Source: an uncultured Pseudomonadales bacterium (lineage in GTDB: Bacteria; Patescibacteriota; Microgenomatia; UBA1400; UBA1396). From it: a stretch of 64,000 nt of DNA. The notes beneath the pieces are model-generated. The model was not told the DNA's origin and made no database searches. It saw nothing but the letters and a program-made list of their open reading frames with translations. This document shows, one piece after another, positions 1 to 64,000 of the stretch. Within the stretch, counting starts at the first letter, position 1, and each line of letters starts with the position of its first letter. The DNA lies in NCBI GenBank assembly GCA_964511175.1, contig CAZEEI010000006.1, positions 73 to 64,072 on the forward strand, in the 5' to 3' direction. Position numbers and translations under genes: made by a program.

Positions 1-38
1 ACAGAAATGTACATAAAGTTACTTGACAAATACACAAA

Positions 39-833
39 ATGACAAACGTGAGTCAATTTCAAAGTACGATTTGGGGAAATATTGGTGAACTTCAAAGCAA
101 ATTAAAAAATACTAGACAATTTGATAACGTTGTTTCAATCATGGTTGATGGCAGCTTGATTCGTGGGGATTTTCTTGATGAGGCTAGCGATATAGATCTG
201 ACCATTACGACAAGTAAACCAACAAGCGAGATCGCCAAAATTGCAGAGATAATTGATACCTATCAAAATAAATTACCAAAACGTGTTTGGCCACATAAAC
301 CTTTAAAATATGATATCCAGTGGCAGGATATCGAAACTGTTAGAGAAACAGGAGAACGAGATATAAATGAATGGTCAATTAACAATATTCCCACGGGATA
401 CCCTCGACTCTGGCTTTATGCGTTTGACGGAATTAAATTCCACAAGGTTATTTATGGTGATGATGTAACCAAACTATATACGAGCATTTTTCCTCGCGAT
501 TTTGTTCCTTTGCGTTTGGAGCGACTTAAAGGGTCAGTTACTGAGATTGGTAGCTTGGAATCTGAATACGAAAAGAATTATGGCGCAATAACCCAAGTAA
601 AAAATGCTTGGGAAATATTGAGGGCATATTGTCTTGCCACTGGTCTTGAAAGTATCAATAAAACTGATGTTTATGACCACATAAAAAAGGTTGTTACCGA
701 TAAAGATTTGTTGAAAACTATTGAAACGTTGTGGAATTTTTATCATGGAATGTACGAGGTTAAAAATGCCAAAGAGTTTAGGGGAAATCTTTACAGTTTT
801 TCTCTAAATTTAATGAAATCCTTAAAACTCTGA
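39..833 (+). CDS. nucleotidyltransferase-domain protein (Pol-beta superfamily; ANT/Lnu-like or MNT-like)
   Basis: 264 aa ORF in AT-rich island; N-terminal NTase signature G-S-x9-D-x-D (VDGSLIRGDFLDEASDIDL); helical C-terminal half. Confidence 0.6.
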   Translation: MTNVSQFQSTIWGNIGELQSKLKNTRQFDNVVSIMVDGSLIRGDFLDEASDIDLTITTSKPTSEIAKIAEIIDTYQNKLPKRVWPHKPLKYDIQWQDIETVRETGERDINEWSINNIPTGYPRLWLYAFDGIKFHKVIYGDDVTKLYTSIFPRDFVPLRLERLKGSVTEIGSLESEYEKNYGAITQVKNAWEILRAYCLATGLESINKTDVYDHIKKVVTDKDLLKTIETLWNFYHGMYEVKNAKEFRGNLYSFSLNLMKSLKL

Positions 834-975
834 ATACCCAGATGTTCTTTTAATATTTCGAGCTGTAAAATAAGATTAGCTGTAATGTAGTAGCGAAGAC
901 CAATTTTAACTTTAGAAATAAGAGATAAATCGGGATCGAGTAGATATTGTTTGATATACTCATCCTGGCTAAATA

Positions 976-1029
976 GGTCCGAGCTGGTTACGCTCCCCCG
1001 CTCCAAAAGTGACAGAAATAAACAGAAAG
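976..1029. repeat. ~50 bp direct repeat copy 1 (GGTCCGAGCTGGTTACGCTCCCCCGCTCCAAAAGTGACAGAAATAAA...)
   Basis: near-identical (~47/53) to copy at 1756-1810; contains short inverted repeat GAGCTG...(C)GCTC. Confidence 0.6.
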
Positions 1030-1056
1030 TTACAAGGAAATTACAAGAAATAATAA

Positions 1057-1632
1057 TTATTGACTAGATTTCTTCAAGTCATTAATTCTTTTAAGTACCG
1101 CCTTCAATATGTCTGGGTGATATTTTTTTACTTGCTCTAATGTGTTATCTCCAAAATCGATTGTCCATCTTGCCGCTTTTTCTATAAGATCACTCTTGTC
1201 TTTAGGAACATTGCTCGGTTTATTGGGATATTTATAAATTTTCAGTTTTCCTTCCTTTTCAAGTTTAAATAGTAATTTTGAAACATCATCGATGTTAATT
1301 TCTTCTAGAACCGGTTCAACTTTTTCTGATACTACTTCAGCCGACCATGATGTCTTACCATTTTTAAAGTTGACTGCGTTCAGTTTATATATTGATCCGG
1401 TTTTTTCGCTGTAAGCATGTTGGAATGCCCCTTCAAATTGTTCGTAGATATATGGTTTTCCGTTTTCTACTCCAGTTTGACAAATAAAGTCAAAATTATC
1501 TCCCAAGAACATTGCTGATGTAACAATATCTTTTGTAGCATACACCCATTTTTGTTTATGGGTACTTTCTCTGGGCTCCAACACAGTCAGGCTTTGAGTT
1601 TTAGATGCGTGGTAGACGAAATTCTTGTTCAT
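1057..1632 (-). CDS. hypothetical protein (191 aa, Lys-rich C-terminus)
   Basis: long ORF in AT-rich island, bracketed by the two ~50 bp direct repeats; no recognisable family. Confidence 0.5.
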   Translation of the reverse strand: MNKNFVYHASKTQSLTVLEPRESTHKQKWVYATKDIVTSAMFLGDNFDFICQTGVENGKPYIYEQFEGAFQHAYSEKTGSIYKLNAVNFKNGKTSWSAEVVSEKVEPVLEEINIDDVSKLLFKLEKEGKLKIYKYPNKPSNVPKDKSDLIEKAARWTIDFGDNTLEQVKKYHPDILKAVLKRINDLKKSSQ

Positions 1633-1755
1633 ATAATTAATTATATTTCGAAAACGATTTAATTCCCAATCTTTCTTTTAACAAATTAAGTTTTAAGATG
1701 AGGTCAGGGGTAATAAGACGGTACAAATTGAGAAATAGTCATAGAGGTAATGGCA

Positions 1756-1810
1756 GGTTCGAGCTGAGTACCGTCCCCAGCTCCAAAAGTGACAGAAATA
1801 AAAGGAATAA
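1756..1810. repeat. ~50 bp direct repeat copy 2
   Basis: matches 976-1029; lies in divergent promoter region just upstream of RBS (aagga) of the 1816 gene. Confidence 0.6.
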
Positions 1811-1815
1811 TCGCT

Positions 1816-2466
1816 ATGCCTAAATACAGCGGAGAAAAATCTTTAATGGGTTTAAAAACCTATACTACAAAAGAGACTCTTCCTCCTCCAAGAAAGCCGT
1901 ATCCACTATCAAGAAGAAGATTTTTAAAACTTGGCCTCGGTACTTTTGTGGGAGTGATGGGGGCTAGGCTTCCACTAACTAGTTCAACTCCAGAACTAGA
2001 AATGATTAAGGATTTATGGGGAATCGAAGTTGTTGGACCAAGCGATTTTATTAACACAACCCAGAGAGCTTTATCGCTGCTGAAAAATTCTAGCTACTGG
2101 GAATCTCACGTTCAGTTACTAGAAAAAATCGTAGAGGCAGAAATTACTGGAGTTCAAGTCCAGGAACCTGTAACTTACGGAGTAGACGAACCTACTTGGA
2201 AGGCCTCTGATATTTGGTATGCTGGCACGATAGTTCACGATGCTCATCATGTTAAACTTTACCAAGAAGCTGTTAGAGATCATGGTGTAGAAAATGTGGA
2301 ATACGAAATGTGGGCTGGAGTAAACGGAGAGACTCTCTGTTTACAAGTTCAACTAGAAGTTTTATTAGAGCTTAAAGCTGATAGTTATATCATTTCCTAC
2401 ATCCAGGGTTTTATAGAAAATGGACCGACTTACCAAAACACCCCTTACCCTGATCGAAATTGGTAG
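1816..2466 (+). CDS. secreted hypothetical protein with twin-arginine (Tat) signal peptide
   Basis: ATG at 1816 preceded by AAGGA RBS (listed ORF begins at an upstream GTG at 1789); SRRRFLKLGLGTFVGVMG Tat motif followed by hydrophobic stretch. Confidence 0.5.
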   Translation: MPKYSGEKSLMGLKTYTTKETLPPPRKPYPLSRRRFLKLGLGTFVGVMGARLPLTSSTPELEMIKDLWGIEVVGPSDFINTTQRALSLLKNSSYWESHVQLLEKIVEAEITGVQVQEPVTYGVDEPTWKASDIWYAGTIVHDAHHVKLYQEAVRDHGVENVEYEMWAGVNGETLCLQVQLEVLLELKADSYIISYIQGFIENGPTYQNTPYPDRNW

Positions 2467-2491
2467 CCTCCCAGCTCGTTCCTAAAATAGT

Positions 2492-2812
2492 TTAATTTTC
2501 TCCAAGTAGCCTTTGAAAACGATCCAACAAATACTCTACCCTATATCGGGTAAAAATATCCTCAGTTATCTGGTTTTGATCTCTAAATCTAACAAAATCC
2601 CTCAGTTGATTGACGTACATTTCTTTTCCGGTCGCTCTAATCTGTGACCAGTTCAGGGAAGCGGGATGCTCGATTAAATTATCCAAGCCTTGGAAGCCAA
2701 TTTCTACCCATACTACAACTCTAAATGCAGCGATACTGGCCTGCGTATATTTTTCTCGGAATATTTCTCTGTCTTTATCGGTATCGAGATTACGTAATCC
2801 ATACAGACACAT
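2492..2812 (-). CDS. hypothetical protein (106 aa)
   Basis: ORF co-directional and closely spaced with 2833-3507. Confidence 0.35.
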   Translation of the reverse strand: MCLYGLRNLDTDKDREIFREKYTQASIAAFRVVVWVEIGFQGLDNLIEHPASLNWSQIRATGKEMYVNQLRDFVRFRDQNQITEDIFTRYRVEYLLDRFQRLLGEN

Positions 2813-2832
2813 TTGACAAACACCTAAAGCTG

Positions 2833-3507
2833 CTAAACAATCTTCCTCGCAATTAACTCCTGCGCAATAATCTGCGCAGCAGCATAATTAGGATGAGTAT
2901 TGATCGGGGCAATCCTGGGATTAAGACGTCGGTATACAGGATCATATCTATCCGGCAAAATAAACGGTCGCCAGATACCTAGTTCAGCTAGCCCTTTTAA
3001 GGAAATTAAGAAATCATCATCGGGATTATCTTCATCACCAGTAGCCACCCACTGCATAACCTGTTTAAAAGATTTGTCAGCAGCCATTAGGAGCGGCGCA
3101 ATAGTCCAAGCCAGCTGGGCGTCTGGTCCCTCGCAATTAAAAAGCACTCTTTCGGCTTTGGCATAATCGCTATCGCCAGCACTGCGCGGGCGGTCTATTA
3201 ACGTTAACAACTGCAGGGCAAAAGTTAAAAAAGCTTTATCGCCCGAACAAATACAACGCTGTAAATGGCCCAGACGTCGCTTACTCACCCACTGTTGGTT
3301 AAAATCGGGGTCCGCTAATTTGGGTAATAATGTCACGTATTGTTGCCTAAGTTCGGGCAGACCACCAAGAAAATCCTGAAGTATCTGTCTCACCACTAGC
3401 TGATCTTTGCTTCTTACTTTTTCAAAAGCATTGACCCGTAAACCCCCGGTTACACCATAATCGATTAATCTCATGACGCTTAGGAATTCGTTTCCCCTAG
3501 TTTTCAT
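2833..3507 (-). CDS. hypothetical protein (224 aa)
   Basis: long ORF, no family recognised. Confidence 0.45.
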   Translation of the reverse strand: MKTRGNEFLSVMRLIDYGVTGGLRVNAFEKVRSKDQLVVRQILQDFLGGLPELRQQYVTLLPKLADPDFNQQWVSKRRLGHLQRCICSGDKAFLTFALQLLTLIDRPRSAGDSDYAKAERVLFNCEGPDAQLAWTIAPLLMAADKSFKQVMQWVATGDEDNPDDDFLISLKGLAELGIWRPFILPDRYDPVYRRLNPRIAPINTHPNYAAAQIIAQELIARKIV

Positions 3508-3524
3508 AGTCGAAGTTTAACATA

Positions 3525-3552
3525 TTGAACATTGTCAAACCTGTTGTATAAT
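3525..3552 (+). promoter_or_regulatory. sigma70-like promoter: TTGAAC-16 nt-TG-n-TATAAT, followed by a C7 homopolymer tract and the ATG at 3564
   Basis: seen directly: ttgaac(3525-3530) ... tgtataat(3545-3552) ccccccc(3553-3559) aacc ATG. Confidence 0.45.
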
Positions 3553-3563
3553 CCCCCCCAACC

Positions 3564-4100
3564 ATGAGACTGTTTAAACGGCATAAACCGCCAGAGGCTA
3601 CCACTGTTAGATCCGCTGAAGCCAAAGCCTTCTGGCACAAAGTGGCCTGCGTTCCGGGCTGCGGCGGCTGTTGCCCTAAAGATTGTCAACGTTTTTCCCA
3701 GGAAACTCGTCTTTGCCGGGTTCATCCTCAACCGGGTGCCACCACTGCGGAAACAGAGCATAACCTCGCCGTAGCCTATGAACAACAATTTGGCCATGGT
3801 TGCGATTTGGGTCCCTACGCACTATTTAGCTGGTATCACGGCTGCCCGGTGGTGATTACAATACTAGAAAAAATGCTAGGCCAACGGATTGAGACTTTCT
3901 ATAATTCAAGAGGACAGTCTGTCCTGACCGATAATGACCAAACCCTGGAATTAACCCAAAAGGCGCGGGGCTTTGGTCTTGTTCCCGGTGAATCCTGGCC
4001 GCCAGCCGAATGCGTGCGCCGGGATGTGGATACCATATATTCTGAGGTAAAAGCCGAACTTACCCCAGTTCTGTCGCAGGGTATCCGCCATTGGCGCTAG
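3564..4100 (+). CDS. hypothetical Cys-rich protein (CVPGCGGCCPKDCQRF motif)
   Basis: 178 aa ORF directly downstream of a good promoter; preferred over the overlapping 97 aa antisense ORF. Confidence 0.4.
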   Translation: MRLFKRHKPPEATTVRSAEAKAFWHKVACVPGCGGCCPKDCQRFSQETRLCRVHPQPGATTAETEHNLAVAYEQQFGHGCDLGPYALFSWYHGCPVVITILEKMLGQRIETFYNSRGQSVLTDNDQTLELTQKARGFGLVPGESWPPAECVRRDVDTIYSEVKAELTPVLSQGIRHWR

Positions 4101-4118
4101 GTTAGCAAACTATTTGCC

Positions 4119-5144
4119 TTAATTTTCCGGGATCCGCAACGCCATGTACTCACGTACCGCTTCAACAACGGGAGTGCAAGCCTCCCGCGCTACTTGCGAA
4201 CCATCACGAATAATATCGCCAATCTTAGCATCGGCCAAACTGGCGCGGCGCTGACGCACCGGTTCTAGAAAATCATTCAGTACCGTGGCTAGTCGATTCT
4301 TGAGCACAACGTCACCTAAACCACCGCGACGATATTGCTGCGCTAACTCCTCCACCCCAGCTTGATCGGGGTCAAAAGCGCGTAGATACACAAAAACCGG
4401 ATTGTCGTCCGGGTTGCCGGGATCAGCCACGCGCAGATGGTTGGGGTCGGTAAACATACCCTTCACCTTTTGGTTAACCGTAGCCGCATCATCACTGAGT
4501 TGGATCGTATTACCGAGGCTCTTGGACATCTTGGCTTTGCCATCCGTGCCGACTAGCCGGCCAACTTTGCCTACCAGTGCTTGGCAGGTAGGAAAAACCG
4601 GACCATAATCGCGATTAAAGCGGGCGCCCAGATCGTTAGCGTACTCAACGTGGGGAACTTGGTCGTCGCCGACCGGAATAAGGATTTCATTATCCGGATG
4701 AAGCGGGTAAGGACTGACCATAAAAATATCGGCGACTTGATCGACGGGGTAAGTCATGAATCCCATGGAAGCATTAGGTTGGCGCTCCAGTTCGGTCTTT
4801 AAGGTTGGATTGCGCATTACTTCGCTGTAGCGGGCAATCATCATTAGTAAAGCCGAAAGCTCGTAACGCTCTAGTACCTGCGACTGCAGGACAAAGTGGA
4901 CGTGCGGTAGGGTTGGATCTAGCCCGACCGCCAGCCAATCCTTAGTGACTTCCACGACGGAACGGGTCAATAGCGCGGGATTATCGGCATGGGTGGTTAG
5001 AGCTTGGACGTCGGCTAGGAGAAAGTAACACTCATACTCCCCGGCATCCTGAATTCCTTTCCACGACTTCAGAGCCCCCACGTAATGGCCAAGGTGGAGT
5101 GAGCCAGTGGTACGCATACCGGTTAAGACAACTTTTCTCTTCAT
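4119..5144 (-). CDS. trpS: tryptophan--tRNA ligase
   Basis: class I aaRS: N-terminal TGxxxTGxLHLGHY (HIGH) and KMSKS motifs, ~340 aa; start taken at MKRKVVLTG. Confidence 0.85.
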   Translation of the reverse strand: MKRKVVLTGMRTTGSLHLGHYVGALKSWKGIQDAGEYECYFLLADVQALTTHADNPALLTRSVVEVTKDWLAVGLDPTLPHVHFVLQSQVLERYELSALLMMIARYSEVMRNPTLKTELERQPNASMGFMTYPVDQVADIFMVSPYPLHPDNEILIPVGDDQVPHVEYANDLGARFNRDYGPVFPTCQALVGKVGRLVGTDGKAKMSKSLGNTIQLSDDAATVNQKVKGMFTDPNHLRVADPGNPDDNPVFVYLRAFDPDQAGVEELAQQYRRGGLGDVVLKNRLATVLNDFLEPVRQRRASLADAKIGDIIRDGSQVAREACTPVVEAVREYMALRIPEN

Positions 5145-5183
5145 GATTGCATTATATCCCAAATTCGATACAATCCGGATCAT

Positions 5184-5753
5184 ATGAAAAAATCAAATCC
5201 ATTAGAAGTTAACATCGATCATATCTATGGTTGTGTACGCACTAGTCAACCTGTTGTTGAGCGGCGGGGTGATGAGGTGGTTTGCACCAGATGGCGCAGC
5301 AGAGCGCTTAGTGGGATTCCGATAACTGGTGAGTGTCCGTTAGATGACGTGGACGAACAAGCCCGCGCGGCATCGTGTTTTTTCAGTCAGTGTCTTTCCT
5401 CAGAGAGAGATGATAAGGGAATAAGACTGATCCGGGCAATTGAGGCCTTTCGCCCCTTGATCGAAAAGGATCAATCTATCACCGGAGTTAAACTAGTCGA
5501 AGCTATGCGTGATCAAGGTTATTCCCCTGAAGACGCAGCTTATGTAATAAGTATTGTCCAAGGTGCCAAATACCCCATATTTGCTGTACTCCCTGGTAGG
5601 AGCTCTAGTCCATGGGGATCCTTGTACGTCAGTGAAACTCGTTTAAGTAAACCGGACTATGTAAAAGCGCTCCTAAACTTTGATAAACAATTGACGCGTG
5701 TCTCCTGGACTGAAACTCTGCCCGACAATACGTCCGCAGACGGTAATCGTTAA
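5184..5753 (+). CDS. hypothetical protein (189 aa)
   Basis: ORF divergent from trpS. Confidence 0.4.
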   Translation: MKKSNPLEVNIDHIYGCVRTSQPVVERRGDEVVCTRWRSRALSGIPITGECPLDDVDEQARAASCFFSQCLSSERDDKGIRLIRAIEAFRPLIEKDQSITGVKLVEAMRDQGYSPEDAAYVISIVQGAKYPIFAVLPGRSSSPWGSLYVSETRLSKPDYVKALLNFDKQLTRVSWTETLPDNTSADGNR

Positions 5754-5776
5754 GGCTGTTGGTACAACCAGCACGT

Positions 5777-6010
5777 CTATCTTAGCGACTGCAGCCAGGC
5801 TAAAAATTCAGCGGCATTGTGAGCGCCCGCCCGGCTCATATACTCGTCAGGAATGGTAATCGATTCACGCGTGCCACCTGTCTGAGAACCAGACACCGGC
5901 GGACCAGAATCTTCTTCCGACACATAGCCAATCCGACTAGCATCCCAACCCAGCTTCTCACCTACTTTGGAATAAAGTAAAAATTGGATCTGTCGGTAAA
6001 TTTCTTCCAT
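5777..6010 (-). CDS. hypothetical small protein (77 aa)
   Basis: ORF only. Confidence 0.3.
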   Translation of the reverse strand: MEEIYRQIQFLLYSKVGEKLGWDASRIGYVSEEDSGPPVSGSQTGGTRESITIPDEYMSRAGAHNAAEFLAWLQSLR

Positions 6011-6019
6011 TTGTCCCTT

Positions 6020-6667
6020 TCAACGAGTGGTCGTCTCGCCTTGGAAAACCCGCCGCCAAGCTATCGCTAATTGCGCTACTTCCCGATTAGTAACTTCAAA
6101 AAAACTACGGTGAATCAAGACTTCTTCGTCGGTGGCGGGACGGGCAATCAGTTGATTAAACGGGCGTATACCCATTATTAACATTTGGCGAAAAGTCCAT
6201 AATTTGCCATCTTCGTCCATTAAACAAACGTCTTCTTCATCAATATTTCCCTGCGTTGGTCGCATAAGATCGTCTTTTATCAGGTCTGTTTCGCCGATCC
6301 AAAAAACCCGTTCCTCAGCACTACTTCGTTCATCATCGCTTTCGTCCCAATCAGTCGGCGCATGGGTCTGACACCGACCAATCAAAAAACATTTGTCTGT
6401 CATTCGCATCTCGTGTTCAGCTGGTGTTATTTTTTGCAAGGAACAACCGCGTAAAGATTGTGAGCGCCGCTCAACATCCCTCAGTTGGGCAACGGTGGGA
6501 AAGGCACCTTGCCAGCCTTTAGCCATCAATTGCCAGTCCTGACGAACGAGATCGGCTGCGTCAGTTATCTTCCCTTCGATTTCATCCCTATCTGGACGTT
6601 TGTCATCGGTTAAACCGCGCTGCTCAGTATCTTTTTCTTTGCGACGTTTTACCATAAGATTGGTCAC
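6020..6667 (-). CDS. hypothetical acidic protein (215 aa)
   Basis: ORF, no family recognised. Confidence 0.45.
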   Translation of the reverse strand: MTNLMVKRRKEKDTEQRGLTDDKRPDRDEIEGKITDAADLVRQDWQLMAKGWQGAFPTVAQLRDVERRSQSLRGCSLQKITPAEHEMRMTDKCFLIGRCQTHAPTDWDESDDERSSAEERVFWIGETDLIKDDLMRPTQGNIDEEDVCLMDEDGKLWTFRQMLIMGIRPFNQLIARPATDEEVLIHRSFFEVTNREVAQLAIAWRRVFQGETTTR

Positions 6668-6710
6668 TTTCTAAGTGATTGATATCCCCGAGTGTATCAT
6701 AAATCATTCA

Positions 6711-7649
6711 TTACGCCGCTAGCCGCCAAGTACCCAGTACCGGAAACTCGATATGTTTAACCTGGGGAGCAATACCCATGCCGTCTAACGTGCGGCTGAG
6801 CTTGTCGCGGTAAAGCTCATCGCGGAATAAGCCACCGACTAAATAAACTGGTAGGGGCGAGCCGCTATTTAACTGGCGGTAGACTGTTTGAACCATCACG
6901 GCCAGCTGAGCCACCGATTCATCAATCAGCGAAAGGGCGTGCGGCTCGCCCTGTTGCGCCAGCCGTTGCACGGCTGGCGCAGCCTTGGCCACCTCGTGCT
7001 TGTAATCGGCAGATTGAACAATTCGTCGCTTTAGATGAGGAAAGTCCGGCTCATCGTACTCGCGCAAAAGTTCATCGTATAACCTCTCCTTCACTAATCG
7101 GCCATCGTACATCTGAGCAACGTGGTGCAAAGCATCCCAACCTAACATAAAGCCTGAGCCCTCGTCGGAAAAAAAGTGGGACAATCCGCCGGCCTTGGCG
7201 GTTTGGCCGGACTGGTTGCGACCAAAACAGTTAGAGCCCGTCCCGGCAATTAAAAGAATACCAACCCCGTCGCTGGTAGCCGCCCACAATGCCAATTCCA
7301 CATCTGGAACAAGCTTAAAATGATTTGGTTCACTACCATCCGGCAAAGTTTCGGCAACCCACCGTTGGGCATTTTGATAATCTAATTCGGTATCGAGGCC
7401 AGCCATACCTAAAACAATATTCGTTGCCGCCAAAAAATCGCCTCTTTCTTTTTCCGTGACCAGCGCCGCTTCGTCAATCATGGCCAGCAGCCGTTCGCTG
7501 GCGCTAGTGGTACTGATTACGTCCAAATTAATACCGGGGTGCTTAGTATCCAAAAGGGCGCTGTCTAGCGTCATTGGCGCTTGGCCATTGGCTTCCCAAA
7601 GTACTACGTGGGATTTAGTTGCGCCGGCATCGATACCAAGAATATACAT
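6711..7649 (-). CDS. BadF/BadG/BcrA/BcrD-type ATPase (N-acetylglucosamine/sugar kinase-like, ASKHA fold)
   Basis: N-terminal MYILGIDAGATKSH phosphate-1 motif; ~310 aa; in carbohydrate cluster. Confidence 0.75.
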   Translation of the reverse strand: MYILGIDAGATKSHVVLWEANGQAPMTLDSALLDTKHPGINLDVISTTSASERLLAMIDEAALVTEKERGDFLAATNIVLGMAGLDTELDYQNAQRWVAETLPDGSEPNHFKLVPDVELALWAATSDGVGILLIAGTGSNCFGRNQSGQTAKAGGLSHFFSDEGSGFMLGWDALHHVAQMYDGRLVKERLYDELLREYDEPDFPHLKRRIVQSADYKHEVAKAAPAVQRLAQQGEPHALSLIDESVAQLAVMVQTVYRQLNSGSPLPVYLVGGLFRDELYRDKLSRTLDGMGIAPQVKHIEFPVLGTWRLAA

Positions 7650-7669
7650 ATCTTAATGGTAGCACGCGG

Positions 7670-7726
7670 AGGGGTCAGACCCTAGGCAGGGTCTGACCTC
7701 GGCTGGGGTCTGACCCTAGGCCAGGC
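7670..7726. repeat. REP family A cluster (GGGGTCAGACCC / GGGTCTGACC palindromic units x3)
   Basis: seen directly; same units at 25211-25241, 47118-47186, 47646-47697. Confidence 0.6.
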
Positions 7727-9692
7727 CGAATTCCTTTATTTTGTCGAGATACATTAGCACCGTCTCCACAAAAGTAGCGTGGCTCCAGGCCAGCGGCGCA
7801 GCGGAAAGTGGCGCACCAGTGAAGGGATGGAATTGTTCGGCCAGCACCGGCGCCGATCCCAGCCGATCCACCACCCACTCTAAATCGCGAATATCCCGCT
7901 GCAACGATTCGCCATCCCGCGCAAATTTAAGGCGGCGCTGCAAATCCCAGAGCGTAGTAATAATCCAGGGATTAGGCAATGGTGTTTGCGCGTCCTTATA
8001 ATAAGAATCGCCTTCATAGCGGATAAAACCGCCAATACCCTCGCGCAAATGTAAACGCTCCTCCACCGCTTTTTGGGTGGCGATAAATTGATCGTCGGTA
8101 TGCGGTAGAGCATCGTAGTACCACAAGCCCATCAACGAGCTAATATCAACTATCTTCTCTCGTCTCACCTGACCATCTTCGATATAACCCACTCTGACAA
8201 AACTTTGCAACTCCGCATCATAAAGATAAGTCTTCATCGCCTGAACAACGGCGTTGGCCGCGGCGCGGTAATCACGGGCGTGGTTAAGCTTACCCAATAA
8301 TTCAGCGATATTCGCCGCCGCCATTAAACCGCCATACACCGCCGTGCAAGTATAGGTAGTCACACCGGTTACCTCTTCCCAAAGGTCGTAGGAGTGAATC
8401 GGCAAACCGGTTTCCTGATTACGGAAAGCCAACATAAAATCAGCGGCCTTTTCGATCAGCGGCTTGTACAACAGCTCAACAAACTCGATGTCTTTGTTAC
8501 AAAGATAGTGATTCCAGAGAGCATAAATTACGGTCGCTGTTTCATCCTCCTGAATAGGCAGTTGGAGAATTTTATCCTCCAGCCAATCGCGCTGCCTAAT
8601 CGAAGAATGCCAGGTTGAACCCAGTGACAGATCAGTTTGGAATTTGTGGTGCAAATAACCATCCGGATGCAGGACGCGGCGGCAAAAAGTGAAGAAGGGC
8701 TGAGTAACGCTGGTATAGCCGGCTTTATCCAAAGCGATTGCGGTAAAAGCCGCGTCGCGCGGCCACACATACCCATAGGAATCCTTACCGTACAACAACA
8801 TATCGGAATCAGCCGAAGCAATAATGCCGCCATCATGATCCACGTGCGAGCGTAGCACTAGTAAGGAATCGTTGTACAACCGCTTCACTTGGTCGGATAG
8901 ACCAAAAAAATGGTGCGACTGCGTCTGCACCCAAGCATTCCAGAATGATTTGGTGGAGTAAACAATGGCCTTGGGTGTTTTTTGGTGTACCACCGTGTTT
9001 AGTTTGTAAGCATCATCCATTGTTTCAGCCGCACAGAGCCAGTAATAAAGTTCTGCTTTTTCTTTTCCCTGACAGGAAGCACAAAGTCTGATTACCGAAT
9101 CGACCGGTCCGTGTTCCACCGCATTAAGGCTAAGCTCACTGTCTTCCGCGTCACGGAAAGAACCTTGTTTTCCTTCGAAACCGAAAACCCCAACAGTATA
9201 TTGGGTCATGCCGCCCTCTTCCGAATGGCCGTTGACCAGAAACACGCGTCGACCCTTATAGTGCAAAACACAGTTCATGGTTGGGTCATAAAAACCAGTG
9301 TTGCGGAAACGCGTCTCACCGATGGCAAACTCCTGGCCAAAAAACATTTGGATCTTAGAATGGGCTAGGTCACGGTTGTGAAGCTCTATACGACGCACAA
9401 AGATGGGCAGTTCGTTATAAACTACATCTTCGGTTAGTATTTCGATTTTCAGCCAGGCGTGCTGATAGTGAAAGCGGCCGACCATCGAATTGACTTCATA
9501 GCTGACGCTGACGCTCCACTCCGGTGCATCCAGCCAAGAAAAGTAACCGTCCACTGAAATGCCGATCCGGTGCTTATTGCCGGAAACATGATTCTCCAAA
9601 CCCACGTGCGGATAGTAAAGATCCCGCACGAAACCATATTTATCAAGGGCGACCGTGAGGTAGCCGTTGCTGAGCAGAAGCGAACGAGCCAT
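7716..9692 (-). CDS. glycoside hydrolase family 15 (glucoamylase/glucodextranase-like)
   Basis: 658 aa; conserved DLWEEV catalytic-region motif (HSYDLWEEVTG) and overall GH15 architecture. Confidence 0.8.
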   Translation of the reverse strand: MARSLLLSNGYLTVALDKYGFVRDLYYPHVGLENHVSGNKHRIGISVDGYFSWLDAPEWSVSVSYEVNSMVGRFHYQHAWLKIEILTEDVVYNELPIFVRRIELHNRDLAHSKIQMFFGQEFAIGETRFRNTGFYDPTMNCVLHYKGRRVFLVNGHSEEGGMTQYTVGVFGFEGKQGSFRDAEDSELSLNAVEHGPVDSVIRLCASCQGKEKAELYYWLCAAETMDDAYKLNTVVHQKTPKAIVYSTKSFWNAWVQTQSHHFFGLSDQVKRLYNDSLLVLRSHVDHDGGIIASADSDMLLYGKDSYGYVWPRDAAFTAIALDKAGYTSVTQPFFTFCRRVLHPDGYLHHKFQTDLSLGSTWHSSIRQRDWLEDKILQLPIQEDETATVIYALWNHYLCNKDIEFVELLYKPLIEKAADFMLAFRNQETGLPIHSYDLWEEVTGVTTYTCTAVYGGLMAAANIAELLGKLNHARDYRAAANAVVQAMKTYLYDAELQSFVRVGYIEDGQVRREKIVDISSLMGLWYYDALPHTDDQFIATQKAVEERLHLREGIGGFIRYEGDSYYKDAQTPLPNPWIITTLWDLQRRLKFARDGESLQRDIRDLEWVVDRLGSAPVLAEQFHPFTGAPLSAAPLAWSHATFVETVLMYLDKIKEFGLA

Positions 9693-9704
9693 GCTTTTAT
9701 CCTC

Positions 9705-10892
9705 TCATATCCTTCCCCTAAAATCTGCCAAAACATTGTTGTAGTTAACGTAGGCTTCGTAGGGCGAGCCGTAAGGGCTAAAGTAGGCGTGGACGTCACC
9801 GTCGTTAGCCCATTTCGTACACATGTAGTAAAAATGGTCGCTAGTCTGGAGGCGGCGCCAATCTTCCGTCAGCCCAGGATTGCGCTGTGCCAATACCGAC
9901 TCTTCTAGTTCGTAAATAAGACGGAGAACATCATGCTGGAGCGGGTTACCCACCCAAGCGGTTAAATCGCGGTCAACGTCCGCCCAAGAAACCGGTGTGG
10001 AGGCATCATAAACTTCTTTAATTTGATGGGTAGTGACGGCTTGGGTAGGCGTCACAAATTGTGCCCAATTATTTTCGGCCAAAAGAGCCACTACCTTCTC
10101 AAAGAAAGGAAAAATACCGGTATCCTCCCATTGGTGTTCACCAAAAGTTTCAAAATCCATAAATAGGTTGAGTAGATCGTTGGCGCCGAACGGTGCCGTC
10201 AACCAATGGGCGTAAGTTTCGGCGGTTAGCGGCCAAGCCGCCCAACTGCGTTGGCTAAAACGAAAAGCAATGTCGTCCGATAAGCGGTAGTGTTTAAGCA
10301 GCAGCGGCAGGCGCGGCGCGGCCGGACTGGCGTATAAAGCGGTGGGCGCCCTATCGCCCAAAATCCGGTCGGCGCCTTCGGCCAGCATGCCTAAATAACC
10401 CATCGCTTCCACCAGGTGAGCAATGTCGTTAGACACAACTAATTCGGTGTTGCGGAAAACCAGCGGGCGCACGCCAAACAACCGGTTTACTAAACGGCCG
10501 TGATAGGCCACTTGCCGGTAAAACTCGGCGGGTGAATAAAGGGCGGCTAAGGAATGATAATAGGTTTCGGCCAGTATTTCGACCCGGCCAGTAGCCACAA
10601 TGTCCTGAATTAGTAGTAGTAAATCCGGCACAAACTGCTGGATTTGTTCCAAAGCCACGCCGGAAAAAGACAGCGCAAAACGAAAGTTGGGGTAGCGATC
10701 CAACAGGTACCGGAGCAAGCGGAACATGGGCCAGTAAGATTTAGCTGCAACTTTAGCCATCACCCGCTGGTTGGCAAAATCGAGTTCATTCGGGGTATTA
10801 AAATAGTCATGTTGGTTACCGACTTCAAACAGCGAGTAGCGGCGCAGGCGCCAGGGTTGATGAAGTTGAAAGTAGAGACAAAGTTGTGACAT
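9705..10892 (-). CDS. glycoside hydrolase family 57 (alpha-glucan branching / 4-alpha-glucanotransferase type)
   Basis: N-terminal LYFQLHQPWR motif typical of GH57; start at MSQLCLYF 3 nt after stop of upstream GT. Confidence 0.8.
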   Translation of the reverse strand: MSQLCLYFQLHQPWRLRRYSLFEVGNQHDYFNTPNELDFANQRVMAKVAAKSYWPMFRLLRYLLDRYPNFRFALSFSGVALEQIQQFVPDLLLLIQDIVATGRVEILAETYYHSLAALYSPAEFYRQVAYHGRLVNRLFGVRPLVFRNTELVVSNDIAHLVEAMGYLGMLAEGADRILGDRAPTALYASPAAPRLPLLLKHYRLSDDIAFRFSQRSWAAWPLTAETYAHWLTAPFGANDLLNLFMDFETFGEHQWEDTGIFPFFEKVVALLAENNWAQFVTPTQAVTTHQIKEVYDASTPVSWADVDRDLTAWVGNPLQHDVLRLIYELEESVLAQRNPGLTEDWRRLQTSDHFYYMCTKWANDGDVHAYFSPYGSPYEAYVNYNNVLADFRGRI

Positions 10893-10894
10893 AT

Positions 10895-12079
10895 TTAGCC
10901 CAAGACCAGACGATAAACCTGCCGCAGCGCCTGCGCCGCCCGCTGCCAAGTCATTTGCTTGGCTTCCTGACTGACTTTTTGGCCTCGCTCCTGTTGTAGA
11001 GGTCGATTATGGATTAATTCGAGGATGGTGGCGGTCATCCGGTTGACGTCCCAAAAATCGATGGCATAAGCGTGCGGCAATACCTCCGCCACCCCGGCAC
11101 TTTTGGCCACAATTACTGGTGTTTCCGTCAGCGCTGCTTCCAAAGCAGAAATACCAAATGGTTCAGAAACCGAGGGCATCACAAAAACGTCTGCCCGTCG
11201 GTAGAGATAGTCCTTTTCACGGTCATGCAAGAAACCGGCAAATAAAACCGAGCCAGACATACCTTGGTAAGCTGAGCTGACTAGCAGCTGGTGATACATA
11301 TCGCCTTGGCCGGCAAAAACAAACACGGCATTTTTGACTTCGGTCAGAACTTGCCGCGCCACTGCTAAGAAATATTCCGGTCCCTTTTGGATCGTGAGCC
11401 GTCCCACAAAGACGATCACTGGCCGATCCTGCAAAAAATTGGGTAGAGCTTGGGTATGAAACTCCGGATTAGGGTCAACCCCGTTATAAACTACGTCGAT
11501 TTTATCCGCCGGGATACCGTAGTCCTGCACCAACTGCTGCTTGGTATAGTGACTAACTGCCACGACCCGATCGGCTCGATTTAACCCCCAGCGTTCAATG
11601 GCTTCGACCTGAGCGTGCGGCCAACCACCGCCGCTGCGATCCCGCGCGGTGCTATGAATATGCACCACTAGCGGGCGTTTGGTTTGTTGGCTAGCTTGTA
11701 CACCCGCGGGGATACTCATCCAATCATGGGCGTGCACTAGGGATGGCGAAAACTGCCGTGACACCTCTCCTACCACCTGCCCGTAACGTTCGACTTCGGT
11801 GATCATGTCCACCGGGTAAGAACGAGGTGAATCAACCGCGGATTGCCAGTATGGCTCCAAGTTGGCGTTTACTTGAATCATTGCCATTTCCAAACCGGGA
11901 GCATATTGATAATTGAGGCGGCGGTAAGCCTGTCCAGATGGATCATACTTAGGCAAAAAGAAAGCGATGGGTAGACCAGTAGTCAACAACCCGCGGGCTA
12001 AACCATGACAGGCCACCCCCAACCCGCCACTGTGATGGGGCGGAAATTCCCAACCAATCATTAAGACAGGTTTGTCCAT
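10895..12079 (-). CDS. glycosyltransferase GT4/GT5 (glycogen-synthase-like)
   Basis: N-terminal WEFPPHHSGGLGVACHGLARGL (GT-B, glycogen/starch synthase-like), C-terminal E-x7-E region; adjacent GH57 and GH15. Confidence 0.7.
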   Translation of the reverse strand: MDKPVLMIGWEFPPHHSGGLGVACHGLARGLLTTGLPIAFFLPKYDPSGQAYRRLNYQYAPGLEMAMIQVNANLEPYWQSAVDSPRSYPVDMITEVERYGQVVGEVSRQFSPSLVHAHDWMSIPAGVQASQQTKRPLVVHIHSTARDRSGGGWPHAQVEAIERWGLNRADRVVAVSHYTKQQLVQDYGIPADKIDVVYNGVDPNPEFHTQALPNFLQDRPVIVFVGRLTIQKGPEYFLAVARQVLTEVKNAVFVFAGQGDMYHQLLVSSAYQGMSGSVLFAGFLHDREKDYLYRRADVFVMPSVSEPFGISALEAALTETPVIVAKSAGVAEVLPHAYAIDFWDVNRMTATILELIHNRPLQQERGQKVSQEAKQMTWQRAAQALRQVYRLVLG

Positions 12080-12100
12080 GTGCTCGCCCTAAAAACGTGA

Positions 12101-13729
12101 TTAAGGCGAAATGCGCTCGGCCAAGATAATCACTACTGCCTGGCCTTCGGCCTCCGGCTCTTTAATTTGCGGGGCGCGCTTAAGTTCAACACCTAATTCT
12201 TCCGCCAGCACAGCAATGAGCTCTTCCCGATCGGTGAAAATGAAAGTGGCACCGTCGTAGGCACCCTCAGCGTTGCCCGTCTGGACTTTATTCCAACCGG
12301 CTTTATTTAACTTGGTCTTAACTCGACCAGCCAAACCAGCAACACCGGTGGCATTAAGAACCATAATCTTGGTTTGTTGTTTAACTTCCGAGGCCACCTG
12401 CGCCGATTCGCTGGCAACAGGCGTGGGAGTTGGCGCCGGGGTGGGTTCTGGCGTAGGAGTAACTAGCTGCGCTTCGGGTAACAAGGGCGGGCCTGGTGAC
12501 CAAACTTGTTTGGACCAGAGTATAGCTCCCCCAACTACACCAGTAATAATTGCTACCGCCAAGAAAACTAACACCGGTCCTCGCCAATTCGAGCGCTGTG
12601 GCACTTCCAAGTAACGGTCAGCGTTATCCTCTACTGCCACACTGGGCTGCAGTTGCGAAACCAAAACTGGTTCGGCCGGCTCTGGAACAGTAGGTACGAT
12701 CACTGATAGTAATTCTGGTTCGGGCTCTGCTTTTATTGGTGCTGATTTGACTGCATCTTCCGGCGGTTCTTCTTCTACTTCTACTTCGACTCTGACCGGT
12801 AAAGTCGGTCTAGGCAAATCTTCAGCAGCCGGCAGTTCTGGTAAATCTGGCTCAGGTAAAACCGGCTGAGATTTGGCTGGCGGGATTAGCGCTGGTTCAC
12901 TTTTGGTCTTTTTATTTTCGACCATCTCAAAGTGGAGTAGTTCCCCAAGAGTAGCCGCTCCTTTATCCATCACCGCCGCCACTACGGCACCTAAATCGGT
13001 GTTGGCATCCTCTGGTAGTAGAGCGTGTACGGCCACCGACTCACCCACCGCCTTGGTTACTTGCTCCTTAGTTTTAGCGTCACTGTGCAAATAAAGCAGG
13101 TGTGTTTCTTTACGTTCGGCTTGGCGTGATATGGCGTACTCACGCAGGTCCGGAACCGCAATTACCCGAGCGTCATCCACGCCCAAATAATGATGGGAAA
13201 CCAAGACCCGATCCGGCCTGAGTACTACGGCGATCAGGGCTGGCTCAACCGCCTTGAGCGAAGCCACAAACCAACCGAAAGGCATCAGCCAGGATTTCTT
13301 GGCTGCCAAAGCAGCTAACCAGGCCTCAATCCTTTGATAAACCTCTTTCTCCACACCAGAAACACTAACTTGCACTTCTTCTCTGCCGAGCGGGAAACGC
13401 TGGGAGGCAAATTCGTAAGCGGCTAAATCGATATGATGCTTTTTTTCGAGTAATTTGGCCAGATTATCATCGCTATACTGGTCTTTTTTATTAGGCACCA
13501 CCACTTGCAAATGGCCGCACGCCGCATCCGATACTAACGCCAAAACAGCGCCGTCTTGAACCTTACCGCGTAATTCGTCGTCAGGTAAATTGTCCAGACT
13601 GTAATGCCCAGATAGCTGCTCCCAGCTGTTTTTGTTTTGGACATAGACCAAAACATCACCATTATCAAAGAAAACTACCGTTCGGAAGGCAGGCGAAGCA
13701 CTCATGTGGACAGTATGACAATTCGGCAA
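12101..13729 (-). CDS. bitopic membrane protein with cytoplasmic N-domain, Pro/Glu-rich linker and extracellular LytR_C domain
   Basis: C-terminal IMVLNATGVAGLAGRVKTKLNKAGWNKVQTGNAEG...IFTD matches LytR_C (cell envelope attenuator C-terminal) pattern; one TM segment; PEPTPAPTPTP linker. Confidence 0.6.
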   Translation of the reverse strand: MPNCHTVHMSASPAFRTVVFFDNGDVLVYVQNKNSWEQLSGHYSLDNLPDDELRGKVQDGAVLALVSDAACGHLQVVVPNKKDQYSDDNLAKLLEKKHHIDLAAYEFASQRFPLGREEVQVSVSGVEKEVYQRIEAWLAALAAKKSWLMPFGWFVASLKAVEPALIAVVLRPDRVLVSHHYLGVDDARVIAVPDLREYAISRQAERKETHLLYLHSDAKTKEQVTKAVGESVAVHALLPEDANTDLGAVVAAVMDKGAATLGELLHFEMVENKKTKSEPALIPPAKSQPVLPEPDLPELPAAEDLPRPTLPVRVEVEVEEEPPEDAVKSAPIKAEPEPELLSVIVPTVPEPAEPVLVSQLQPSVAVEDNADRYLEVPQRSNWRGPVLVFLAVAIITGVVGGAILWSKQVWSPGPPLLPEAQLVTPTPEPTPAPTPTPVASESAQVASEVKQQTKIMVLNATGVAGLAGRVKTKLNKAGWNKVQTGNAEGAYDGATFIFTDREELIAVLAEELGVELKRAPQIKEPEAEGQAVVIILAERISP

Positions 13730-13749
13730 TAATTCTGCAAGTGAAATAT

Positions 13750-14610
13750 CTAGCGTCGCTTGCCTAGACGGACGCGGCTAATTCCCAGAGACAGGGCACC
13801 AAAGCCGATAATCGCCAGAGCTACGGTCTGGCCGGTGGAACCAGCCTGTGGCAGCTCCTCCGGCACTACGGTTGGCGTAGCCTCAACCGTGGTGGTACCA
13901 GTTGGCGTTGGAGTTGGGGTGGCAGCAGCGCAGGTACAATCGGTTTCCCCCGTGCATTGCGCGTTGCGGCAGTAACCTTCACTGCAGGTCAGGGTGCTGG
14001 GACAGTCGCTGTTGGTGTAGCAGTTGTCGTTACATTGTGGGTTCGGGGTTGGGGTGGGTGTCGCCGTAGGCGTTGGCGTTGGGGTTGGCGTAGGCGTTGG
14101 GGTTGGCGTAGGCGTTGGGGTAGGAGTTGGAGTCGGAATATAGAGGTAAGACTTACTGCAATTAGCCGACACACTCGCATCAGTAGCACAATAATCACCG
14201 GCACAAGGAATACAACGCACTGCCAAATAATCACCAGGCGTAATAGCTGGTGAAGTACTACTGGCACTATCGGCTATCTCGGTGTAAGCACCATCGGCCG
14301 TAGTCTGCTGCTGGAAAATATACCGATCCGTACCAGCGGCACCAGTACAGACAAAGGTCATGGCCGTACCTGGAACAAATTCTTGCGCTGTAGTTAATGA
14401 TAGACAAACGTTACCAATCTCAAATTGTAGCGAACAAATATTAGCGGCGGCGCGCGGACGGGAACTAGGTGCGGTTGGTGCCAGTGGACCACTGGCCTGG
14501 CGAATAAAGTAAACTACACCCAATAAGGCCGCCGTGAACACTAACAACGAAGCCGCTGCTACCGCAGTGCGTTGTTTCTTTAGCCAGATTTTTAGTTTAG
14601 TTAAGTCCAT
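13750..14610 (-). CDS. secreted Cys-containing protein with (TP)n linker and C-terminal sorting-like signal
   Basis: N-terminal signal/TM; TPTPTPTP x~20; C-terminus ELPQAGSTG + hydrophobic segment + RVRLGKRR. Confidence 0.6.
   Translation of the reverse strand: MDLTKLKIWLKKQRTAVAAASLLVFTAALLGVVYFIRQASGPLAPTAPSSRPRAAANICSLQFEIGNVCLSLTTAQEFVPGTAMTFVCTGAAGTDRYIFQQQTTADGAYTEIADSASSTSPAITPGDYLAVRCIPCAGDYCATDASVSANCSKSYLYIPTPTPTPTPTPTPTPTPTPTPTPTATPTPTPNPQCNDNCYTNSDCPSTLTCSEGYCRNAQCTGETDCTCAAATPTPTPTGTTTVEATPTVVPEELPQAGSTGQTVALAIIGFGALSLGISRVRLGKRR
14040..14140. repeat. tandem hexanucleotide-type repeat (GGCGTTGGGGTT...) encoding (TP)n
   Basis: seen directly; inside 13750-14610; produces mirror ORFs on other frames. 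Confidence 0.5.
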
Positions 14611-14629
14611 ATTTTGATTCTATTCGCTA

Positions 14630-17158
14630 TTACTCCAGAATACCTGAGTCAGTGGCCTCCTCCGTGGTTTCTGCCGAAGTAGTTGCTTCCTCAGTTTCCT
14701 CAGTCGACTCAGTTGAGGTTGGCGGTAACTCTGGGCCACCGATTGGGTCAGCCGTGGACTCCCAAATCTGACATAAATCGTTGGCGGCGCAGGGTCGGCA
14801 CTGTACAACATAGCGGCCTACCTGGGTAATGGCCAAATCCTGCGATTGGTTGCTCGTTGACGAGACTGGTGCCAGGCTAGTCCAAGTTAGGTTATCGTTC
14901 GTGCTGCTCTGGGTAAAGGCGTAACGGAAATCATAGCGGACAGCGTTAGTTACGGTAGCGCAAGTAAAGTTAACACTGTCCCCCAACTGAGGGTCGGCGT
15001 TGGAAGCAAAAATGTCAATACACATAGGTGCAGGCGGTTGTTCGCAGACACATTGTTCATTTTGCTCGCTAACCGGACATTGGGTAGAACGACAAACCCC
15101 ATCTAAACAAGACAGGCTGCCGCCAACACAGATTGCGTCGTTAGCGCCAGCTCCACAAGCCTGATTGCAACCGGCGGTGGGTGTATCATCATCCTCTTCT
15201 TCAGTAGTAGTAGTGGTAGTGATTGTTTCTTGCGATTGAGCCAGGGCGGTAGTGGTAGCCGGCACTATCGGGGCTGGGGTAATTGGTTTACCAGCGGCAC
15301 CGCAGGAATCAATACCAGCATCACCGATACAAGTAACAACACTATTTCCCGTCAAATCCTTACAGAAACAGTTGCGGCCATTGGCACAACCAACAAACTT
15401 GCCATTGCTTGGCTCGCCATTACTCTGCTGCGATATTCCTGCACTATTGCATTTGGCGCCTTCCGTAACTTCTGGTGCACAGGCATCAGACTTAACACAA
15501 TCAGCAGACAGCACTCCGGCTGAAGTACAAACACGCTGATGTTGAGCCGGACAATCGCCAGCCGCACCACAAGCGCCGCGATCACCACCACGCTGGGTAG
15601 TAATAATTTGTCCACCAGGAGCATAATCATTGGGAGGATAAATCATCCCCTGACGAATGCCTGGGTTACAGGGAGTGTCTTTCCCGCCAGCAATCGTTTG
15701 GCCCCTGGTTTCACCGCCGGTATAAAGACCGCCAGCACCACCATTCACATAATATGCGGTGCCGGTACCGTACTTCCCTAAAGCACTCGGGCTTAAACTA
15801 TTTGTACTTAAGAAAACAGGGTCGCCGTCATCGTCATAAAAACCAATCTTAGGTAGGCTGACACCAAGTACACTAATTGGTGAACCCGAAGTCGTAAGAC
15901 CACTCATCGTTTTTTTACTATCATAAATAGTAACTGCACTCCCTGTGTTGGTGCCAAATTCGGAATTACGAAATTCGTCGCGATCTATACAAATCGCACC
16001 GTTCTGGCCACCACTTGTTTTACAAGTAAATTGCAGGGTAAAAGAGCTGTTACAAACTGCTCCTTTAGCATCAGTATTGCAATAACTATCTGCCAAAGCC
16101 AACTCACCACACGCGCGTAATTCAACCTCACCCACGGCCTTTTTCTGACAATCGATAATACCCTGTTGAAGATCAACTTTTAGGTACCCATACTGCGTCC
16201 CCGCCAACTCCGGCCGCCCCATCTGGCTGGCACAACTGGCGTTCACTAACGTACCACATTTTTGGTTACATTCACCGTTAATCTTGATTCGCGAACAAGA
16301 ATACAGACCACCCGCGCCACCACAATACGCGTGAGAAGAATCCGTACTTTCCCAGTTTTTCAGTCCAGCACAGGGATCACTCCCTTGATCCGTACCATAA
16401 GGAAGAGGCATGTCACGAACTTCCGCCGAACCACCACTGATCACCGTACCGCCCGTAGCTGAAGTAAAGTTGGCCGGTAAAACACCACTCCAGTTACCGG
16501 TAGCCAAAGCCGTAGCATAAGCACTACCACCCACCGCACCAGCGTTAGGATCAGCGTTGTACTCATACCCCATCGCTGCAATCGCCTGTGCCTGCTGGTT
16601 ACCACTACCCACTAAAGTCTGAGCCTGGGCAATCTGCGCCTTTACCGCGTCGCTCTGATACATCGATGCAGAATTAACCACTTTCTGTCCGGCAGTCGCT
16701 GCTTGTTCACTGGTAAGCTGACCCAACTGCCGCATCGATTCGACAATCGCCAACTGACGCACGGCTTCCGCCGCCCGTTGGGCTGCATTAGTCTGGGCGT
16801 GCTGTGCCGTATCAGCCGCCGACTGCTGGGAAAGTTGCGCGGCGGCTTGCTGTAAACTCTGGTCGACCGCCGCATTAACCTGCTCGGTACTCATGCCTTC
16901 GGTATTAAACTGCGGCTGACCATTGCCCTGACCATCGCACCAAATTGGGTTGCCCCAACTACCATTGTCACAACGGTAAGCACAACCGTTACCAGCATTA
17001 CGCGACTCCGTACCACAAGATGCCCAACCGTCGCAACAGCACCAACCATCACAAGCGGCGCGCGCTACTTCAGCTCGGGATAAGACCAGCACCAAAACAC
17101 CAGCTGCCAGCACCAACTTGGTTAGAATGGTACTGGTTAGTTTTTTTCGATTGATCAT
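14630..17158 (-). CDS. large secreted Cys-rich protein (842 aa)
   Basis: signal peptide; N-terminal CDGWCCCDGWASCG module; Ala/Gln-rich region; several CxxxC...C modules; C-terminal domain shared with 13750-14610. Confidence 0.65.
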   Translation of the reverse strand: MINRKKLTSTILTKLVLAAGVLVLVLSRAEVARAACDGWCCCDGWASCGTESRNAGNGCAYRCDNGSWGNPIWCDGQGNGQPQFNTEGMSTEQVNAAVDQSLQQAAAQLSQQSAADTAQHAQTNAAQRAAEAVRQLAIVESMRQLGQLTSEQAATAGQKVVNSASMYQSDAVKAQIAQAQTLVGSGNQQAQAIAAMGYEYNADPNAGAVGGSAYATALATGNWSGVLPANFTSATGGTVISGGSAEVRDMPLPYGTDQGSDPCAGLKNWESTDSSHAYCGGAGGLYSCSRIKINGECNQKCGTLVNASCASQMGRPELAGTQYGYLKVDLQQGIIDCQKKAVGEVELRACGELALADSYCNTDAKGAVCNSSFTLQFTCKTSGGQNGAICIDRDEFRNSEFGTNTGSAVTIYDSKKTMSGLTTSGSPISVLGVSLPKIGFYDDDGDPVFLSTNSLSPSALGKYGTGTAYYVNGGAGGLYTGGETRGQTIAGGKDTPCNPGIRQGMIYPPNDYAPGGQIITTQRGGDRGACGAAGDCPAQHQRVCTSAGVLSADCVKSDACAPEVTEGAKCNSAGISQQSNGEPSNGKFVGCANGRNCFCKDLTGNSVVTCIGDAGIDSCGAAGKPITPAPIVPATTTALAQSQETITTTTTTEEEDDDTPTAGCNQACGAGANDAICVGGSLSCLDGVCRSTQCPVSEQNEQCVCEQPPAPMCIDIFASNADPQLGDSVNFTCATVTNAVRYDFRYAFTQSSTNDNLTWTSLAPVSSTSNQSQDLAITQVGRYVVQCRPCAANDLCQIWESTADPIGGPELPPTSTESTEETEEATTSAETTEEATDSGILE

Positions 17159-18057
17159 TATTTCACCTTACTAAAGTCAGCTGCCGCGAACCGGATACCT
17201 GGTTTATCTGGCTCACTGGGACTATCGGCACTAAAGAATACTTTAGGGTACTGAGTGCGTACGTCACCAGCAAACTTAGCTACAAAATATACTACACTAG
17301 ACTCTAGCCCTCGGTCGACCCTTTCGCCAGCATCACCGCGTTTGGCATCAGCCCCCTCGATCCACAGCACTGGCGCGTGATCTGCTACTATCGGGAAATC
17401 GTTTAGTGTGGCGTAAATTAAGGTTGAGTCACTCTTAGAATCGTAGGCCTGAAAAACAATGCCGCCAACGCCTAAGCTCTCTTGATAGTTGGGAAGAGTT
17501 TTATCCGAACCCAAATTGATTACTTTGGCTTTGGGATACAGCAGAGTTAATTGGTTAAACAGCGTGGCTTTTTCACTTTCCTTAATGGAGGGCGAAACAT
17601 TATCCGTACCCACACCAATCGTGCGATTCTCCGCCGCACTAGCCGGGCGGGAGGGTGTTTGTGTCACGGCTGTGCGGGAAGCTGAAGTCGGCCACAATAA
17701 CCAAATTAAACCGCCAACAATAACTAATAGACCAATCACCCCCAAAATAATCAGCTGGCGTCGATCGTTTGACTTAGAACCAACTGCAGTTTGACTGACC
17801 ACACCGGCTGTACTCGGCGTTTGCCCGCTTGGCTGCCCCAACAAACTATTCACTACCGGATTTTCCGCTGGGGATACTGGCTTAACTGGTGTCACCGGAC
17901 TGACCGGCAAAACACTAGGAACTGGCGTGGGTGTTAAAGTTGGCGCGGCGGCGGTATCGCCCGGCACGGATTGATAATAAGCGTTAACTGGCTTAGCCTG
18001 ACCCACTGAGGGTTCGGCGATGGGCTGGGTTTGGTCTTTTGGCAGGTCATTATCCAT
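17158..18057 (-). CDS. Pro-rich bitopic membrane protein (299 aa)
   Basis: 1-nt overlap with downstream gene; N-terminal Pro/Thr-rich, one TM, C-terminal globular domain. Confidence 0.5.
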   Translation of the reverse strand: MDNDLPKDQTQPIAEPSVGQAKPVNAYYQSVPGDTAAAPTLTPTPVPSVLPVSPVTPVKPVSPAENPVVNSLLGQPSGQTPSTAGVVSQTAVGSKSNDRRQLIILGVIGLLVIVGGLIWLLWPTSASRTAVTQTPSRPASAAENRTIGVGTDNVSPSIKESEKATLFNQLTLLYPKAKVINLGSDKTLPNYQESLGVGGIVFQAYDSKSDSTLIYATLNDFPIVADHAPVLWIEGADAKRGDAGERVDRGLESSVVYFVAKFAGDVRTQYPKVFFSADSPSEPDKPGIRFAAADFSKVK

Positions 18058-18117
18058 ATTTAATGGTTCACTCTAGAATAAGTATGACAAGAAAATGTTT
18101 GAGAGGCAAGATGAAAG

Positions 18118-19041
18118 TTACTCCATAGTAGGTGGTTGATTATCGGGGATTGTGGGTGGCATTACGGTTTTTGGTACATCAGTTGGTATGATTGGCTGCG
18201 GCGTCACCGATTTTGCCCCAGCAGCAACCGTTTTCCCCGAACGGCGGTATAAATAACCGACTAACACCAGAATGAACAGGCCTAGTCCTAAAACTAATGC
18301 CGCAGCGATTAGTCGGTTGCGGCTAGGCAAGGCCGGGCTTACCGAAACTGGTGCTGGGGTTGTTTCCGCCGTCACCTCTTCTGGCGCTTCAACTGCCGGT
18401 GTAGAATCAATAATCTCTGTCTGGGGTGTGACCGACGGCACCGGCACAGCGGTAACATCTTCATCACCAATAATGCTCTCTACGGCAATCGGTGGTGCTG
18501 GGGTTGCACTCGCCTGACCAGAAGCAGTGAGGGACACACCAGTCACTTTGCCCAGAACGTCCACTGCGTCGGCCTTGCGCAGCACCTGCGTTTGGGAAGT
18601 ATCAAAGGTAAGCTGCTTGGCAGTAAAAGCAGTCGTCGAACGCAGGGTGAGGGTGGCGATTTTAACTTCACCGTTAACGGTATAGCCGGTTGGTTCGGTA
18701 GTGAGACCAACAATATCGATCACCGTTTGGCCGTCAGCATTCACCGAAGACTGCACGGGAAACATCCAACCCAGACTGGCATTAGGTAAAATAGATACCA
18801 CATTCAAGTCATTGGGGCTGGGCGCGTCATAAGTAACACGGATGGCCACGCCGGTAATCGGTTGGGTGTCACTGGATAACACCACATCCACTTTAAAATC
18901 ACGGCCAGGCGAAGCCGTAGCGCTAGCGGGCACAAAACTTAAACTCGCTTTGCCACCAGACTGAAAAGCGGCAACCGGCGAAACCAAAACTAAGATCAAC
19001 AAACCAAAACCGGTGATTGCTTGGCAGGCTCTTTTTAACAT
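18118..19041 (-). CDS. cohesin-domain protein, membrane-anchored via C-terminal TM
   Basis: signal peptide; ~150 aa beta-sandwich matching cohesin pattern (GRDFKVDVVLSS...GVAIRVTYDAP..LNVVSI...IATLTLRSTTAFTAKQLTFD); PT/PAP linker; TM + YRRSGK. Confidence 0.6.
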   Translation of the reverse strand: MLKRACQAITGFGLLILVLVSPVAAFQSGGKASLSFVPASATASPGRDFKVDVVLSSDTQPITGVAIRVTYDAPSPNDLNVVSILPNASLGWMFPVQSSVNADGQTVIDIVGLTTEPTGYTVNGEVKIATLTLRSTTAFTAKQLTFDTSQTQVLRKADAVDVLGKVTGVSLTASGQASATPAPPIAVESIIGDEDVTAVPVPSVTPQTEIIDSTPAVEAPEEVTAETTPAPVSVSPALPSRNRLIAAALVLGLGLFILVLVGYLYRRSGKTVAAGAKSVTPQPIIPTDVPKTVMPPTIPDNQPPTME

Positions 19042-19043
19042 AT

Positions 19044-20771
19044 TTAGTCGCCCAGAACTTCCAACTTGTTATAACCAGACAGAATTAACGCGATGTCGGT
19101 AAAGGTAATGTTGCCATCACCATTAATATCGATAATCACTGATTCTGGTTTGTCACTAACGGGGGTAGTGAGTTTGGTCACATAAGTCATCATCTTGCCA
19201 AAGTCGACAATATTAATTTTATTATCATTATTAAAATCGCCGATGATGAGTTTCCATTCATCTTTATTGTGGCGGGGCAACTCGTTTAGCTTACCTTTAT
19301 ACAAGTAAACCTGCGTAAACTTGCGGCGCAAGGTGTTGTCACCCTTAACGGTAACGGTGTAGTAACCAGAGACAAAATCGTTCGGCAAAGAGCTGGTTAC
19401 GACCCGATAGCTGCTGGAGGTTGTATTCCAAGTAGCTTCCTGATTAGACAATTCGGCTACCACATCCGTAGCCGTTTCGACAGTAATTTTAACTTTGCGG
19501 GCACCAACGTTAGTGGTGATGCCTTTAACATTGAAGTTCAAACCGATGGTAGTTTCCGCCAAGAAATCCTTGACCTCGCTGTACCCATCTTCGCCAGCAA
19601 TGTTGTAAACCCAAACACGCACTGCCCCATTGGCAGTAGCTGGCACCGTGGCGACAATTTCGGTGTTAGTCCACTTCTTCACTGTTCCTAGAGCGGTACC
19701 AAAGTAGACATAATACTGAGTGGGACCAAAGTTGTAGCCTTTGATCGTCACGTCTGTACCGGCTGGTGCCGACGCCGGTGTCAAACTCTCCACTACTGGC
19801 TTGAGATTAACGTAATAGTAGCGGCTGATCGGATCAGAAAGATTATTCGCTGCATCGGTCACCTGGGCATGGATGGTGTTAAGACCATGCGGGCGAACTT
19901 TTTCGTATATCGGATCATTGGACCAAGCACTCCAAGAAACACCATCCTCACTGAAGCGATAACGCAGGAAACCGGGATAAGTAATGAGTGTGTCACTGGG
20001 CCGATCAGGCTTATCAACGGCCTTAACCGTAAACTTTATGTTGCGGTCAATAACGGTGCTGGCGGCAGCTGGACCTTGATCAAACTGAACCGTGGGTTTT
20101 TGGGTGTCATTAACAAAAGTTAGAGTCAGAGGCGGCACGGTTTGGAGAACATCCATACCAGCGTTGTCACCACTCTTGGCGATGGCGATGGCTTTGCCCG
20201 GATCTTGCTCTAAAGTGATTTGCCCTAGGGCGGTAGACATGAATGCAATGCGCGCAATTTTTACCCTGCCGGTGGCGGGAGTCTTGTAACCCGATGTACT
20301 TAGACAAGTTAAACTGAAATCGATGGTCACCTTTTTGTCGCCAGCCTTAGTTTCCCGTTCGACCGTGTTGATTTGGTCAGATAGGCAGGGATCAATACTA
20401 TCGGCCAAAGACAGGATTTGCGTGCCAGCCACATCTGCATTGAGGTCGATCACCATCAAATTGGGTGACGCACCAGCACCGGAGTTATAACCTATCTGAA
20501 AAGCTACACCGGATACTGCTGTACCCGCTGTATCCAAGTAGAGATCAACGAAAAAAATATCACCGCTATAACGACTGGTTGATTCTGTTTCCATGGTTAG
20601 CTTAACCGTGCCTAAAACCGAAGCAGCCCGGGAACGAACTTCCGTAGTCTCACCGCCCCCTTGGAAATAGTGTGAGAAGACATACCAACCGACGCCGCCG
20701 GTTAAGACCAAAAAGATAATACCGATCAGGGAATAAACCACCAGACGACCGCGCGTTAGTCTGTAAGACAT
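19044..20771 (-). CDS. multidomain surface protein with N-terminal cohesin-like module, Ig-like domains and C-terminal type-I dockerin
   Basis: C-terminal duplicated Ca-binding dockerin repeats IIGDFNNDNKINIVDFGKMM and IDINGDGNITFTDIALILSGY; N-terminal signal anchor; paralog at 31879-33615. Confidence 0.7.
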   Translation of the reverse strand: MSYRLTRGRLVVYSLIGIIFLVLTGGVGWYVFSHYFQGGGETTEVRSRAASVLGTVKLTMETESTSRYSGDIFFVDLYLDTAGTAVSGVAFQIGYNSGAGASPNLMVIDLNADVAGTQILSLADSIDPCLSDQINTVERETKAGDKKVTIDFSLTCLSTSGYKTPATGRVKIARIAFMSTALGQITLEQDPGKAIAIAKSGDNAGMDVLQTVPPLTLTFVNDTQKPTVQFDQGPAAASTVIDRNIKFTVKAVDKPDRPSDTLITYPGFLRYRFSEDGVSWSAWSNDPIYEKVRPHGLNTIHAQVTDAANNLSDPISRYYYVNLKPVVESLTPASAPAGTDVTIKGYNFGPTQYYVYFGTALGTVKKWTNTEIVATVPATANGAVRVWVYNIAGEDGYSEVKDFLAETTIGLNFNVKGITTNVGARKVKITVETATDVVAELSNQEATWNTTSSSYRVVTSSLPNDFVSGYYTVTVKGDNTLRRKFTQVYLYKGKLNELPRHNKDEWKLIIGDFNNDNKINIVDFGKMMTYVTKLTTPVSDKPESVIIDINGDGNITFTDIALILSGYNKLEVLGD

Positions 20772-20825
20772 ACTGGTTTTATGCTACGCGATTAATGGTG
20801 GAAGTGTCAATCAAGGTAAATTTTG

Positions 20826-20899
20826 TGCGCGCACAGGGACTCGAACCCCGAACCGCGAAGGTATAAGCTTCGTGCTCTAACCAATTGAGCTATGCGCGC
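20826..20899 (-). tRNA. tRNA-Ile, anticodon UAU (TAT)
   Basis: manual cloverleaf fold: 7-bp acceptor GCGCGCA/TGCGCGC, D-arm GCTC..GAGC, anticodon stem CGAAG/CTTCG with loop CTTATAC, 5-nt variable loop, T-arm CGGGG-TTCGAGT-CCCTG; no encoded CCA. Confidence 0.7.
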
Positions 20900-20900
20900 C

Positions 20901-20978
20901 CTTAGGGTGTCACCCTCCAGAGGTAAAATGAATCAGGGTGTCACCCTAAAATTTTTTACCTCTGGAGGGTGACACCTT
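20901..20978. repeat. REP family B element (AGGGTGTCACCCTCCAGAGGTAAAA ... TTTTACCTCTGGAGGGTGACACC nested palindrome)
   Basis: seen directly; abuts the 5' end of tRNA-Ile. Confidence 0.65.
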
Positions 20979-20981
20979 ACA

Positions 20982-21551
20982 TTATACGATAAAAGCCCAA
21001 AAAAGGAGGCTAACTAAGACTAGGAGCCCTACTATGGCCACTATTCCTAGTATCACCGGCAAACGACCACTGAGAACTGAAACCGGTTGGGCGGCGGCTG
21101 GAATAGGTGTGACTGTGGCCACCGGCTGAAACTCAGGGATGGGCGTAACCACCACTGCCCCTTCATAAGCTCGTTGGCGAATTTCCTGAGACTGCTGGGT
21201 TAAAACGGTGGCCGAACCAACCCCCACCACTAGTAATAAGATTGCAACTAGACCACTAACTAGGCGCAAATCGATTTTAGGCAAACGGCGCTGACGCTCG
21301 GAAAGACTACTGGATAACAAATGAGCAGTGTCGGTCACGCTTGGTTCGGATGGCTCCGGACCAGCGGTGGGCAAGGATGCTGGGACGGGCGCCGCGGGTA
21401 GACGAGGTGTTAGTTGAACATCTAAATTGTCGGTACCGGCGGAAAGCGGCGTTTCCCACCCCGCGGCACCCGCACTGTCCATCCGCGGGTAAGGTGTCGA
21501 GTCACCTTCGATTTCTCGCAAAACAGTATCTAAACTCGATGGTGTGTTCAT
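20982..21551 (-). CDS. Pro/Ala-rich bitopic membrane protein
   Basis: 189 aa, central TM, C-terminal TM. Confidence 0.5.
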   Translation of the reverse strand: MNTPSSLDTVLREIEGDSTPYPRMDSAGAAGWETPLSAGTDNLDVQLTPRLPAAPVPASLPTAGPEPSEPSVTDTAHLLSSSLSERQRRLPKIDLRLVSGLVAILLLVVGVGSATVLTQQSQEIRQRAYEGAVVVTPIPEFQPVATVTPIPAAAQPVSVLSGRLPVILGIVAIVGLLVLVSLLFWAFIV

Positions 21552-21553
21552 AT

Positions 21554-22972
21554 TTAATCGTGATCTGACTTACCCGCCAAACGATTGCTCCAAACACCAA
21601 CTCCTAAAAAGACTAGTGCTAACCCCGTCAACCAAGCTAGAGGCCAACTAGTACCGGAAACTGGTTGCTGCTGCATTCCTACTGCCGGCGTCGGCTCCGG
21701 CGTAATCAGTGGCGTTGGGGTTGGAGCGGGAGTGGGCAAAACGGTTGGTACAGGAGTAGGCGTTGCGATCACACCTGAAGGAGTGGCCGTAAAAGCCGGT
21801 ACACCGGTGCTGGCTTGCACAATAAAATTACGCTCAACGGTTTGCAAAACACCATTAGCATCGGTGTAAGACACGGTGATGGTGTGCTGTCCTGGCTCCA
21901 AATTGCCAGGCGGCACCCACGTCCAAGTACCGTCGGCGTTAGCTTGGGCGGTACCGTCATAATTTGTCTCAGAGTGAACCTGAATTTGCAGTTGAGTATT
22001 AGGCGGTGCTTTGCCACTGAATTCAGGTCGATCCGTACTGATCGTTTCTCCCTCAGTAACCGAAGTGATCTGAACCGGAGTAGCACTATCTACCTGGTTA
22101 CCCTCTCCCTCGGAAAATAATGAGCCAAGCGCCGAACCGGCTGTATTGCTGGTAACGGCACTGGCAGTCGCTGTCGACTCCGCTAGCGCCTGAGGTTCCT
22201 GACCAAAACGCAAATCGTAAAGCGGCGACAAGTCCTGAGCCATGGCCGTCAACTCCAGTGTTTGGTTGCGCGCTGTGCCTACTGCTTGGATACGCACACT
22301 GGTGTCACCAGTTAAGGAAAACAGCGCCGAAAGGTCAGTCGTACGTACGGTAGAGATCGGCACCGCCCAGCTGCCGTTAGTCTTAACCAAGGCCGACAAC
22401 GGCGAAGCGCCCTGAATAGACAAGTAAAGGATCGCTCCCTCCGCCGGATTGCCGACTTCATTATTCAAGTTACCGTAGGCGGTTTGAGCCTCGGGCGGAT
22501 TTTGCAAGCGCTGAGCCGTACGAACTGCAAAAGACTGGCCGCGATTGTCGAACAAATTGCGCGAACCGGTACCGATTTGAAAATAATACTGGGTAGTCGG
22601 CTGCAGCCCTCTTACCGACACGTGGTGAGTGGTGTACTCACTACTGCCGCCGGTCAACTGGTCGCGGTCATCGGCCACTTGCAGAGGTAGACGATTGGTT
22701 TCCTGGCCGTATTTAATATAGCCAGGCGAGGCAGTATCGGTTAAAAAGGAAACGGTAAAACCAGTGTCGGTGATGTTGGTAATCCTCACTTGTTTGGGGG
22801 TGGCACCTTCGGCCGCCCTGGGCAAAAACCCACCTGTCCCTTGACCAACCAGAACAATGCCAACTACCACTCCTAGCGCCAAAATACCTAGCCCCAGCAA
22901 AGTGGGGATACGTTTGGCCAACAAACCACCAACGCCAGCTGGTTTCGTCAAAGTGGGCATACCTATCTTCAT
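21554..22972 (-). CDS. surface protein with FN3-like and bacterial Ig-like domains, PT-rich stalk and C-terminal anchor
   Basis: N-terminal TM; PKQVRITNITDTGFTVSF...QYYFQIG FN3-like; Ig-like domain; PTPVPTVLPTPAPTPTP; C-terminal QPVSGT + hydrophobic + RLAGKSDHD. Confidence 0.6.
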   Translation of the reverse strand: MKIGMPTLTKPAGVGGLLAKRIPTLLGLGILALGVVVGIVLVGQGTGGFLPRAAEGATPKQVRITNITDTGFTVSFLTDTASPGYIKYGQETNRLPLQVADDRDQLTGGSSEYTTHHVSVRGLQPTTQYYFQIGTGSRNLFDNRGQSFAVRTAQRLQNPPEAQTAYGNLNNEVGNPAEGAILYLSIQGASPLSALVKTNGSWAVPISTVRTTDLSALFSLTGDTSVRIQAVGTARNQTLELTAMAQDLSPLYDLRFGQEPQALAESTATASAVTSNTAGSALGSLFSEGEGNQVDSATPVQITSVTEGETISTDRPEFSGKAPPNTQLQIQVHSETNYDGTAQANADGTWTWVPPGNLEPGQHTITVSYTDANGVLQTVERNFIVQASTGVPAFTATPSGVIATPTPVPTVLPTPAPTPTPLITPEPTPAVGMQQQPVSGTSWPLAWLTGLALVFLGVGVWSNRLAGKSDHD

Positions 22973-22984
22973 GGTAGCGGGGAA

Positions 22985-23332
22985 TCAAGTCCCCGGCAAT
23001 AGCTCCTCCCCAGCCGGCAATGGAACCAACGGCAGCAACGCCCCTTCAGCGGTGCCCTGCGGTGATTCGGCTATGGTAATTATTTCGCGCAAATGTTGTC
23101 TAGCCTCATCAACGGTAACGTATTGTTTTTTTTCCAGAGTTTCGATCGTTTTTAAATCAATCAGGGGGTTAAGCGGTTCAATCAGTTGTTTGATCCCGGC
23201 TGGCAGAGTAGTACGCTGCGTACTAAGGTAAAGCTCAATACCGATACCCACTGCTACCGTCAGTAAACCTAGAGTCAGGGCGGCTACTACTACCCGTTGA
23301 CGGAGAATGCCGCCATAAGTCAATCGTCTCAT
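22985..23332 (-). CDS. small bitopic membrane protein (PilP-position)
   Basis: 115 aa, N-terminal TM, 4-nt overlap with upstream gene. Confidence 0.4.
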   Translation of the reverse strand: MRRLTYGGILRQRVVVAALTLGLLTVAVGIGIELYLSTQRTTLPAGIKQLIEPLNPLIDLKTIETLEKKQYVTVDEARQHLREIITIAESPQGTAEGALLPLVPLPAGEELLPGT

Positions 23333-24054
23333 TTCTCCTCCCCCACAATAGCCGTATCAGAGTCTTTAGCTTTAGTACCTGCGGCGCGAGCCGGTGCTTG
23401 TTTAGGCTGATAGCCATAAAGAAACAGTGTGGCGTTAACCAAAATAACCGGTTCCTTATTGCGCTCCTCTCGCACTGTTACCGAAAAACCATTCACCGCC
23501 AATAGCGGACGGACACTTTCGATCGTGCGGAAGAAACGTTGAATACTCCCTAAATCACCTTCAAAGGTAATCTGAATACTGTAAATACCGATTTCACTTT
23601 TGTTGAGCAGGGCCAAATCGCTGGCCGCCGCCGGAGTTTGCCCGGTGGACAAATCTACCGGAAAGTTTTTGATCTGTAGGCCGACTAAACTAGCATCGGC
23701 GGCGGCGGCCAAATACTCCAAATAAAATAAGGCGTTCTCTAAAGATAACTGCTGGTGAACCGCGGTAGCCAAAACGGGAAAACGGCTCTTGTAGGTATAG
23801 TAGTCGCTTTGCGCCGTGGAGAGGGCGGCAATTTTTTTACTTAATTCTTGGTCCACTACTCGCTTTTCTTCGATTTCCCGCACTAAACTCGACATCGTAT
23901 TTAGCGTAGGGCGCAGGGCAAAAAGGGCAAAAAAGATTACCGTGGTCAAAGAAAGGAAAAGCTCCAGCGAAACCCGCGTAACTGGTTTTTCGTAAAACTG
24001 CTGCAAATTATTGCGCAGTGATTGAGCCGAAATAAAGCTGCGTTGTTGCGCCAT
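23329..24054 (-). CDS. PilO-like bitopic membrane protein (tentative)
   Basis: short cytoplasmic N-terminus, TM, coiled-coil, C-terminal globular domain; overlaps neighbours by 1-4 nt. Confidence 0.45.
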   Translation of the reverse strand: MAQQRSFISAQSLRNNLQQFYEKPVTRVSLELFLSLTTVIFFALFALRPTLNTMSSLVREIEEKRVVDQELSKKIAALSTAQSDYYTYKSRFPVLATAVHQQLSLENALFYLEYLAAAADASLVGLQIKNFPVDLSTGQTPAAASDLALLNKSEIGIYSIQITFEGDLGSIQRFFRTIESVRPLLAVNGFSVTVREERNKEPVILVNATLFLYGYQPKQAPARAAGTKAKDSDTAIVGEEK

Positions 24055-24725
24055 TAGGGCTTTCCCCCTTGTATTTCCAACTGATCGGACAATCCTTTTT
24101 GATAAATCACCGACAAAGAAAAAGTGACACCGGGATCACGTTGGTCGCCGCTTTGGATTTCGCTAATCGAAATCTGTCCCAAATCTGGTTGGGATTGAAT
24201 ACCTTTAATCAGCAAAGCCAGTGATTGGTTGGATTTGGCTTTACCTTGCAAGGTTAGCCTTTCGCCGGACAAATTAATCTGACCGTAGGAAATATCCGGC
24301 GGCGTCACTTTGGTCAGTGTATCCAACACTTGCCAGCGTCCTTGGGTTGAAAGAATGAAAGCGATGTCCTTGGTGCGGCGTTGAATCGCCCGAAAATCCT
24401 GTTCCAGTGTACCGTAGGATTCGGCAATGGCCTGTTTCTGCACAATCGAAGTATTGAGATCGGTAAGTTGCCGATCCAACACGAAACGCGAAAAAAAGCT
24501 GCCAATGACCACTAACTCGGTAAAGATCACAATGTGTCGTCCTACTCCCACCGCCCATCGCAAAATTTTGCCAACTACCGTGGCATAGAAAGGGTCCTCC
24601 GGGTAAAAATTTAACGCCGGGACTAAAACCTTCTTTCGACCGGTTCGATTAAGCAGGCCTGTAAACATAACCGTATGTTCAGTATACCCTGCCCGGTACC
24701 GCGTATAATAGCCCCATGGTGCCAT
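24054..24725 (-). CDS. PilN-like bitopic membrane protein (tentative)
   Basis: VLVPALNFYPED motif (cf. PilN INLLP) before single TM, periplasmic domain; first gene of the 20 kb co-directional array. Confidence 0.45.
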   Translation of the reverse strand: MAPWGYYTRYRAGYTEHTVMFTGLLNRTGRKKVLVPALNFYPEDPFYATVVGKILRWAVGVGRHIVIFTELVVIGSFFSRFVLDRQLTDLNTSIVQKQAIAESYGTLEQDFRAIQRRTKDIAFILSTQGRWQVLDTLTKVTPPDISYGQINLSGERLTLQGKAKSNQSLALLIKGIQSQPDLGQISISEIQSGDQRDPGVTFSLSVIYQKGLSDQLEIQGGKP

Positions 24726-25162
24726 TACTGGATAACCGCCGCGCCCGCCACGAATACGAACTGCTGGATACTTATGATGCCGGCCTGGTTCTGTTGGGTG
24801 GCGAAGTGAAAATGCTGCGCGGCCGGCACGGTTCTCTGGCCGGTAGCCACGTCCGGGTTATCCAGGGAAAGCCGATTTTGCTCAACGCCCAAATTCCGCC
24901 CTATCCTTATGCCCGCCTAGAAAACTACGATCCCAAACGCACCCGCCAACTGCTGCTTAAAAAAAATGAGATTCTCCAACTGCAACAAGCCCAAGATACT
25001 AAGGGTCTAACCCTAGTGCCAGTAATGATCGGTTTGGCCGGCCGACATTTAAAACTGCGGCTAGCGATTGCGCGCGGTAAAAAACTACACGACCGGCGCG
25101 AAGAACTCCGCCGCCGTGACCTATCACGCCAAGCGGCAGCCGAATTGAAGCGCCGGCGATAA
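24716..25162 (+). CDS. smpB: SsrA-binding protein
   Basis: RARHEYELLDTYDAGLVLLGGEVKMLR ... LLLKKNEILQL ... AIARGKKLHDRREELRRR, classic SmpB. Confidence 0.85.
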   Translation: MVPLLDNRRARHEYELLDTYDAGLVLLGGEVKMLRGRHGSLAGSHVRVIQGKPILLNAQIPPYPYARLENYDPKRTRQLLLKKNEILQLQQAQDTKGLTLVPVMIGLAGRHLKLRLAIARGKKLHDRREELRRRDLSRQAAAELKRRR

Positions 25163-25210
25163 AGAGTTTCCCACCAAAAAAAAAGACCCCGGTTTCCCGG
25201 AGCCTAGTTA

Positions 25211-25241
25211 GGGGGTCTGACCCTAGACAGGGTCAGACCCC
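25211..25241. terminator. perfect 13-bp-stem hairpin (REP family A single unit GGGGGTCTGACCC-TAGA-CAGGGTCAGACCCC) followed by T5; likely bidirectional terminator
   Basis: seen directly between convergent smpB and 25254-25454 gene. Confidence 0.5.
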
Positions 25242-25253
25242 TTTTTAACCGTT

Positions 25254-25454
25254 TTATCTCTTGCGGCGCAAAACCGGCATGCCGGTGCGAGCCGTTTCGA
25301 CTACTTCGAAACCAGCTGGCAATTCGTCAATCGCACCAGGACGGACGTCGCGGGCAAAGAAGTAAATCGGACGAGTGATGCCGTTTTTGAGCGTCACCAT
25401 CTTTTGGTGCAGATAGTAAGTCTGACCTTTCTTATTAGTGTAGGAAAAAGCCAT
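25254..25454 (-). CDS. hypothetical small basic protein (66 aa)
   Basis: ORF with upstream AGGGAG-like RBS region. Confidence 0.4.
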   Translation of the reverse strand: MAFSYTNKKGQTYYLHQKMVTLKNGITRPIYFFARDVRPGAIDELPAGFEVVETARTGMPVLRRKR

Positions 25455-25577
25455 CTTTATCCTTTCTTTCCTTTTTCTCCCTCAGGGATTAACTTCCAAC
25501 ATACTTGAGGTTACGCCAGGACGCAAGAGGCAACCTGTTATGAGATCCAATTTCGCCCGTTTTTTACTCGAGTAAGA

Positions 25578-26219
25578 CTAAAGTTGAGATTCAATCTCAT
25601 CGCGGAGATCAGCAAAATCCATCCTTCGTCCGTTGAGGAAAAAAGTGGGCGTACTATTAAGGTTGTAACTCTCGGCTAGACGCAGGTCGCGTTCCACTAG
25701 GTTTTTGGTTGTTTCGCTTTCTAAATCCGCAGTAAACCGATCAAGATCTAATTTTAGATCCCGAGCCATAGTTTGCCAGGCCTCCTGGGGATCACTTTGC
25801 CGCGACCACTCCGTTTGGGAAGCAAACAAGCGATCGTGCATTTCCCAAAACTTACCCTGCTGGGCTGCTGCCACCGCTGCTTGAGCAGCCAAGCCAGCCT
25901 GAGGATGAGCCCCTAATAAGGGAAAATGACGAAAAACCAAACGTACTTCGGCCGGATGGGCATCGACCAAAGCCCGCACATAACCAGCCATAGTTTGGCA
26001 AGCTGGACACTCAAAATCAGAAAACTCCACAATGGTAAAACGGGCGCTGTCCGTAGCACCACGCTGCGGAGCATCCGCCGGCACTAACTCATCTAAAGGA
26101 ATCTCGACTTGAGCCTGCTGCTCCAGCTGCTGGGTGCTTCGGGCAAAAAACCAGGCCGCACCCGCAATTAATCCTACTGTAGCCAATAACGTCACCAACA
26201 ATAACTTCAAGTTTTGCAT
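25578..26219 (-). CDS. DsbA-family thiol:disulfide oxidoreductase (secreted)
   Basis: FSDFECPACQ CxxC motif in thioredoxin fold; N-terminal signal/TM (start at MQNLKLLLVTLL). Confidence 0.75.
   Translation of the reverse strand: MQNLKLLLVTLLATVGLIAGAAWFFARSTQQLEQQAQVEIPLDELVPADAPQRGATDSARFTIVEFSDFECPACQTMAGYVRALVDAHPAEVRLVFRHFPLLGAHPQAGLAAQAAVAAAQQGKFWEMHDRLFASQTEWSRQSDPQEAWQTMARDLKLDLDRFTADLESETTKNLVERDLRLAESYNLNSTPTFFLNGRRMDFADLRDEIESQL
25584..25599. repeat. REP family C-like palindrome (TTGAGATTCAATCTCA) inside dsbA 3' end
   Basis: seen directly; same palindrome type as the three copies flanking the 39245 transposase. Confidence 0.3.
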
Positions 26220-26245
26220 TTTTTTACCTACTGCGCATTGTAATA

Positions 26246-26572
26246 CTAAACTTGACCTTCCGGCCAAACAATTTTACCGGTGGTTACATCTTGAATTACG
26301 ATCGCCAATACCGGGCAGCTTTGCGCGGCTAAAAGCTTAATTTCGTCCGCTTCATCCTGGGTTAAAACTTCGGCAATATTTTCTTTATCAAACTGTAGAA
26401 CTTTGGGGGCAATAGCAATACAACTGCCGGCCGAAATACACTTGGAACGAAGCATAAAAACTTTATATTTACCAGGCATACCGGTGTCAACCGTCTGGAC
26501 GTCATCACTCTGCAGGATAGCGGGCAGCGCCGAGTTGGCAGCAGGTTGGTTGGGTTGGGATAGATCAGCCAT
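26246..26572 (-). CDS. mono-cluster [3Fe-4S]/[4Fe-4S] ferredoxin
   Basis: CISAGSCIAIAP ... CPV cysteine pattern; AGGAGG RBS 5 nt upstream of ATG at 26572. Confidence 0.65.
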   Translation of the reverse strand: MADLSQPNQPAANSALPAILQSDDVQTVDTGMPGKYKVFMLRSKCISAGSCIAIAPKVLQFDKENIAEVLTQDEADEIKLLAAQSCPVLAIVIQDVTTGKIVWPEGQV

Positions 26573-26582
26573 TATTCCTCCT

Positions 26583-27326
26583 TTAGAAAAATTTTTCGCA
26601 GTGAATGTGCTCGGCAACAATACCCTTATTTACCAGTAAAGCGTTCACTTCCTGAACCATCATACTATTACCGCATAGATAATAGCCGCCGGCATTGGGT
26701 AAAGTATGCACCGTCAGACAATCGGTCACCCGCCCCCGGCATAGTGGCCAATTTTCCGGCGCCTGCGACAAAACCGGATGGAAACGGAAATTAGGATGGT
26801 GCTCCGATAAAAGCTCTAAGTCCTCAAACCAGCATTGATCTTGCGCATGACGCAATCCCCAATATAAAGTCATCGGCCGATCATCAGCCTGATAGATCAA
26901 TAAATCCTCCAGTATGCTTTTCATTGGCGCCACGCCAGCACCGGTAGCGATCAAAACTAACTCTTTTTCGGCCGCACCCAGCGGCGTCTCACGCGAGGCA
27001 GCCACCAATCGACCAAACGGCGCCATGAAGGAAACTTCGGCACCAGACTCCAAAGTCGTCAAATACTTGGTCCCGGCGCCCTGCGGGGTAATATCGACTA
27101 AAATTTCCACGGCGTGATCCAACTGGGGCGAGGAACTAATCGAGTAGCTTTTCTTCTGGGCGTTTCCCGGCACGGTCAACTGCAAGTACTGACCAGCTTG
27201 AAATTTGATTTTATTGGGTTCGACCAGTTCGAAGTGAAAAAAGCAAAACTTGTCGTTAAATTGGGTCTTTTCTGCCAGGCGAGCACGATAGGTTTGCAGG
27301 GTCGGCGCGGGGGCGGGATTATCCAT
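26583..27326 (-). CDS. ferredoxin--NADP(+) reductase-like FAD/NAD(P)-binding oxidoreductase
   Basis: KKSYSISS (RxYS FAD-binding) and LIATGAGVAPM (NAD-binding) motifs; adjacent ferredoxin. Confidence 0.75.
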   Translation of the reverse strand: MDNPAPAPTLQTYRARLAEKTQFNDKFCFFHFELVEPNKIKFQAGQYLQLTVPGNAQKKSYSISSSPQLDHAVEILVDITPQGAGTKYLTTLESGAEVSFMAPFGRLVAASRETPLGAAEKELVLIATGAGVAPMKSILEDLLIYQADDRPMTLYWGLRHAQDQCWFEDLELLSEHHPNFRFHPVLSQAPENWPLCRGRVTDCLTVHTLPNAGGYYLCGNSMMVQEVNALLVNKGIVAEHIHCEKFF

Positions 27327-27344
27327 AAGGGGAAGTATAGCAAA

Positions 27345-29336
27345 CTAGCGAGTTTGTTGTCTTCGTCTCTGTTTCGACAATCTTTTCATCCACTCCTCAT
27401 ACCCACCCAGTTTATCCAGACCGTAAAGCAACATTAAGGCTTCATACCAGTAGATGGACTCATCTAAACTCGAGGTCGGGAACATCCCCCGCTGATCCGG
27501 CAAAGTTAACAACCCCATGTTTCCTGGAGTTGGTTTGCCGCGGTTGCGTTTACCACCTTTATTATGTTCGTTAGCCAACCAGCCCGGAGCGGTAAAGGAT
27601 TGGAAAGACTCCGCCTGCGGATTCCACTTCACTAAGAAACCACCTTTAGGCATATCACCACCAACCACGAAGTCTTTGCGCTCTGGCTGCCGTTGTTCCA
27701 TCCTAACTAAACCGCGGAAGGGATCATCAAAAGAACCAGATGACTGCTGTGCATCCAGAATAAGACCACGATAATTTAAACCTCGTTTTGGATACGAAAG
27801 CACCAACGTACCTTGAATATCAATTAAGGGAACACCTAACTTCTCAATGATCGCGTCACCCGGGAAGAACCCATTCTCATCTTCGCCGGTAAGTTTGCCA
27901 TTCCGATCACGAATGACCGACGTTTTCCAGGCTTCACTACGCATGATGCCATCAAAAAGCCAACAAATAATTTTATTGGCTGTTTCTTGGGTTTGTGGAT
28001 CCTTACTTCTCGTCAACGGTTCAAGTATACTCAGTAAACGATAAAACTGATCCTCACGATCAGCTCTCCCTGGCAAAGTGTTATCTAGCATTCCCCGTCC
28101 AACAATTAGGTTGGCATGGCTGCTTTTACCGACAAATTCAACCAAATCTTTGAGCGCCGGCTGATCAGCCGACTTACTACCTTGACGATATCCAGCGGCG
28201 AACATTTGGATCGTTGGCAAATCGGCATCAACATTATAATGAAGGACGGTAGCGTGTTTTGTGGCAAGACCGTCTTCTCGGCGTGACCTGCCTAGTTTTT
28301 TGATTAGACGAAACTTGGGCTGGCCTTCTATCTTTTCTTCAATTTCGCCGATAAGTTCGGTTGTGGCATTACGCGACTCGGTTAACTCGCGCAAAGTAGC
28401 CGCTTGCAGTAACAACTCAGCGTGACTGAGAGTCGCTACTGGATACATATCTCGTTCCCTACCCGTGTAACTAGTATGGATCGTCGCCATACCAGGGGGG
28501 CCGCCAATGCGACCCGCAAAGTCACGCACTGCATGAGGGTCGGCCAACTGCTCCAGTATCCCCTTAAAGGCGGCTAACTGCATCCAAACGTGCGAGTTAC
28601 CATCCTGATCCACCTCTTTGGATACAGCTGGTCCCCGGGTATGAAAATGGCCTTCCACATCAGCATTCGATCTTTTGGGGTGGGACGCGGCCGCCTTACG
28701 AAGTGAGCCAACCGGGTTGATGTCAGAACCACCACCACCAGCATTGTGATAAACCCGGAATACTTCTGTTTTGCCGTTTGGATACCGAAAAGTAACTAAG
28801 CCACCATTGCGTACAATGGCTACTCTATTCTCCGGACCTAGATCACCAAGAATGGCATAGGGATTGAAACCAGCATACTGTCGCAGCCACTCTTCGTGGG
28901 ATTTAAACTGTGAGACCATTGCTACCAATTTGCCTTGTTCGACCAGGGGCCGAATAAATAATTCACGAAAACCAAGAATCTGTTGAGTGGGATCGGCTAA
29001 AAGATGGAGTGTGTTGGTATCCAGATGTTCTGTTTTTAGACCCTCAGCCAAATCACCATAGAGAGTAACTAGACAATTGTTAGTACTAAGCGCAAAGTTG
29101 AGGATAGATTCCAACATGTCATAGGCAACGGCGGCGTGCCCCCAATGGATATCGGACAGATGAAGATGTAGATGTGGTCCCTTGAAATCTAATTTCACTT
29201 TAGTTTCTGCTAATTCAAGGGTAAGAGCCTGCCTGGCTCGTTGAGCGCGTCTGACCTCCCGCTGCAATCGGCCGGCATATTCCTGATTTCCCATGGCGGG
29301 TGGTTGTTTTTCGTAGCGAAACTTTTTATTGGCCAT
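27345..29336 (-). CDS. calcineurin-like metallophosphoesterase fused to ~380 aa C-terminal domain of unknown function
   Basis: MPP motifs HLSDIHWG (D-x-H), LYGDLAEG (GD-x-x-D), EGHFHTRG (GH-x-H) in N-terminal third; no signal peptide; 663 aa. Confidence 0.6.
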   Translation of the reverse strand: MANKKFRYEKQPPAMGNQEYAGRLQREVRRAQRARQALTLELAETKVKLDFKGPHLHLHLSDIHWGHAAVAYDMLESILNFALSTNNCLVTLYGDLAEGLKTEHLDTNTLHLLADPTQQILGFRELFIRPLVEQGKLVAMVSQFKSHEEWLRQYAGFNPYAILGDLGPENRVAIVRNGGLVTFRYPNGKTEVFRVYHNAGGGGSDINPVGSLRKAAASHPKRSNADVEGHFHTRGPAVSKEVDQDGNSHVWMQLAAFKGILEQLADPHAVRDFAGRIGGPPGMATIHTSYTGRERDMYPVATLSHAELLLQAATLRELTESRNATTELIGEIEEKIEGQPKFRLIKKLGRSRREDGLATKHATVLHYNVDADLPTIQMFAAGYRQGSKSADQPALKDLVEFVGKSSHANLIVGRGMLDNTLPGRADREDQFYRLLSILEPLTRSKDPQTQETANKIICWLFDGIMRSEAWKTSVIRDRNGKLTGEDENGFFPGDAIIEKLGVPLIDIQGTLVLSYPKRGLNYRGLILDAQQSSGSFDDPFRGLVRMEQRQPERKDFVVGGDMPKGGFLVKWNPQAESFQSFTAPGWLANEHNKGGKRNRGKPTPGNMGLLTLPDQRGMFPTSSLDESIYWYEALMLLYGLDKLGGYEEWMKRLSKQRRRQQTR

Positions 29337-29522
29337 AGGAAAAAAAAGCGCTGGATACGCCTTCCTTATTTAAAATGTTTTTACTTGAAATCCTAACTGC
29401 TGCCATACCTAATAGTGAGGGTACCGAATAAATCTTCGGGTGTCAAATATATCTTTACTAAAACAATCGATCGGAATCAGTATCTCGCTTCCCCAAGGAC
29501 CGAATGCTACAATTCCTACCAT

Positions 29523-30947
29523 ATGGCCGAATCCCGTTTAGATGATATTAGACAGGCGCGCCAGCGCGTGCGCCAGGAGCTGCTGAACCGCGGTATTCCC
29601 CCTTATCCGGCCGACGGCCACAAGACCCACACCAACGCGCTGGCGCGCCAAACTCCCGACGGCACCAGCGTCCAAATTGCCGGCCGTATTCGTTCGATCC
29701 GTGGTCACGGCAAAATCCGTTTCCTCGACTTGGTTGATGAAAGCGGCAAAATACAGGTCGTGGCCAAAGCCGACGTCACGGCTAACTACGAATTAGTCAA
29801 CGACTGCCAAACCAGTGACTTTATCCGGGTCACCGGTGAACACTTCACCACCAACGCCAACGAACCCAGCGTCCTGGCACAGCAAGTCGAGATCCTCACT
29901 AAGGCAATCCGCCCTCTTCCGGACAGCTGGTTCGGCTTAACCGACGAGGAAGAACGCTATCGCCGCCGCTACGTCGACTTAAACCTTAATGAGGCGGTTC
30001 GCACTTTATTCCGCCAACGCGCTATTATTTTGCAATCGGCGCGGCGCACTCTCGACGAAGCGGGTTTTTTGGAAGTAGAGACACCTACTCTTCAACCGCT
30101 CTACGGCGGCGCCAACGCCCGCCCCTTTGTCACCCACATTAACGCTTGGGATATGGATTTATACCTCAAGATTTCGGATGAGCTTTATTTGAAACGCCTG
30201 ATTATCGGCGGCTTTGATAAGGTTTATGAGATCGACCACGATTTCCGTAACGAAGGCGTCGACCGCACCCATAACCCGGAGTTCACTATGTTGGAGTGCT
30301 ACGCCGCCTACTGGGATTACACCGACATCATGACCCTAACCGAACTCATCTGTCAGAACGCGGCGCTAGCCGTACATGGCACCACGCGTCTTACTTACCA
30401 GGGCACCACAATCGAATTAGGCGGTTCCTGGCGCCGTTTGCCCATGAAAGACGGTATCCGTGAGTTCCTCCAGATTGATGTCGATCGGCTTAGTGATGAA
30501 CAACTCCAAGCGGAAATTGCCAATCGCAATTTGAAGTACGAGGGACAGTGGCAGCGTGGTTTAGGTATCGCCAAATTATTTGAGGCGGTAGAGCCCAAAC
30601 TCATTCAGCCAACTTTTGTGACGGATATGCCGCGCGAAACTACCTCGCTCTGCAAACCCCATCGTCAGAACCCAGACTTAATCGAGCGTTTTGAACCGTA
30701 CGTTTGCGGCTGGGAGCTGGGTAATGCCTATAGCGAACTTAATGATCCAGTTCTCCAAAAAGATTTCTGGGAGGCGGAACGTCAGGAAGATCCAGAAAAG
30801 CATCCCTTGGATGTCGATTTTATTGAAGCTCTGGAATATGGCATGCCACCCACTGGTGGTTTGGGCTTGGGTCTAGATCGTCTGGTGATGCTTTTAACCA
30901 ATCAGACCAAGTTGCGGGATGTAATCTTCTTCCCCACCATGAAGTAA
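29523..30947 (+). CDS. lysS: lysine--tRNA ligase (class II)
   Basis: N-terminal anticodon-binding OB region and class II motifs (…FRNEGVDRTHNPEFTMLE…, GGLGLGLDRLVMLL); start at MAESRLDD (29523). Confidence 0.9.
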   Translation: MAESRLDDIRQARQRVRQELLNRGIPPYPADGHKTHTNALARQTPDGTSVQIAGRIRSIRGHGKIRFLDLVDESGKIQVVAKADVTANYELVNDCQTSDFIRVTGEHFTTNANEPSVLAQQVEILTKAIRPLPDSWFGLTDEEERYRRRYVDLNLNEAVRTLFRQRAIILQSARRTLDEAGFLEVETPTLQPLYGGANARPFVTHINAWDMDLYLKISDELYLKRLIIGGFDKVYEIDHDFRNEGVDRTHNPEFTMLECYAAYWDYTDIMTLTELICQNAALAVHGTTRLTYQGTTIELGGSWRRLPMKDGIREFLQIDVDRLSDEQLQAEIANRNLKYEGQWQRGLGIAKLFEAVEPKLIQPTFVTDMPRETTSLCKPHRQNPDLIERFEPYVCGWELGNAYSELNDPVLQKDFWEAERQEDPEKHPLDVDFIEALEYGMPPTGGLGLGLDRLVMLLTNQTKLRDVIFFPTMK

Positions 30948-30948
30948 T

Positions 30949-31869
30949 TTAGCGTCGGCGCAGCAAACTATAGCCACCGGCTGTTAACATTCCACCACCC
31001 GCCAAAGTAATAATTACTAAAGCGGCCGGACTGGCGGTTGCCGGAATCGGCTGAGTAACTTCTACCTGACCGGTAGTAGTCGTACTACTGTAAACAGTGG
31101 GCGTTGGCGTGGGTGTAGCAGTGGTGCCACTATAGACAGTGGGCGTAGGTGTGGGCGTAGGTGTAGCCCCAACTGGGGTAGGAGTTGGCACCGGAGTAGG
31201 TGTCGGCGTAGCGCCAACCGGCGTGGGCGTGGGCGTGGGCACGGGTGTCGGCGTAGCGGTGGGCGTTGGTGTAGGTGTAGGGGTGGGAGTGGGCTGTACC
31301 GAAGCGCCACTAGCACTATAAGAACCATTAGTCACCCCACCTAAAATATCGGTAGCATCAGATTTCTTGAGCATCTGTGATTGAGTTAAATCGAACGTGA
31401 CTGCCTTACTAGTAAAGGCCGCGTTAGCTCGAAAAGTAATCGTGGCAATCTTCGTATTGGCAGTGGTACTAGAGCCATTAGTCGAGGAATTAACCGCCAT
31501 TAAATCAACTTGGGTTTGGCCGCCAGCCGTATTGATATCAGTGACTGGGAAAGACCAGCCGCCACCCAACGCCGTATTTCCTTCAATGGTTACGGCCTGC
31601 AGATCGGTACCAGTAAAAACCAAACGCGAGGCAATGCCAGAAATAGCCTGCCCACCTGTGGTAAACATAATATCTACGGTGAAGTTTTGTCCGGTGGTCA
31701 TCGTGCCGGAACTGGGTTGGAGCAATAAACGCCCTACTCCGCCGGCGAGATAAGCTTGCGAGGCAACCGCCCCATTAAGCCAGAGAACCAAAGCCAAGAG
31801 GCCAACCGTCAGCCAACGGAAAACCGACTTCTTCGCCGAGTGTGTAATGTTCCCGGGCAGCGTATTCAT
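30949..31869 (-). CDS. cohesin-domain protein, membrane-anchored (paralog of 18118-19041)
   Basis: signal peptide; cohesin-pattern beta-sandwich (GQNFTVDIMFTT...ASRLVFTGTDLQAVTI...IATITFRANAAFTSKAVTFD); long (TP)n linker; C-terminal hydrophobic + LLRRR. Confidence 0.6.
   Translation of the reverse strand: MNTLPGNITHSAKKSVFRWLTVGLLALVLWLNGAVASQAYLAGGVGRLLLQPSSGTMTTGQNFTVDIMFTTGGQAISGIASRLVFTGTDLQAVTIEGNTALGGGWSFPVTDINTAGGQTQVDLMAVNSSTNGSSTTANTKIATITFRANAAFTSKAVTFDLTQSQMLKKSDATDILGGVTNGSYSASGASVQPTPTPTPTPTPTATPTPVPTPTPTPVGATPTPTPVPTPTPVGATPTPTPTPTVYSGTTATPTPTPTVYSSTTTTGQVEVTQPIPATASPAALVIITLAGGGMLTAGGYSLLRRR
31139..31321. repeat. tandem repeat DNA encoding (TP)n / (PTPV)n linker
   Basis: seen directly; yields mirror-frame poly-GV ORF. 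Confidence 0.5.
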
Positions 31870-31878
31870 ATCCTCCCA

Positions 31879-33615
31879 CTACTTTTCGGCATCACCGGGC
31901 GTTTCCAACTTGGTGTAGTTAGTAAGCAACAGGGATATGTCGGCCGCTGTTAAGAAATTGTCCCCGTTCAAATCATATTTACGGGTGGTATCTTTTATGG
32001 CATTAGATAGACCAACAAAATTACCTTCTTTTACCATGTCACTGAAATCCAGAATCGTAATTTTGTTGTCGCCGTTCACATCACCTACTAGCATAAGATC
32101 AGTGGCGGCCTTTTTACTGACCGCGTTCTGACTACCACGGGTCAAATAAACATTAGTAAAAAGGCGACGCAGGCGTGAAGTCTCCTTCACCGAAACTGAA
32201 TAATAAGCCGTAATGAGATTGGCATTATCGGTCAGAGGCGGCGTTACCACCACATAGGCATTTTCGGTGCCATTCCAAGTTGCATCCAAATTGGTAAACT
32301 TTTGCTCATAATTAACGCGGGTAACAGTCACTGCCAGCTTTTTCACACCACGATCTTGAGCAATCCCCTGCAAATTCATCACAATTTTTAAGTTGGTGTC
32401 CAAAGCAAAACTAACTTTGTTAGAAGCAGGTCGACCGCTAGGCAAAACATGCACCGTACCACCATTAGCGGTAGCTGGTACGATCGCCACAATCGTCTCA
32501 TCCGTCCATAGCGGCAGACTCGTAGTTTGGACATAGGCTGTGCCAAAGTACACCAAATATTTAGTACTGCCAAAATTGAAACCGTGAATAGTGATCTGCT
32601 GACCACCTGCGGCGTGGGTTGGCACGATACTGGTAATGGTTGGTGTTAGATCAACCAAGAAATTCTGCGAAATTTCCGTACTAATGTTACCAATTTTATC
32701 CCGACCACGCACATATATGGTATGACCGGTAGTAATATTGTGCGTCAAAGATGCTGTAACCGAAGTATCGGTTGTCCAAGCAGCGGGCCAACCGGCAGCG
32801 TCAAAACGGTACTGGAACTCAACCGCATTAGCTAAGCCAACCGTGTCGGCCGCGCGCTGCGGATTTTCCGTACCTTTCCAGTTAAAGTTGACGTTAGCAC
32901 TCTTAGTCGCCAGTTTGCCATCAGCCTGGGTAGTTAAAGTGTTGGTGGTAAATTGAACCACCGGCGGCTGAGCGTCGGCTGAAATCTTGATGGTGATCGA
33001 CGGGATCGCGTTCAAGGTATCATTACCATCGCTCTTACGGGTGACAATCGCCTTAGTTGGATCATGTTGGATAATTCGTTCCGCCGCCGCATTAGCGCGA
33101 AAAACGATAGTGGCAATTACCACTTCTCCATTGCTGTTATAACCGGCACCACTCGCACAAGTAGCACCAAAATCAATAAACACTCGGCGCTCCCCAGAAG
33201 CCTCGCGACTTACTTCGTTAATTTGATCGGCACAGCCAGGCATGTTCTGGAGAACCTTCGACTGAATCTGAATACCTGATCTAGTGGTGTCAGTATCAAC
33301 TACTTCTAAATCAGGTGTGGTACCAGCCGAAACATAATTGAGACCCAGCGCTACCGCCGAAACTGCCGTATTACCGGTGTTTAAGACAATATCAACCGGG
33401 AACTCATCTTTAACGTAGCGTGTATTTGAACCGGTTTTAAGCGTAACCGTAGCTGTACCAGCTGCTCCCACACTAGCCCGACCGCGAATTTCCGTGGTTT
33501 GTCCTGGCTGGAAGAAACGATTCATAACAAAGAAGGTAACTAGACCACCAATCGCCAGAACGGCCACAATCACACCAAGTGTTAAATAAGTACGAACCCG
33601 ACGGGACAGCGGCAT
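31879..33615 (-). CDS. multidomain surface protein with N-terminal cohesin-like module and C-terminal type-I dockerin (paralog of 19044-20771)
   Basis: dockerin repeats VGDVNGDNKITILDFSDMV and YDLNGDNFLTAADISLLLTNY; N-terminal signal anchor. Confidence 0.7.
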   Translation of the reverse strand: MPLSRRVRTYLTLGVIVAVLAIGGLVTFFVMNRFFQPGQTTEIRGRASVGAAGTATVTLKTGSNTRYVKDEFPVDIVLNTGNTAVSAVALGLNYVSAGTTPDLEVVDTDTTRSGIQIQSKVLQNMPGCADQINEVSREASGERRVFIDFGATCASGAGYNSNGEVVIATIVFRANAAAERIIQHDPTKAIVTRKSDGNDTLNAIPSITIKISADAQPPVVQFTTNTLTTQADGKLATKSANVNFNWKGTENPQRAADTVGLANAVEFQYRFDAAGWPAAWTTDTSVTASLTHNITTGHTIYVRGRDKIGNISTEISQNFLVDLTPTITSIVPTHAAGGQQITIHGFNFGSTKYLVYFGTAYVQTTSLPLWTDETIVAIVPATANGGTVHVLPSGRPASNKVSFALDTNLKIVMNLQGIAQDRGVKKLAVTVTRVNYEQKFTNLDATWNGTENAYVVVTPPLTDNANLITAYYSVSVKETSRLRRLFTNVYLTRGSQNAVSKKAATDLMLVGDVNGDNKITILDFSDMVKEGNFVGLSNAIKDTTRKYDLNGDNFLTAADISLLLTNYTKLETPGDAEK

Positions 33616-33666
33616 AACTCCTTCTCTTTTCTGTGTTCTTAGTATGGACTGAAAAGATTAGCAACG

Positions 33667-34269
33667 TCAAGGGGTGATGACAGGACTAAACGATTTTAAC
33701 CAAAGACCATAAGCCAGCCGTGCCAAAGCGGCATAAGATTCAGTGCGCGTTACTACTCCCCTCGTCACTACACCAATCATGCCCTCACGGTGTTTGAGGT
33801 TGGTGGTGTGACAAAGTTCGTCCATAACGTCACCCATTTCCTGACCGCGGCGAATGCCCTCGGCCAAGACTACTGGCAAAAGAAAGCGGTTGCCGTTAGC
33901 CGCTGCCTGTTGGTTAAGGCGGTCAATAACACAAATCCAAACAGTAGAATACAAACCGTCTGGCAACTCCGCTACGCCGCCCTCTAGACCAAACGCTCGC
34001 TCGACCAAGGAATCCTGAGCCAAAACCGCTTTGGCGCGATTAATTGCTCCTTGGCGCGTTTCGACATCAGAGAAAGGTTGAGCCGCTACCCCGCTGGCTA
34101 CAGCCATTGCCCGAAAAATTAGCGGATCAGACAAACCAAGCCGACGGTGGGCGTGGCGTACGGCGCTTTTTACGGCGACTACTTTAGCCGGGTTAGTGCT
34201 GCCGATACCGATAATCAAGCCGCCTCCGTCAATAATTGTCGTAAAGCGCGCCAAAAGACCAGCGCACAA
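33667..34269 (-). CDS. inosine/xanthosine triphosphatase (YjjX family non-canonical NTPase)
   Basis: GSTNPAKVVAVKSAV and EGMIGVVTRGVVTRTESYAALARLA match YjjX N- and C-terminal motifs; probable true start is TTG at 34218 just after sufU stop. Confidence 0.75.
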   Translation of the reverse strand: MCAGLLARFTTIIDGGGLIIGIGSTNPAKVVAVKSAVRHAHRRLGLSDPLIFRAMAVASGVAAQPFSDVETRQGAINRAKAVLAQDSLVERAFGLEGGVAELPDGLYSTVWICVIDRLNQQAAANGNRFLLPVVLAEGIRRGQEMGDVMDELCHTTNLKHREGMIGVVTRGVVTRTESYAALARLAYGLWLKSFSPVITP

Positions 34270-34589
34270 TTGCGGCGGGAATAAGAAATTGCCGGCAAAC
34301 CCAATTTTTGCAAAACTAATTCTTCATCCCAAGCCAAAAAATCGGCTACCGGCAGATTGGTGATCATTTCAGCCGACAGACTCGCCGCAGCTTGGCTGAT
34401 GGCACAACCTTCTCCCCGCCAACGCACGGCGGCTAAGTGGCCATTGGCGTCGACGTTTAAGTCCAAGGTTAACTGGTCGCCGCAAGTAGGGTTACTATAA
34501 GAACCGGTATGCGTGGGATGATCTAAAGAACCGCAACAGCGCGGATTTTCGGCATGATCTAAAACATGATCGAGGTATAGTTCATCCAT
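34215..34589 (-). CDS. sufU: SUF system Fe-S assembly scaffold, NifU/SufU family
   Basis: CGD...C and GEGCAISQAAAS motifs; directly downstream of cysteine desulfurase. Confidence 0.8.
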   Translation of the reverse strand: MDELYLDHVLDHAENPRCCGSLDHPTHTGSYSNPTCGDQLTLDLNVDANGHLAAVRWRGEGCAISQAAASLSAEMITNLPVADFLAWDEELVLQKLGLPAISYSRRNCALVFWRALRQLLTEAA

Positions 34590-35844
34590 GTTTGCCTCGA
34601 AAAACTTTCTTGACGTCGGCTAGGGCGGATACTAAGGTGTCGATTTCCGCTGTGGTGTTATAAACGCCAAAGCTGGCTCGGGTGGTTGGCGGCCAAGCAA
34701 AATGGTCGTGCAAGGGCATGGCGCAGTGGTAACCCGAACGCACCGCCACTCCCCAGCGATCAAGCACTTGAGCCACGTCGTGGGCGTGTACTCCTTGGTA
34801 TAAAAAGGCCACCGAACCTTGCCGACTATTGGCCGGCGTTGGACCCACCATGGTAACTTCCGGCACGGCGGCCAATTTTTGGTAGGCATCAGCGGTAAGT
34901 TCGCGATCGTGTCTGGCAATGGCCTCCCTACCTAGTTTTTGCAGAAAGGTGCAGGCGGCGGCTAGACCGACCGCGCCAGCTACATCGGGAGTGCCAGCCG
35001 TAAACTTTTCTTGGGGTGAATCAGCATAAGAAGTTTCTGCCAGTGTGACGCGGCCGATCATGCCGCCGCCCACCAACACCGGTTCTAATTCACTTAAGCG
35101 CTGCTTAGCCACTAGTAAACCACCGGTGCCCATGGGTCCGTACATTTTGTGGCCGGAAAAAGCCAGAGCATCAACGCCCAGCGTAGTAAAGTTGAGCGGC
35201 AGGCGTGCCGCACTTTGGGCAGCATCAACCACTAGTAAAACTTGGCTGCGCCATGCTTTAGCAGCCAAATATTCATTGATCTCAGCCACCGGATTAGTGG
35301 CGCCGGTAGTATTGGCGATATGGGTCAGGGCTAAAACACGCAATCGCTGGCCAGCTTCATCGATTAAGTGCTGTAGGGCGGGCCAATCCAAACAACCATC
35401 ATCTAGTAAAGGAGCTACCACCAACCGCGCGCCGCGGCGCAAAGCTAAACGTTGCCAAGGCACAAAGTTGCTATGGTGTTCCATAAGAGTGGCAACAATG
35501 ACGTCGTTAGCGCCAACGTGCGACTCACCCCAACCGCTTACCAGCCAATTTAGCCCTTCGGTTGTGTTGCGTGTCAAAATCAGCTCTTCGTCCCGCGCCC
35601 CAAAAAAATCAGCAATTTGGACACGCGCCTGATGGTAAAGTTGGGTACTTTCATCGCCTAAAGTATGGACACCGCGGTGAACGTTGGCGTTATGGTTCTG
35701 GTAATACTCGACGATGGCGTCGATAACTGTCTGCGGTTTTTGGGTGGTAGCGGCATTATCCAGGTATACTAAGGGGTGGCCCTGCACCTGGCGGCGTAAA
35801 ATTGGGAATTGGGCGCGGATCGCGTCTGTGGACCAGTTAGTCAT
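34582..35844 (-). CDS. sufS: cysteine desulfurase (SufS/class II aminotransferase class V)
   Basis: PLP-lysine motif SGHKMYGPMGTGGL and active-site RSGYHCAMPL; start at MTNWSTDAIRAQFPIL. Confidence 0.9.
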   Translation of the reverse strand: MTNWSTDAIRAQFPILRRQVQGHPLVYLDNAATTQKPQTVIDAIVEYYQNHNANVHRGVHTLGDESTQLYHQARVQIADFFGARDEELILTRNTTEGLNWLVSGWGESHVGANDVIVATLMEHHSNFVPWQRLALRRGARLVVAPLLDDGCLDWPALQHLIDEAGQRLRVLALTHIANTTGATNPVAEINEYLAAKAWRSQVLLVVDAAQSAARLPLNFTTLGVDALAFSGHKMYGPMGTGGLLVAKQRLSELEPVLVGGGMIGRVTLAETSYADSPQEKFTAGTPDVAGAVGLAAACTFLQKLGREAIARHDRELTADAYQKLAAVPEVTMVGPTPANSRQGSVAFLYQGVHAHDVAQVLDRWGVAVRSGYHCAMPLHDHFAWPPTTRASFGVYNTTAEIDTLVSALADVKKVFRGKHG

Positions 35845-35863
35845 GGGCGTATTATAGAATAAG

Positions 35864-37054
35864 TTGTTTATGCGTATAGCGATGTATACCGACACCTTTG
35901 TTCCCTACATTAGCGGCGTTTCTACCGCGGTAGTAATGTTGGCCAATACTTTAGCGGAAAACGGCCACGCTGTTTTCATCCAGGCGCCTGGTCCCAAAGA
36001 GGAAGTTGATCTGTCTTTCCTTCACCCGCGGGTAACCGTAAAGTACGTGCGGGCGGTTGATATTGTGATCTACCCAGATTTTCGCCTTGGCACCAATTTA
36101 CCACTGTCTTTACAGGATATCCGCGAATTTGCCCCAGACTTAATTCACGTTCACACGCCGCTCAGCGTTGGCTTGGAAGGTTTTTTGATTAGTCGCCGAC
36201 TGCACCTGCCTTTGATTCAAACTTTCCACACCTACTTTATGGATCAGGAGGCACTCAAAATTCTCGGTATTCGTAACGAACGGCTCGCTCGCTTGATTTC
36301 CCGCGGCGGCTGGCGGTTAAACCGGGTATTAACCCGCTGGTGTGATGTGACCATTGCTCCCACCAACTACGTTGCCAAGGACCTCCGCCAGCACGCCGCG
36401 GCGGAACCAATCGTGGTTTGTCCCAACATTTTGCCGGCTAATGCCTTCGCCAGGCATCCCCAAGCGCGGGCACATGCGGAAACTCTTTTGTTTGTCGGCC
36501 GGCTCAGCCTGGAAAAACGCATCGATCTGCTCATTCAAGCCTACGCTCTGGCTCGCCAAACCGTACCTAATTTGAAACTGACGATTATTGGTGACGGTCC
36601 CGAACGGCAAAATCTTTTTGATCTAGCTCTAAACCTGCACGCCAGCGACGGCATCCGCTGGTTTGGCAAAATTCCCCATTACGAGCTGATGACACAGCAC
36701 CTTTATCATGAGGGTGATATTTTTGTGACCCTGAGCCGCTTTGAGACCTATGGCTACACCACCTTAGAAGCGATGGCTCACGAACTGCCGGTGATTGCGT
36801 TGTCTTCCCGCGCTAATACCGAAGTGATTGGCAAGTCCGGCTTATTAGTACCAGACACTACCCAGCGCGAGCGGGCCATCCGCTCGGTGGCACGCAAAAT
36901 TATTACCGCCACTCAGCTGCCTCTTAAACCACTGCGTCACGCCGCCTACGAGCAGGCCCTGCATTATCATCCGTCGCAATTGCTGCCTCGTTACGAAGCG
37001 ATTTATCAGCAAGCGATCGCGGACCACCGTGAGGCAAACGGGGTAGAGGCATGA
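35864..37054 (+). CDS. glycosyltransferase family 4
   Basis: N-terminal MRIAMYTDTFVPYISGVS...ENGHAV and C-terminal E-x7-E (ETYGYTTLEAMAHELPVIA) GT-B signature. Confidence 0.75.
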   Translation: MFMRIAMYTDTFVPYISGVSTAVVMLANTLAENGHAVFIQAPGPKEEVDLSFLHPRVTVKYVRAVDIVIYPDFRLGTNLPLSLQDIREFAPDLIHVHTPLSVGLEGFLISRRLHLPLIQTFHTYFMDQEALKILGIRNERLARLISRGGWRLNRVLTRWCDVTIAPTNYVAKDLRQHAAAEPIVVCPNILPANAFARHPQARAHAETLLFVGRLSLEKRIDLLIQAYALARQTVPNLKLTIIGDGPERQNLFDLALNLHASDGIRWFGKIPHYELMTQHLYHEGDIFVTLSRFETYGYTTLEAMAHELPVIALSSRANTEVIGKSGLLVPDTTQRERAIRSVARKIITATQLPLKPLRHAAYEQALHYHPSQLLPRYEAIYQQAIADHREANGVEA

Positions 37055-37632
37055 AACGTTATCTGCTCGTTGGGCTGGGTAATCCTGGCCCGGATTACGC
37101 CGCCACCCGGCACAATGCTGGTTGGTTGGTTTTGGATGAGTTAGTGCGGCTTTGGTCTGAACCCGGCCTCGATTTAACCTGGCACTTAGAAAAAAAACTG
37201 CAGGCCGCCGCTTTGCGTCTCAACCGTGACGGGCGGGAAATCATGCTGCTCAAACCCCAAACTTTTATGAATCAATCCGGACAGGCCGTAGCGGCAGCGG
37301 TGCGCTGGCTTCTTAACTTGGATACTACGGTCGCCGACCAGGATTTTCCTAACTTAATTATCTGCCACGACGATTTGGATCTAACCACTGGTCAGTACAA
37401 ACTCCAATTTAACTCTGGACCAAAAATCCATAATGGTGTTAATAGTGTGCGACAAGAGCTGCACTCCAACCGTTTCTGGCTATCTCGCTTTGGTGTCGAT
37501 AGCCGCGGCGGACAGCGTACTATTCCTGGACAAGCTTACGTACTGCAGTCGCTCAACCCTAGTGAAAAACAAGCCTTAAATCAGGCTGTTCGCACTTGGA
37601 GTGAGGAATTATCCGCCACCGTGCTACAGTAA
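37051..37632 (+). CDS. pth: peptidyl-tRNA hydrolase
   Basis: LLVGLGNPGPDYAATRHNAGW N-terminal Pth signature; ATGA overlap with upstream GT. Confidence 0.9.
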   Translation: MKRYLLVGLGNPGPDYAATRHNAGWLVLDELVRLWSEPGLDLTWHLEKKLQAAALRLNRDGREIMLLKPQTFMNQSGQAVAAAVRWLLNLDTTVADQDFPNLIICHDDLDLTTGQYKLQFNSGPKIHNGVNSVRQELHSNRFWLSRFGVDSRGGQRTIPGQAYVLQSLNPSEKQALNQAVRTWSEELSATVLQ

Positions 37633-38887
37633 CTTTATGTTTTCGCACCATTCGCTACGGCTACACTGGCCACCCCATACCCTGCCGCCAGCACTGCGCG
37701 GATTTTTGGTACATATTTTTCTGCAACGTGTGGCGGAAGCCCTGCTCACCATCGCCACGCCAATTGCTTTGTTTGAGTATGGCCAGCATCTGCCTTTCCT
37801 CAACCGTTTTTTCGCCGATCCCACTAAAACCGGTATTTTAGCGGTGATGTTGTTTTTCATTATCGAACGGTTAACTCTACTGCTTTTTACCGCCCCGCTG
37901 ACTAAGGTTTTTCAGCGATTGGGCGTGGCTCATACTATGGTACTGGGACAATTGCTGCTCACCTCTTCGCTCGTACTTTTGCCGCTCATTCCTTTAACAC
38001 CCGCGTGGTATCTGGTAGCAGCGGCACTGCGCGGCCCGGGTATTTTTCTCTACTGGGTAGGCCACTATACCTACTTCAATAGTGTGGCGGTACCACGCCA
38101 TTTGGGCAAAGAGGTAGGGGCTTTGGAGTTCCTCACTAAATTGGCTACCATCATTGCGCCATTGTTATCAGCAGTACTGATTGTTCGTTTTGGCTTTTGG
38201 AGTGCTTTTCTTACCAGCGCCGTCTTACTGGCAACAGCAGCTGTGACCTTGTTTATTATTCCTAATTACCAAACTAGGCTTGACTGGAATTGGTCCCGCT
38301 TAAGTCAAAGTCTGCGTCAACCCTACTATCGTAAGATCGCTCTCAGCATTGCCGGGTTTGCTTGGGAAGGCATCGGTTTTAATTTATTTTGGCCCCTCTT
38401 TTTATTTATCGCCTTTGGGCGCATTGCTACCGTCAGTTACATTTTGTCCGGCGCCACACTATTATCGTTATTGATTGTTTATTTGACGGGCACTTTTTTC
38501 GATGCTCATCATTCTTCCCGCCGCTTATCGGCTTTAACTGGTATCGGTTTAGGAATTATCTGGCTGCCTCGGATACTTTTCTGGCACTTCCCCCTCGCTT
38601 TAGTGGCTACGGAGACGGCCGATAGACTATTGGCCGGCGTTTACCAAACACTTTTTGTGGTTACTTTATTCGCTCACGCTCGTAACGAAAACATTTTTCG
38701 GTTTTACGTTAACCGGGAAATCATCTTATCCTTAACGGTAGTGATTGGTTTCGGCTTGGGAATAATTCTGCTGGTGCTGAGCTGGAACTGGTCACTCATT
38801 TTACTTAGTTTCATTGCTGGTATCCTCGCCAGTTTAAATATTTACAGTCCAGATTCAGACCATCTCAGTCGCGCCAAAAAGGGATGA
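37601..38887 (+). CDS. polytopic membrane protein (MFS-transporter-like, ~12 TM)
   Basis: hydrophobicity pattern only. Confidence 0.5.
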   Translation: MRNYPPPCYSNFMFSHHSLRLHWPPHTLPPALRGFLVHIFLQRVAEALLTIATPIALFEYGQHLPFLNRFFADPTKTGILAVMLFFIIERLTLLLFTAPLTKVFQRLGVAHTMVLGQLLLTSSLVLLPLIPLTPAWYLVAAALRGPGIFLYWVGHYTYFNSVAVPRHLGKEVGALEFLTKLATIIAPLLSAVLIVRFGFWSAFLTSAVLLATAAVTLFIIPNYQTRLDWNWSRLSQSLRQPYYRKIALSIAGFAWEGIGFNLFWPLFLFIAFGRIATVSYILSGATLLSLLIVYLTGTFFDAHHSSRRLSALTGIGLGIIWLPRILFWHFPLALVATETADRLLAGVYQTLFVVTLFAHARNENIFRFYVNREIILSLTVVIGFGLGIILLVLSWNWSLILLSFIAGILASLNIYSPDSDHLSRAKKG

Positions 38888-38899
38888 TAGACTGAGAAC

Positions 38900-39196
38900 A
38901 TGGCCGATTCGCTGCAATCTTTGTTGTCACAGTTTCAGGTCACCACCCAAAACAAGTACATTTCGCAAGAGTTTCAAGAATATGCTTACCGACTGGCCAT
39001 GGCTTTGGACGGCGAAACCAATGCAAAAACGGTGGGAATGTGTATGCGCCTGGTTAAGCGAAAGCCGCGGGCCTTGTTGGAACAAGCGCACAGTTTTATT
39101 CAAGACGCTAAGGCCCGCAACAAGGTTGCGCTTTTTTTGTGGAAATTAAAGCAACTTGAGATCCAATCTCAACCAAAAGTTAGCCAGGAAGATTAA
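38900..39196 (+). CDS. hypothetical protein (98 aa); C-terminus runs into REP-C palindrome
   Basis: ORF only. Confidence 0.35.
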   Translation: MADSLQSLLSQFQVTTQNKYISQEFQEYAYRLAMALDGETNAKTVGMCMRLVKRKPRALLEQAHSFIQDAKARNKVALFLWKLKQLEIQSQPKVSQED

Positions 39197-39735
39197 ACTT
39201 AGAAATATTCCTCTTGAGGAAAACAACGTTGAGATCGAATCTCAATGGTAACTATTCTGATCGCTTTCGCTGTTATTGTTTTTTCGATGGCCAAACTCTA
39301 CACGCGCAAAAAGTTTATCGCTGGCGCTTCTTATCACATTTTTAATCGAGGCAATAATCGATCAGCTATCTTTTTTTCTGAGGCTGATTTTCTGTTTTTT
39401 CGTCAGGCGGCTAACAAGGCTCTGATCAAAGTCGAAGGAGAAGTAGAAACACAAGTTTTCGCCCTGATGCCTAATCACTATCATTTGCTGGTTAAACAAA
39501 AAACGGAAAGGGCTATCAGTAAATTTATGCGTTCGACTATATGTGCCTACGCAAAATATATGAATCGAAAATACCAACGGGAAGGTACTTTGTTTAATGG
39601 TATCTATTGCGCTAAATTACTAACTACGGCAGCGGAAATTACTGCTGTACGCAAATATATTCTAGCTAATCCTGCTGAAGCTGGCTTGGTTGGTTGGCGC
39701 CACGTCGGTTTGCATATCTGAGGTCCAATCTCAAA
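39156..39735 (+). mobile_element. RAYT-REP unit 1: IS200-like tyrosine transposase flanked by TTGAGAT-N3-ATCTCAA palindromes (39156-39172, 39228-39245 upstream; degenerate 39719-39735 downstream)
   Basis: palindromes seen directly immediately bracketing the transposase ORF. Confidence 0.5.
39245..39721 (+). CDS. IS200/IS605-family Y1 HuH transposase-like protein (REP-associated tyrosine transposase type)
   Basis: ~155 aa; HuH motif PNHYHLLV; IFNRGNNR N-terminal motif; C-terminal Tyr (YILANP); two paralogs at 47222 and 60749. Confidence 0.7.
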   Translation: MVTILIAFAVIVFSMAKLYTRKKFIAGASYHIFNRGNNRSAIFFSEADFLFFRQAANKALIKVEGEVETQVFALMPNHYHLLVKQKTERAISKFMRSTICAYAKYMNRKYQREGTLFNGIYCAKLLTTAAEITAVRKYILANPAEAGLVGWRHVGLHI

Positions 39736-39788
39736 TCGGATCTTGTTTGGGTTGTGTCTAGCGAAAAAAACCTCTAGGATATTATTGT

Positions 39789-40364
39789 ATGTTGCGTTGG
39801 CGTAGCGTTTTGGTGTTGGTTGTCTGGTTGACTTTGTTGGCCGTAGGGCGATCCGTGGCGCAAGCCGCCACTTATGCCGTTACCATTTCTAACACCCAGT
39901 TTTCGCCAGCTGCTCTGCAGATATCGGTTGGCGACCAAATTAGTTTCTTCAACTCAACCACCGCCACCCAAAGTGCGGTTACTACCAATACCAGTGGTTT
40001 CAATACCGGCAATATTGGTGCCGGCCAGACTAAGGTAGTAATTGTCAGCTCCCCGGGAACTTTTTCTTATACTTCAGCCTACAATCCCGCCCTGGCCGGC
40101 ACAGTGACGGTCAGCAGCACAAGTACCAGCATCATTGCTACCCCCACCCCTAGCACCACAACCACCACGGTGGATTCAACACAACCCCAACCGGTGTCGG
40201 GTACAGCGGAAATAATGCTAACTTTAACGGCTGCTGGTTTGGCTTTGCTTGGTTTAGGTCTATATACTGCCCGCCATGGCACGGTGGTCGGCAACAATCC
40301 GGTAGTGCACCTTCCCTTGATATCAGCGGCGGAGGTTCAGCCTCATGAGCGTCTCGATCACTAA
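39789..40364 (+). CDS. secreted cupredoxin-like domain protein lacking copper ligands, PT-rich stalk, C-terminal anchor
   Basis: signal peptide; beta-sandwich ending ...NPALAGTVTVS; TPTPSTTTTT; QPVSGT + hydrophobic + RHG. Confidence 0.45.
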   Translation: MLRWRSVLVLVVWLTLLAVGRSVAQAATYAVTISNTQFSPAALQISVGDQISFFNSTTATQSAVTTNTSGFNTGNIGAGQTKVVIVSSPGTFSYTSAYNPALAGTVTVSSTSTSIIATPTPSTTTTTVDSTQPQPVSGTAEIMLTLTAAGLALLGLGLYTARHGTVVGNNPVVHLPLISAAEVQPHERLDH

Positions 40365-40896
40365 TTTTTACCAAAAATTGAGGCGACAACACCCTCATTT
40401 TGCACTTTCTTTGGCCGCAGGACTGCTCTTGGGTTTTTGGCGATCTTGGGGTGAAAGCAGCTGGTGGCTAATTGGTTGGTCGACACTATTGTTTGGGGCA
40501 GGTGTTCTGCTGGCTCAGCTGGTTTTCCTCGGTGATGAAGCCCTACACTACGCGACTCAACAACATTTGCCGCTGGGTAACCCCAGTGAAGTGATGAGTG
40601 ATATTTCACCATTGCGCCGGGGTTATATGCTGCTGGTCTTGCCGGTATTAGCCCTTTTTTTGATTTCTTCGACCCGCGCTACTTTAGGACTAGGCTTCTT
40701 TTGGGGCTTATCCAGCGTCTACTGGTGGGATTTGTGGCGTTACTTTACCGACACTACTGCCCGCGCCCAACTACATCAGCGCTACTTTAACCAATTCCCT
40801 GCAACTTCAGCTTGGGTAACGGGAATATTGTTGGCCTATTTGGCGTACGGTCTGATCCTAACCGTAGTATTGGGGTGGCAGCAGGGAACCACATGA
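40345..40896 (+). CDS. integral membrane protein (4 TM)
   Basis: hydrophobicity; ATGA overlap with lgt. Confidence 0.45.
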   Translation: MSVSITNFYQKLRRQHPHFALSLAAGLLLGFWRSWGESSWWLIGWSTLLFGAGVLLAQLVFLGDEALHYATQQHLPLGNPSEVMSDISPLRRGYMLLVLPVLALFLISSTRATLGLGFFWGLSSVYWWDLWRYFTDTTARAQLHQRYFNQFPATSAWVTGILLAYLAYGLILTVVLGWQQGTT

Positions 40897-42686
40897 ACTT
40901 TTCCTGGTACGGATTATTGATTGGCTTGGCTGTAGTCGTGGCTTTAGTTCTGGCCGAACACCTTCTTTTTCTCACTCGACCGAAAGCGGCCAAGCGAACC
41001 AACTGGGGGCAGCTGGCCTGGGCTATTTTCTTGGGGGGAGTGGTGGGCGCGCGCGGTTACCACGTCTGGACCGATTGGTCACTCTACCGCGCGCGCCCCA
41101 TCACCGCACTATTTATCTGGCAAGGTGGCTTAGGTATCTGGGGCGGCATTGCCGGCGGGTTAATCGGCTTAACCATTTGGCATAAATTAAGTCGCTCTAC
41201 TTGGCGCTGGCTAGAACTAGCCGATGCCGCCGCTATTGTTACTCCCTTCGGCCAAGCAATCGGCCGTCTGGGAAACTGGTGTAACCAAGAAATCTACGGT
41301 CCTCCCACGAATTTACCCTGGAAAATCTGGATTGCCCCTGAGCATCGCTTACCTGCGCTGACCGAACAGGCCTATTATCATCCACTCTGGCTTTATGAGG
41401 CGCTGGCTAATCTCGTCATCGGTTTACTGTTGTATTGTCTGTGGCGCATTAATCGGTCTTGCCGAATTTTTCCTTTTTTCCAATTGGGTTCGGGCGGCTT
41501 TCTGGCTCTGTGGATGTTGGGATATGGCACCGTCCGTTTTTCGCTCGAATTATTACGTTTAGAATCAGCTCTGGGCTGGGGCGGTTTAACCATTGCGCAG
41601 TGGGTGGCGCTGGGTGCGATCGCGGGTGGTTTGAGTTGGTTGGCTGTTTTGGCTCGTCAATCAGTAGCCCGCTTAGCTGGCGCGTTGGCCGGTCTCGCCT
41701 TTCTAATCTGGTCAGCTACTAGCGTTCGGGCGCAAACACCCGTTCCTTTTGACTTATCGATTAGCCCTTCGGTAGTGGAAATAACCGTTAAACCAGGTAA
41801 GTTGGTTACTCAGGCTTTCTTGCTGGAAAACAGTGGTTCGGATGATCTAGAAGTCACGCCAGTGTTGCGCGATTTTACTGCTGACAACCAAACTGGTCGG
41901 GTAGTTTTGCAGGAGGTTGGTACTTTCCCCTACGCTCAACTGGCCAACGCCGAGCAACAACTTAATCAACCCTTCCTTTTACCCAGCGGTGGCAGTCAGC
42001 AACTGGTACTAGGTTTGGATATTCCCGAAAACGCAGTCGAGCGCGATTGGTACTTTACGCTGTTACTAACGACGCGCCGCGCGGCCACTACCTCCCTAAC
42101 TGATTCCGGCGCTGAGGCGCGCGGCGCAATTGGCGCCAACCTTTTGGTACGTATCACCGCTACCGACACCACGCCGTTATCCTGGAACATCAAACTGCAA
42201 CTGCCCCGTTTTATTGACAGTTTGCAAACCCTCACTCCCCACGCCCTCATTAGTAATAACAGCGACACCGTTGCCTCGCCAGAATTGAGCCTGGTCATCC
42301 TCGATTGGAAAAATCAAATTGTCCATCAACAAGATGGCCTGCCAGATCGTATTCTGGCACACAGCAGTCGGGAAATTTGGGCTGCTCAAGCTCGCCGCGA
42401 CGATCCGCGTTCGTTCGACAGCGCGCCCTTTACCTACAATCCACTCCTGGCGCTGGGACCCTACCGAGTCCGCGTCACCATCCGCAACGCAGCAGCTGGC
42501 CCAATGATTGTTGAAGAAACAGTTTGGGCGTTACCTTTTTCCTTATCAGCCGGAATAATCATTTTAGCGATCATTTATTTTTTAGGCCGAAAAAGTGGCT
42601 GGCACTTAACGGCGACGGCGGCTAACCAACCAGGCGAGCAACAGCACCGGCAGCCACAGCGGCGTAAACACCGCCAGCCAGATTAA
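40893..42686 (+). CDS. lgt: prolipoprotein diacylglyceryl transferase fused to C-terminal TM + extracellular beta-sandwich domain
   Basis: Lgt motifs (GARGYHVWTDW, GGLGIWGGIAGG, GNWCNQEIYG) in first ~280 aa; extra ~320 aa with TM and CARDB/DUF11-like beta domain. Confidence 0.75.
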   Translation: MNFSWYGLLIGLAVVVALVLAEHLLFLTRPKAAKRTNWGQLAWAIFLGGVVGARGYHVWTDWSLYRARPITALFIWQGGLGIWGGIAGGLIGLTIWHKLSRSTWRWLELADAAAIVTPFGQAIGRLGNWCNQEIYGPPTNLPWKIWIAPEHRLPALTEQAYYHPLWLYEALANLVIGLLLYCLWRINRSCRIFPFFQLGSGGFLALWMLGYGTVRFSLELLRLESALGWGGLTIAQWVALGAIAGGLSWLAVLARQSVARLAGALAGLAFLIWSATSVRAQTPVPFDLSISPSVVEITVKPGKLVTQAFLLENSGSDDLEVTPVLRDFTADNQTGRVVLQEVGTFPYAQLANAEQQLNQPFLLPSGGSQQLVLGLDIPENAVERDWYFTLLLTTRRAATTSLTDSGAEARGAIGANLLVRITATDTTPLSWNIKLQLPRFIDSLQTLTPHALISNNSDTVASPELSLVILDWKNQIVHQQDGLPDRILAHSSREIWAAQARRDDPRSFDSAPFTYNPLLALGPYRVRVTIRNAAAGPMIVEETVWALPFSLSAGIIILAIIYFLGRKSGWHLTATAANQPGEQQHRQPQRRKHRQPD

Positions 42687-43526
42687 GCCGGAACCAAAGC
42701 TGCGCAGGGTTACAACCAAAGAACGCGCTGCTTGTTTAAAGATCGCTTGTGGCCGCCAAGCCTGATCTGGCGCGTAAGGTAAAGCCAATTCGTCCGTAGC
42801 TAAATTAGCGGTCAGACGCACTAGTTGAGCCGACTTTTCCAAATACTGCTGCTGCCCTTTAACGGCATCGATTTGCTGCTGCAAATTGACTAATTCGCGC
42901 TGAACTCGGAGCGAATCATCCACCGTACGTGCTTCGGCAAAAATGCTTTCGAACTTAGCCTTAGTTTTATTCAGCACATCCAAGCGTGCTTCTAAATCGA
43001 CATACTGATCGGTGACATCGTTGCCGGTCACATTTTCGCTGGTCACCCGCACCGCTTGATCACGCCAAACTTGACGCACTGCTTCGGCCTGATCGACCGG
43101 CACCCGCACGGTAATCGTGCCCGTATCCGCTCCCTCTGGAGAATTGAGATAAGAACTCACTAGAAAACCACCTTTACTTTCTGCCGCTTGACGTAAGCTG
43201 GTGATCGAAGCCGATACGTCTTTAACCAATAAAGATAAACTGGTCTCGGTAATAACTAGCCGTTCAGTTTGATCGGTGGGCGCCACCGGCTGGAATGTAG
43301 ACGGTACCGGCATGACCGATGGAGTTCCCGCACTATAACTCATATCTTCGGACACAGCAGCTGTTTCACTCACCCTCTTGCTGACGGCGCTTAAGCCAAA
43401 TCCCTGATTAAGCGGGATCGTGGGATTGGCAGTTAACTGTTTAGCACCAAGCCAGAATACTAAAGCCAGCAATACCACCACTAAGATGTTTGTTTTAGCC
43501 CAGGAAAATAAATGAGATAACCACAT
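42606..43526 (-). CDS. membrane-anchored coiled-coil protein (DUF4349-like)
   Basis: N-terminal TM, central coiled coil, C-terminal TM + RRRR. Confidence 0.45.
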   Translation of the reverse strand: MWLSHLFSWAKTNILVVVLLALVFWLGAKQLTANPTIPLNQGFGLSAVSKRVSETAAVSEDMSYSAGTPSVMPVPSTFQPVAPTDQTERLVITETSLSLLVKDVSASITSLRQAAESKGGFLVSSYLNSPEGADTGTITVRVPVDQAEAVRQVWRDQAVRVTSENVTGNDVTDQYVDLEARLDVLNKTKAKFESIFAEARTVDDSLRVQRELVNLQQQIDAVKGQQQYLEKSAQLVRLTANLATDELALPYAPDQAWRPQAIFKQAARSLVVTLRSFGSGLIWLAVFTPLWLPVLLLAWLVSRRRR

Positions 43527-43606
43527 ATGCCCTCATCTTAACACCAAAACCAGTAAGCGAAACTATCTTCTTGAATTTTTATCCGGAAAGTAACTTACCA
43601 TCTAGA

Positions 43607-43912
43607 TTATCTACAACCGACTTTACGACTGCCCTGCCTCGTCAGGCTGACATAACCGCGCTTATCCATTTTCAAAAAACCAACGTCGATTAATTCGTTA
43701 ATCATGCTCATGTAGCCAGCATAATCGCCTAGCATTTTGAGATTTTCAGCCAACTGCCGTACACCGACGCCAGGCTTAGGAATAGCGCGTAAAATACGCC
43801 AGCCCCAGCCGGTTAGTTCTATATCAACCGGTAGCTTGCGATCAGTGGCTGCTGATTTTGCTTCCGGAGATTGGCGCAACATGGCACCATTATAGCGCCA
43901 TGTGTTTTTCAT
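43607..43912 (-). CDS. small winged-helix-like protein (101 aa)
   Basis: ORF; helix-turn-helix-like segment RQLAENLKMLGDYAGYMSMINELIDVGFL. Confidence 0.35.
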   Translation of the reverse strand: MKNTWRYNGAMLRQSPEAKSAATDRKLPVDIELTGWGWRILRAIPKPGVGVRQLAENLKMLGDYAGYMSMINELIDVGFLKMDKRGYVSLTRQGSRKVGCR

Positions 43913-43967
43913 GTATTAGTACGCTACTACATGAAAAAAGGAGTAGGTTGTCACTTTTCGGTCAGGA

Positions 43968-44189
43968 TTGGGGGTTAAGATCAACGCAATGACCAAAAAA
44001 CGATCCTCAAACGCAGACAGCGATTTTGACAATGACGATTGTCCAATCTGTGCTGCCTGTCGAAAGTCCGAGGCCGCCGGACACAATCTAACCCTAACAC
44101 AACTTAAATCAGCTTTTGCCGTGGCCAAAAAAATGGGCTACATGACCGGCACCGGCGAGGACTTAGAAAGAGAAGAAAGGCTTAATTGA
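43968..44189 (+). CDS. hypothetical small acidic protein (73 aa)
   Basis: ORF upstream of vapBC. Confidence 0.25.
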   Translation: MGVKINAMTKKRSSNADSDFDNDDCPICAACRKSEAAGHNLTLTQLKSAFAVAKKMGYMTGTGEDLEREERLN

Positions 44190-44222
44190 CAGCTTCATAT
44201 TAGGTAATAAAATATTACTAGT

Positions 44223-44513
44223 ATGAAAGTAGGAGTAATCGCCACCACCAATCAAAAGGGACAAATTGTTATTCCCGCTGCCTTTCGGAATCAATTGGGA
44301 ATTACTGACCAAATACCCTTACACATTACTATCCAGGGAAACATCATTCAGATCGTACCAATTAAAGACATCGTCACTATGGAAAATCAAACTCATCATT
44401 ACTTAGATATCCTTAAAAAAACGCAGGGGTCTTGGCAGGGCGATCCGGACATATCAGCTCAAAAAACCAACCTTGAACACCAAGCTTCCGTTAAAAGAAA
44501 ACAATCATGGTAG
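44223..44513 (+). CDS. vapB: AbrB/MazE/SpoVT-family antitoxin (VapB-like)
   Basis: KGQIVIPAAFRNQLGI swapped-hairpin motif; 4-nt overlap with PIN gene. Confidence 0.7.
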   Translation: MKVGVIATTNQKGQIVIPAAFRNQLGITDQIPLHITIQGNIIQIVPIKDIVTMENQTHHYLDILKKTQGSWQGDPDISAQKTNLEHQASVKRKQSW

Positions 44514-44893
44514 TTCTGGATACCAGTATTATTATTGATCACCTACGATCTAATCGGCAGTCAAAAAGCGCTTTACTGCTTCTGGTAGAACATCAACCTC
44601 AAACCATGCTGGGAATATCAATCATTAGTATTCAAGAATTATACGAAGGACAAAGTACTCGCATCATCGAAAAAGAAAAAGACTTATTAGCCGTTCTTGG
44701 TCCACTAAAAATCCTACCCTATTCCTACACTATCGCCCAATCGGCCGGAAGATTGGCGCGGGATCGGTCGCAACCAATCGAGTTAGCCGATGCCGCCATC
44801 GCCGCCACCGCCATTGCCCATAATGCTCAACTTTATACTCTGAACCGCAAAGATTTTATCCGCATTCCGGAATTAAAACTTTTTACTTTATAA
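44507..44893 (+). CDS. vapC: PIN-domain toxin (VapC-like)
   Basis: MVVLDTSIIID N-terminal acidic-residue motif; 128 aa. Confidence 0.75.
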   Translation: MVVLDTSIIIDHLRSNRQSKSALLLLVEHQPQTMLGISIISIQELYEGQSTRIIEKEKDLLAVLGPLKILPYSYTIAQSAGRLARDRSQPIELADAAIAATAIAHNAQLYTLNRKDFIRIPELKLFTL

Positions 44894-44979
44894 AGGTTAT
44901 CTAGTTGATGAAGCAAGAAGGTCGTTTAGCTGCTCCTGAAAAATAGACACCAACTGCTGCATCATATGTCAATCCGAAA

Positions 44980-45468
44980 TTAAATACCTATCGTATTTAT
45001 TCTGACGCCACCCTTGTCCCGCGGCGCTCCGGGCGGAACTATGCGGCTTTGCTCGTGGCGATAGTAACTATTGCCCGAAGTAGCTTTCTCTTTGAGTCCG
45101 ACGTAGCCAAAAATAGGATCGATGATGGCGGCACGTAGCGGCGTCCGATCCGAAACAATGTCCACTTCCAACCAATAATGTTGATCGAACGGATTATAAT
45201 CACAGCCCATGATGCGCGGGTTGCTTAGTTGGGATGAAGTCTGCACCAATTGTTTAAGGAATGGATAGCCGGTGTCAACAAACCAGTTACAGCGACGCAA
45301 AATATAATCACCTGATTGCCGAACTTCTGTAAAAACGGCTAATGCCGCTTGTTGCAGGGAAGCCTGCTCTTCTGGGGAAAGTCCTTCTGGGTTAAATTTC
45401 ACTGACCCATGCGGGGCGTCGAAAATTACTAGCGGTCGAACATTATTCTCGGCTCTTTGGCTTTGCAT
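44980..45468 (-). CDS. hypothetical protein (162 aa)
   Basis: ORF only. Confidence 0.45.
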   Translation of the reverse strand: MQSQRAENNVRPLVIFDAPHGSVKFNPEGLSPEEQASLQQAALAVFTEVRQSGDYILRRCNWFVDTGYPFLKQLVQTSSQLSNPRIMGCDYNPFDQHYWLEVDIVSDRTPLRAAIIDPIFGYVGLKEKATSGNSYYRHEQSRIVPPGAPRDKGGVRINTIGI

Positions 45469-45510
45469 GGGGAAATTATATCAAGAAAAAATAGACACTA
45501 AGCTTTATTG

Positions 45511-45581
45511 CAGGCCTACTAGGATTCGAACCTAGACGAAGGGTTTTGGAGACCCTCATGCTACCGTTACATCATAGGCCT
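45511..45581 (-). tRNA. tRNA-Trp (anticodon CCA)
   Basis: manual fold: acceptor AGGCCTA/TAGGCCT, 3-bp D-stem, anticodon stem AGGGT/ACCCT with loop CTCCAAA, T-arm CTAGG-TTCGAAT-CCTAG; 71 nt; no encoded CCA. Confidence 0.8.
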
Positions 45582-45644
45582 AAGATAGTGCGGCTATTTT
45601 ATCATCAACCTCTGGCTGAAACACCTGGTACAATACGTACTATT

Positions 45645-45727
45645 GCCGGCTTACCCAAGCGGTCAACGGGGGCAGACTGTAAATCTGCTGGCGTACGCCT
45701 ACGGAGGTTCGAGTCCTTCAGCCGGCA
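45645..45727 (+). tRNA. tRNA-Tyr (anticodon GUA), class II long variable arm
   Basis: acceptor GCCGGCT/AGCCGGC, anticodon stem GCAGA/TCTGC loop CTGTAAA, variable arm TGGCGTACGCCTAC, T-arm GGAGG-TTCGAGT-CCTTC; 83 nt. Confidence 0.8.
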
Positions 45728-45729
45728 CA

Positions 45730-45788
45730 TGAGGGTGCTGAGGGTGTCACCCTCCAGAGGTAGAAAACTTCAGGGTTACACCCTACAA
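45730..45788. repeat. REP family B element (GAGGGTGCTGAGGGTGTCACCCTCCAGAGGTAGAAAACTTCAGGGTTACACCCT)
   Basis: seen directly; abuts 3' end of tRNA-Tyr. Confidence 0.6.
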
Positions 45789-45795
45789 TGGTCGT

Positions 45796-47163
45796 ATGCC
45801 TGCCTCGCTGTTTGATCCAGATTTGGTTAGACTCCTTGAGGGAGACCGACTCATCCTCAGCAAAACTCAGTTCCCGATTGTCACTGTTTCCGCCAGCTTT
45901 CGCGACGTAGTCGAACTACAGCACGCGGTATCGGATGACGTAAATTATCCCGACGTGGTTTTTTCGCGAGCGCATTACTCGATGGCTCTGGCGATTGCCA
46001 TAGCAGCCTGGGGTAAAGAACGTGTTGATCGGGAAAAGGCTTGGCTGGTTGACCCCACTAACTACGTCAACAAAAACGATTGGCAAAAAATTGCCTTTTC
46101 CGAACAAATTGGGCGCATTTTGGCGCGCAATGATTTTTTGGCCTGGATTAAAAAAAATTTAGTCGATCGCTACGGACGCAAAAAACTGCCTATCACCGCC
46201 GCTATCACGCCGCCGCTGCTTTTCCTCACCGAGCAAATCCATCGGCCAATCATCAGCGTACATGACCAAACCGGCAATATCCTGGCAGGAACGGGCAAAA
46301 CAGTGATTCAGGTAGTGACTGATCCCTTCGTGCGTCCGGAATATTTGTACCATGGCGAACTACCCACTATGCACTATTGTGTCTTCGACGAACAAACGCG
46401 AACCGACTTATTAACCATGGCTCAAGACCTGGAGAAAGACGTGCCACCGGAACGGGTGACGGTGACGGGGCCGCCGGTCGATCCGCGTATTGTGGCCGCC
46501 CGTGACCAAAAAAGTGCCGACGGTTGGTATCGCCGCCCACTACACTTGTTATTGACGACCGGCGGCCTAGGCACTAATAAAGAAGAATTACACACTTTGT
46601 TGGAACAACTACTACCTTTAATTCGGCAAAAACCGCTGCCTATCCAGTTGGTTTACTATGCCGGCACTAATGAAGATCACGCCCACATGGTTCAAGACCT
46701 GGCCAAAAAACACGGTATTCGCCTGGCTAATCCGAACGATCAGCATGCCCCATTGCGCCTGCTTTACGCCGACGATGTCGTGGTGGCGAATCAGTATTTA
46801 ATTGTTTATGGCTTCCCATGGGCCGACGTAGTTTTCACTAAGCCCTCTGGCGATATGGCCTACGATGCGGTGGCGGCCGGCTGCGGCCTGTTCTTCCTTG
46901 AACCCTGGGGAGCCTGGGAACGAACTATTCAGCGACTTTTTATTCATCAGGGTTTGGCTCGCAACGCCGAGCCGACCGCCATTGTGGGTCAATTACAAAC
47001 TTTGGCTCAACCCAACCATCGATCTTGGCTAACCGCCAGTATTAATAAGGCGCTTTCACTGCCGCCCACTTACTTGCGAGGAGCCGCCAACATCTTGGCC
47101 GTCGCCCGTCGCGCTGGGAGGGGTCAGACCTTGGCTGGGGTCAGACCCACCCCCTGGGTCTGA
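45796..47163 (+). CDS. GT-B glycosyltransferase, GT28-like (MGDG-synthase/MurG-like)
   Basis: LLLTTGGLGTN and C-terminal TKPSGDMAYDAVAAGCGLFFLEPWGAWE resemble MGDG synthase/MurG motifs; C-terminal residues are read-through of REP-A. Confidence 0.5.
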   Translation: MPASLFDPDLVRLLEGDRLILSKTQFPIVTVSASFRDVVELQHAVSDDVNYPDVVFSRAHYSMALAIAIAAWGKERVDREKAWLVDPTNYVNKNDWQKIAFSEQIGRILARNDFLAWIKKNLVDRYGRKKLPITAAITPPLLFLTEQIHRPIISVHDQTGNILAGTGKTVIQVVTDPFVRPEYLYHGELPTMHYCVFDEQTRTDLLTMAQDLEKDVPPERVTVTGPPVDPRIVAARDQKSADGWYRRPLHLLLTTGGLGTNKEELHTLLEQLLPLIRQKPLPIQLVYYAGTNEDHAHMVQDLAKKHGIRLANPNDQHAPLRLLYADDVVVANQYLIVYGFPWADVVFTKPSGDMAYDAVAAGCGLFFLEPWGAWERTIQRLFIHQGLARNAEPTAIVGQLQTLAQPNHRSWLTASINKALSLPPTYLRGAANILAVARRAGRGQTLAGVRPTPWV

Positions 47164-47186
47164 CCCTGCCATGGGTCGGACCCGTC
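47118..47186. repeat. REP family A cluster (GGGGTCAGACC x4, mixed orientation)
   Basis: seen directly, upstream of RAYT paralog 2. Confidence 0.65.
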
Positions 47187-47221
47187 ACTATGTTGTCAGA
47201 ATTGATTGCTACTCTTAGCGC

Positions 47222-47701
47222 ATGCCTAGTAAAAATGCACGCAAAATTTTTAGGCCACAATCTTTTTACCATATTTATAACCGAGGCACGAAAAAACAAC
47301 CGGTATTTCTGCAGGAGAAAGATTATTGGCGGTGGCGTCAAATATTGGCGTCGACTTTGCTCGAATTTGAAGGCACCATTAGTATTACTCATTTTGCCTT
47401 TCTACCCAATCACCTGCATTTACTTATCTGGCAACAAAGCGAAAGAGATATTACCCGATTTATGAGAAAAATTACTAACCGATATGCGTTTTATTTACAG
47501 AAGGAATACAACTGGGTTGGCCACGTTTTTCAAGGAGTTTACAAGGCTAGTTATTTATACACCAAAAAAGAACGTCGCCGCATTGAAAAGTATATTCTAG
47601 ACAATCCTAAAAAACATGGATACGTCAACTGGAAACACGTTGGTAGAGGGTCAGACCTATGGCGGGGTCCGACCCCAGCCATAGGTCTGACCCCTCCCTA
47701 G
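47222..47701 (+). CDS. IS200/IS605-family Y1 HuH transposase-like protein (RAYT type), paralog 2
   Basis: IYNRGTKKQ and PNHLHLLIW HuH motif; C-terminal residues are read-through of REP. Confidence 0.7.
   Translation: MPSKNARKIFRPQSFYHIYNRGTKKQPVFLQEKDYWRWRQILASTLLEFEGTISITHFAFLPNHLHLLIWQQSERDITRFMRKITNRYAFYLQKEYNWVGHVFQGVYKASYLYTKKERRRIEKYILDNPKKHGYVNWKHVGRGSDLWRGPTPAIGLTPP
47646..47697. repeat. REP family A cluster downstream of RAYT paralog 2
   Basis: GGGTCAGACC...GGGGTCCGACCCC...GGTCTGACCCC seen directly. Confidence 0.65.
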
Positions 47702-50700
47702 GGGGCGACTTCGCGCCAATTAATCCGCGGCGCGCGCATTTCGGCTGGCACCCGCACCGCAAAATCGGGTCGATAACGGAAGACTTCCGCCGGAATCGTA
47801 TTATTTAAAACGCGGCGCGTCAAATTGTTATCGTAATTGCGGTTCAAGTCCACACCTTGCCAACCCACAAAGGTACCTTCGCCGACAAATTTATAATCGC
47901 CACCAGCGGCGGCTCCGCGGCTCGGCAACAACAGGGCGCCATTGGCAATATAAACACCTTCAATCACACCGTCGTTAGCGTCCGGCGTAGTGGGATCCGG
48001 ATGCCCCACCGAGCCGTCGATGATAATATCGCCTTGGACAACGAAGGCCAAAAAGCCACCATTATCCACCAAAACCGTATTTTTAATATTCAAATCGCCC
48101 GCCACAAAAATCACCAGCGACTCATCCGCCGCCACACTCCAACTATCCTGAATCGTGAGGTCGCCGCCGTGAAAATAAGCGTTAATGCCCGTATTCACTG
48201 GATCGGCCGTAGGCTTTTGGGCATCGGCCGCCGTCTCGCCAAAATCGCTGCTCGGGTTGGCCATAAATTTATACAGGCGGTAAAAGTAATCATAATTTTC
48301 CTGAGCAATCCGCGTATTCACCCGCCCAATACTGCGGCGATTATCCTCGTCCAGCTTAGTGGTTTGCAAACCCGTTTCCCGCGACAAATCCACATCGCCA
48401 CCACCGGTCAAAATCAGGCCCGCCGAATGAGACTGCCCCTCACTATTGCGCGCCATCAGGTAAGGTTTGCAGTTCGGCTCCGAGCAAGTATCAGGAATCG
48501 GGTCAGTAATCACGGTGCCGGTTTTGCCGAAAGCCATCACCGAACCACCTAGTGTCTGGAACCAAGGCTCACGCGCATCGGTAATATAAAAGTTCAAACC
48601 AGTTAGCGGCGCCGTTACCCCCGAAAAAGTGCAACCGATTGGACAGGAGCAAATGAAGTCGTTGGCGCGGTCGATAATCAGCGCCACCTGATTAGTGCCG
48701 GTATCCGAATAGGGCAGGTTAATCGTGTAAGTCCCGGCCGGTGTCACCGTAGCACTATCGGAATACTCCTGCTGGTAGTCATCACCGCGCACCGCTAGCG
48801 TACCTACGTCTACCGCCGAAATTTCGAACATCTCTACTTCCGCCAAGTACCAGTAACCGCCACTGGCACTGCCATAATTAGTGGAGGAGGCCGCCCGGAC
48901 ACGCCAGTAGCGATGGGGCGCGGAAGCATTCAAAAAATAAGTTTGGGTATTGCCGTCATTGGGTAAACTTACCGTTTGTAGTGTGGTCCAGTTGCTGTTG
49001 TCGTCAGAATAATCGATAAAAACACTATTAACCCGCCAGGTAGCACCCGGATACTGCCGAATTGTAAACTTCCGAATTTCTTTGGCACTGAGGTTGGTGA
49101 GCGTACCTTCCGTAGTGGCTTCACCGTTCTCGTCCAGCATCACCATGTTTTCGCCAAAATCTTGGCCAATCCAAGCCGTGTTGGCTACGGCATTACCATA
49201 TTGGGAACTTATCCAGTAAACCGCCGTGTTATTGTCAAAGGCTCGGGAAGCGACATACCCTGCCACATGCCCACCATCTACCGCATTGCCAGTGGTTGCT
49301 ACATCTGCACTAATTTCCGGCAAATCAGCGCCGGTACCAGTACAAGTCAGGGCACCCTCTAAAACGGCCGTATTATTGCCGTCATAGTAAACACTACCCG
49401 ATACCGGCGAAGTAGCAATGAAAGTTACCCAGTTGCTCCAGTTGCCATAAGTACCTTGGGGGTGGCAGAGGCGGTTATAACCCCGAACACGCGCCGTATA
49501 AAAACGCGTGTTGGCCGTAAAGCTGTATTGGTTAGTCAAATCGACCTCACCGGTAATCGCCGAAATCGACCCACCATCGGCGTGGATGGCAAAATTCGTT
49601 ACTCCCCAGCGATAAGTGCCGGTCAAGTTTTCATTGGCCAACAGCCGCCAGTAGCGGTGACTGGCCGGAACACTGAGATTAAACGTGTGCGCCACCGCAT
49701 CTTTAGGAAAAGTTAAGGTCTCCGAAGTTGTCCAAGTAGTACCGTTATCACTAAACTGGAGGTGGGCAGAGGAAATAGACCAAGTCGCCGCGTACTGCTG
49801 TAACACAACCCGACTCACCAATCTGGCTTTGCCTAAATCTTGACCGATCCAGGCGTTGCCAGCAATGGCCGTACCGGCCTGACTACTAAGCCAGGGGGTA
49901 TAAACAGAACTATCAAAAGCGTAATCATTCACGTAACCGCCATAGTCACCGCCGCTGAGCGCGCCGCCTACACTGGTCCAATTAACATCTGGGTTTTCAC
50001 TGGGATAAAGTTCAATGTAAAAATGATTACCCCAGGCGACTGACGTCCAACTAAGCGTAATCTGGCCGGCGCTATTCGCTATCGCTATACCACCCTCGAC
50101 GGGTGAAAGAATGGTTGGGGTTCCTGGCGCGGTTTTGCTTTCACCACCGCAGGTACCGCCACAACCGTCGTCCTGATTGCACTTGAGATTACAGTCGGGA
50201 TAACACGGGTCACCGCTACCGCCGCCACTAGGGCAAGGCAAGCCGCCGCACCAACCTAGGCCGCCGGCCCCGCCGGAACAGTCGCCACCATCCCAGGAAC
50301 CACCTTTGTCGGAGCAGGATCCGGGAGTTTCGCAGTTGCCGCAGTTATTGCCACCTCCGCCGCCACCTCCTCCTCCGCCGCCACCTCCTCCTCCGCCGCC
50401 TCCATTACATTCCTGATCGATCCAAGAGTTGCAGGTTTGCGTGGGAGCGCGGCAGCCGTTGATACAGCCGCCACAGAAGATTTGGCCGCCGGAACATCGG
50501 GAGTCACTGACAACATAACAAGAGGAGTTAATAACAAATGCACAACCCTGGTTATCGCAATTACCTGTTGGTTGACAAGGGATGGTGTGGTTACCACCAA
50601 CACAGATCTTAGCCGGAGCACAATTACACTCAAAAGTGCGAGGATCGTACCCACACTGGCACTCCTCTTGATAACCACCTTCACAGCACTCAATCCCATC

Positions 50701-50793
50701 TCCTTGACAAAGAGCCCGAACGTGAGAAGAAAACCCACCCCAAAAGACTAGTCCCGATAATACTAAGGCAAATAGTACTAGCTTTCTGATCAT
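47698..50793 (-). CDS. giant secreted surface protein: Cys-rich module, poly-Gly run, two discoidin (F5/8 type C)-like domains, C-terminal parallel beta-helix
   Basis: signal peptide MIRKLVLFALVLSGLVF; HRYWRLLANENLTGTYRWGVTNFAIH and HRYWRVRAAS...YLAEVEMFE discoidin-like; GGDLTIQDS...VAGDLNIKNTVLVDNGG beta-helix repeats. Confidence 0.65.
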   Translation of the reverse strand: MIRKLVLFALVLSGLVFWGGFSSHVRALCQGDGIECCEGGYQEECQCGYDPRTFECNCAPAKICVGGNHTIPCQPTGNCDNQGCAFVINSSCYVVSDSRCSGGQIFCGGCINGCRAPTQTCNSWIDQECNGGGGGGGGGGGGGGGGGGNNCGNCETPGSCSDKGGSWDGGDCSGGAGGLGWCGGLPCPSGGGSGDPCYPDCNLKCNQDDGCGGTCGGESKTAPGTPTILSPVEGGIAIANSAGQITLSWTSVAWGNHFYIELYPSENPDVNWTSVGGALSGGDYGGYVNDYAFDSSVYTPWLSSQAGTAIAGNAWIGQDLGKARLVSRVVLQQYAATWSISSAHLQFSDNGTTWTTSETLTFPKDAVAHTFNLSVPASHRYWRLLANENLTGTYRWGVTNFAIHADGGSISAITGEVDLTNQYSFTANTRFYTARVRGYNRLCHPQGTYGNWSNWVTFIATSPVSGSVYYDGNNTAVLEGALTCTGTGADLPEISADVATTGNAVDGGHVAGYVASRAFDNNTAVYWISSQYGNAVANTAWIGQDFGENMVMLDENGEATTEGTLTNLSAKEIRKFTIRQYPGATWRVNSVFIDYSDDNSNWTTLQTVSLPNDGNTQTYFLNASAPHRYWRVRAASSTNYGSASGGYWYLAEVEMFEISAVDVGTLAVRGDDYQQEYSDSATVTPAGTYTINLPYSDTGTNQVALIIDRANDFICSCPIGCTFSGVTAPLTGLNFYITDAREPWFQTLGGSVMAFGKTGTVITDPIPDTCSEPNCKPYLMARNSEGQSHSAGLILTGGGDVDLSRETGLQTTKLDEDNRRSIGRVNTRIAQENYDYFYRLYKFMANPSSDFGETAADAQKPTADPVNTGINAYFHGGDLTIQDSWSVAADESLVIFVAGDLNIKNTVLVDNGGFLAFVVQGDIIIDGSVGHPDPTTPDANDGVIEGVYIANGALLLPSRGAAAGGDYKFVGEGTFVGWQGVDLNRNYDNNLTRRVLNNTIPAEVFRYRPDFAVRVPAEMRAPRINWREVAP
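50351..50403. repeat. 18-bp tandem repeat (GCCGCCACCTCCTCCTCC)n encoding 19 consecutive Gly
   Basis: seen directly within 47698-50793. Confidence 0.6.
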
Positions 50794-51275
50794 ATTTTCA
50801 CCAATTTCACCACCTCCGGCACACAATACTGTCGCAACGCTGCCCGCTGACTGACAGCAACCACACCGGACTCAATGCCGTCCAAGATTATATTTTGCCA
50901 ACTGTCTTCCAGCGAAGCGATTGCTTCCTCAGTAACATTCTTATTATCATTGACTGCTTTTAAGTGGTTAGTATTAATATAAATAGCTACCCTTCCTTGC
51001 AAAATAGGGGTGGCTCCCACCAAAGGCAGATTGGAACCATCTTCTTGGGTAAGGCTATACATGACAAACTTGTCAGCCGCGGGATCACTGATCACCTCAA
51101 TCCGATCAACCAAGATACCAGCCGACGTTAAGCAAGATTTTAACCGATCCAAGTAAAAAGGATAAGCAAAGTTACGATTTTGATTCTGCGTTTGCCAGTA
51201 CCAGAAGATACTATATCCCAATAACGAACCCAAAAAAAGTAAAACCGCCAAGAGGAGCACCCAACGCGAACGCAT
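50790..51275 (-). CDS. N-terminally membrane-anchored protein (161 aa)
   Basis: ATGA overlap with downstream giant gene; N-terminal TM. Confidence 0.5.
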   Translation of the reverse strand: MRSRWVLLLAVLLFLGSLLGYSIFWYWQTQNQNRNFAYPFYLDRLKSCLTSAGILVDRIEVISDPAADKFVMYSLTQEDGSNLPLVGATPILQGRVAIYINTNHLKAVNDNKNVTEEAIASLEDSWQNIILDGIESGVVAVSQRAALRQYCVPEVVKLVKI

Positions 51276-51323
51276 AGCCCCATTATGCCAAAAAACTAAG
51301 GAGCCGTAAACGATAACTAATTC

Positions 51324-52694
51324 TTACTGCTTAGGAGTGATGGGCTCAAAAGTAGCTTCAGCCGCAGCCATGGTAGGAGTAGGGGTACGCGGCTCTCCTT
51401 CAACCCGAGGATTAAGTACCACCACAGACATCCCCTGCGATGGTCGACGCAGCTGAGCCTCAAGAGTGGTATCATAGCCCGCCGTTAACTCAGCCATAAT
51501 TAGGTGGCGTAACGCTTCGCTGCCCGGCTGACAAGCCGACTCACCGAATTGCTGGGCGCACTGAGTGTTCAACTCGTGATATTTATGCAGCCAGCCGAAA
51601 GGTGCCACCATGGCCAGGTTTGTGAACGATACTTCATAAGCTAATGAGTCTCCGCCCAGGTAGACCACCAATTGATTGCTACCCTGTTCCGATACCATAG
51701 GATCAAAATACGCATTTGGCAACTCATGCATCCCGCCGTCGGGTCCTTTATAGCTGGAGTTATAATTAACCCCCTTGGGCATTGCCATCGGAGCGGTAAG
51801 AACAACATTAATTACATCACCTCGTACCTCGAAGTCACGTGCACCAGTCTCGTTTTCTCCCAACTCTGGCCACTCCAAAGTTAATTTACTATTGAATATC
51901 GCTTCATCTGAAGAAAAACTAGCCACCGTTAAGGGTTTGCTGGGATCATAGTCACTCCCCAACATAGCCTCGACGATCGCCCCAATTTCCGCCTCAGAAC
52001 CATCTTTCGGCAACATGATACCGGGAAAATCCACCGAGAAGTTTTCCAAATTTTCCAAATTAGCAAACCAATTAATAGTAAACGGCTTTCCGTTAACCAT
52101 AATTTGCATCGTCTTTAATTTCGTCCCCACCACCTCTGGAAATTCAGTCCATTCCGGGTGTTCGGTCAAAACCGATTCCACCTGCGGCACTTGCGTCTCC
52201 TCTACCGTTGGCGTTTCTTTAGCATCCGGTGTAGGTGCTGGTGTAACTCTGGGTTCAGCGGTTTGTAGAAAGGTATTCCCATGTCCTTCCCTAGCCACAA
52301 AACCACTAAACGCTTCCCATTCCGTAGCACCTGGCCGTAGAATCTGGGTAACCTGCCACCAATCATAACCATCGCCAGTATCGGCAACATCAACCACTTG
52401 AAGTTGTGTTCCCGCGGGTAGACTTTCCAAAATGTTAGTGCCCGCAGTACCGACAGTATCGCGAACATTAACTTGCCCTAAAACTTGAACTGTTTGCGAG
52501 GCATCGGGAGTAGCTTCTTGCCCAAAAACAGGCAAAACTTCGCCAGCACCCAGAAGAACCGCTCCTATTGCTCCGGTAGTCTTAGGATGTCTCACTGCCC
52601 AACGGAGCACATCAGCAGGGGCGGTAACAATTCTACGGAAAACCCCTTTTGACCGTTCTGGTTGACCTAGGCTTGCTTCTTTTCCCACTCTCAT
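51324..52694 (-). CDS. secreted hypothetical protein (456 aa)
   Basis: N-terminal signal region; PTPDAKETPT linker; first gene of 3-gene co-directional unit. Confidence 0.5.
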   Translation of the reverse strand: MRVGKEASLGQPERSKGVFRRIVTAPADVLRWAVRHPKTTGAIGAVLLGAGEVLPVFGQEATPDASQTVQVLGQVNVRDTVGTAGTNILESLPAGTQLQVVDVADTGDGYDWWQVTQILRPGATEWEAFSGFVAREGHGNTFLQTAEPRVTPAPTPDAKETPTVEETQVPQVESVLTEHPEWTEFPEVVGTKLKTMQIMVNGKPFTINWFANLENLENFSVDFPGIMLPKDGSEAEIGAIVEAMLGSDYDPSKPLTVASFSSDEAIFNSKLTLEWPELGENETGARDFEVRGDVINVVLTAPMAMPKGVNYNSSYKGPDGGMHELPNAYFDPMVSEQGSNQLVVYLGGDSLAYEVSFTNLAMVAPFGWLHKYHELNTQCAQQFGESACQPGSEALRHLIMAELTAGYDTTLEAQLRRPSQGMSVVVLNPRVEGEPRTPTPTMAAAEATFEPITPKQ

Positions 52695-53086
52695 ATTTAT
52701 ACCCTCTATCCTTTTTCTCTAGGCTCCTATCGCCTAAAATAAAAATCCTACACCCCAAAATACCTTCTATTTCGGCTTATAGGACTCATTAAAACCTGAT
52801 TATAACAGCTCAGCTCACGAAAAAGCAAGCTTCAGCTTTTTGTGAATTGACACTTTTGACTTCGCCAAATGTGTCAACAACTAAAGCGAGAAACACCTGC
52901 TATCCACAAAATGAGTCCATGACTGAGTAGTAAAAACAGGCTCCATCTTCTCTTTGCAACACGACAACCTTTACCCGTTTGTAACTTTTGTCTGTTTTGA
53001 ATTCTGCCTTAAACTCCACTACTGCTTCAAAAGTAAAATAGACGGAACCATTTTGGTAGCAGATGTATTGGTAGGTCCCGGAATCC

Positions 53087-53803
53087 CTAATTGTGACTCG
53101 CTTCGTCTTTTTCTAGTAAAACAATTTTAAATCCGCCCACAAAGTTGGTCATAGCTTTTTGAGAAAACCAACCTATTGGCAAAAATATTACCCTAAATAT
53201 TTCATAAAATAGTAGCGACCTCTTAGGTAGCGGAATATATCCTTCTTTAACCCTCTTAAGTCCTGCCCTGGAGAATAGTCGAATTAATTGATTTTCATTG
53301 TAATGGTGTATATGGCCATACTTAATTCCGCTCTCCTTCCATGGGTCTCGTATTTTTAATTTCCTCAGGATTTTGTTATCGAAAAACGAATCTTCCAGGG
53401 GAACCTTAATAAGTATCTGTCTGCCCAATGTTTTGACCTTCCTTAAGAAAGCCAAATCAGCACTAACATGTTCGAGAATGTCTATACATGTGATTAAATC
53501 GAATTGTTGTTTTGGTCGATAGTTAAAAATGTCAATGTTAATCCATGAGATGGTTTTGGTTGTGTTACATTTTTTTGCCATCTTTATCATTGTTTTAGAA
53601 ATATCTATTCCTACTGTTTTCTGAGAATGTAAAGTGTGGGCTAAAACCGCAGTTATTTTTCCTGCACCACAGGCAACATCTAAGAGACTGTTAACTTGAA
53701 TGTCTCCCAAAAAACTTAAAATCTGTTTGGCTTTCGTTTCTGACTGCTCAAAATGCAGCAGAGGATTTTTTTTAATATATTCATTTTGATAATCCATAAA
53801 CAC
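53087..53803 (-). CDS. class I SAM-dependent methyltransferase
   Basis: motif I LLDVACGAGKITAVLA, motif post-I D-I-S, ITCIDILEHV; AT-rich island. Confidence 0.7.
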   Translation of the reverse strand: MFMDYQNEYIKKNPLLHFEQSETKAKQILSFLGDIQVNSLLDVACGAGKITAVLAHTLHSQKTVGIDISKTMIKMAKKCNTTKTISWINIDIFNYRPKQQFDLITCIDILEHVSADLAFLRKVKTLGRQILIKVPLEDSFFDNKILRKLKIRDPWKESGIKYGHIHHYNENQLIRLFSRAGLKRVKEGYIPLPKRSLLFYEIFRVIFLPIGWFSQKAMTNFVGGFKIVLLEKDEASHN

Positions 53804-53808
53804 CTTGC

Positions 53809-54789
53809 TTATTCTTGGATTGATAAGACATGATCTATAACTTTTTTTGCTGTGGAATTTTGCAAAATAAAAACTTTGGATTCTAGTTCTGAAAAAGGCA
53901 CAAACTCACGAACATTAGTTTCAAAACCATTTTTTTGAGGAATAAAAGGCTTCAGAATATCAACATCTGCCAAATATCGTAGGTGTTGGAACTTAGAAAC
54001 AAGTCGTCCATCCTTACTTAATTCGATAAGTATAGATCCGAGAAATTTCACATTTTTGCAAGTTATTTGTGCTTCCTCAAGCAATTCCCTGCGCAGACAA
54101 TCTTCTGGACTTTCCCCAAGCTCACAACCACCTCCAGGGAGACTAAAATAACCCTCCCCACGGTCTCTAACGATACAAAATTTACCTAATTTATCTTTAC
54201 AGAATGTAAATACCTGTGTTACAGGAATGTTCTTAAGTATTTTATTGGGATGGTAAGTGAACTTTGCCCGATATTTTTGATTTTCAAAACTCTTCACGAC
54301 ATATTTAAGAATTTCCCACATTTGATGATTATCGTCTCTGCTACTCATTAGTAGGAGGGCGTTTTTTGGTGAAAATAACCCCCGCGCAGACGTTTCTAAG
54401 GGCTGCCAATCAGGATCAACCTTTGTTACAAATGAAGTAGTAATTGGCAGAATGCTAACGGGCGGGTATTTTAAGTCTGAAGAATCACGAATATTGTCGT
54501 TCCTAATGTATCCCACTACTCTTATTGATGATGTAGAGATACGTACACCTCCTTCTTCATAAGCTTCTCTAACAAGGGTATCTTGATATGTTTCCCCAGC
54601 CTCAATATGCCCTCCTAGAGGGTTCCACCATCTATTTTTGTCTAGGCACAAGACAACTTTCGTTCCAATGAAGGGAAAAGTAAATGGTGTCGATATTGGA
54701 ATTCCAGAAGGTAGTTTGTCATTTTCAACAAACTGAAAGGTAGTTTCCCTCTTGTCATTTTTTATTGTATATTTTGAATAACTGATCAT
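53809..54789 (-). CDS. tandem Nudix hydrolase (two Nudix boxes)
   Basis: GGHIEAGETYQDTLVREAYEEGGV and PGGGCELGESPEDCLRRELLEEAQI both fit GX5EX7REUXEEXGU. Confidence 0.75.
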   Translation of the reverse strand: MISYSKYTIKNDKRETTFQFVENDKLPSGIPISTPFTFPFIGTKVVLCLDKNRWWNPLGGHIEAGETYQDTLVREAYEEGGVRISTSSIRVVGYIRNDNIRDSSDLKYPPVSILPITTSFVTKVDPDWQPLETSARGLFSPKNALLLMSSRDDNHQMWEILKYVVKSFENQKYRAKFTYHPNKILKNIPVTQVFTFCKDKLGKFCIVRDRGEGYFSLPGGGCELGESPEDCLRRELLEEAQITCKNVKFLGSILIELSKDGRLVSKFQHLRYLADVDILKPFIPQKNGFETNVREFVPFSELESKVFILQNSTAKKVIDHVLSIQE

Positions 54790-54837
54790 AGTTGCTCATG
54801 GATGAGTGAATTGTAGACCTGTGTATTTTTGTAATGC

Positions 54838-55461
54838 TCATGGAGTTGCTTCTTTGATGAACCCGACTGGAGAATCATGAGTAATGACTACAGGTTTTAA
54901 GTACCGGAGCCTGCCAATTCGTTCACCAAAGTCACAGACAGCCGAATATAAGCGAACAGCATAATCTCTATAATTTTCCCCGTATGACAAAAAGTTATCT
55001 TTGAGTTTAGGATACCGAAGTTTTCCGTGAGAATATGGACTACCAAAACGATATAGCAAATTGTGATCGTCGATAAAAGTCTCTGACCAAAAAATTTGCC
55101 ATGCATCAGCGAGTGGTTCAAAAAAATCGCCCGGTCTATATCCAGGGGGGAAAACAAATTTCCCTTGATCTAGTTCTCTTAAATTGTGGTTAATGATCAA
55201 AGAAACTCTAAATTGATCACCAGATTGTATAATTCCTCTTTGAATAATTTGAGCCGTCTCCATTGCTCTCTTTTTGGGAGATGATATTAGTGCAATCCCG
55301 TGGTAATCCTGCTGTTTCGCTTCTTGCACCAACTGGGTACCAAATGCAATGGCTATCCTGTCTTGGTTTGGAGCCAGTGGATTGTCGGTACCATTCTGCA
55401 CAAGATTATCAATATCCTGCAGATGTCTTATAACTGCTAAAGATTCAACTGCTGAAGGCAT
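54838..55461 (-). CDS. histidine phosphatase superfamily (PGM/SixA branch) protein
   Basis: N-terminal VIRH and SSPKKRAMETAQI (RHG / SPLxRAxxTA-like) motifs. Confidence 0.5.
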   Translation of the reverse strand: MPSAVESLAVIRHLQDIDNLVQNGTDNPLAPNQDRIAIAFGTQLVQEAKQQDYHGIALISSPKKRAMETAQIIQRGIIQSGDQFRVSLIINHNLRELDQGKFVFPPGYRPGDFFEPLADAWQIFWSETFIDDHNLLYRFGSPYSHGKLRYPKLKDNFLSYGENYRDYAVRLYSAVCDFGERIGRLRYLKPVVITHDSPVGFIKEATP

Positions 55462-55502
55462 GTGTCGCCATAGTATAATTCATCTTATAGGATTGCACAA
55501 TT

Positions 55503-56645
55503 ATGTTTAACAAAGAAATTGTTCTCTTAACACCAAGAGCTTCCTATTATGTCGGTGGGGGTGAGAAGGTACCAATCAAACAAGCTCAGGAGCTTGCCCG
55601 TCTGGGTCAAAAGGTCCATCTAGTTACTCAGAAAGTACCAGAAAACAGCATGTCCTCAATGTACGGAGATCTTAGGGCCAACAATCAGAGTGGTGTCTTC
55701 ATTCACGAGGTTCCAATTAGAAGGCTTGGTGCCCCACATGTAGTAGATCCAGAAACCGATCCTAGTGTATGGAATTCGGAGAGTTTTGCTTTTGCTTCAG
55801 CAACGATTGGTTTAATGAAAGAAATCGGCCCATATGCCGTGTTGTCTTATTACCTATTAGACGGACTCATTCGCCCTCATGAAGGTAAGAACCTAGTATA
55901 TCTGCTCGGAAATCCACCTGAACCTCTGCAGTTGGGAATTCCTATGATGAGAATGTACGATGCTGACATTTCCATAAGTTCGGTTGTAAAAAATCACTGG
56001 CAGCAGTATGTAACAGAGAGAAAAACGCGTTATTTATTACCCACCGGTGTGGAATTACCTAAAGATTCTGAGCTAAAAAACAAAGAACCTTCAGCGCAGG
56101 TACTATTTCTAGGTAGGCTTATAGAGCGGAAAGGTGTATCAACCTTACTACATGCTTTTTCCAAAGTGTTGCAGGATAACCCTAGTGCCCATTTAACTAT
56201 CGCTGGTGATGGTCCAATGCGTGAGACACTCGAGAGAATGACGAGTGACCTTCAAATGCAGGCCAATGTATCATTCACGGGTTTCGTTAACTCAAAGCAG
56301 ATACAAGAACTTTTCAATAATGCCGATCTATGTGTTTTTCCATCATATGAGGGGGAGGGATTATTGGGCGTAGTCTTGGAATCCATGGCATCGGCTAAAG
56401 CAGTCATTGCAACCACAGGTAACGGAAACGAAGACATAATTTGCTCTGCAGAGAACGGCATTCTCGTTGAGCCTAGAAACGTAGAGATTCTAGCAAAAAA
56501 TATCGAGATACTACTTTCTCATCCTGACTATGCAAAGACCCTGGGAAAACGAGCTAGACAATTTGTCAAAGATAATTTGACCTGGGAGCAACATGTGAAG
56601 CAACTCTTATCCATCTTGGACGCAGTTAATGTTGTTTTTAGATAA
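55503..56645 (+). CDS. glycosyltransferase family 4
   Basis: EGEGLLGVVLESMASAKAVIAT E-x7-E motif; GT-B layout. Confidence 0.75.
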   Translation: MFNKEIVLLTPRASYYVGGGEKVPIKQAQELARLGQKVHLVTQKVPENSMSSMYGDLRANNQSGVFIHEVPIRRLGAPHVVDPETDPSVWNSESFAFASATIGLMKEIGPYAVLSYYLLDGLIRPHEGKNLVYLLGNPPEPLQLGIPMMRMYDADISISSVVKNHWQQYVTERKTRYLLPTGVELPKDSELKNKEPSAQVLFLGRLIERKGVSTLLHAFSKVLQDNPSAHLTIAGDGPMRETLERMTSDLQMQANVSFTGFVNSKQIQELFNNADLCVFPSYEGEGLLGVVLESMASAKAVIATTGNGNEDIICSAENGILVEPRNVEILAKNIEILLSHPDYAKTLGKRARQFVKDNLTWEQHVKQLLSILDAVNVVFR

Positions 56646-56693
56646 GTTCCAATACCTATTGTTTTTTCAACAATACTAAAACTTCCTAAACAA

Positions 56694-56722
56694 CAAAAAA
56701 CCGTCTCAGGGACGGTTCTTTG
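56694..56722. terminator. hairpin ACCGTC-TCAGG-GACGGT flanked by A6 and T-rich tract (bidirectional terminator candidate)
   Basis: seen directly 50 nt after GT4 stop. Confidence 0.4.
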
Positions 56723-56783
56723 CTTGCTTCTTCCCGATTGGGAAGGGCACCTGTCTGATAAGGAATGTATGGAAAATATTCCC

Positions 56784-56850
56784 TTTTGTCAATCCCTTGT
56801 ACAGGTCACACACCTTTGGCACTACCGTCACTATGGGGTCAGATTTGGCT
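56784..56850. repeat. ~70 bp repeat, copy 1 (TTTTGTCAATCCCTTGTACAGGTCACACACCTTTGGCACTACCGTCACTATGGGGTCAGATTTGGC)
   Basis: diverged copy of 57424-57495 / 58063-58155. Confidence 0.5.
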
Positions 56851-56949
56851 GATAGAAATAAAGCGTGACCTACCAAATCGACCAGTCGGGAAAAATCGAA
56901 CAAACGGAAAGAAATACGGTTATTGCTTGCATCAACGGCAACACCATAG

Positions 56950-57336
56950 TTGTTTTTCTGGATAAAAGAGAAAAGAGAAAAAAGAAAACTGCAAAGATTT
57001 TTCCGAAGCGCCGGCCTGACAAAACTATTTCCTTACCTAACTTTCGCCGCACTTCTGGCCTTGGTGTTGGCAAGACTGGATACCACCCAAAAGATAACTA
57101 TCGATCGGGAATATCTTGGCCACGAGGACCTGATTGAGCAAAAAATCAAAATCTATACAGCTGCTTTAGGAATAAAAAGAACAATTTATCTGCAATTTGG
57201 GCATGTCGGTAAATTATCTCGGGCTCATCAGTTGGCCTACCGGGTGGCTCGCGGCAAAATTACGGCCAACTATGTCGCACACGCCAACGAAATAATACAG
57301 ATGATCACCGGAACAAAAAAGATCGGGACTACCTAA
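56950..57336 (+). CDS. hypothetical protein (128 aa)
   Basis: ORF only, AT-rich island. Confidence 0.3.
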   Translation: MFFWIKEKREKRKLQRFFRSAGLTKLFPYLTFAALLALVLARLDTTQKITIDREYLGHEDLIEQKIKIYTAALGIKRTIYLQFGHVGKLSRAHQLAYRVARGKITANYVAHANEIIQMITGTKKIGTT

Positions 57337-57423
57337 CTCAGGATTGTTTACCTGGCGATCAGTAATCTACCGACCTTTTATGGCCTTTAATCTAGCACGT
57401 CAAGAGTTTTTTGTCAAAAATTT

Positions 57424-57495
57424 TATGCAGGTCACGATACATTTGGCACTACTGTCATTATTCGGTCAGCTTTATCAGCTAAAAATAACTCTGTT
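57424..57495. repeat. ~70 bp direct repeat, copy 2
   Basis: ~90% identical to 58084-58155; immediately upstream of NYN gene ATG at 57500. Confidence 0.55.
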
Positions 57496-57499
57496 AGTT

Positions 57500-58018
57500 A
57501 TGCCATCGACAAAACATCTCTCCTGTACTACTTATGCCTTTATTGATGCCTCCAATATTATCTATGGCGCCCGCTCGGGAAATTGGTTAATCGATCAACA
57601 AAAATTGTACTATTACCTCCAAAACAAATATCAAGTTACTAAAGCCTTTTTTTACTACGGCAAAGATTCGAATAGTCTAAAAAAAGAGCGGTTTCTGCAT
57701 AAGTTAAGCGTGTTTGGTTACATCTTGCGAGTCAAAACAATCAAGCATTTCGGCCATAAAGCGAAAGCTAATTGTGATGTCGATTTGACGATGGATATGC
57801 TTTTATTCAGAAACCAATATAGTCGGGCAATTGTTCTCTCCGGCGATGGTGACTTTACACCTCTGCTGGCTTACTTAATTAAGCAGGGAAAACAAATTAT
57901 TGTGATTACCTTTCCTGACCGAACCGCTCGAGAATTAAAAAAATTGTTGGGCGGAAAAGTGCAATCTTTTAATGACCTGCGCGCTCTACTTGAGTACAAA
58001 AAAAGAGGGAGGCCCTAA
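57500..58018 (+). CDS. NYN-domain (LabA-like PIN-related nuclease) protein
   Basis: YAFIDASNIIYG ... CDVDLTMDMLL ... AIVLSGDGDFTPLL; start placed at MPSTKHL (listed ORF starts 57344 inside the repeat). Confidence 0.65.
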   Translation: MPSTKHLSCTTYAFIDASNIIYGARSGNWLIDQQKLYYYLQNKYQVTKAFFYYGKDSNSLKKERFLHKLSVFGYILRVKTIKHFGHKAKANCDVDLTMDMLLFRNQYSRAIVLSGDGDFTPLLAYLIKQGKQIIVITFPDRTARELKKLLGGKVQSFNDLRALLEYKKRGRP

Positions 58019-58062
58019 AGTAGTACCTTCCCTCAGTGTTATGAATTAATAGTACTAATAAA

Positions 58063-58155
58063 GTCTTGTTTTGTCAACTTTTTGTACAGGTCACAATACA
58101 TTTGAGACTACTGTCACTATTCGGTCAGCTTTATCGGCCAACAATAACTCTGCTC
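58063..58155. repeat. ~70-90 bp direct repeat, copy 3
   Basis: TTTTGTCAACTTTTTGTACAGGTCACAATACATTTGAGACTACTGTCACTATTCGGTCAGCTTTATCGGCC... Confidence 0.55.
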
Positions 58156-58471
58156 AAACAAGACCCTTATCTTGCTATTAAATCAGCAATAATGTACAAT
58201 GTGTGCGCAGTCTAATCTTGGTAAACAAGAAAGGCGCAGTGTGGGGTAGGTAGGCAACCACCGGCGGTGGGCCCCCAGACTAAGGGGGTGGGTGCCGCAC
58301 TCCTAGAACGCCTGATTCTCGTGTTTTTTGGTTGTACTTCCTGGTCTCTGATCGTGCTTATCGAAATGCTGGTACTAGGCTTCCCTCATTTTTCGACTTT
58401 TACCATAATTTTTCTGGTTTGTTACCGCCTAAACCAGCACTGGTGGCACAAATCACGTGCTCCGCCTCAAA

Positions 58472-59536
58472 TTAATTCGCCAGATTGTGCAGATATTGGC
58501 CGCAAACATACGCCATGAAATCGGTTGGCCGGCAAGCAAAACTGGTGTTTTCGCCCTGACAAAGAAACAATTTATTGTCCTGACAAAGGGCAAAATCAAA
58601 GGCAGCGGGCGCTTCTTCCTGATAAAACTCGGCTGCGGTTAGATTGCCGCCGCCAACCTTAACCGTAAAATCACTGGCGGTACTATCGCTGGGATAACCG
58701 AACACCGCGTAGTACCCATTGGTGATCCGCCCTTCTTCCCCCATTACAGATAAAGCTACATCCGGAGCGACATTAGTTAACAAAACATAAGCCAAAACCT
58801 GACCCTGCGGCGACAAACCGGTGGCCGCCAGTTGTTGGGCTAAGTTGTCACTAGGTAGGGCTTCACTGTCAATCAGCCAACGCTGCAAATCGCCGGCTAG
58901 ACGATCGACATCCAAGGTAACGACCTCGCCACTGGACCCGGCATAAATGTTTAATCTTTGCGCCTCTTGGTAAATCGAATCGATGAGAAAGTAGAGAAAG
59001 GCGGGATTAAGTTGATGTTGTTCGGCCGCCGTAAAAATGTGCACTAGCGAAAGATAATAGGGCTGAGTTTCAGCCTGATTTTGATTGGCGCCACGGTAAA
59101 AAGTGAACAGGGCGCCGCGATGAACGAGGATGCGGCCCCAGGCGTAATGACGCGCGCCAACAAAGTATTCGGTGACCCCCCGACCGACGATCGATATTTG
59201 TTTAGCCGATCCGCTGGCTGGTGCCAAAACAAGTTTAGAGCAGAGATATCTGGTGGCTAAAAAACAAGGCTTGGCGAGAAGAGAAAAAGGCTCGGTGAGT
59301 GTGGTTAGCTGCTTGCGGCGTAATTGATCTGGAGTTTGGGGAAGAAAAGCGGTTGGAGTGATGGTTGGCAGCGGCGTGGGTGTTGGCTGAGAGCCAAGGC
59401 CAAATTGGGGCAAACTGATATTTAGGGAAAAACCTAGTCCGCCGCCGGAGTTTAACCACCAAGACCGAGTAGCCGCGCCGGCAGCTACCCCCACTACTAA
59501 TAAAACAACCAATAACAGCGCGCGACGCCAATTCAT
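58472..59536 (-). CDS. secreted/membrane-anchored hypothetical protein (354 aa)
   Basis: N-terminal MNWRRALLLVVLLVVGVAAGAA signal anchor. Confidence 0.5.
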   Translation of the reverse strand: MNWRRALLLVVLLVVGVAAGAATRSWWLNSGGGLGFSLNISLPQFGLGSQPTPTPLPTITPTAFLPQTPDQLRRKQLTTLTEPFSLLAKPCFLATRYLCSKLVLAPASGSAKQISIVGRGVTEYFVGARHYAWGRILVHRGALFTFYRGANQNQAETQPYYLSLVHIFTAAEQHQLNPAFLYFLIDSIYQEAQRLNIYAGSSGEVVTLDVDRLAGDLQRWLIDSEALPSDNLAQQLAATGLSPQGQVLAYVLLTNVAPDVALSVMGEEGRITNGYYAVFGYPSDSTASDFTVKVGGGNLTAAEFYQEEAPAAFDFALCQDNKLFLCQGENTSFACRPTDFMAYVCGQYLHNLAN

Positions 59537-59545
59537 GTGGTCTTA

Positions 59546-59645
59546 GTTTAGCACGCTGAGGGTGTAACCCTCCAGAGGTGGGAAACTTCAGGGTGACACC
59601 CTGTCGCGATTTACCTCTGGAGGGTTACACCCTCAGCGTGCTAAA
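59546..59645. repeat. REP family B: ~100 bp element with perfect 33-bp inverted arms (TTTAGCACGCTGAGGGTGTAACCCTCCAGAGGT ... ACCTCTGGAGGGTTACACCCTCAGCGTGCTAAA)
   Basis: seen directly; fills the divergent intergenic region between 58472-59536 and gap. Confidence 0.65.
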
Positions 59646-59655
59646 CTGGCCGTAT

Positions 59656-60717
59656 ATGTCAAACATTGCTATCAACGGTTTTGGCCGCATCGGCCGCACG
59701 TCTTTTCGAGTTTGGTGGGAGAGATTTCGCGACCGCAGCGCGTTGGTGGCGATCAACACTTCTGGTTCTGCGGAGTTGGAAGCTTGGGCTCATTTGCTCA
59801 AATACGATACCAATTACGGTGTTTGGCCGCACGAAATTCGGGTTAACCGTTGGCGCAGCGTGAAGGAATTGGACGATAACAACTGTGAACTAGGTACTTT
59901 CGAAATTGAGGGGCGCACGATTACCGTTACCGCTCAACGCGACCCGGCCAAAATTCCCTGGGGCAAGTATGGTGTCGATATTGTCATTGAATCGACTGGT
60001 GCTTTTCTGACGCAGGAAAAAGCTGGCGCACACCTGAGCGCCGGTGCCAAGGCTGTAATTCTTTCTGCTCCCGCCAAAGAAGACGATATTGAAACGGTGG
60101 TGCTAGGAACCAAGCCCGAGCATCCGAGTCTGCCGGCCAACCGCATTATTTCGAACGCCTCCTGTACGACTAATTGTGTGACGCCGGTGGCGGCCATTAT
60201 GCACGAGACTTTTGGTGTGCAAAAAGCCCTCATGACCACGGTGCACGCCTATACGGATGATCAAAATGTTCAGGACAACTCGCATAAAGATCTGCGCCGC
60301 GCTCGCTGCGCGGCGCGCAATATTGTACCGACTACCTCTGGTGCGGCCAAAACTACGGGTAAAGTTATACCGGAGTTAGCGGGTATTTTTGATGGACTGG
60401 CCATTCGCGTTCCAGTTTCCACTGGCTCTTTGTCCGATTTGACCTTTGTTACCTCCCGACCGACTTCGGTGGAGGCTGTAAACCAAGCCTTCATTGACGC
60501 GTCCCAGTCCGAACGCTGGCGCGGGATTTTGGCCGTAACCCACGATCCGATCGTGTCGCAGGATATTGTAGGTCGCCCCGAATCAGCGATTGTTGATTTG
60601 GCTCTAACGCAAGTAATTGGTGGCGATTTAGTTAAGGTAATTGCCTGGTACGACAACGAGTGGGGTTATTGCAACCGCTTGATTGAACTGGCTGAGGGTG
60701 TCACCCTCCAGGCGTAG
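59656..60717 (+). CDS. gap: glyceraldehyde-3-phosphate dehydrogenase
   Basis: MSNIAINGFGRIGR NAD-binding start, active-site SNASCTTNCV; start set at ATG 59656 (listed ORF begins inside REP). Confidence 0.9.
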   Translation: MSNIAINGFGRIGRTSFRVWWERFRDRSALVAINTSGSAELEAWAHLLKYDTNYGVWPHEIRVNRWRSVKELDDNNCELGTFEIEGRTITVTAQRDPAKIPWGKYGVDIVIESTGAFLTQEKAGAHLSAGAKAVILSAPAKEDDIETVVLGTKPEHPSLPANRIISNASCTTNCVTPVAAIMHETFGVQKALMTTVHAYTDDQNVQDNSHKDLRRARCAARNIVPTTSGAAKTTGKVIPELAGIFDGLAIRVPVSTGSLSDLTFVTSRPTSVEAVNQAFIDASQSERWRGILAVTHDPIVSQDIVGRPESAIVDLALTQVIGGDLVKVIAWYDNEWGYCNRLIELAEGVTLQA

Positions 60718-60741
60718 AAAACTTTAGGGTGTAACCCTAAG
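60691..60741. repeat. REP family B element
   Basis: GCTGAGGGTGTCACCCTCCAGGCGTAGAAAACTTTAGGGTGTAACCCTAAG overlapping gap stop. Confidence 0.6.
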
Positions 60742-60748
60742 TAATCAT

Positions 60749-61213
60749 TTGGTCAGTTTCTTTGGTTACACTCTTTCCATGCCACAAAAAAATCGTCTCT
60801 TTCCTTTCGTAGCTGATGCCCATTACCACATCTACAATCGCGGCACTAATCGACAAGAAATTTTCTTAGATGACAAAGATTACTGGATTTTTCGCCATAT
60901 TTCGAGAAAAAAACTAAGAAACTGTGGCGACGAAATATCGCTGATGGTTTTTTCTTTGTTGCCGAATCACTACCATTTTTTATTGCATCAAAAATTGGAG
61001 CGCAGTATTTCGGCATTTATTAAGTCGATTGCAATTCGTTATGGCATGTATCTACGTAAAAAATATGACCACGATGGACGGGTTTTTAGTAGTAGCTATC
61101 ACGCTGTTTTGCTTCCCAATCAAGAAGCTATTGATCAGGCCAAAGAATACATTTTAAAAAATCCGATTAAGGCCGGTTTGCTTAACTGGAAACACGTTGG
61201 GAGCAAGATATAG
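60749..61213 (+). CDS. IS200/IS605-family Y1 HuH transposase-like protein (RAYT type), paralog 3
   Basis: IYNRGTNRQ, PNHYHFLLH HuH motif, C-terminal YILKNPIKAGL. Confidence 0.7.
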   Translation: MVSFFGYTLSMPQKNRLFPFVADAHYHIYNRGTNRQEIFLDDKDYWIFRHISRKKLRNCGDEISLMVFSLLPNHYHFLLHQKLERSISAFIKSIAIRYGMYLRKKYDHDGRVFSSSYHAVLLPNQEAIDQAKEYILKNPIKAGLLNWKHVGSKI

Positions 61214-61291
61214 GGTGTAACCCTCCAGAGGTGGGAAACTTCAGGGTGACACCCTGAGATTTTCTACGCCTGGAGGGTTACACCCTCAGAG
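61212..61291. repeat. REP family B element (nested palindrome) between convergent RAYT and pgk
   Basis: AGGGTGTAACCCTCCAGAGGTGGGAAACTTCAGGGTGACACCCT...CCTGGAGGGTTACACCCTCAGAG. Confidence 0.65.
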
Positions 61292-62305
61292 GACGAATTC
61301 GAGATCTTTTTCCCAAGAGAAATTGGCTTGGCTTTCCTGAATGGCTTCGTAGGCCGGCAGAGTTCCATCGGCTAGTAGTTCCATCATAGCGCCACCACCT
61401 GTAGAGATGTGCGAAAACTGCTCGCGTTTGAAACCCAGCAAATCCACCGCGGCTTCGGTGTCACCGCCACCCAAAACCGAATATACCTTAGATCGAGCCA
61501 AAGCATTAGCAATGTAGGTGGTTCCCGCCGCATGCACCCCATCCTCATATTTACCAACCGGGCCATTCCAAACCACCGTTTCCGAGGCCTTAATGAAACG
61601 CTCAAACTGTTCCAGTGAATCTTGAGTTAGATCCAAGCCATCCGGCGTTAAATCACCCACAATCACCTTGCTATATCTAGCTTCCAGCTCTTGTTTATGA
61701 CCTTGCGCTAAAGCGCCGCCAATCAGAAAAACGTTCACTTTATCGATCAATCGGTCAATGAAGGCCAGCTTATCCGGTTTGGCGCCGCCAAAAATAAAAG
61801 TGTAAGGACGATTAGGATGGTGGGCAATTTTGCGCAACACCTTCATTTCTTTTTCGAACTGGCGACCCATGACGGTGGGTAGCAAATAAGGCAAAGCAAC
61901 CATGGAAGCGTGCTCGCGGTGAGCAGTCGCAAAAGCGTCGTTAACGTAAAAATCAAAACCCTTGGCCAATTGCTTGGCAAAAACTTTACTGTTCTTTTCC
62001 TCGCCAGGATCATAGCGCAGGTTGTCACCGAAAGTGACGCGGTCGAGGTGTTTAGCCGAAATCATTGGTTTGAGCAAATCGATAATTGGATCCAGGGACA
62101 ATTTTTTGATCTTCTTACCCTCCGGCCGGCCGCGGTGGCCGATCACGTGTACCTGAGCCGCGCCGCGTTTGAGCAAAAAATTCAGCGTTGCAGCACCGGC
62201 TTCCAAACGGGTGGTATCAAAACCGTCTTTATTCTCCGGCAAGTCGAGGTCGAGGCGCAGGAGGACGTGTTTGTCTTTAAAGGTGATAGCTTTGAGGAAA
62301 TACAT
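61286..62305 (-). CDS. pgk: phosphoglycerate kinase (short form, 339 aa)
   Basis: N-terminal LLRLDLDLP...HVIGHRGRP and C-terminal ISTGGGAMMELL, VVWNGPVGKYE PGK motifs. Confidence 0.8.
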   Translation of the reverse strand: MYFLKAITFKDKHVLLRLDLDLPENKDGFDTTRLEAGAATLNFLLKRGAAQVHVIGHRGRPEGKKIKKLSLDPIIDLLKPMISAKHLDRVTFGDNLRYDPGEEKNSKVFAKQLAKGFDFYVNDAFATAHREHASMVALPYLLPTVMGRQFEKEMKVLRKIAHHPNRPYTFIFGGAKPDKLAFIDRLIDKVNVFLIGGALAQGHKQELEARYSKVIVGDLTPDGLDLTQDSLEQFERFIKASETVVWNGPVGKYEDGVHAAGTTYIANALARSKVYSVLGGGDTEAAVDLLGFKREQFSHISTGGGAMMELLADGTLPAYEAIQESQANFSWEKDLEFVL

Positions 62306-62650
62306 AGGGTGGATTATACCAGGTAAGACTAACGTCTTGAAGACGAACTCTTCTTTGATATCACGATGGTGTAAAAGCCAGATTAAAAACAGAAACTATT
62401 GTTGATAATAGCCACACTAAGGAAACAACAACTATAACTCCACCAATAGTTGTTATTAATAGCCTTAAAAATCAATAAGGTAGTTGATTCTTTGGCATTT
62501 TTGATTTTTGTTTTTGAAAGAAATAAATACTTAAGGGCCAGTCAATAAAAGGCAATAAAATTAATGATAAATAAACAAGCACAGCCAAATCCCACAAGAT
62601 ATCACCACTTCGCAAATAATGACCATGTAACAGATAATATTTTCATATTT

Positions 62651-63013
62651 CTATTTAGACAAAACCACAATCGCTACAACTACTGGTATGGCTAGGAACA
62701 CGGTAATTATACTAACAACAACTCCTCCCCAAATTCCTATTCCCACAATTTTTATGAAACTTTTAACCGATGCAGTCACCGTACCATCACTGGATTGAGT
62801 AGCAAAATAAATAATCAAGGGAACATCAAATAAAGGAATTAAAAATGTGCTATGAATAAGTAGATAATAAATACTGATTAATGTGTCTGTCCGGTTATTG
62901 GCCAGAGAAGGTGAAAAAACATAGTTAAGAAGCAGTGACTTAAGTATGTAACTTAACCAAATTGTGAAGTGAAGGTGTTTAAAGATAGCTTTTTGACCAG
63001 AAATTAGTTGCAT
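62651..63013 (-). CDS. small membrane protein (120 aa), tandem paralog A
   Basis: 3-4 TM; similar to 63049-63435 (…IYY.L..S..LIP..D.P..I…). Confidence 0.4.
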   Translation of the reverse strand: MQLISGQKAIFKHLHFTIWLSYILKSLLLNYVFSPSLANNRTDTLISIYYLLIHSTFLIPLFDVPLIIYFATQSSDGTVTASVKSFIKIVGIGIWGGVVVSIITVFLAIPVVVAIVVLSK

Positions 63014-63048
63014 TTTAGTAATTTAATATAGGGATATCTCTCCTTGAT

Positions 63049-63435
63049 CTAAAAATTAATAGGCTCATACGGAATCTGCCATAAGAATGTTGGGCTTAAG
63101 GTCAAAAAAGCCAAAAATAGGCTGATAATCACTATTGCTATAACACTTACTATGACTTTTCCAAAAGATAAAATTAAACTCTTGATATTTTTATCTTTTT
63201 TAAATGAAGAATACAAAAAAATTAAAATTGGTAAATCTAAAAAAGGAATGAGTAGTATTGAATAAAGCAAGAAGTAATATATTCTAATCAGCAAATCGCC
63301 TGGAAAAAAAGTAATTTTATCCCATGGAGTTGTGTGAGCAAAAACCGATATTACTAGAAACTTAACACTGTAACTCATTAAGAGATAGGGGAAAACTGCT
63401 CGAGAGGTATCCATTGGCGAATGATTATGTTTCAT
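63049..63435 (-). CDS. small membrane protein (128 aa), tandem paralog B
   Basis: paralog of 62651-63013. Confidence 0.4.
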   Translation of the reverse strand: MKHNHSPMDTSRAVFPYLLMSYSVKFLVISVFAHTTPWDKITFFPGDLLIRIYYFLLYSILLIPFLDLPILIFLYSSFKKDKNIKSLILSFGKVIVSVIAIVIISLFLAFLTLSPTFLWQIPYEPINF

Positions 63436-63444
63436 AATAAGTTG

Positions 63445-64000
63445 TTACCGAACTCCTATTGATTCTGCCAACATTTCAACTATACCCGGGGTAACGTCGT
63501 TGGATTCTCCCATAGCCAAAGCAATGGCGTGTCCTAGTTGTCTTTGCCTCAAGTCATCGGCATTGTCTTCAAATTGGCCTAATGATCCTGGATTAACACC
63601 CTGAGTTGTATTGGCAATAGCATCCTCTGTTGTTCCAGGGAAACCATATCTTTCCATATGAAATCCATATACGATGTTGCCCAATCCTGATAAATCCATT
63701 GTCCTTGTTCCAACTTTATAAGTGAATCCCGAGCAAGTTTTACTTTGACTAGCAGCAGCCTCATTTAGTTTTTCTTCAACAAAATGTCTGAAATTCTCTG
63801 CCTGCCCAATCAACTCCATCAGATAACCAAACGCAGCACTGTTACGCGATATTGGATCAGAATAACCAGCAATCCACTGAGCGTAACGACTAACTTCTGT
63901 AGCAATAATATCCCCACCGTTTTTGATTTCACAAGAAACAGGATTAAAAATAAAATCATAAAATTGACTCCGTGGTTCGTAATATGTAGAAACTAATATA
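63445..64000 (-). CDS. hypothetical protein, 5'-truncated by window edge (reading frame stays open to position 64000)
   Basis: minus-strand frame continues upstream of listed Met without stop to the window end. Confidence 0.4.
   Translation of the reverse strand, partial: ILVSTYYEPRSQFYDFIFNPVSCEIKNGGDIIATEVSRYAQWIAGYSDPISRNSAAFGYLMELIGQAENFRHFVEEKLNEAAASQSKTCSGFTYKVGTRTMDLSGLGNIVYGFHMERYGFPGTTEDAIANTTQGVNPGSLGQFEDNADDLRQRQLGHAIALAMGESNDVTPGIVEMLAESIGVR

Follow-up and report, generated by a model that had tools for sequence, protein, structure and literature searches.

In a 64-kb window, the whole stretch of DNA that was analysed, we identified two copies of a two-gene system that is probably, though by no means firmly, a conserved enzyme-free cohesin-dockerin surface cassette of Microgenomates-type (Woesebacteria-like) CPR bacteria, with anciently diverged copies and docking of a dockerin in the large protein to a cohesin in the small one. 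The large protein comprises an N-terminal membrane helix, a cohesin-fold domain, three Ig-like spacers (FN3-like, IPT/TIG and X-like) and a C-terminal two-loop Ca2+ dockerin. The small protein is secreted, and a long Thr/Pro stalk, fixed by the C-terminus, keeps its cohesin-fold domain at a distance from the cell. Cohesins and dockerins are the socket and plug modules from which cellulosomes are assembled, but no enzymes are attached here, so the most likely role of the cassette is that of a surface tether or adhesin rather than of a cellulose-degrading machine.

A life attached to other microbes is assumed for CPR (Patescibacteria) cells, and little is known of how their surface is constructed and how they attach. 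The two-gene, enzyme-free cassette suggests concretely how these cells might carry a protein-protein docking device, a hypothesis testable with recombinant domains alone and without cultivation. Literature searches returned no paper on such a cassette in Woesebacteria or other CPR bacteria.

Organization and divergence of the two gene pairs

A preliminary description of this DNA had proposed a dockerin gene and a cohesin gene at one locus (pair 2) as the paralogous repeat of another such pair (pair 1). Both open reading frames of pair 2 lie on the minus strand exactly at the coordinates it had given: the large gene at 31879..33615 (578 aa; TM anchor, cohesin-fold, FN3-like, IPT/TIG, X-like beta-sandwich and dockerin, assigned from the ORF, Pfam, AF2 and Foldseek) and the small gene at 30949..31869 (306 aa; signal peptide, cohesin-fold domain, Thr/Pro stalk and C-terminal anchor, from the ORF). 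The same applies to pair 1, also on the minus strand. Its large gene (19044..20771, 575 aa) encodes a paralogue of the pair 2 large protein with an architecture identical in kind, including a cohesin-fold domain at about 20127-20615 and a dockerin at about 19047-19244; its small gene (18118..19041, 307 aa) encodes a signal peptide, a cohesin-fold domain (about 18508-18963), an acidic/Pro linker, a TM helix (18244-18315) and a 45-aa cytoplasmic tail. Pair 2 does repeat the architecture and order of pair 1, with identities of 37% over the full length for the large proteins (E 5e-104) and 38% for the small ones (E 7e-37). The division into a dockerin gene and a cohesin gene stood only in part: both domains are real, but the large protein has a cohesin-fold domain too (aa ~53-213), as well as FN3-like, IPT/TIG and X-like domains, a layout like that of a one-cohesin mini-scaffoldin.

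The spacer of pair 2 (31870..31878, minus strand) consists of 9 nt, in frame, between the stop codon (TAG) of the large gene and the start of the small gene, and it includes GGGAGGA, a Shine-Dalgarno-like sequence that suggests co-translation of the two genes. The gap from large to small gene is 2-10 nt, with a spacer of the same Shine-Dalgarno-like kind. In a scan for promoters and terminators, scores were no higher than for shuffled sequence.

Domain by domain the paralogues are 36-42% identical, with the exception of the FN3-like domain, which is the least conserved (26%). The orthologues of pair 2 retain the NTPase/NifU/SufS...LysRS synteny, and the orthologue of pair 1 (P0015) retains an fn3-178aa-large-small-296aa synteny. 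Since each copy in the window is matched by a different orthologue in a different syntenic context, the duplication is old; the two pairs are clearly diverged, as had been claimed, and a recent duplication is ruled out by the per-domain identities together with the separate orthologues and separate synteny. The large-then-small order is preserved in all 11 of the 11 loci examined, which overall span 30-70% identity, and it is kept even in members that are only 30-39% identical. This conservation indicates that the cassette is under selection, in agreement with the earlier view of a real, selected system; chance domain occurrence is ruled out by the same conservation and by the E-values between the paralogues.

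Pair 1 is part of one tight minus-strand run of genes downstream of PilN and a PilO-like gene, and in a distant relative (locus L009) PilN and PilO lie at a distance of about 3 kb, so that the proteins might be type IV pilus accessories that decorate or anchor the pilus. No pil genes were found, however, near pair 2, near its orthologues or at loci L001, L002 and L010, and no pilin-like N-terminus is apparent in the sequences; we regard a pilus accessory role as extremely improbable.

Domain architecture of the large protein

The large protein of pair 2 starts with a basic stretch and a hydrophobic helix (aa 5-34; 33514..33603, minus strand; helix 5-34 in the AF2 model), a probable signal anchor by its sequence, and this helix is kept in full-length family members with an intact N-terminus. 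It is followed by a conserved juxtamembrane motif, TEIRGRAS (33472..33495, minus strand; pattern [FT][DE]xRx[RK]A[SA]), in which T41, E42, R44, R46 and A47 are invariant among 9 sequences, and R44 and A47 are at least 90% conserved among 26. The motif is possibly a processing site.

The cohesin-fold domain of the large protein (aa 53-213; 32977..33459, minus strand) was recognized with hhalign, hmmsearch and Foldseek. It aligns to the small-protein domain with an hhalign probability of 98.8% (E 8e-17) at about 29% identity. A profile of the small domain detects it with E 3e-16 in hmmsearch and matches the N-terminal domain of the large protein in every locus (E 1e-5 to 1e-17), and Foldseek matches it to the cohesin 6kgc_A with a target TM of 0.68. 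If the N-terminal helix is an uncleaved anchor, this cohesin may be positioned at the membrane and sterically hidden.

Three Ig-like domains follow on the minus strand. The first is an FN3/Ig-like domain (aa 218-322; 32650..32964; AF2 strands 219-321) with 2w1n, a cohesin + FN3 double module, as its top Foldseek match (E 3e-10). The second is an IPT/TIG domain (aa 325-400; 32416..32643) that matches Pfam PF01833 (2e-10) and, in a PDB profile search, domain D of CGTase (8e-16). The third, an X-module-like beta-sandwich (aa 405-502; 32110..32403; AF2 strands 408-501), directly precedes the dockerin, and with a family profile residues 469-568 align to the X-DocII dyad of CipA (2b59_B, E 2e-6) across the X-like/dockerin junction. 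The AF2 model of the pair 2 large protein (pLDDT 78) matches 2w1n, 3kcp_A (CipA Coh9-X-DocII) and CGTase domain D in Foldseek. In structure it comes closest to the cohesin-FN3 construct of C. perfringens and the Coh9-X-DocII fragment of CipA, and the match to 3kcp_A and 4fl4 extends over >530 columns.

The dockerin (aa 510-575; 31891..32088, minus strand) contains two Ca2+-loop repeats and a conserved LE-x-x-GD tail and is supported by Pfam PF00404 and by matches to dockerins in the PDB. Both repeat motifs named in the preliminary description were located in the 578-aa protein, DVNGDNKITILD at residues 512-523 and DLNGDNFLTAADISLL at residues 548-563, and the domain proved to be real, since Dockerin_1 (PF00404) scores above its gathering cut-off of 22.9 bits in both large proteins (30.4 bits, 4.6e-7, in pair 2 and 27.8 bits in pair 1) and both Ca2+ loops are intact. 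In pair 2 these loops are D512-N514-D516-D523 (512-523) and D548-N550-D552-D559 (548-559). The Ca2+-ligand residues D512, N514, D516, D523, D548, D552 and D559 are invariant in a 9-sequence subfamily alignment, and among 26 family members no variation occurs at D512, D523, D548 and D559, with D552 conserved to at least 90%. The AF2 model places helices at 521-528 and 557-564, where the pLDDT of only 55-73 denotes moderate confidence. Two tandem segments of about 22 residues, each an EF-hand-like Ca2+ loop followed by a helix, identify the domain as a dockerin.

Cohesin fold, stalk and anchor of the small protein

All of the parts that had been ascribed to the pair 2 small protein were found, namely a signal peptide, a beta domain of about 150 aa, a Thr/Pro linker, a C-terminal hydrophobic helix and the RRR end. 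The beta domain (aa 42-190; 31300..31746, minus strand) has a cohesin fold: it is modelled as the nine-stranded flattened beta-sandwich, or jelly-roll, that the preliminary description had made the test of its claim, and it superimposes on solved cohesins, the ScaE cohesin among them, at a sequence identity of only 7-18%. By sequence the relationship is faint. The Pfam Cohesin model PF00963 stays below its cut-off in pair 2 (15.5 bits vs 24.1, E 0.02), has no match in the pair 1 small protein and gives only a 'weak' match in the orthologue at locus L003, and the small domain gave no significant match in a sequence-profile search of the PDB (E 0.3).

The domain is followed on the minus strand by a Thr/Pro-rich stalk evident from the sequence (aa 191-268; 31066..31299) and by a tail resembling a sorting signal, in which QPIPATASP, a hydrophobic helix and RRR form an LPXTG-like arrangement (30952..31053). 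The equivalents of this tail in pair 2 orthologues are LPVSG, MPVSG, QPVSG, VPTSG or VPETA, and the QPVSG signature is also present on two unrelated proteins of the window. The two pairs differ in anchor type: in the pair 1 small protein, as in the distant relatives, a TM helix is followed by a long cytoplasmic tail, whereas pair 2 has a putative LPXTG-like signal composed of motif, helix and basic tail. NCBIfam yielded no match to a sorting-signal or family model, and no sortase family of Pfam matched any of the 52 window ORFs that were scanned.

With its cohesin domain under the Pfam cut-off, the cassette could share no more than folds with cohesin-dockerin systems. Generic Ig-like and EF-hand-like modules would then have no affinity for each other, each protein would bind something external, such as host-cell glycans or proteins, and the genes would be linked because both serve the attachment of an episymbiont to its host. 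Many non-cellulosomal cohesin/dockerin modules have no known partner, and passages of PMC9012536 that draw on Peer et al. (2009) describe such cohesin- and dockerin-like modules as often being without a demonstrated one. The dockerin-domain envelope protein SEML1_0315, which is essential in the cultivated Saccharibacterium Southlakia epibionticum, has likewise been read as a glycan- or host-targeting protein (PMC10633639). This explanation is nevertheless unlikely in our view, because the strict adjacency of the cohesin gene to the dockerin gene in 11/11 loci, maintained over the full range of identities, is as expected of interacting partners, and because both Ca2+ loops and the helices with the contact positions are conserved.

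Proposed docking and specificity

X-dockerins of scaffoldins plug into wall-anchored single-cohesin proteins, such as ScaE of R. flavefaciens and SdbA of C. thermocellum. By analogy with these, Ca2+-dependent docking would occur between the dockerin of the large protein and the cohesin of the small, co-expressed anchor protein. This would leave free the cohesin that the large protein itself carries, a second socket through which head-to-tail extension or cross-linking could take place. Because each cassette offers two candidate sockets per plug, the large and the small cohesin-fold domain, the partner of the dockerin is ambiguous. The 'cognate pair' of the preliminary description, in which the pair 2 dockerin would bind the pair 2 cohesin, is an inference.

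The idea of orthogonal pairing had been tied to dockerin positions 10-11 and 17-18, and when compared at these positions the pairs do differ. At positions 17-18 of repeat 1 the pair-2 clade has V-K/R and the pair-1 clade M-T; at positions 10-11 of repeat 2 they have A/I-A and F-T/Q, respectively. The comparison covers 6-7 sequences of the pair-2 clade and only two of the pair-1 clade; the recognition positions differ between the clades and are conserved within the better-sampled pair-2 clade. Such differences are compatible with distinct specificities and are no proof of them. Given the long separate retention of the two copies and the differences at the dockerin contact positions, the copies would probably form two non-interchangeable assemblies.

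The cohesin side calls for more caution. As read from the alignment, the segment FD-x-[ST]Q-x-x-[LFT]-x-K-x-D-x-x-D-[IVM]-[LA]-G seems to be the best conserved part of the small cohesin, and it looks alike in both paralogues. Cohesins bind dockerins through the face of the 8-3-6-5 sheet, and the segment lies around strand 8 of the model, which we take to be near this usual dockerin-binding face. If this placement holds, the likeness of the strand 8 segment in both small cohesins weakens the idea of orthogonality.

With a cohesin-fold domain and a dockerin in the same polypeptide, the large protein could also self-assemble head to tail: the dockerin would bind the cohesin of another large copy, or its own in cis in an autoinhibited state, to give a polymeric fibre or lattice, and the role of the small protein would be reduced to that of a base, a chain terminator or a competitor. 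The strand-8 region is apparently partly common to the large and small cohesin domains, and the juxtamembrane motif, in the form [FT][DE]xRx[RK]AS after the TM helix, might be cleaved to release the subunit. However, given the identity of only about 29% between the large and small cohesins, a dockerin that binds one of them does not necessarily bind the other, and the motif is located some 12-15 residues past the hydrophobic core, which is far for signal peptidase I. We consider self-assembly of this kind possible but rather unlikely; it is compatible with the docking of the large protein to the small anchor and the two are not exclusive. A combined form, to which we attach little probability, is a self-assembling enzyme-free tether on an ultrasmall CPR cell, with the small protein as base, the large subunits chained dockerin-to-cohesin and two orthogonal copies that serve host or kin attachment; these copies might build two independent structures, for example one linked to the pilus/cell-envelope cluster and one constitutive.

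How dockerin-cohesin specificity diverges can be tested in a natural setting on two diverged copies in one genome, and pairs of this kind would be useful as orthogonal parts in protein engineering.

Comparison with cellulosomes and other cohesin-dockerin systems

The layout, an anchored cohesin together with a cohesin-X-dockerin adaptor, copies the anchoring of cellulosomes, and a genuine minimal cellulosome or enzyme display, in which enzymes encoded elsewhere dock and the large protein is an adaptor scaffoldin, has to be considered. The minus-strand gene run of pair 1 includes GH15 and GH57 genes, and at the L009 locus a GH39 gene and another Pfam-positive cohesin protein lie beside the cassette. 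GH15 and GH57 are, however, of the kinds used in glycogen and starch turnover, and neither has a dockerin match in Pfam, which shows glycoside-hydrolase or glycosyltransferase families only for the nearby GH15, GH57 and GT4 genes. No dockerin motif is present on any other ORF within the 64 kb, each protein has one cohesin and there is no CBM. A search of the window for a catalytic domain, a CBM or a further dockerin found none. A true cellulosome is unsupported within the window, where the only two dockerin-like proteins are both non-catalytic, and enzyme display of this sort seems very improbable. Because a catalytic module is missing, the product of the favoured surface cassette would be a structural or adhesive surface assembly (a tether, coat or attachment device) and not a cellulosome.

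A close parallel in layout may be drawn with the cell-wall anchoring pair ScaE/ScaB of Ruminococcus flavefaciens (type III; PDB 2zf9 and 4wkz relatives), where a small single-cohesin protein with a linker and a C-terminal sortase-type signal (putative here) is partnered by a cohesin-bearing protein that ends in an X-module and a dockerin. ScaB has many cohesins and ultimately displays enzymes, whereas here each protein has one cohesin and there are no enzymes; the large protein of the window also has an N-terminal membrane helix of its own, and the organism is a CPR bacterium. Similarly, CohI9-X-DocII of CipA from Clostridium thermocellum, which docks to SdbA/OlpB (3kcp, 2b59, 4fl4), combines a cohesin with an X-module-dockerin on one chain. 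CipA differs in its nine cohesins, its CBM3 and its anchoring via SLH-domain proteins, while the large protein has FN3-like and TIG spacers in their place and no CBM or SLH domain was found. The modules of the Clostridium perfringens toxin complexes (the cohesin-FN3 of NagJ GH84C, 2w1n, 2o4e and 2jh2; the sialidase cohesin, 2vo8) are appended to secreted glycoside hydrolases; the present proteins, in contrast, have no catalytic domain and both partners are anchored to the cell.

The cohesin/dockerin proteins of Archaeoglobus fulgidus (2xdh) and the ANME repertoire belong to another domain of life, and the passages of PMC9012536 that deal with them mention no conserved two-gene cassette with an anchored partner. 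SEML1_0315 resembles the large protein in that a dockerin is present on a Patescibacterium cell-envelope protein for which a non-cellulosomal role was proposed (PMC10633639). The bacterium that carries SEML1_0315 is of another CPR class, and no cohesin partner is mentioned in that paper (the word 'cohesin' occurs 0 times). Non-cellulosomal cohesin-dockerin systems were already known as a kind, and the present cassette extends them to a new lineage and layout without a new principle.

Distribution of the cassette

A word-indexed homologue search retrieved no more than 8 relatives of the large and 2-4 of the small protein, and the paralogue within the window itself escaped it. An exhaustive profile search was needed to reveal the family, which amounts to about 25 clusters among 1.84 billion representatives. 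The named relatives are Woesebacteria, Shapirobacteria or Patescibacteria. A metagenome scan with a 9-sequence alignment gave no match, and a profile search of genome contigs yielded two loci only. The gene content and synteny of loci L001 and L006 match a Woesebacteria locus.

Two paralogous gene pairs

The open reading frames of both dockerin/cohesin gene pairs named in the preliminary description were confirmed in position. Pair 2 consists of a large gene at 31879-33615(-), encoding 578 aa, and a small gene at 30949-31869(-), encoding 306 aa; pair 1 consists of a large gene at 19044-20771(-) (575 aa) and a small gene at 18118-19041(-) (307 aa). Each pair forms a cassette of two co-oriented, closely linked genes, in which the large gene precedes the small one by 9 nt in pair 2 (spacer TAG-TGGGAGGAT-ATG, with a Shine-Dalgarno-like sequence inside) and by 2 nt in pair 1. 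The second pair repeats the first, as had been proposed: over their whole length the large proteins share 37% identity (E 5e-104), and the small proteins are 38% identical across their N-terminal 230 residues (E 7e-37).

The small protein: a C-terminally anchored cohesin

In the small protein of pair 2, a signal peptide (ending …SQA, followed by Y) precedes a cohesin-like domain, from which a Thr/Pro stalk of 78 residues leads to the QPIPATASP-helix-RRR tail at the C-terminus. Its Pfam Cohesin score (15.5 bits) lies below the gathering threshold of 24.1, the small protein of pair 1 has no Pfam match, and a sequence-profile search of PDB with the domain gave a best E of 0.3; sequence alone would not have revealed the fold. 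An AlphaFold2 model built from a 10-sequence alignment was confident (pLDDT 90.5, pTM 0.83), and every one of its best 50 Foldseek matches in PDB was a cohesin (of type I, II or III, or from C. perfringens or A. fulgidus; best E 2e-9, target-normalised TM up to 0.80). The domain is therefore modeled as a cohesin jelly-roll, as the preliminary description had supposed, although the Pfam Cohesin score fails.

At the position of QPIPATASP, orthologues of the pair 2 small protein carry LPVSG, MPVSG, QPVSG, VPTSG or VPETA. The pattern Q-P-[VI]-[SA]-[GT] continuing into a hydrophobic helix and then a basic tail is assigned to the small protein at 30949-31869(-), and in its QPVSG form it also terminates two unrelated proteins in the window, an fn3/Big_13 protein at 21554-22972(-) (QQQPVSGTS...) and a cupredoxin at 39789-40364(+) (QPQPVSGTAE...). 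Being common to unrelated secreted proteins, this signature looks like a lineage-specific LPXTG-type sorting signal; no NCBIfam HMM matches the tail, and no sortase family was detected among the 52 window ORFs scanned with Pfam. The small protein of pair 1 and more distant relatives have instead a transmembrane helix, beyond which ~30-115 residues form a cytoplasmic tail. Under either anchor type, the cohesin on its stalk is fixed at the C-terminus.

The large protein: resemblance to an adaptor scaffoldin

The large gene had been described as a dockerin gene, and this part of the description holds, since Dockerin_1, together with IPT/TIG, scores above the Pfam gathering threshold in both large proteins; a cohesin-fold domain at the N-terminus (aa ~53-213 in pair 2, whose numbering is used here) had been overlooked. 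This domain is homologous to that of the small protein (hhalign probability 98.8%, E 8e-17), and all large proteins examined match the small-domain profile HMM at their N-termini (E 1e-5 to 1e-17). In the whole-protein model (pLDDT 78), a transmembrane helix (aa 5-34) and the cohesin-fold domain are followed by an FN3-like domain, the IPT/TIG domain (related to CGTase domain D, 8e-16), a further X-like beta-sandwich, and the C-terminal dockerin. The best structural matches were the C. perfringens GH84C cohesin-FN3 construct (3e-10) and the C. thermocellum CipA Coh9-X-DocII fragment, and in the large-family profile aa 469-568 align to the X-module-DocII dyad 2b59_B (E 2e-6). These matches suggest that the large protein resembles a one-cohesin adaptor scaffoldin, more than a mere dockerin protein.

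The dockerin qualifies as such both by Pfam score and by its paired Ca2+ loops (D512-N514-D516-D523 and D548-N550-D552-D559, with a spacing of 36 residues), and it carries a conserved C-terminal LE-x-x-GD tail. In family members with an intact N-terminus, a juxtamembrane motif, [FT][DE]xRx[RK]A[SA], lies ~10 residues past the membrane helix (33472-33495(-) in pair 2; 20628-20651(-) in pair 1); conservation across 26 sequences reaches at least 90% at its residues R44 and A47, and the motif may mark a site of processing or recognition.

Conservation of the cassette and age of the duplication

A word-indexed homologue search returned few relatives. When 1.84 billion representatives were searched exhaustively with a profile, ~25 full-length clusters (555-612 aa) emerged, the remaining strong matches being giant multi-TIG proteins aligned in the TIG region only. 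The N-terminal helix, the juxtamembrane motif, and the dockerin with its tail recur in full-length members with an intact N-terminus, and the first Ca2+ loop is degenerate in a few family members. Genomic context was compared for nine independent relatives (L001/L006, L002-L005, L007-L010). In all nine, the gene directly downstream of the large gene starts with a small-type cohesin domain (E 1e-38 to 1e-80), so that, with both window copies counted, the large-then-small arrangement occupies 11/11 loci; this conserved adjacency bears out the earlier view of a real, selected system rather than a chance occurrence of domains. Among the named relatives, Candidatus Woesebacteria (L005) shows 63% identity and the same synteny; the others are Candidatus Shapirobacteria and 'Patescibacteria group'. 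To judge by these relatives, the window comes from a Microgenomates-type CPR bacterium. The public label of L001/L006 (GCA_964460975.1, CAYWTN010000004.1), 'uncultured Pseudomonadales bacterium', is probably wrong, because its genes (Pth, GT4, SufS, NifU, NTPase_I-T, LysRS, Lgt, cassette) reproduce the content and synteny of the Woesebacteria-type window.

Three clades, namely pair 2 with its orthologues, L001 with L002, and pair 1 with its orthologue P0015, are near-equidistant (33-42% large-protein identity). Orthologues of pair 2 retain the NTPase_I-T/NifU/SufS … LysRS neighborhood, P0015 retains the order fn3/Big_13 protein, ~180-aa protein, large, small, ~296-aa protein, and a neighbor-joining tree puts P0015 beside pair 1, and the homologues P0004 and P0006 beside pair 2. 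Clade distances, separate synteny and tree together argue for an ancient duplication with both copies maintained, in line with the claimed divergence and not with recent duplicates. A genome scan, with search patterns that could miss diverged copies, found one locus only in each of the two species representatives matched, so that carriage of both copies in one genome may be unusual.

Dockerin divergence between the pairs

Identity between the two large proteins is 42% in the cohesin, 26% in the FN3-like domain, 47% in IPT/TIG, 35% in the X-like sandwich and 44% in the dockerin. The preliminary description had raised the possibility of orthogonal pairing, and the dockerin recognition residues are indeed not identical. 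With the first Asp of a loop as position 1, the pair-2 clade (6-7 sequences) and the pair-1 clade (two only, pair 1 and P0015) have, respectively, V and F at position 2 of repeat 1, D and K or L at position 15, V-K/R and M-T at positions 17-18, and, in repeat 2, A/I-A and F-T/Q at positions 10-11 and T/A and S at position 18. The differences are conserved inside the pair-2 clade and have the appearance that diverged specificity would give, short of proof. In the small cohesin, the seemingly best conserved segment, …FD-x-[ST]Q-x-x-[LFT]-x-K-x-D-x-x-D-[IVM]-[LA]-G…, near model strand 8, seems similar in the two paralogues.

Proposed function

Cohesin and dockerin modules outside cellulosomes occur widely in bacteria and archaea, and in archaeal cases their binding has been verified (Peer et al. 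2009 and others, summarised in PMC9012536); in a cultivated Saccharibacterium, a dockerin-domain envelope protein is essential (PMC10633639). The cassette is best grouped with the non-cellulosomal cohesin-dockerin surface systems, and its domain layout and old duplication are what make it noteworthy; our literature search found no paper on it in Woesebacteria or other CPR bacteria. It combines one C-terminally anchored cohesin on a stalk with a large protein in which three Ig-like spacers separate a second cohesin, preceded by an N-terminal membrane helix, from a Ca2+ dockerin at the far end. By analogy with the docking of the ScaB X-dockerin to sortase-anchored ScaE and of CipA X-DocII to SdbA, it would work like an anchoring cohesin/X-dockerin pair. 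We somewhat favor a reading in which the dockerin of the large protein would dock into the small protein's cohesin, the large protein's own cohesin would serve as a second socket that could permit chains or cross-links, and the product would be a structural or adhesive surface assembly. Head-to-tail self-assembly through that second cohesin, compatible with the favored reading, has a modest chance, and independent use of the two folds for host or glycan binding a slightly smaller one. The cassette proteins contain no catalytic domains, and a true enzyme-display cellulosome, whose dockerin-bearing enzymes would be encoded elsewhere in the genome, is improbable, as within the window it fails on enzymes, multi-cohesin scaffoldin and CBM.

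Genomic surroundings

Pair 1 lies inside one tight minus-strand run, 12101-24725(-), with PilN, a PilO-like gene, a 115-aa ORF, the fn3/Big_13 protein (472 aa), a 189-aa TM protein, large 1, small 1, a 299-aa TM protein, an 842-aa Cys-rich protein (no Pfam match), a 286-aa ORF and a LytR_C protein. Some of this gene order is found again in L007, and the run may amount to a larger cluster of cell-envelope or pilus-associated genes. A pilus accessory role, to which the proximity of pilN and pilO to pair 1 and to the cassette of L009 would point, is very improbable, since most loci lack these genes nearby. Immediately upstream of the large gene, L009 also encodes a GH39 glycoside hydrolase at 4605-5969(+) and a 352-aa protein at 3504-4562(+) with Pfam-positive Cohesin and Big_13 domains, whose cohesin does not match the small-domain profile.

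Elsewhere in the window, Lgt (prolipoprotein diacylglyceryl transferase; Pfam 5e-47, aa 28-277) is encoded at 40812-42686(+), fused in an unusual architecture to a ~340-residue C-terminal extension whose end consists of a hydrophobic helix and a strongly basic tail. IS200-like Y1 transposase (RayT-like) genes, three paralogues of 154-159 aa (Pfam Y1_Tnp, 1e-10 to 1e-11), occur inside 22 kb, at 39245-39721(+), 47222-47701(+) and 60749-61213(+). The G+C content is 35-44% in 1-4000, 52000-58000 and 62000-64000 versus ~50% in the rest; the 52-58 kb block, with genes for a methyltransferase, a double NUDIX protein, a histidine phosphatase, a glycosyltransferase-like protein and an NYN-domain protein, may be acquired DNA. 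The gene at 47698-50826(-) encodes a 1042-aa secreted protein that combines a Cys-rich N-terminal part with a stretch of ~18 glycines and two F5/8 type C (discoidin) domains, and an F5/8 type C domain protein is also found near the cassette in L001.

Follow-up and report, generated by a model that had tools for sequence, protein, structure and literature searches.

The window, by which we mean the whole 64,000-nt stretch of DNA that was analysed, very probably contains three REPtron-type systems, each composed of a single-copy RAYT gene and a cognate palindrome family, and at least two of these families, A and B, would have spread as non-autonomous REP/REPIN-like hairpins. Three intact HUH/Tyr (Y1) genes lie within 22 kb, all on the + strand, and each is bracketed on both sides by a different family, R1 by family C, R2 by family A and R3 by family B. 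Families A and B also occur away from the three genes, at gene ends and beside tRNAs, and the layout of a gene with flanking repeats holds through the wider clade. On the basis of their motifs and a structural model, the three RAYT proteins are predicted to be TnpA-REP-like HUH/Tyr single-strand DNA endonuclease-ligases.

The three RAYT genes and their predicted class

The R1 reading frame (39245–39721, +) opens at ATG 39245 and encodes the HUH motif NHYH and the tyrosine motif YILANP; R2 (47222–47701, +) encodes 159 aa with NHLH and YILDNP; and R3 (60749–61213, +), which opens at TTG 60749 and lies between gap and pgk, encodes NHYH and YILKNP. Translation of R1 and R3 likely begins further in, at Met codons 39287 and 60779 respectively: the conserved R1 protein starts at Met 39287 and has 144 aa, the same protein being on record as P0003, and the R3 protein is called from Met 60779, again with 144 aa (P0001). 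Pairwise identity among the three is about 40–44%, all match Pfam Y1_Tnp at E values of 1e-10 to 1e-11, and all bear IxNRG, PNHxHxL and YILxNP. The first-pass annotation, which had described three IS200-type HuH paralogs with IxNRG and PNHxHxL at these positions, was thus borne out, with every reading frame intact. In a tblastn search of the window no extra RAYT copies and no fragments were found, each paralog being single-copy there.

The same annotation had called the genes RAYT-like, and the evidence agrees with this. R1–R3 bear the class-2 TnpA(REP) signature, NH[YL]H and Y-x3-NP, and the HUH and Y-x3-NP motifs are invariant across the three and their relatives. Their best NCBIfam match is REP_Tyr_transpos at 41–48 bits, which is under the 80-bit cutoff of that model. 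Moreover, the AlphaFold2 model of R3 (pLDDT 93) has E. coli TnpA-REP (4ER8) as its top PDB match, with TM 0.77 and rmsd 2.1 Å over 137 columns, at a sequence identity of about 17%.

Palindrome families and the genes they bracket

With up to one mismatch allowed, family A (GGGTCWGACC) has 33 matches against 4.9 expected and family B (GGGTGWMACCC) has 28 against 3.6, while family C (TTGAGAT-N3-ATCTCAA, searched as TTGAGATNNNATCTCAA with ≤2 mismatches) has 5 against 0.17; the expected values are from dinucleotide shuffles of the window, and in none of the shuffles was any of the three families as frequent as in the real sequence. The cores of A and B are 11-nt palindromes, unit spacing is strict (17 nt in A and 31 nt in B), and the three-unit elements have a central palindrome. 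Units of both families fold as long REPIN-like hairpins. In single-strand DNA folding most of their clusters have z-scores between −4 and −14, the two B half-elements being weaker (−2.1 and −3.8), and the six longest local inverted repeats of the window all belong to family A or B. The canonical REP 5′ GT[AG]G foot was not found in families A and C; family B has GT[AG][AG] 7 nt 3′ of the core and not at the hairpin foot.

Upstream of R2 the GGGTCNGACC unit is repeated four times (47121–47183) with spacings of 17/18/17 nt; this cluster overlaps the final codons of ORF 45796–47163 and folds as a single nested hairpin (−28.7 kcal/mol, z −5.7). On the 3′ side and inside the end of R2 lies a cluster of two inverted arms with a central GGGGTCCGACCCC palindrome (47648–47693, z −8.6), which encodes the final 17 residues of the protein. 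Away from R2, family A forms a three-unit cluster at 7672–7716, at the stop codon of a GH15-like gene (7716–9692, −) and with no transposase nearby, and a doublet at 25212–25241 with a 13-bp stem and a 4-nt loop (z −6.6), with smpB on one side and a small convergent ORF on the other.

Upstream of R3, a family B half-element of one arm and the central unit (60696–60737) encodes the last ~7 codons of gap, and downstream of R3 a full 78-nt element (61212–61289, z −8.2) consists of an arm, the central palindrome and an inverted arm in 31-nt phasing, its outer end holding the pgk stop codon. Another full element, at 59545–59647, has 35-nt perfectly complementary arms (−47.8 kcal/mol, z −14) and occupies the whole divergent interval between ORF 58472–59536 (−) and the gap gene, whose true start is at 59656. 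The gap gene itself (59656–60717) is likewise bracketed by family B. A dispersed full element (20904–20981, z −10.5) is found between ORF 20982–21551 (−) and the 5′ end of tRNA-Ile, and a dispersed half-element (45742–45783) directly 3′ of tRNA-Tyr (45645–45728).

Family C is represented upstream of R1 by TTGAGATCCAATCTCAA at 39156–39172, within the 3′ end of ORF 38900–39196, and by TTGAGATCGAATCTCAA at 39229–39245, immediately before the gene. TTGAGAT-N3-ATCTCAA had been placed on both flanks of R1, and it is indeed present on both, the downstream copy (CTGAGGTCCAATCTCAA, 39718–39734, over the R1 stop codon) being degenerate, with 2 mismatches and a weak hairpin (z −0.4). A candidate dispersed copy, TTGAGATTCAATCTCAT at 25584–25600, where the DsbA-like ORF 25578–26267 (−) has its final codons, is a lone 1-mismatch match of borderline significance that may be a chance occurrence, and family C may amount to hardly more than repeats at the flanks of the gene. 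Within the 64-kb window the dispersed clusters number two for A and three for B, with the one doubtful site for C; the claim that every family has dispersed copies stands for A and B, which form transposase-free clusters elsewhere, and is doubtful for C. The repeat positions given by the first-pass annotation agree with the mapped coordinates of all three families.

When the 12 repeat clusters were distributed randomly over the 73 gene junctions, 0.33% of 200,000 trials gave three genes bracketed by three different families, and the requirement that those three genes be the RAYTs brings a further factor of 1/59,640. The proposal that each paralog is flanked by a distinct family is hence upheld far beyond chance in this permutation. 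The immediate flanks of the RAYTs are family-pure; assignment to the nearest RAYT is not, because the family B cluster at 45742–45783 is only 1.4 kb upstream of R2.

Relatives and inheritance

R1–R3 fall in a rare clade of ~144-aa proteins, to which about 25 clusters belong in a set of 1.84 billion representative proteins. This short branch is a rare and previously undescribed branch of the enzyme family, and it sits beside the longer subclass 2.1/group 1/TIRYT-like proteins that are common in Patescibacteria MAGs. The first-pass annotation had also spoken of a small genome, which is suggested indirectly by the very tight gene packing of the 64-kb window, by a related contig of 1.08 Mb and by named relatives that belong mostly to Patescibacteria. 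At 61 of 73 foreign homologous loci, one exact word of at least 13 nt, mostly a locus-specific palindrome, recurs in the 5′ and 3′ flanks, whereas in displaced control segments the shared word was never longer than 12 nt. In the short clade, the relatives P0006, P0007 and P0008 each have palindromes of their own on the flanks. Around P0004, the closest relative of R1 (58% identity), there are 7 copies of GATC[CG]AATC in 1.4 kb against a background of 0.02 per kb; this is the family C core, shared with the copy at 39229–39245. Related enzymes have related repeat cores, which speaks for co-evolution.

The names TIRYT/TIRtron (Di Nocera et al. 2013), TnpA-Y1 subclass 2.1 (Quentin et al. 2018) and RAYT group 1 (Bertels et al. 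2017) denote the same proteins. Each window gene with its inverted repeats might instead be a TIRtron/TIRYT mobile cassette, with three separate horizontal acquisitions and with the dispersed palindromes as solo ends or miniature derivatives and not as a vertically kept REPIN population. We consider this unlikely. The start of family A, GGGGTCAG, does fit the GGGGWSAS motif of TIRYT terminal repeats (PMC6006769, PMC3733652), and in a crude NJ tree R1, R2 and R3 are not one another's closest relatives. The pgk locus speaks on both sides. In the relative L107, 65-nt inverted repeats with 95% complementarity enclose a RAYT together with a tRNA, as in a cassette, but this short-clade RAYT is convergent with pgk, so that a RAYT of the clade adjoins pgk in two genomes with PGK only 65% identical. 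The pgk-stop element is kept in a third genome, L114 (PGK 83% identical), where a B-type three-unit element begins in the pgk stop codon as in the window; its arms have diverged, with both-side changes in 6 of 30 stem pairs, and such changes are possible in REPIN arms because both arms copy one master sequence, so that selection on the hairpin is not needed. The pgk region of relatives L116 and L118 has neither the RAYT nor the repeats, and inheritance is therefore patchy. Against mobile cassettes, moreover, the window has one copy and no fragments of each RAYT, and the dispersed copies are phased full hairpin doublets or triplets and not single ends.

The window proteins share with subclass 2.1 an HuH of the NH[YF]H type and an FQ-type motif, their nearest sequence neighbours (200–240 aa, with a W-SS-Y tail) fit the subclass, and three such genes with different repeats are known from Koribacter versatilis (PMC3733652). 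However, the window proteins end at NWKHVG and have none of the C-terminal tail with its SS motif and HTH, and their tyrosine motif is YIL[ADK]NP as against Y[IV]HLNP. Subclass 2.1 is the nearest described subclass and is reported to be without REPs (PMC6006769), whereas the window repeats are self-complementary, clustered and dispersed.

Known systems, proposed mechanism and other readings

The presence of three cognate RAYT–REP systems had been thought unusual, and this did not hold, several RAYT/TIRYT genes per genome with their own repeats being an established pattern. Pseudomonas fluorescens SBW25 has three RAYTs with REPIN groups GI–GIII (PMC3116915); Koribacter, Stenotrophomonas and Rhodopirellula have several RAYT/TIRYT genes, each with its own repeat family (PMC3733652); and an own repeat family per RAYT is stated as a general rule (PMC6006769). 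Several RAYTs with their own repeats in one genome are thus already published, and here they come from the rare short branch.

The REPtrons of E. coli (YafM/TnpA-REP) and SBW25 resemble the three systems in that palindrome clusters bracket a single-copy HUH/Tyr gene and recur as inverted doublets at dispersed sites, in that one genome has several divergent paralogs with one family each (PMC3116915, PMC6006769), and in the Y-x3-NP motif, the predicted fold of the window enzyme being nearest 4ER8. The window differs in its low protein identity to 4ER8 and its scores below the NCBIfam equivalog cutoff, in the lack of GT[AG]G at the hairpin foot, in the 11-nt cores, the phasing fixed at 17 nt and 31 nt and the three-unit build around a central palindrome, in elements lying over stop codons and C-termini, and in having three systems within 22 kb.

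By analogy with E. coli TnpA-REP biochemistry (PMC3479197, PMC8266576), each enzyme would act on single-stranded DNA, for which the replication fork is the most plausible place. There it would recognise its own family's hairpin and cleave beside it with the HUH-bound metal and the YILxNP tyrosine, after which the strands would be rejoined. Cleavage and rejoining would copy or move hairpin doublets, so that the repeats would be mobilised by the adjacent enzyme, and the RAYT gene itself would stay in place and be inherited mainly vertically.

Hairpin recognition on single strands, which the window enzymes would share by analogy, is also known from IS200/IS605 TnpA (IS608, ISDra2), and R1–R3 have the HUH/Y1 fold, the size of ~145–160 aa and the Pfam family in common with IS200 transposases; sequence-profile matching to the PDB even placed ISDra2 TnpA (E 5e-5) ahead of 4ER8 (E 0.18). 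It is nevertheless very improbable that R1–R3 are ordinary IS200/IS605 insertion sequences, in which case the palindromes would be the subterminal hairpins of their left and right ends and the copies elsewhere would be MITEs. The tyrosine motif is the class-2 Y-x3-NP and not the Y-x3-Q of IS200 (PMC6006769), the NCBIfam IS200 model gave just 14–18 bits and is listed for R1 and R2 only, and the R3 model superposes less well on the IS608, ISDra2 and IS200 transposases (TM 0.50–0.61, rmsd 4–12 Å) than on TnpA-REP. Moreover, no tnpB partner and no near-identical copies of R1–R3 were found in the window, an identical repeat unit is clustered on both sides in place of distinct left and right ends, and hairpin arrays occur free of any transposase.

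Finally, there is hardly any likelihood that the palindromes serve the host in the first place, as regulatory or structural elements such as terminators, mRNA stabilisers or protein-binding sites, and that their adjacency to Y1 genes is uninformative on mobilisation. Most clusters are indeed at gene 3′ ends or between convergent genes, and REPs of other bacteria have such secondary roles (PMC3733652). However, chance does not account for the bracketing of exactly the three Y1 genes by one family each, which recurs with different palindromes at the 61 of 73 homologous loci, a T-tract is missing after most units, a terminator scan of 38.8–48 kb was at chance level, and one element fills a divergent promoter region. 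Gene packing in the window is very tight, and the elements overlap stop codons and C-termini.

Class and relatives of the three enzymes

The three RAYT paralogs R1, R2 and R3 (39245-39721, 47222-47701 and 60749-61213) are read without interruption on the + strand, and they have in common the motifs YHI[FY]NRG, PNH[YL]H[LF]L and YIL[ADK]NP, with an HUH motif of NHYH in R1 and R3 and NHLH in R2, and a tyrosine motif of YILANP, YILDNP and YILKNP, respectively. All three are recognised by the Pfam model Y1_Tnp, with E values of 1e-10 to 1e-11. The first-pass annotation had listed three IS200-type HuH genes with IxNRG and PNHxHxL motifs at these places, and the genes and their motifs are borne out; nor are they the degenerate pseudogenes that it had allowed for, since they translate uninterrupted with intact catalytic motifs. 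The conserved protein, which starts at Met 39287 in R1 and Met 60779 in R3, comprises 144 aa and ends at NWKHVG, and R2 has 159 aa, its reading frame extending 17 codons into its own downstream family A cluster, so that its last 17 residues (47648-47701) are encoded by the repeats. The window holds three divergent copies (40-44% mutual identity) without fragments: tblastn found neither a fourth RAYT copy nor hidden RAYT fragments in the 64 kb, and no tnpB-sized neighbour of R1-R3 was found in the window. Look-ups by exact protein gave, at 100% identity, just short Logan contigs from the same organism (SRR8925769).

The motif Y-x3-NP marks class 2 of the TnpA-Y1 superfamily, the class that holds all TnpA-REP/RAYT proteins, and IS200-type transposases carry Y-x3-Q (PMC6006769). 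Judged by this motif, R1-R3 are class 2 enzymes. Their best NCBIfam model is the equivalog NF047646 REP_Tyr_transpos, with 48.3, 40.8 and 43.1 bits, which falls short of the curated cutoff of 80 bits, and hence they are not equivalogs of the curated set. An AlphaFold2 model of R3 built on 50 relatives (pLDDT 93) has as its top PDB match 4ER8_A, the E. coli TnpA-REP with its REP hairpin (TM 0.77, rmsd 2.1 A over 137 columns), and compares with the IS608, ISDra2 and IS200 transposases at TM 0.50-0.61 and rmsd 4-12 A. Thus the enzymes are predicted to have a TnpA-REP-like fold, with R3 as the modelled member. A PDB search by sequence alone left the TnpA-REP and IS200-type groups inseparable, and an identity as IS200/IS605 TnpA (subclass 1.1) was weighed on the traits of that subclass, namely Y-x3-Q, near-identical genes in high copy, distinct left and right subterminal hairpins and often a tnpB partner. 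It was rejected, because the tyrosine motif is Y-x3-NP, the NCBIfam IS200 model gives 17.5 bits for R1 and 14.5 bits for R2 against a cutoff of 55 (R3 has no listed match), and the window has neither identical copies nor a tnpB-sized neighbour.

R1-R3 belong to a short clade ending at NWKHVG, together with the relatives P0004-P0009 and P0011 and the protein of the foreign locus L002, at 32-58% pairwise identity. In an exhaustive profile search of 1.84 billion representative proteins, 13,351 hits to the family scored at E ≤1e-10, and only ∼25 full-length clusters (at 50% identity) were of the short type. Most other relatives, from genomes and metagenomes, are 200-240 aa long with NH[YF]H, FQG, YIHLNP and a W-SS-Y tail, and their named sources are mostly Patescibacteria. 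These motifs and this tail characterise subclass 2.1 (also called Bertels group 1, or TIRYT), whose proteins have a median length of 238 aa, an SS motif in proximal position and an HTH-like domain at the C-terminus; R1-R3 lack this motif and domain and stop at NWKHVG. The HuH motif NH[YF]H of this subclass fits R1 and R3 but not R2; its FQ motif is present only in R2, with FN in R1 and FS in R3; and its tyrosine motif is Y[IV]HLNP compared with YIL[ADK]NP. The host of R1-R3 is likely a member of the Patescibacteria, a group for which no description of REP/RAYT systems was found in the literature searched. No synteny was found between the neighbourhood in the window and the neighbouring genes in 80 named loci.

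Palindrome families and their placement

Each RAYT gene has its own palindromes on both sides, which is the layout of a REPtron: family C (TTGAGAT-N3-ATCTCAA) at R1, family A (GGGTCWGACC) at R2 and family B (GGGTGWMACCC) at R3. Their counts in the window surpass every dinucleotide shuffle, with 33 matches for A (4.9 expected), 28 for B (3.6) and 5 for C (0.17). When the 12 clusters were placed randomly among 73 junctions, 0.33% of trials put three genes between clusters of three different families, before requiring the bracketed genes to be the three Y1 genes. The bracketing of each paralog by a distinct palindrome family, as claimed from a first look at the sequence, is therefore confirmed, and with the class 2 motif and the modelled fold it upholds the earlier reading of three RAYT-REP systems in the sense of RAYT-like enzymes with repeats of their own.

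Family A units (GGGTCNGACC[CT]) are spaced by 17 or 18 nt and family B units (GGGT-N3-ACCC) by exactly 31 nt, and in both the orientation alternates and the units pair with each other, which ruled out a CRISPR-like or tandem array as the source of the even spacing. In a full family B element (78 nt), an arm (GAGGGTGTMACCCTCCAGAGGT...) is followed by a central palindrome (GGGTGACACCC) and then by the arm in inverted orientation, and the family A cluster on the downstream side of R2 is built to this three-part plan as well. A and B elements make up all six of the longest local inverted repeats in the window, and as single-stranded DNA these fold far better than shuffles (59545-59645, family B, -47.8 kcal/mol and z -14; 20899-20982, family B, z -10.5). 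Family C is much weaker, with a 7-bp stem and a 3-nt loop, and has two good copies upstream of R1 and a degenerate one on the R1 stop codon. Beyond the RAYT flanks, the 64 kb contain two transposase-free clusters of family A (7672-7716 and 25212-25241), three of family B (20904-20981, 45742-45783 and 59545-59647) and one doubtful family C site, a match with 1 mismatch within the final codons of a DsbA-like gene. GT[AG]G at the 5' hairpin foot, which is found in canonical REPs of subclasses 2.2, 2.4, 2.5, 2.7 and 2.8, is absent in A and C, and family B has GT[AG][AG] 7 nt 3' of its core, within the long stem; for subclasses 2.6 and 3, atypical REPs that lack GTAG are likewise accepted (PMC6006769). 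An Rfam scan of the window returned three tRNAs only, and the repeats are covered by no RNA family. One further sequence, TAAGGGTCTAACCCTAGT within smpB (25000-25017), has 1 mismatch to the family A unit and may be an intragenic half-site or chance. Short repeats of GGCGTTGG type within large minus-strand ORFs (12408-14142, 21687-21766 and 31073-31299) would encode Pro/Thr-rich linkers and have no relation to the REP families.

The clusters sit at gene ends or beside tRNA genes, and several overlap stop codons or code for C-terminal residues: besides the tail of R2, ∼7 residues of GAPDH (60696-60717) and ∼14 of the ORF at 45796-47163 (47121-47163) are repeat-encoded, and the stop codon of pgk (61286-61289) lies inside the outer end of a family B element. 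The 119-nt divergent gap at 59537-59655, between the ORF 58472-59536 on the minus strand and gap, whose true start is ATG 59656 and not GTG 59578, is nearly filled by a single hairpin of 103 nt whose 35-nt arms pair perfectly, and hence offers scant space for conventional promoters. A terminator function as the primary role of the palindromes was given up, because a promoter and terminator scan of 38.8-48 kb gave counts at shuffle level.

A family B element adjoins the 5' side of a tRNA-Ile gene with anticodon TAT (UAU) at 20825-20899; such UAU-anticodon tRNA-Ile genes are uncommon in bacteria. A separate conserved element of ∼50-90 nt, possibly a promoter or leader, lies upstream of three small genes in a row, among them an NYN-domain gene (56812-56861, 57402-57493 and 58061-58152), with the shared motif GTCACTAT..GTCAGA..TTG; two copies are 80% identical and a weaker match lies at 47169-47218, just upstream of R2. 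GC falls from ∼0.50 to 0.40 across 52000-58000, the block of GT4 glycosyltransferase and NYN genes, and is 0.35-0.37 at both window ends (1-2000 and 62000-64000); these low-GC blocks may be foreign or differently constrained DNA.

Flanking repeats and pairing in relatives

At 61 of the 73 foreign homolog loci, one and the same exact word, 13 to 92 nt long, occurs in both 300-nt flanks (5' and 3') of the gene; it is usually a palindrome and different at each locus, and in control segments 1.2 kb further out the shared word never exceeds 12 nt. Thus the layout of a gene with flanking repeats characterises the clade, in line with the account of TIRtrons by Di Nocera et al. (PMC3733652). Among L002-L081, the bracketed loci code for subclass 2.1-like homologs of the long type (200-240 aa), and many of these stem from Patescibacteria MAGs. 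By contrast, a published survey of complete genomes described subclass 2.1 genes as having no REP-like neighbours (PMC6006769); as the many Patescibacteria members of this subclass are mostly bracketed by palindromes, our data suggest that the label fails for them. Within the short clade, P0006 is flanked by palindromes of GGGTTAACCC type, P0007 by GGCCTAGCCCATAGGCC, and P0008 by 65-nt inverted repeats of GAACGC-N-CCTAGG-N-GCGTTC units.

The closest relative of R1 is P0004 (58% identity), whose 1.4-kb contig contains GATC[CG]AATC seven times. This is the apical core of family C; within the window it is confined to the two family C copies upstream of R1, and across other loci (734 kb) its background is 0.02 per kb. 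Cores of the form GGGT-N(2-3)-ACCC accompany R2, R3 and P0006. Enzyme lineage and repeat core therefore co-vary, with GGGT-N3-ACCC for R2, R3 and P0006 and GAT-CSA-ATC for R1 and P0004.

Relatives were compared at pgk, the gene that adjoins R3. In L114 (83% PGK identity), an element of three units with the architecture of family B starts in the pgk stop codon, just as in the window, with arms AGGTGCCACCT compared with GGGTGTAACCC, and 6 of 30 stem pairs are changed on both sides among four aligned elements. L107 (65% PGK identity) belongs to a contig of 1.08 Mb and has a short-clade RAYT convergent with pgk, like R3; 65-nt inverted repeats at 9854-10637 enclose the RAYT and a tRNA gene beside 23S-5S rRNA genes. 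The same 20 kb holds six copies of another dispersed family (AGGAGGGTCSGACCCTCCTGAGGTAGTTTAC / AGGAGGGTCSGACCCTCC..., 31-nt period, 2819-20271), which combines the family B framework with a family A core and for which no RAYT is in view within the 20 kb. Two relatives at 70-72% PGK identity have neither RAYT nor repeat family in 21 kb around pgk, so that the pgk-adjacent position is not universal. Taken together, the systems are old and patchily kept. When metagenomes were scanned with the family B arm, 23 single matches came up, mostly by chance and none of them in the source organism. An unrelated metagenome contig of 1.3 kb has at 800-850 a perfect palindrome, CCTGGAGGGTGACACCC joined to GGGTGTCACCCTCCAGG, with two family-B-like arms, perhaps hinting at related elements in other organisms.

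Candidate mechanism and relation to known systems

RAYT/REPIN systems are the main example of a single vertically inherited transposase servicing a population of short hairpin repeats, and to our knowledge almost all detailed work on them concerns Proteobacteria. The present locus has this organisation in a very compact genome of an uncultured lineage, with a minimal enzyme that has no accessory tail, and assignment of the region to RAYT systems of REPtron or TIRtron type is supported. By analogy with E. coli TnpA-REP (PMC3479197, PMC8266576), each RAYT would bind, on single-stranded DNA, the hairpin formed by its own family, cut beside it by means of the HUH-bound metal and the YILxNP tyrosine, and rejoin the strands; hairpin doublets would spread and the RAYT gene would remain in place. 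Going by the repeats, no cleavage site seems assignable, with the GT[AG]G foot missing in A and C and the GT[AG][AG] of B inside the stem.

The co-residence of three systems had been called unusual, and this stands only in part. In Pseudomonas fluorescens SBW25, three RAYTs are accompanied by three REPIN types (PMC3116915), and several divergent RAYTs per genome, each with its own repeat family, were stated as a rule by Quentin et al. (PMC6006769). What is new here is the undescribed minimal branch, its non-canonical and strictly phased palindromes, the packing of repeats into gene ends of a very compact genome, the proximity of three systems within 22 kb, and the likely origin from Patescibacteria. 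We tentatively propose, as a possibility rather than a probability, that a rare undescribed short RAYT clade, probably of Patescibacteria-like ultra-small genomes, keeps several co-evolving pairs of enzyme and hairpin side by side. Individual elements would stay at orthologous positions, the pgk stop codon being one example, and the sequence of the whole family would drift by paired changes. If so, the three pairs in 22 kb, together with the related but shifted cores in relatives, would form a compact natural system for the code of RAYT-hairpin recognition, and REPIN-type replicators would persist even in heavily streamlined genomes. The three pairs are near enough for joint cloning, which would allow a clean 3 x 3 comparison of specificity. 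Moreover, the repeats encode the C-terminal tail of some proteins and may cause breaks in short-read assemblies; the L114 contig terminates within a B-type element.

Follow-up and report, generated by a model that had tools for sequence, protein, structure and literature searches.

In the 64-kb window (the whole stretch of DNA analysed), the list of open reading frames (ORFs) and Pfam searches place four genes together that encode a class I SAM methyltransferase, a tandem-Nudix protein, a histidine-phosphatase-like protein and, on the opposite strand, a GT4 glycosyltransferase, just as an earlier note on this DNA had described. Comparison with other genomes indicates that these genes belong to a larger cassette, a further core gene of which, encoding a GT2 glycosyltransferase, is reduced here to a remnant. 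The features of the region are:

53087-53803, minus strand: class I SAM methyltransferase (Pfam Methyltransf_23/25/11, 8e-17 to 2e-13, the value of 8e-17 being that of Methyltransf_23)
53809-54789, minus strand: tandem-Nudix protein, 326 aa, intact (Pfam NUDIX, two stretches, 5e-25)
54786-54869, minus strand: remnant of the cassette GT2 gene, final 27 codons plus stop (tblastn, synteny)
54869-54873, minus strand: deletion junction (DNA and protein comparison with loci L005, L008 and L009)
54838-55461, minus strand: truncated cassette protein, here called X, an atypical member of the histidine-phosphatase superfamily (tblastn and alignment, seven X orthologues)
55462-55502, no strand: divergent intergenic spacer between X and GT4, 41 bp (ORF coordinates)
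55503-56645, plus strand: GT4 glycosyltransferase, GT-B fold, intact (Pfam Glycos_transf_1, 4e-40)
52650-58200, no strand: low-GC tract (composition profiles, Pfam NYN, repeat search)

Full-length genes remain for the methyltransferase, the Nudix protein and GT4; the methyltransferase probably starts at the ATG at 53797, since its homologues begin at residue 3. The tandem-Nudix protein (AlphaFold2 model, pLDDT 94.5) joins Nudix domains of two different types, NudN at residues ~4-168 and NudC at residues ~175-320, both of which resemble generic small MutT/NUDT15/RppH/Ap4A-type folds. It had been credited with two complete Nudix boxes, which holds for box 1 (G60-V82), an exact fit to GX5EX7REUXEEXGU, and nearly so for box 2 (G220-I242), which departs from the pattern only in having Q for the last G, a substitution found throughout the family (alignment of 36 sequences). 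In other genomes NudN and NudC are separate genes, and NudN is also found fused to a histidine phosphatase. All NCBIfam matches of the tandem-Nudix protein fall far below cut-off, neither they nor the folds single out a particular Nudix substrate, and none of the proteins reaches the NCBIfam equivalog cut-off for any housekeeping enzyme.

The segment is AT-rich, as had been reported: GC content is 38.9% in the four genes and 48.8% in the rest of the window, and the GC3 of the four genes is 0.28-0.38, compared with 0.44-0.56 for neighbouring genes. Composition profiles give a low-GC tract (~52650-58200, 39.4% GC) that is wider than first described and that also carries a 128-aa ORF, an NYN-domain gene (Pfam NYN, 1.8e-20) and three copies of a ~90-nt repeat. 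Cassettes in other genomes have a GC content (0.23-0.41) near that of their own flanks, unlike the window cassette (0.389 against 0.488). Because of this contrast the suggestion that the segment was acquired is plausible, and the source would have been a lower-GC relative.

The core order X, GT2, Nudix-Nudix, GT4 recurs in about a dozen loci of Patescibacteria (candidate phyla radiation), with carriers in the Saccharibacteria, Taylorbacteria, Collierbacteria and a UGA-recoded lineage. Stop and start codons overlap along X-GT2-Nudix-GT4 in L001, L003, L004, L005, L008, L009, L010, L011, L012, L014 and L026, and GT2 lies directly upstream of the Nudix gene in 12 of the 16 tandem-Nudix loci examined, the others being the window locus, L013, L023 and L025. 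Variants include X-GT2-GT4-NudN (L016), X-GT2-GT4-HisPhos::NudN (L017), a rearranged Collierbacteria version in which NudN and NudC are split into two genes accompanied by HAD, CYTH and an NDK-like gene, and L015, which has a methyltransferase, HisPhos::NudN and NudC with no glycosyltransferase within 6 kb. Accessory genes vary and comprise a SAM methyltransferase (the commonest), a second phosphatase (canonical histidine or HAD), an APH-fold kinase and GalE, which scores above its equivalog cut-off next to the cassette in L009. The closest locus, L005, shares the divergent layout of the window but has a HAD phosphatase gene between GT4 and X. Its GT4 is 70% identical to that of the window (31-39% for the remaining cassette GT4s), and the window methyltransferase is 68% identical to that of L005 and 66% identical to that of the Collierbacteria locus L019, both of which adjoin a cassette Nudix gene. 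No transmembrane-like segments were found in the core cassette proteins, and the genes conserved alongside the cassette include none for a flippase, an ABC exporter, a polyprenyl-phosphate transferase or any membrane protein. The conservation of gene neighbourhood that the earlier note had proposed to look for is thus present: across about a dozen independent loci, Nudix relatives adjoin relatives of GT4, of the phosphatase-like gene and often of the methyltransferase, a pattern that supports a functional link among the four window gene families. Genes that are nowhere co-conserved and that best match housekeeping enzymes, which the note had named as evidence against a module, are not what we find, because these genes are co-conserved in other genomes.

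A defence-related role had also been raised. In favour of an anti-phage defence or conflict system are the location of the module in a low-GC island beside an NYN nuclease-like gene, the CBASS, GmrSD and restriction-modification genes adjoining L004 and L008, and a weak match to the Pfam GT4-conflict model. However, PADLOC matches are generic and at the level of domains only, with none for X, GT2 or GT4; viral contigs hold no tandem-Nudix relatives and give GT2 only generic GT-A matches; and neighbours are ordinary at most loci. We regard such a role as highly improbable.

The cassette GT2 (~520 aa) combines a CYTH-like N-terminal domain with a GT2 GT-A domain. The N-terminus of a divergent family member, P0163, matches PDB entries 2een (2.8e-7) and 2dc4 (1.7e-3), the aligned parts of which score as Pfam CYTH (3e-18 and 1e-28); the Pfam CYTH model has no direct match to any member of the GT2 family. 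An AlphaFold2 model (pLDDT 90.7) shows the N-terminal domain as all-beta plus a helix, and one family member is labelled 'glycosyltransferase/adenylate cyclase class IV' by JGI. The domain is thereby related, through P0163, to the CYTH/triphosphate-tunnel metalloenzymes (class IV adenylate cyclase, thiamine triphosphatase, PH1819/2een), and stand-alone CYTH genes adjoin the cassette in L019 and L021. It differs from them in being fused to a glycosyltransferase and in having lost, in the clade nearest the window, the acidic ExExK-type motif (YFLIKK compared with ECELR in P0163). Because of this loss the domain may bind no phosphates at all in that clade, where it is probably not a catalytic tunnel. 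From the window itself the domain is absent because the GT2 gene has been deleted.

Relative to L005, ~1.7 kb is missing at the window locus. The deletion fuses X at codon ~198, out of frame, to the final 27 GT2 codons, with the X codons ITHDSP running out of frame into the GT2 codons (HPSR)SGS, and it has removed most of GT2 along with the conserved C-terminal ~75 residues of X. The remnant translates as SGSSKKQLHEHYKNTQVYNSLIHEQL, which fits the homologues' ...SGSMEKQL.EHK.NT..YN.LIH.QL, and matches the GT2 proteins of L005, L008 and L009 exactly at the syntenic position (56-67% identity over 27 aa; tblastn E = 2e-5 to 5e-4); its stop shares bases with the Nudix ATG (ATGA), an arrangement also seen where the cassette is intact. 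Since the remnant matches its homologues as closely as intact genes match theirs, we infer that the deletion is recent. An identical junction occurs in a second assembly, L018 (SRR8925769), although the two assemblies may share the same reads.

When intact, X is a protein of ~275 aa. The window copy has 207 aa, compared with 267-305 aa in homologues, and its final 9 residues are the wrong frame of the GT2 remnant. It is 32-65% identical to seven X orthologues, with homology stopping at ...VVITHDSP, and lacks about a quarter of the protein; the truncation falls 4 residues past the second catalytic His, whereas canonical family members run ~50 residues further. The ORF earlier assigned to the PGM/SixA-type phosphatases belongs instead to a separate, atypical family of the superfamily: His_Phos_1 matches the ORF weakly (1.9e-5, 24.9 bits, cut-off 21.7), the X family aligns with the canonical histidine phosphatases of the cassette (hhalign probability 96.8%, E 2.8e-10), and the motifs RH, S..RA.ET and (T/S)H align between the two. 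By these criteria X is a histidine-phosphatase homologue, albeit an atypical and here truncated one that is distinct from the canonical phosphatase of the cassette.

Taken together, these comparisons indicate that the four ORFs are the remains of a larger conserved Patescibacteria cassette that has been partly deleted. They had been proposed to form a pathway, and the functional linkage stands, but the set is incomplete with its fifth core gene, CYTH-like::GT2, gone. That the four window genes nonetheless constitute a complete working pathway for a modified nucleotide-sugar or ADP-ribose-like metabolite would accord with the co-conservation of their families, with the three intact genes and with L015, since the lack of a glycosyltransferase near that locus suggests that a Nudix/methyltransferase sub-module may work alone. 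We nevertheless consider this improbable, given that most tandem-Nudix loci have directly upstream the GT2 of which the window keeps 27 codons, that X ends so soon after its second catalytic His, and that no accessory phosphatase or kinase gene was found in the 64-kb window.

Depending on the locus, the phosphatase slot is taken by unrelated folds (His_Phos, HAD-IA or HAD-IIB), and fusions join parts of the cassette (His-phosphatase::Nudix, Nudix::Nudix). The HisPhos::NudN fusions, together with the filling of one slot by unrelated folds, suggest that Nudix and phosphatase are functionally coupled. A comparable pairing is found in mycobacterial MutT1, which carries a Nudix domain and an RHG histidine-phosphatase domain in one protein (PMC11784022). 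In both cases a Nudix hydrolase is paired with a branch-1 histidine phosphatase (fused in the L015 and L017 relatives), and the implied logic is stepwise removal of phosphate from a nucleotide. MutT1, however, has its Nudix domain at the N-terminus and its phosphatase at the C-terminus, the reverse of the cassette fusions, whereas the window encodes the two separately; the NCBIfam model for MutT1 gives 20.7 bits where the cut-off is 475; and MutT1 is unlinked to glycosyltransferases. The MutT1 precedent, the further Nudix genes, Maf and inorganic pyrophosphatase in the L005 flanks, and the MutT/NUDT15/RppH-like Nudix folds would all suit a reading in which Nudix, phosphatase and methyltransferase are house-cleaning enzymes of the nucleotide pool that merely lie beside unrelated glycosyltransferase genes. 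Besides the reversed domain order and the low MutT1 score, this reading is opposed by the adjacency of these genes to GT2 and GT4, which is kept in lineages that diverge widely, where stop codons overlap start codons and gene order changes, and we think it quite improbable.

The neighbours of the GT2 GT-A domain are K4CP, TarS/TarP, RmlT and ppGalNAc-Ts, and the GT4 matches TarM and PimB' in the PDB; the structural neighbours of both act mostly on polymers or lipids, not nucleotides. Together with a TupA-like ATP-grasp gene adjoining L017, these matches raise the possibility that the intact cassette glycosylates a macromolecule, either a wall polyol-phosphate polymer, the kind of target that TarS/TarP/TarM modify, or a protein, as with ppGalNAc-T-like enzymes, while the Nudix and phosphatase enzymes do no more than tune the NDP-sugar pool. 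TarS/TarP (GT2) and TarM (GT4), which glycosylate wall teichoic acid, likewise form a soluble GT-A/GT-B pair, but identity is only 17-19%, the cassette is not linked to genes for making or exporting teichoic acid, and TarS and TarP carry C-terminal trimerisation domains where the cassette GT2 has its N-terminal CYTH-like domain. Pool tuning is the role of Gmm/WcaH and Rv2609c, single-domain Nudix proteins thought to act on GDP-mannose; gmm/wcaH adjoins wcaI (GT4) in colanic-acid clusters and Rv2609c adjoins pimA (GT4), in loci with lipid carriers or exporters. There, too, Nudix and GT4 genes are immediate neighbours within an operon, whereas the cassette lacks a membrane component and has phosphatases, CYTH-like::GT2 and Nudix domains of two distinct kinds. 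Indeed, the absence of conserved export or membrane proteins and of transmembrane-like segments, the translational coupling of the Nudix gene between two transferase genes, the constant presence of two Nudix types with Nudix-phosphatase fusions (more than pool regulation needs) and the CYTH-like domain, which is left without explanation, make a macromolecular target unlikely.

Alternatively, the cassette might make a small glycoside, a compatible solute or storage oligosaccharide, via a phosphorylated intermediate. The top PDB sequence match of the window GT4 is sucrose-phosphate synthase 6kih (1.8e-19), a phosphatase of interchangeable fold (His_Phos, HAD-IA, Cof/SPP-type HAD-IIB) is always present, the methyltransferase is frequent, GalE is adjacent in L009 and all proteins are soluble. 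Synthesis of the mycobacterial methylglucose lipopolysaccharide (MGLP) uses a glycosyltransferase, a histidine phosphatase, a GT4 and methyltransferases, and the cassette resembles this pathway, sucrose-P synthase/phosphatase and GpgS/GpgP in its soluble GT4, obligatory phosphatase of variable fold and optional methyltransferase. However, the likeness to 6kih is confined to the C-terminal, donor-binding half of the GT4 (residues 196-367), no family-specific model matched (the glucosyl-3-phosphoglycerate synthase model gives 20.7 bits against a cut-off of 262), and these pathways have no place for two obligatory Nudix domains, a CYTH-like domain or an NDK-like gene. On these grounds a small-glycoside product seems unlikely.

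The explanation we prefer, with a confidence slightly better than even, is that the window ORFs are a cassette remnant and that the intact cassette, a family so far undescribed and uncharacterised, decorates and then trims a (pyro)phosphate-bearing, probably nucleotide-linked substrate. The function we infer is as follows. Two sugar-nucleotide-dependent transferases, an inverting GT2 that carries a CYTH-like module for binding phosphate and a retaining GT4, would glycosylate an acceptor that bears a (pyro)phosphate and is most likely nucleotide-linked, using a donor that adjacent GalE and the K4CP/ppGalNAc-T-like folds suggest is UDP-hexose. The two Nudix domains would then cleave the pyrophosphate bond, a histidine or HAD phosphatase would remove the remaining phosphate, and the methyltransferase, with a kinase in some loci, would decorate the product, which would be cytoplasmic given that every protein is soluble and that genes for export or for a lipid carrier are absent. 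The nucleotide-centred part of the original proposal gains some support from the CYTH-like domain on GT2, the stand-alone CYTH genes and the NDK-like gene. In the genome of the window the pathway is probably defective or incomplete, because its main glycosyltransferase and the 3' end of X have been deleted. A GT2 or phosphatase could be encoded beyond the 64-kb window, and the three intact genes may retain a useful role without GT2.

An earlier note had read an AT-rich island at 52700-56645 of the window as four genes, and all four open reading frames are present at the positions claimed, with families assigned by Pfam as follows.

53087-53803 (−), class I SAM methyltransferase; Methyltransf_23, 8e-17
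53809-54789 (−), tandem-Nudix protein of 326 aa; NUDIX, two stretches, 5e-25
54838-55461 (−), weak His_Phos_1 match, an orthologue of the cassette protein X, an atypical member of the histidine phosphatase superfamily; 1.9e-5, 24.9 bits vs cut-off 21.7
55503-56645 (+), GT4 glycosyltransferase of 380 aa; Glycos_transf_1, 4e-40, 137.6 bits vs cut-off 26.4

Scores against Methyltransf_23 (61.9 bits vs 27) and Methyltransf_25 (54.3 vs 27) place the first product among the class I SAM methyltransferases, and the GT4 protein has the C-terminal Glycos_transf_1 domain above cut-off, the length of a GT4 enzyme, and matches in a PDB sequence search that are GT4 enzymes throughout. No equivalog-level NCBIfam match was obtained for any of the four proteins (methyltransferase, Nudix, X, or GT4), and because no such model was reached we name no substrate class for the methyltransferase. 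The tandem-Nudix protein had been credited with two complete Nudix boxes; the first (G60-V82, residues 60-82) fits GX5EX7REUXEEXGU exactly, but the second (G220-I242, residues 220-242) has Q for the last G, as it does in the whole family. An AlphaFold2 model contains two Nudix folds (TM 0.70-0.76 to BsRppH and Ap4A hydrolase), which places the protein in the Nudix superfamily. The ADP-ribose or NDP-sugar specificity that the earlier note had in mind did not emerge from signature residues or family models: the ADP-ribose diphosphatase model gave 24.7 bits vs a cut-off of 248 and the NCBIfam YffH/AdpP model 26.5 bits vs 79.6. ADPRases carry a proline ~15-16 residues past the Nudix box, and neither box of the window protein has Pro or Tyr 15-18 residues downstream. 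NCBIfam, a PDB sequence search, and Foldseek on the high-confidence model returned only generic MutT/RppH/Ap4A/NudC-like similarity. Because both domains resemble generic MutT/RppH/Ap4A-type folds, we name no Nudix substrate.

A search with the tandem-Nudix protein as query recovered ~37 full-length relatives, plus proteins in which one half is fused to a histidine phosphatase. Examination of the neighbourhoods of these relatives, together with further genome and metagenome loci (about 20 loci), revealed a recurring block that consists of X (~270-305 aa, unannotated or with a faint His_Phos match), a GT2 glycosyltransferase of ~520 aa, the tandem-Nudix protein, and a GT4 of ~380 aa, usually with overlapping stop and start codons within the block, an overlap that hints at physical coupling of X with GT2 and of Nudix with GT4. 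This cassette is present at the comparison loci L001 (Taylorbacteria), L003, L004, L005, L008, L009, L010, L011, L012 and L014 (Saccharibacteria), and also at L026, and it is joined by a varying set of accessory genes.

Accessory genes of the cassette and the loci that carry them
SAM methyltransferase: L003, L005, L011, L012, L015, L019, L022, L026, window
Canonical ~190-aa histidine phosphatase: L001, L004, L008
HAD-IA or Cof-type HAD-IIB phosphatase, replacing the canonical one: L005, L009, L010, L017, L019
APH-fold kinase: L004, L008, L010
GalE, above the equivalog cut-off: L009

Two loci deserve comment. L026 (Ga0256843_1005541, 368-5594, 26% GC) carries a complete cassette in the order methyltransferase, X, GT2, Nudix, GT4. 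We considered whether it was pseudogenised and rejected this, since at 26% GC its in-frame stops are all TGA; L026 is thus an intact cassette in a lineage that reads UGA as a sense codon. L019 (Collierbacteria MFAP01000001.1, 2701-13585) is an enlarged and rearranged version with four separate Nudix genes, an NDK-like gene, a HAD gene, two methyltransferases, a stand-alone CYTH gene, and a protein labelled PF27840. The first of its methyltransferases is 66% identical to that of the window, the other shared genes far less so (27-36%). The PF27840 'ScmC' label comes from a precomputed table; it had no match in a Pfam scan, and nothing relevant was found in the literature. We note that L025 (594-2195) encodes a 533-aa open reading frame in which a ~230-aa extension with a HELLH (HExxH-like) motif lies N-terminal to the tandem Nudix.

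The earlier note knew of no described operon with this exact set, and literature searches (Patescibacteria/CPR with Nudix, glycosyltransferase, histidine phosphatase, CYTH) likewise gave no description of the cassette. It would have been refuted had the genes not been co-conserved in any other genome and had each best matched unrelated housekeeping enzymes; the recurring block and the lack of any equivalog match speak otherwise. A rival account, in which these are unrelated house-cleaning genes, is unlikely. As a family, the cassette is so far uncharacterised; its enzyme folds are known ones, in a combination restricted to certain lineages.

Searching the window with the cassette proteins by tblastn showed that its own copy is broken. 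Homology to X ends after ...VVITHDSP, at residue ~198, whereas in orthologues a conserved stretch of ~75 residues follows. Of the GT2 gene, the final 27 codons remain at 54869-54789 (−), in a frame different from that of X and with 56-67% identity to homologues, and they end in the ATGA stop/start overlap with the Nudix gene that is found at intact loci. At the junction the X codons ITHDSP are joined to the GT2 codons (HPSR)SGS, with a few bases common to both sites. The final nine residues of the 207-aa open reading frame are the GT2 remnant read out of frame. Relative to L005, the closest intact locus, ~1.7 kb is missing. The identical junction occurs in L018, a Logan contig (SRR8925769) from a separate assembly, possibly of the same source sample. 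The window therefore holds a cassette remnant, with Nudix and GT4 genes intact, X truncated, and the core GT2 reduced to 27 codons. L005 shares the divergent GT4 layout of the window and carries two HAD phosphatase genes with no counterpart in the window; identities of the window proteins to those of L005 are 70% for GT4, 68% for the methyltransferase, 65% for X, and 63% for Nudix. The deletion is probably recent, as the GT2 remnant has diverged from its homologues no further than the intact genes have from theirs. Loss is seen elsewhere too: the Nudix gene is frameshifted in L023 and stands alone in L013 and L024.

The earlier note had taken the third gene for a PGM/SixA-type histidine phosphatase. 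By tblastn its product is instead the truncated orthologue of X (65% identity to L005 X) and not an orthologue of the cassette's canonical phosphatase. Comparison of the X family with the canonical histidine phosphatases of the cassette by hhalign gave a probability of 96.8%, with the RH, S..RA.ET, and (T/S)H motifs aligned, which supports the assignment of X as a genuine histidine-phosphatase homologue, as judged from these alignments. Its motif is RH(L/F) rather than the branch-1 RHG, and full-length X from L005 scores 17.1 bits, under the His_Phos cut-off (21.7) that the truncated window product passes with 24.9. Since only four native residues follow the second His in the window X, the rest being missing, vs ~50 in canonical members, the window protein is most likely not functional.

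Two distinct Nudix types, NudN (residues ~4-168) and NudC (residues ~175-320), are fused in the tandem protein. NudN occurs alone 3′ of GT4 in L016 and makes up the C-terminal half of the His_Phos::Nudix fusions that L015 and L017 carry (48-51% identity); L015 and L019 have NudC as a gene of its own. When 1.84 billion cluster representatives were searched with a profile, only 72 hits reached E ≤ 1e-30, ~30 of them full-length tandem proteins and the remainder stand-alone or otherwise fused NudN or NudC. Three features argue for Nudix and phosphatase acting in consecutive steps of a single process that also involves both transferases: a phosphatase can be fused to NudN, unrelated folds take its place at different loci, and the Nudix gene lies translationally coupled between the genes for the transferases.

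The GT2 that the window has lost belongs to a family of more than 115 members and contains a GT-A domain (residues ~240-510) whose neighbours include the chondroitin polymerase K4CP, TarS/TarP, RmlT, and ppGalNAc-Ts. Its N-terminal ~165 residues are CYTH-like by transitive PDB matches of one divergent family member, P0163, whose N-terminus matches 2een at 2.8e-7 and 2dc4 at 1.7e-3; the aligned portions of these structures score as Pfam CYTH (3e-18 and 1e-28). One source (JGI) names a GT2 family member 'glycosyltransferase/adenylate cyclase class IV', and an AlphaFold2 model of the GT2 (pLDDT 90.7) has a strand-rich N-terminal domain. The Pfam CYTH model matched no GT2 family member directly, and when the N-terminal alignment was compared by local hhalign with two CYTH proteins linked to the cassette, the probability was just 8%. 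The acidic ExExK-type motif is lost in the GT2 clade nearest the window. In L019 and L021 stand-alone CYTH genes adjoin the cassette; the Collierbacteria version adds its NDK-like gene.

Taken together, these features point to a real module centred on nucleotides or phosphates, which bears out part of the earlier note's nucleotide-modification proposal, although the copy on which that proposal was based is broken and without its core GT2. Our preferred reading is a cytoplasmic pathway in which two sugar-nucleotide-dependent transferases would add sugars to an acceptor that bears a (pyro)phosphate and is probably nucleotide-linked, the Nudix domains would cleave a pyrophosphate bond, and the phosphatase would then take off the leftover phosphate, with methylation or phosphorylation of the product as an optional step. 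More specifically, and as a long shot, the intact cassette might be a Patescibacteria-specific pathway to a glycosylated (at times methylated or phosphorylated) nucleotide-derived small molecule, in which a degenerate CYTH domain on the GT2 would hold the acceptor (poly)phosphate and release of the product would fall to the two Nudix domains together with a phosphatase of the histidine or HAD type. Such a product could be a signal, a cofactor-like compound, or an antimetabolite. To our knowledge, neither such chemistry nor this enzyme combination has been described before.

Known systems lend themselves to other accounts. The GT2/GT4 pair is a likeness to TarS/TarM, and glycosylation of a macromolecule with pool control is a less likely rival; no transmembrane-like segments were found in the core cassette proteins, and its conserved neighbours include neither exporters nor lipid-carrier enzymes. 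The combination of a glycosyltransferase with a phosphatase recalls sucrose or glucosylglycerate routes, and compatible-solute synthesis via a phosphorylated intermediate is likewise a less likely rival. Nudix genes adjoin GT4 genes in colanic-acid and PIM loci. No family-specific model of these known systems was reached. MutT1 unites Nudix and histidine phosphatase in one protein (PMC11784022), but with the domain order reversed (N-terminal Nudix, C-terminal RHG phosphatase) and no linked transferases; the window has separate genes, fused relatives run His_Phos then Nudix, and the NCBIfam MutT1 model gave 20.7 bits vs a cut-off of 475. The nearest precedents thus each match part of the cassette only.

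A defence-related role, also raised by the earlier note, found no support: PADLOC returned only generic methyltransferase, Nudix, and NYN-domain hits and none for X, GT2, GT4, or the canonical phosphatase, PHROGs gave domain-level matches only, and IMG/VR scans gave no tandem-Nudix relative and only generic GT-A matches for GT2. Intact cassettes adjoin GmrSD, an EcoRI-type methylase, and CD-NTase plus Cap15 (CBASS) in L004 (6816-10824) and an MmeI-like restriction-modification enzyme in L008 (1651-4836). Because these cassettes adjoin defence genes, they suggest that the cassette tends to sit in accessory islands.

The AT-richness claimed for the four genes is borne out (38.9% GC vs 48.8% for the rest of the window; GC3 0.28-0.38 vs 0.44-0.56 in flanking genes), and the low-GC tract is wider than supposed (~52650-58200), taking in a 128-aa open reading frame and an NYN-domain gene. 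At other loci cassette GC (0.23-0.41) is near or somewhat under that of the flanks. Because the window cassette, unlike these, lies ten points below its flanks, its composition is consistent with its having come from a lower-GC relative. The cassette borders are marked by neither direct repeats nor an integrase or tRNA, a promoter and terminator scan stayed at chance level, and Rfam found only three tRNAs in the window.

Several other features of the contig deserve mention. Three copies of a ~80-92-nt element, 72-85% identical and spaced 627 and 659 nt apart (56784-56861, 57402-57493, and 58061-58152), flank the 128-aa open reading frame and the NYN-domain gene within the low-GC tract; no RNA structure is significantly predicted for the element, and the window contains no fourth copy. 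Since its second copy (57402-57493) falls in the called 5′ end of the NYN open reading frame, the true start of the latter is probably near 57500. Two paralogous IS200-like Y1 transposases (RayT-like; 47222-47701 (+) and 60749-61213 (+), 45% identical, same strand) enclose ~13 kb containing the tract. Further low-GC tracts (1-3000, 44001-45000, and 62001-64000; 35-42% vs ~50%) suggest that the contig carries several acquired or otherwise atypical segments. A probable surface protein, encoded by a 1042-aa open reading frame (47698-50826 (−)), has a Cys-rich N-terminus, a ~20-glycine run, and two F5/8 type C (galactose-binding-like) domains. The phosphoglycerate kinase open reading frame (61286-62305 (−)), near GAPDH (59578-60717), has only 339 aa and a best Pfam stretch of profile positions 2-218 of 379, and may be shortened or have a mis-called start. 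A tRNA-Ile with anticodon UAU, uncommon in bacteria, lies at 20825-20899 (−).

As a deletion remnant the window copy is the wrong one to study, and the intact loci L004, L005, and L008 are better suited. The locus is also a clean example of how an accessory pathway decays in a genome that is itself reduced, following what would have been its horizontal gain. The cassette unites the unusual architectures CYTH-like::GT2, Nudix::Nudix, and His-phosphatase::Nudix; in the literature open to searching we came across no account of them. Genomes of Patescibacteria are very small and encode few biosynthetic pathways, and because the cassette has been kept across such lineages (Saccharibacteria, Taylorbacteria, Collierbacteria, and a UGA-recoded lineage), its product is probably important for their lifestyle.
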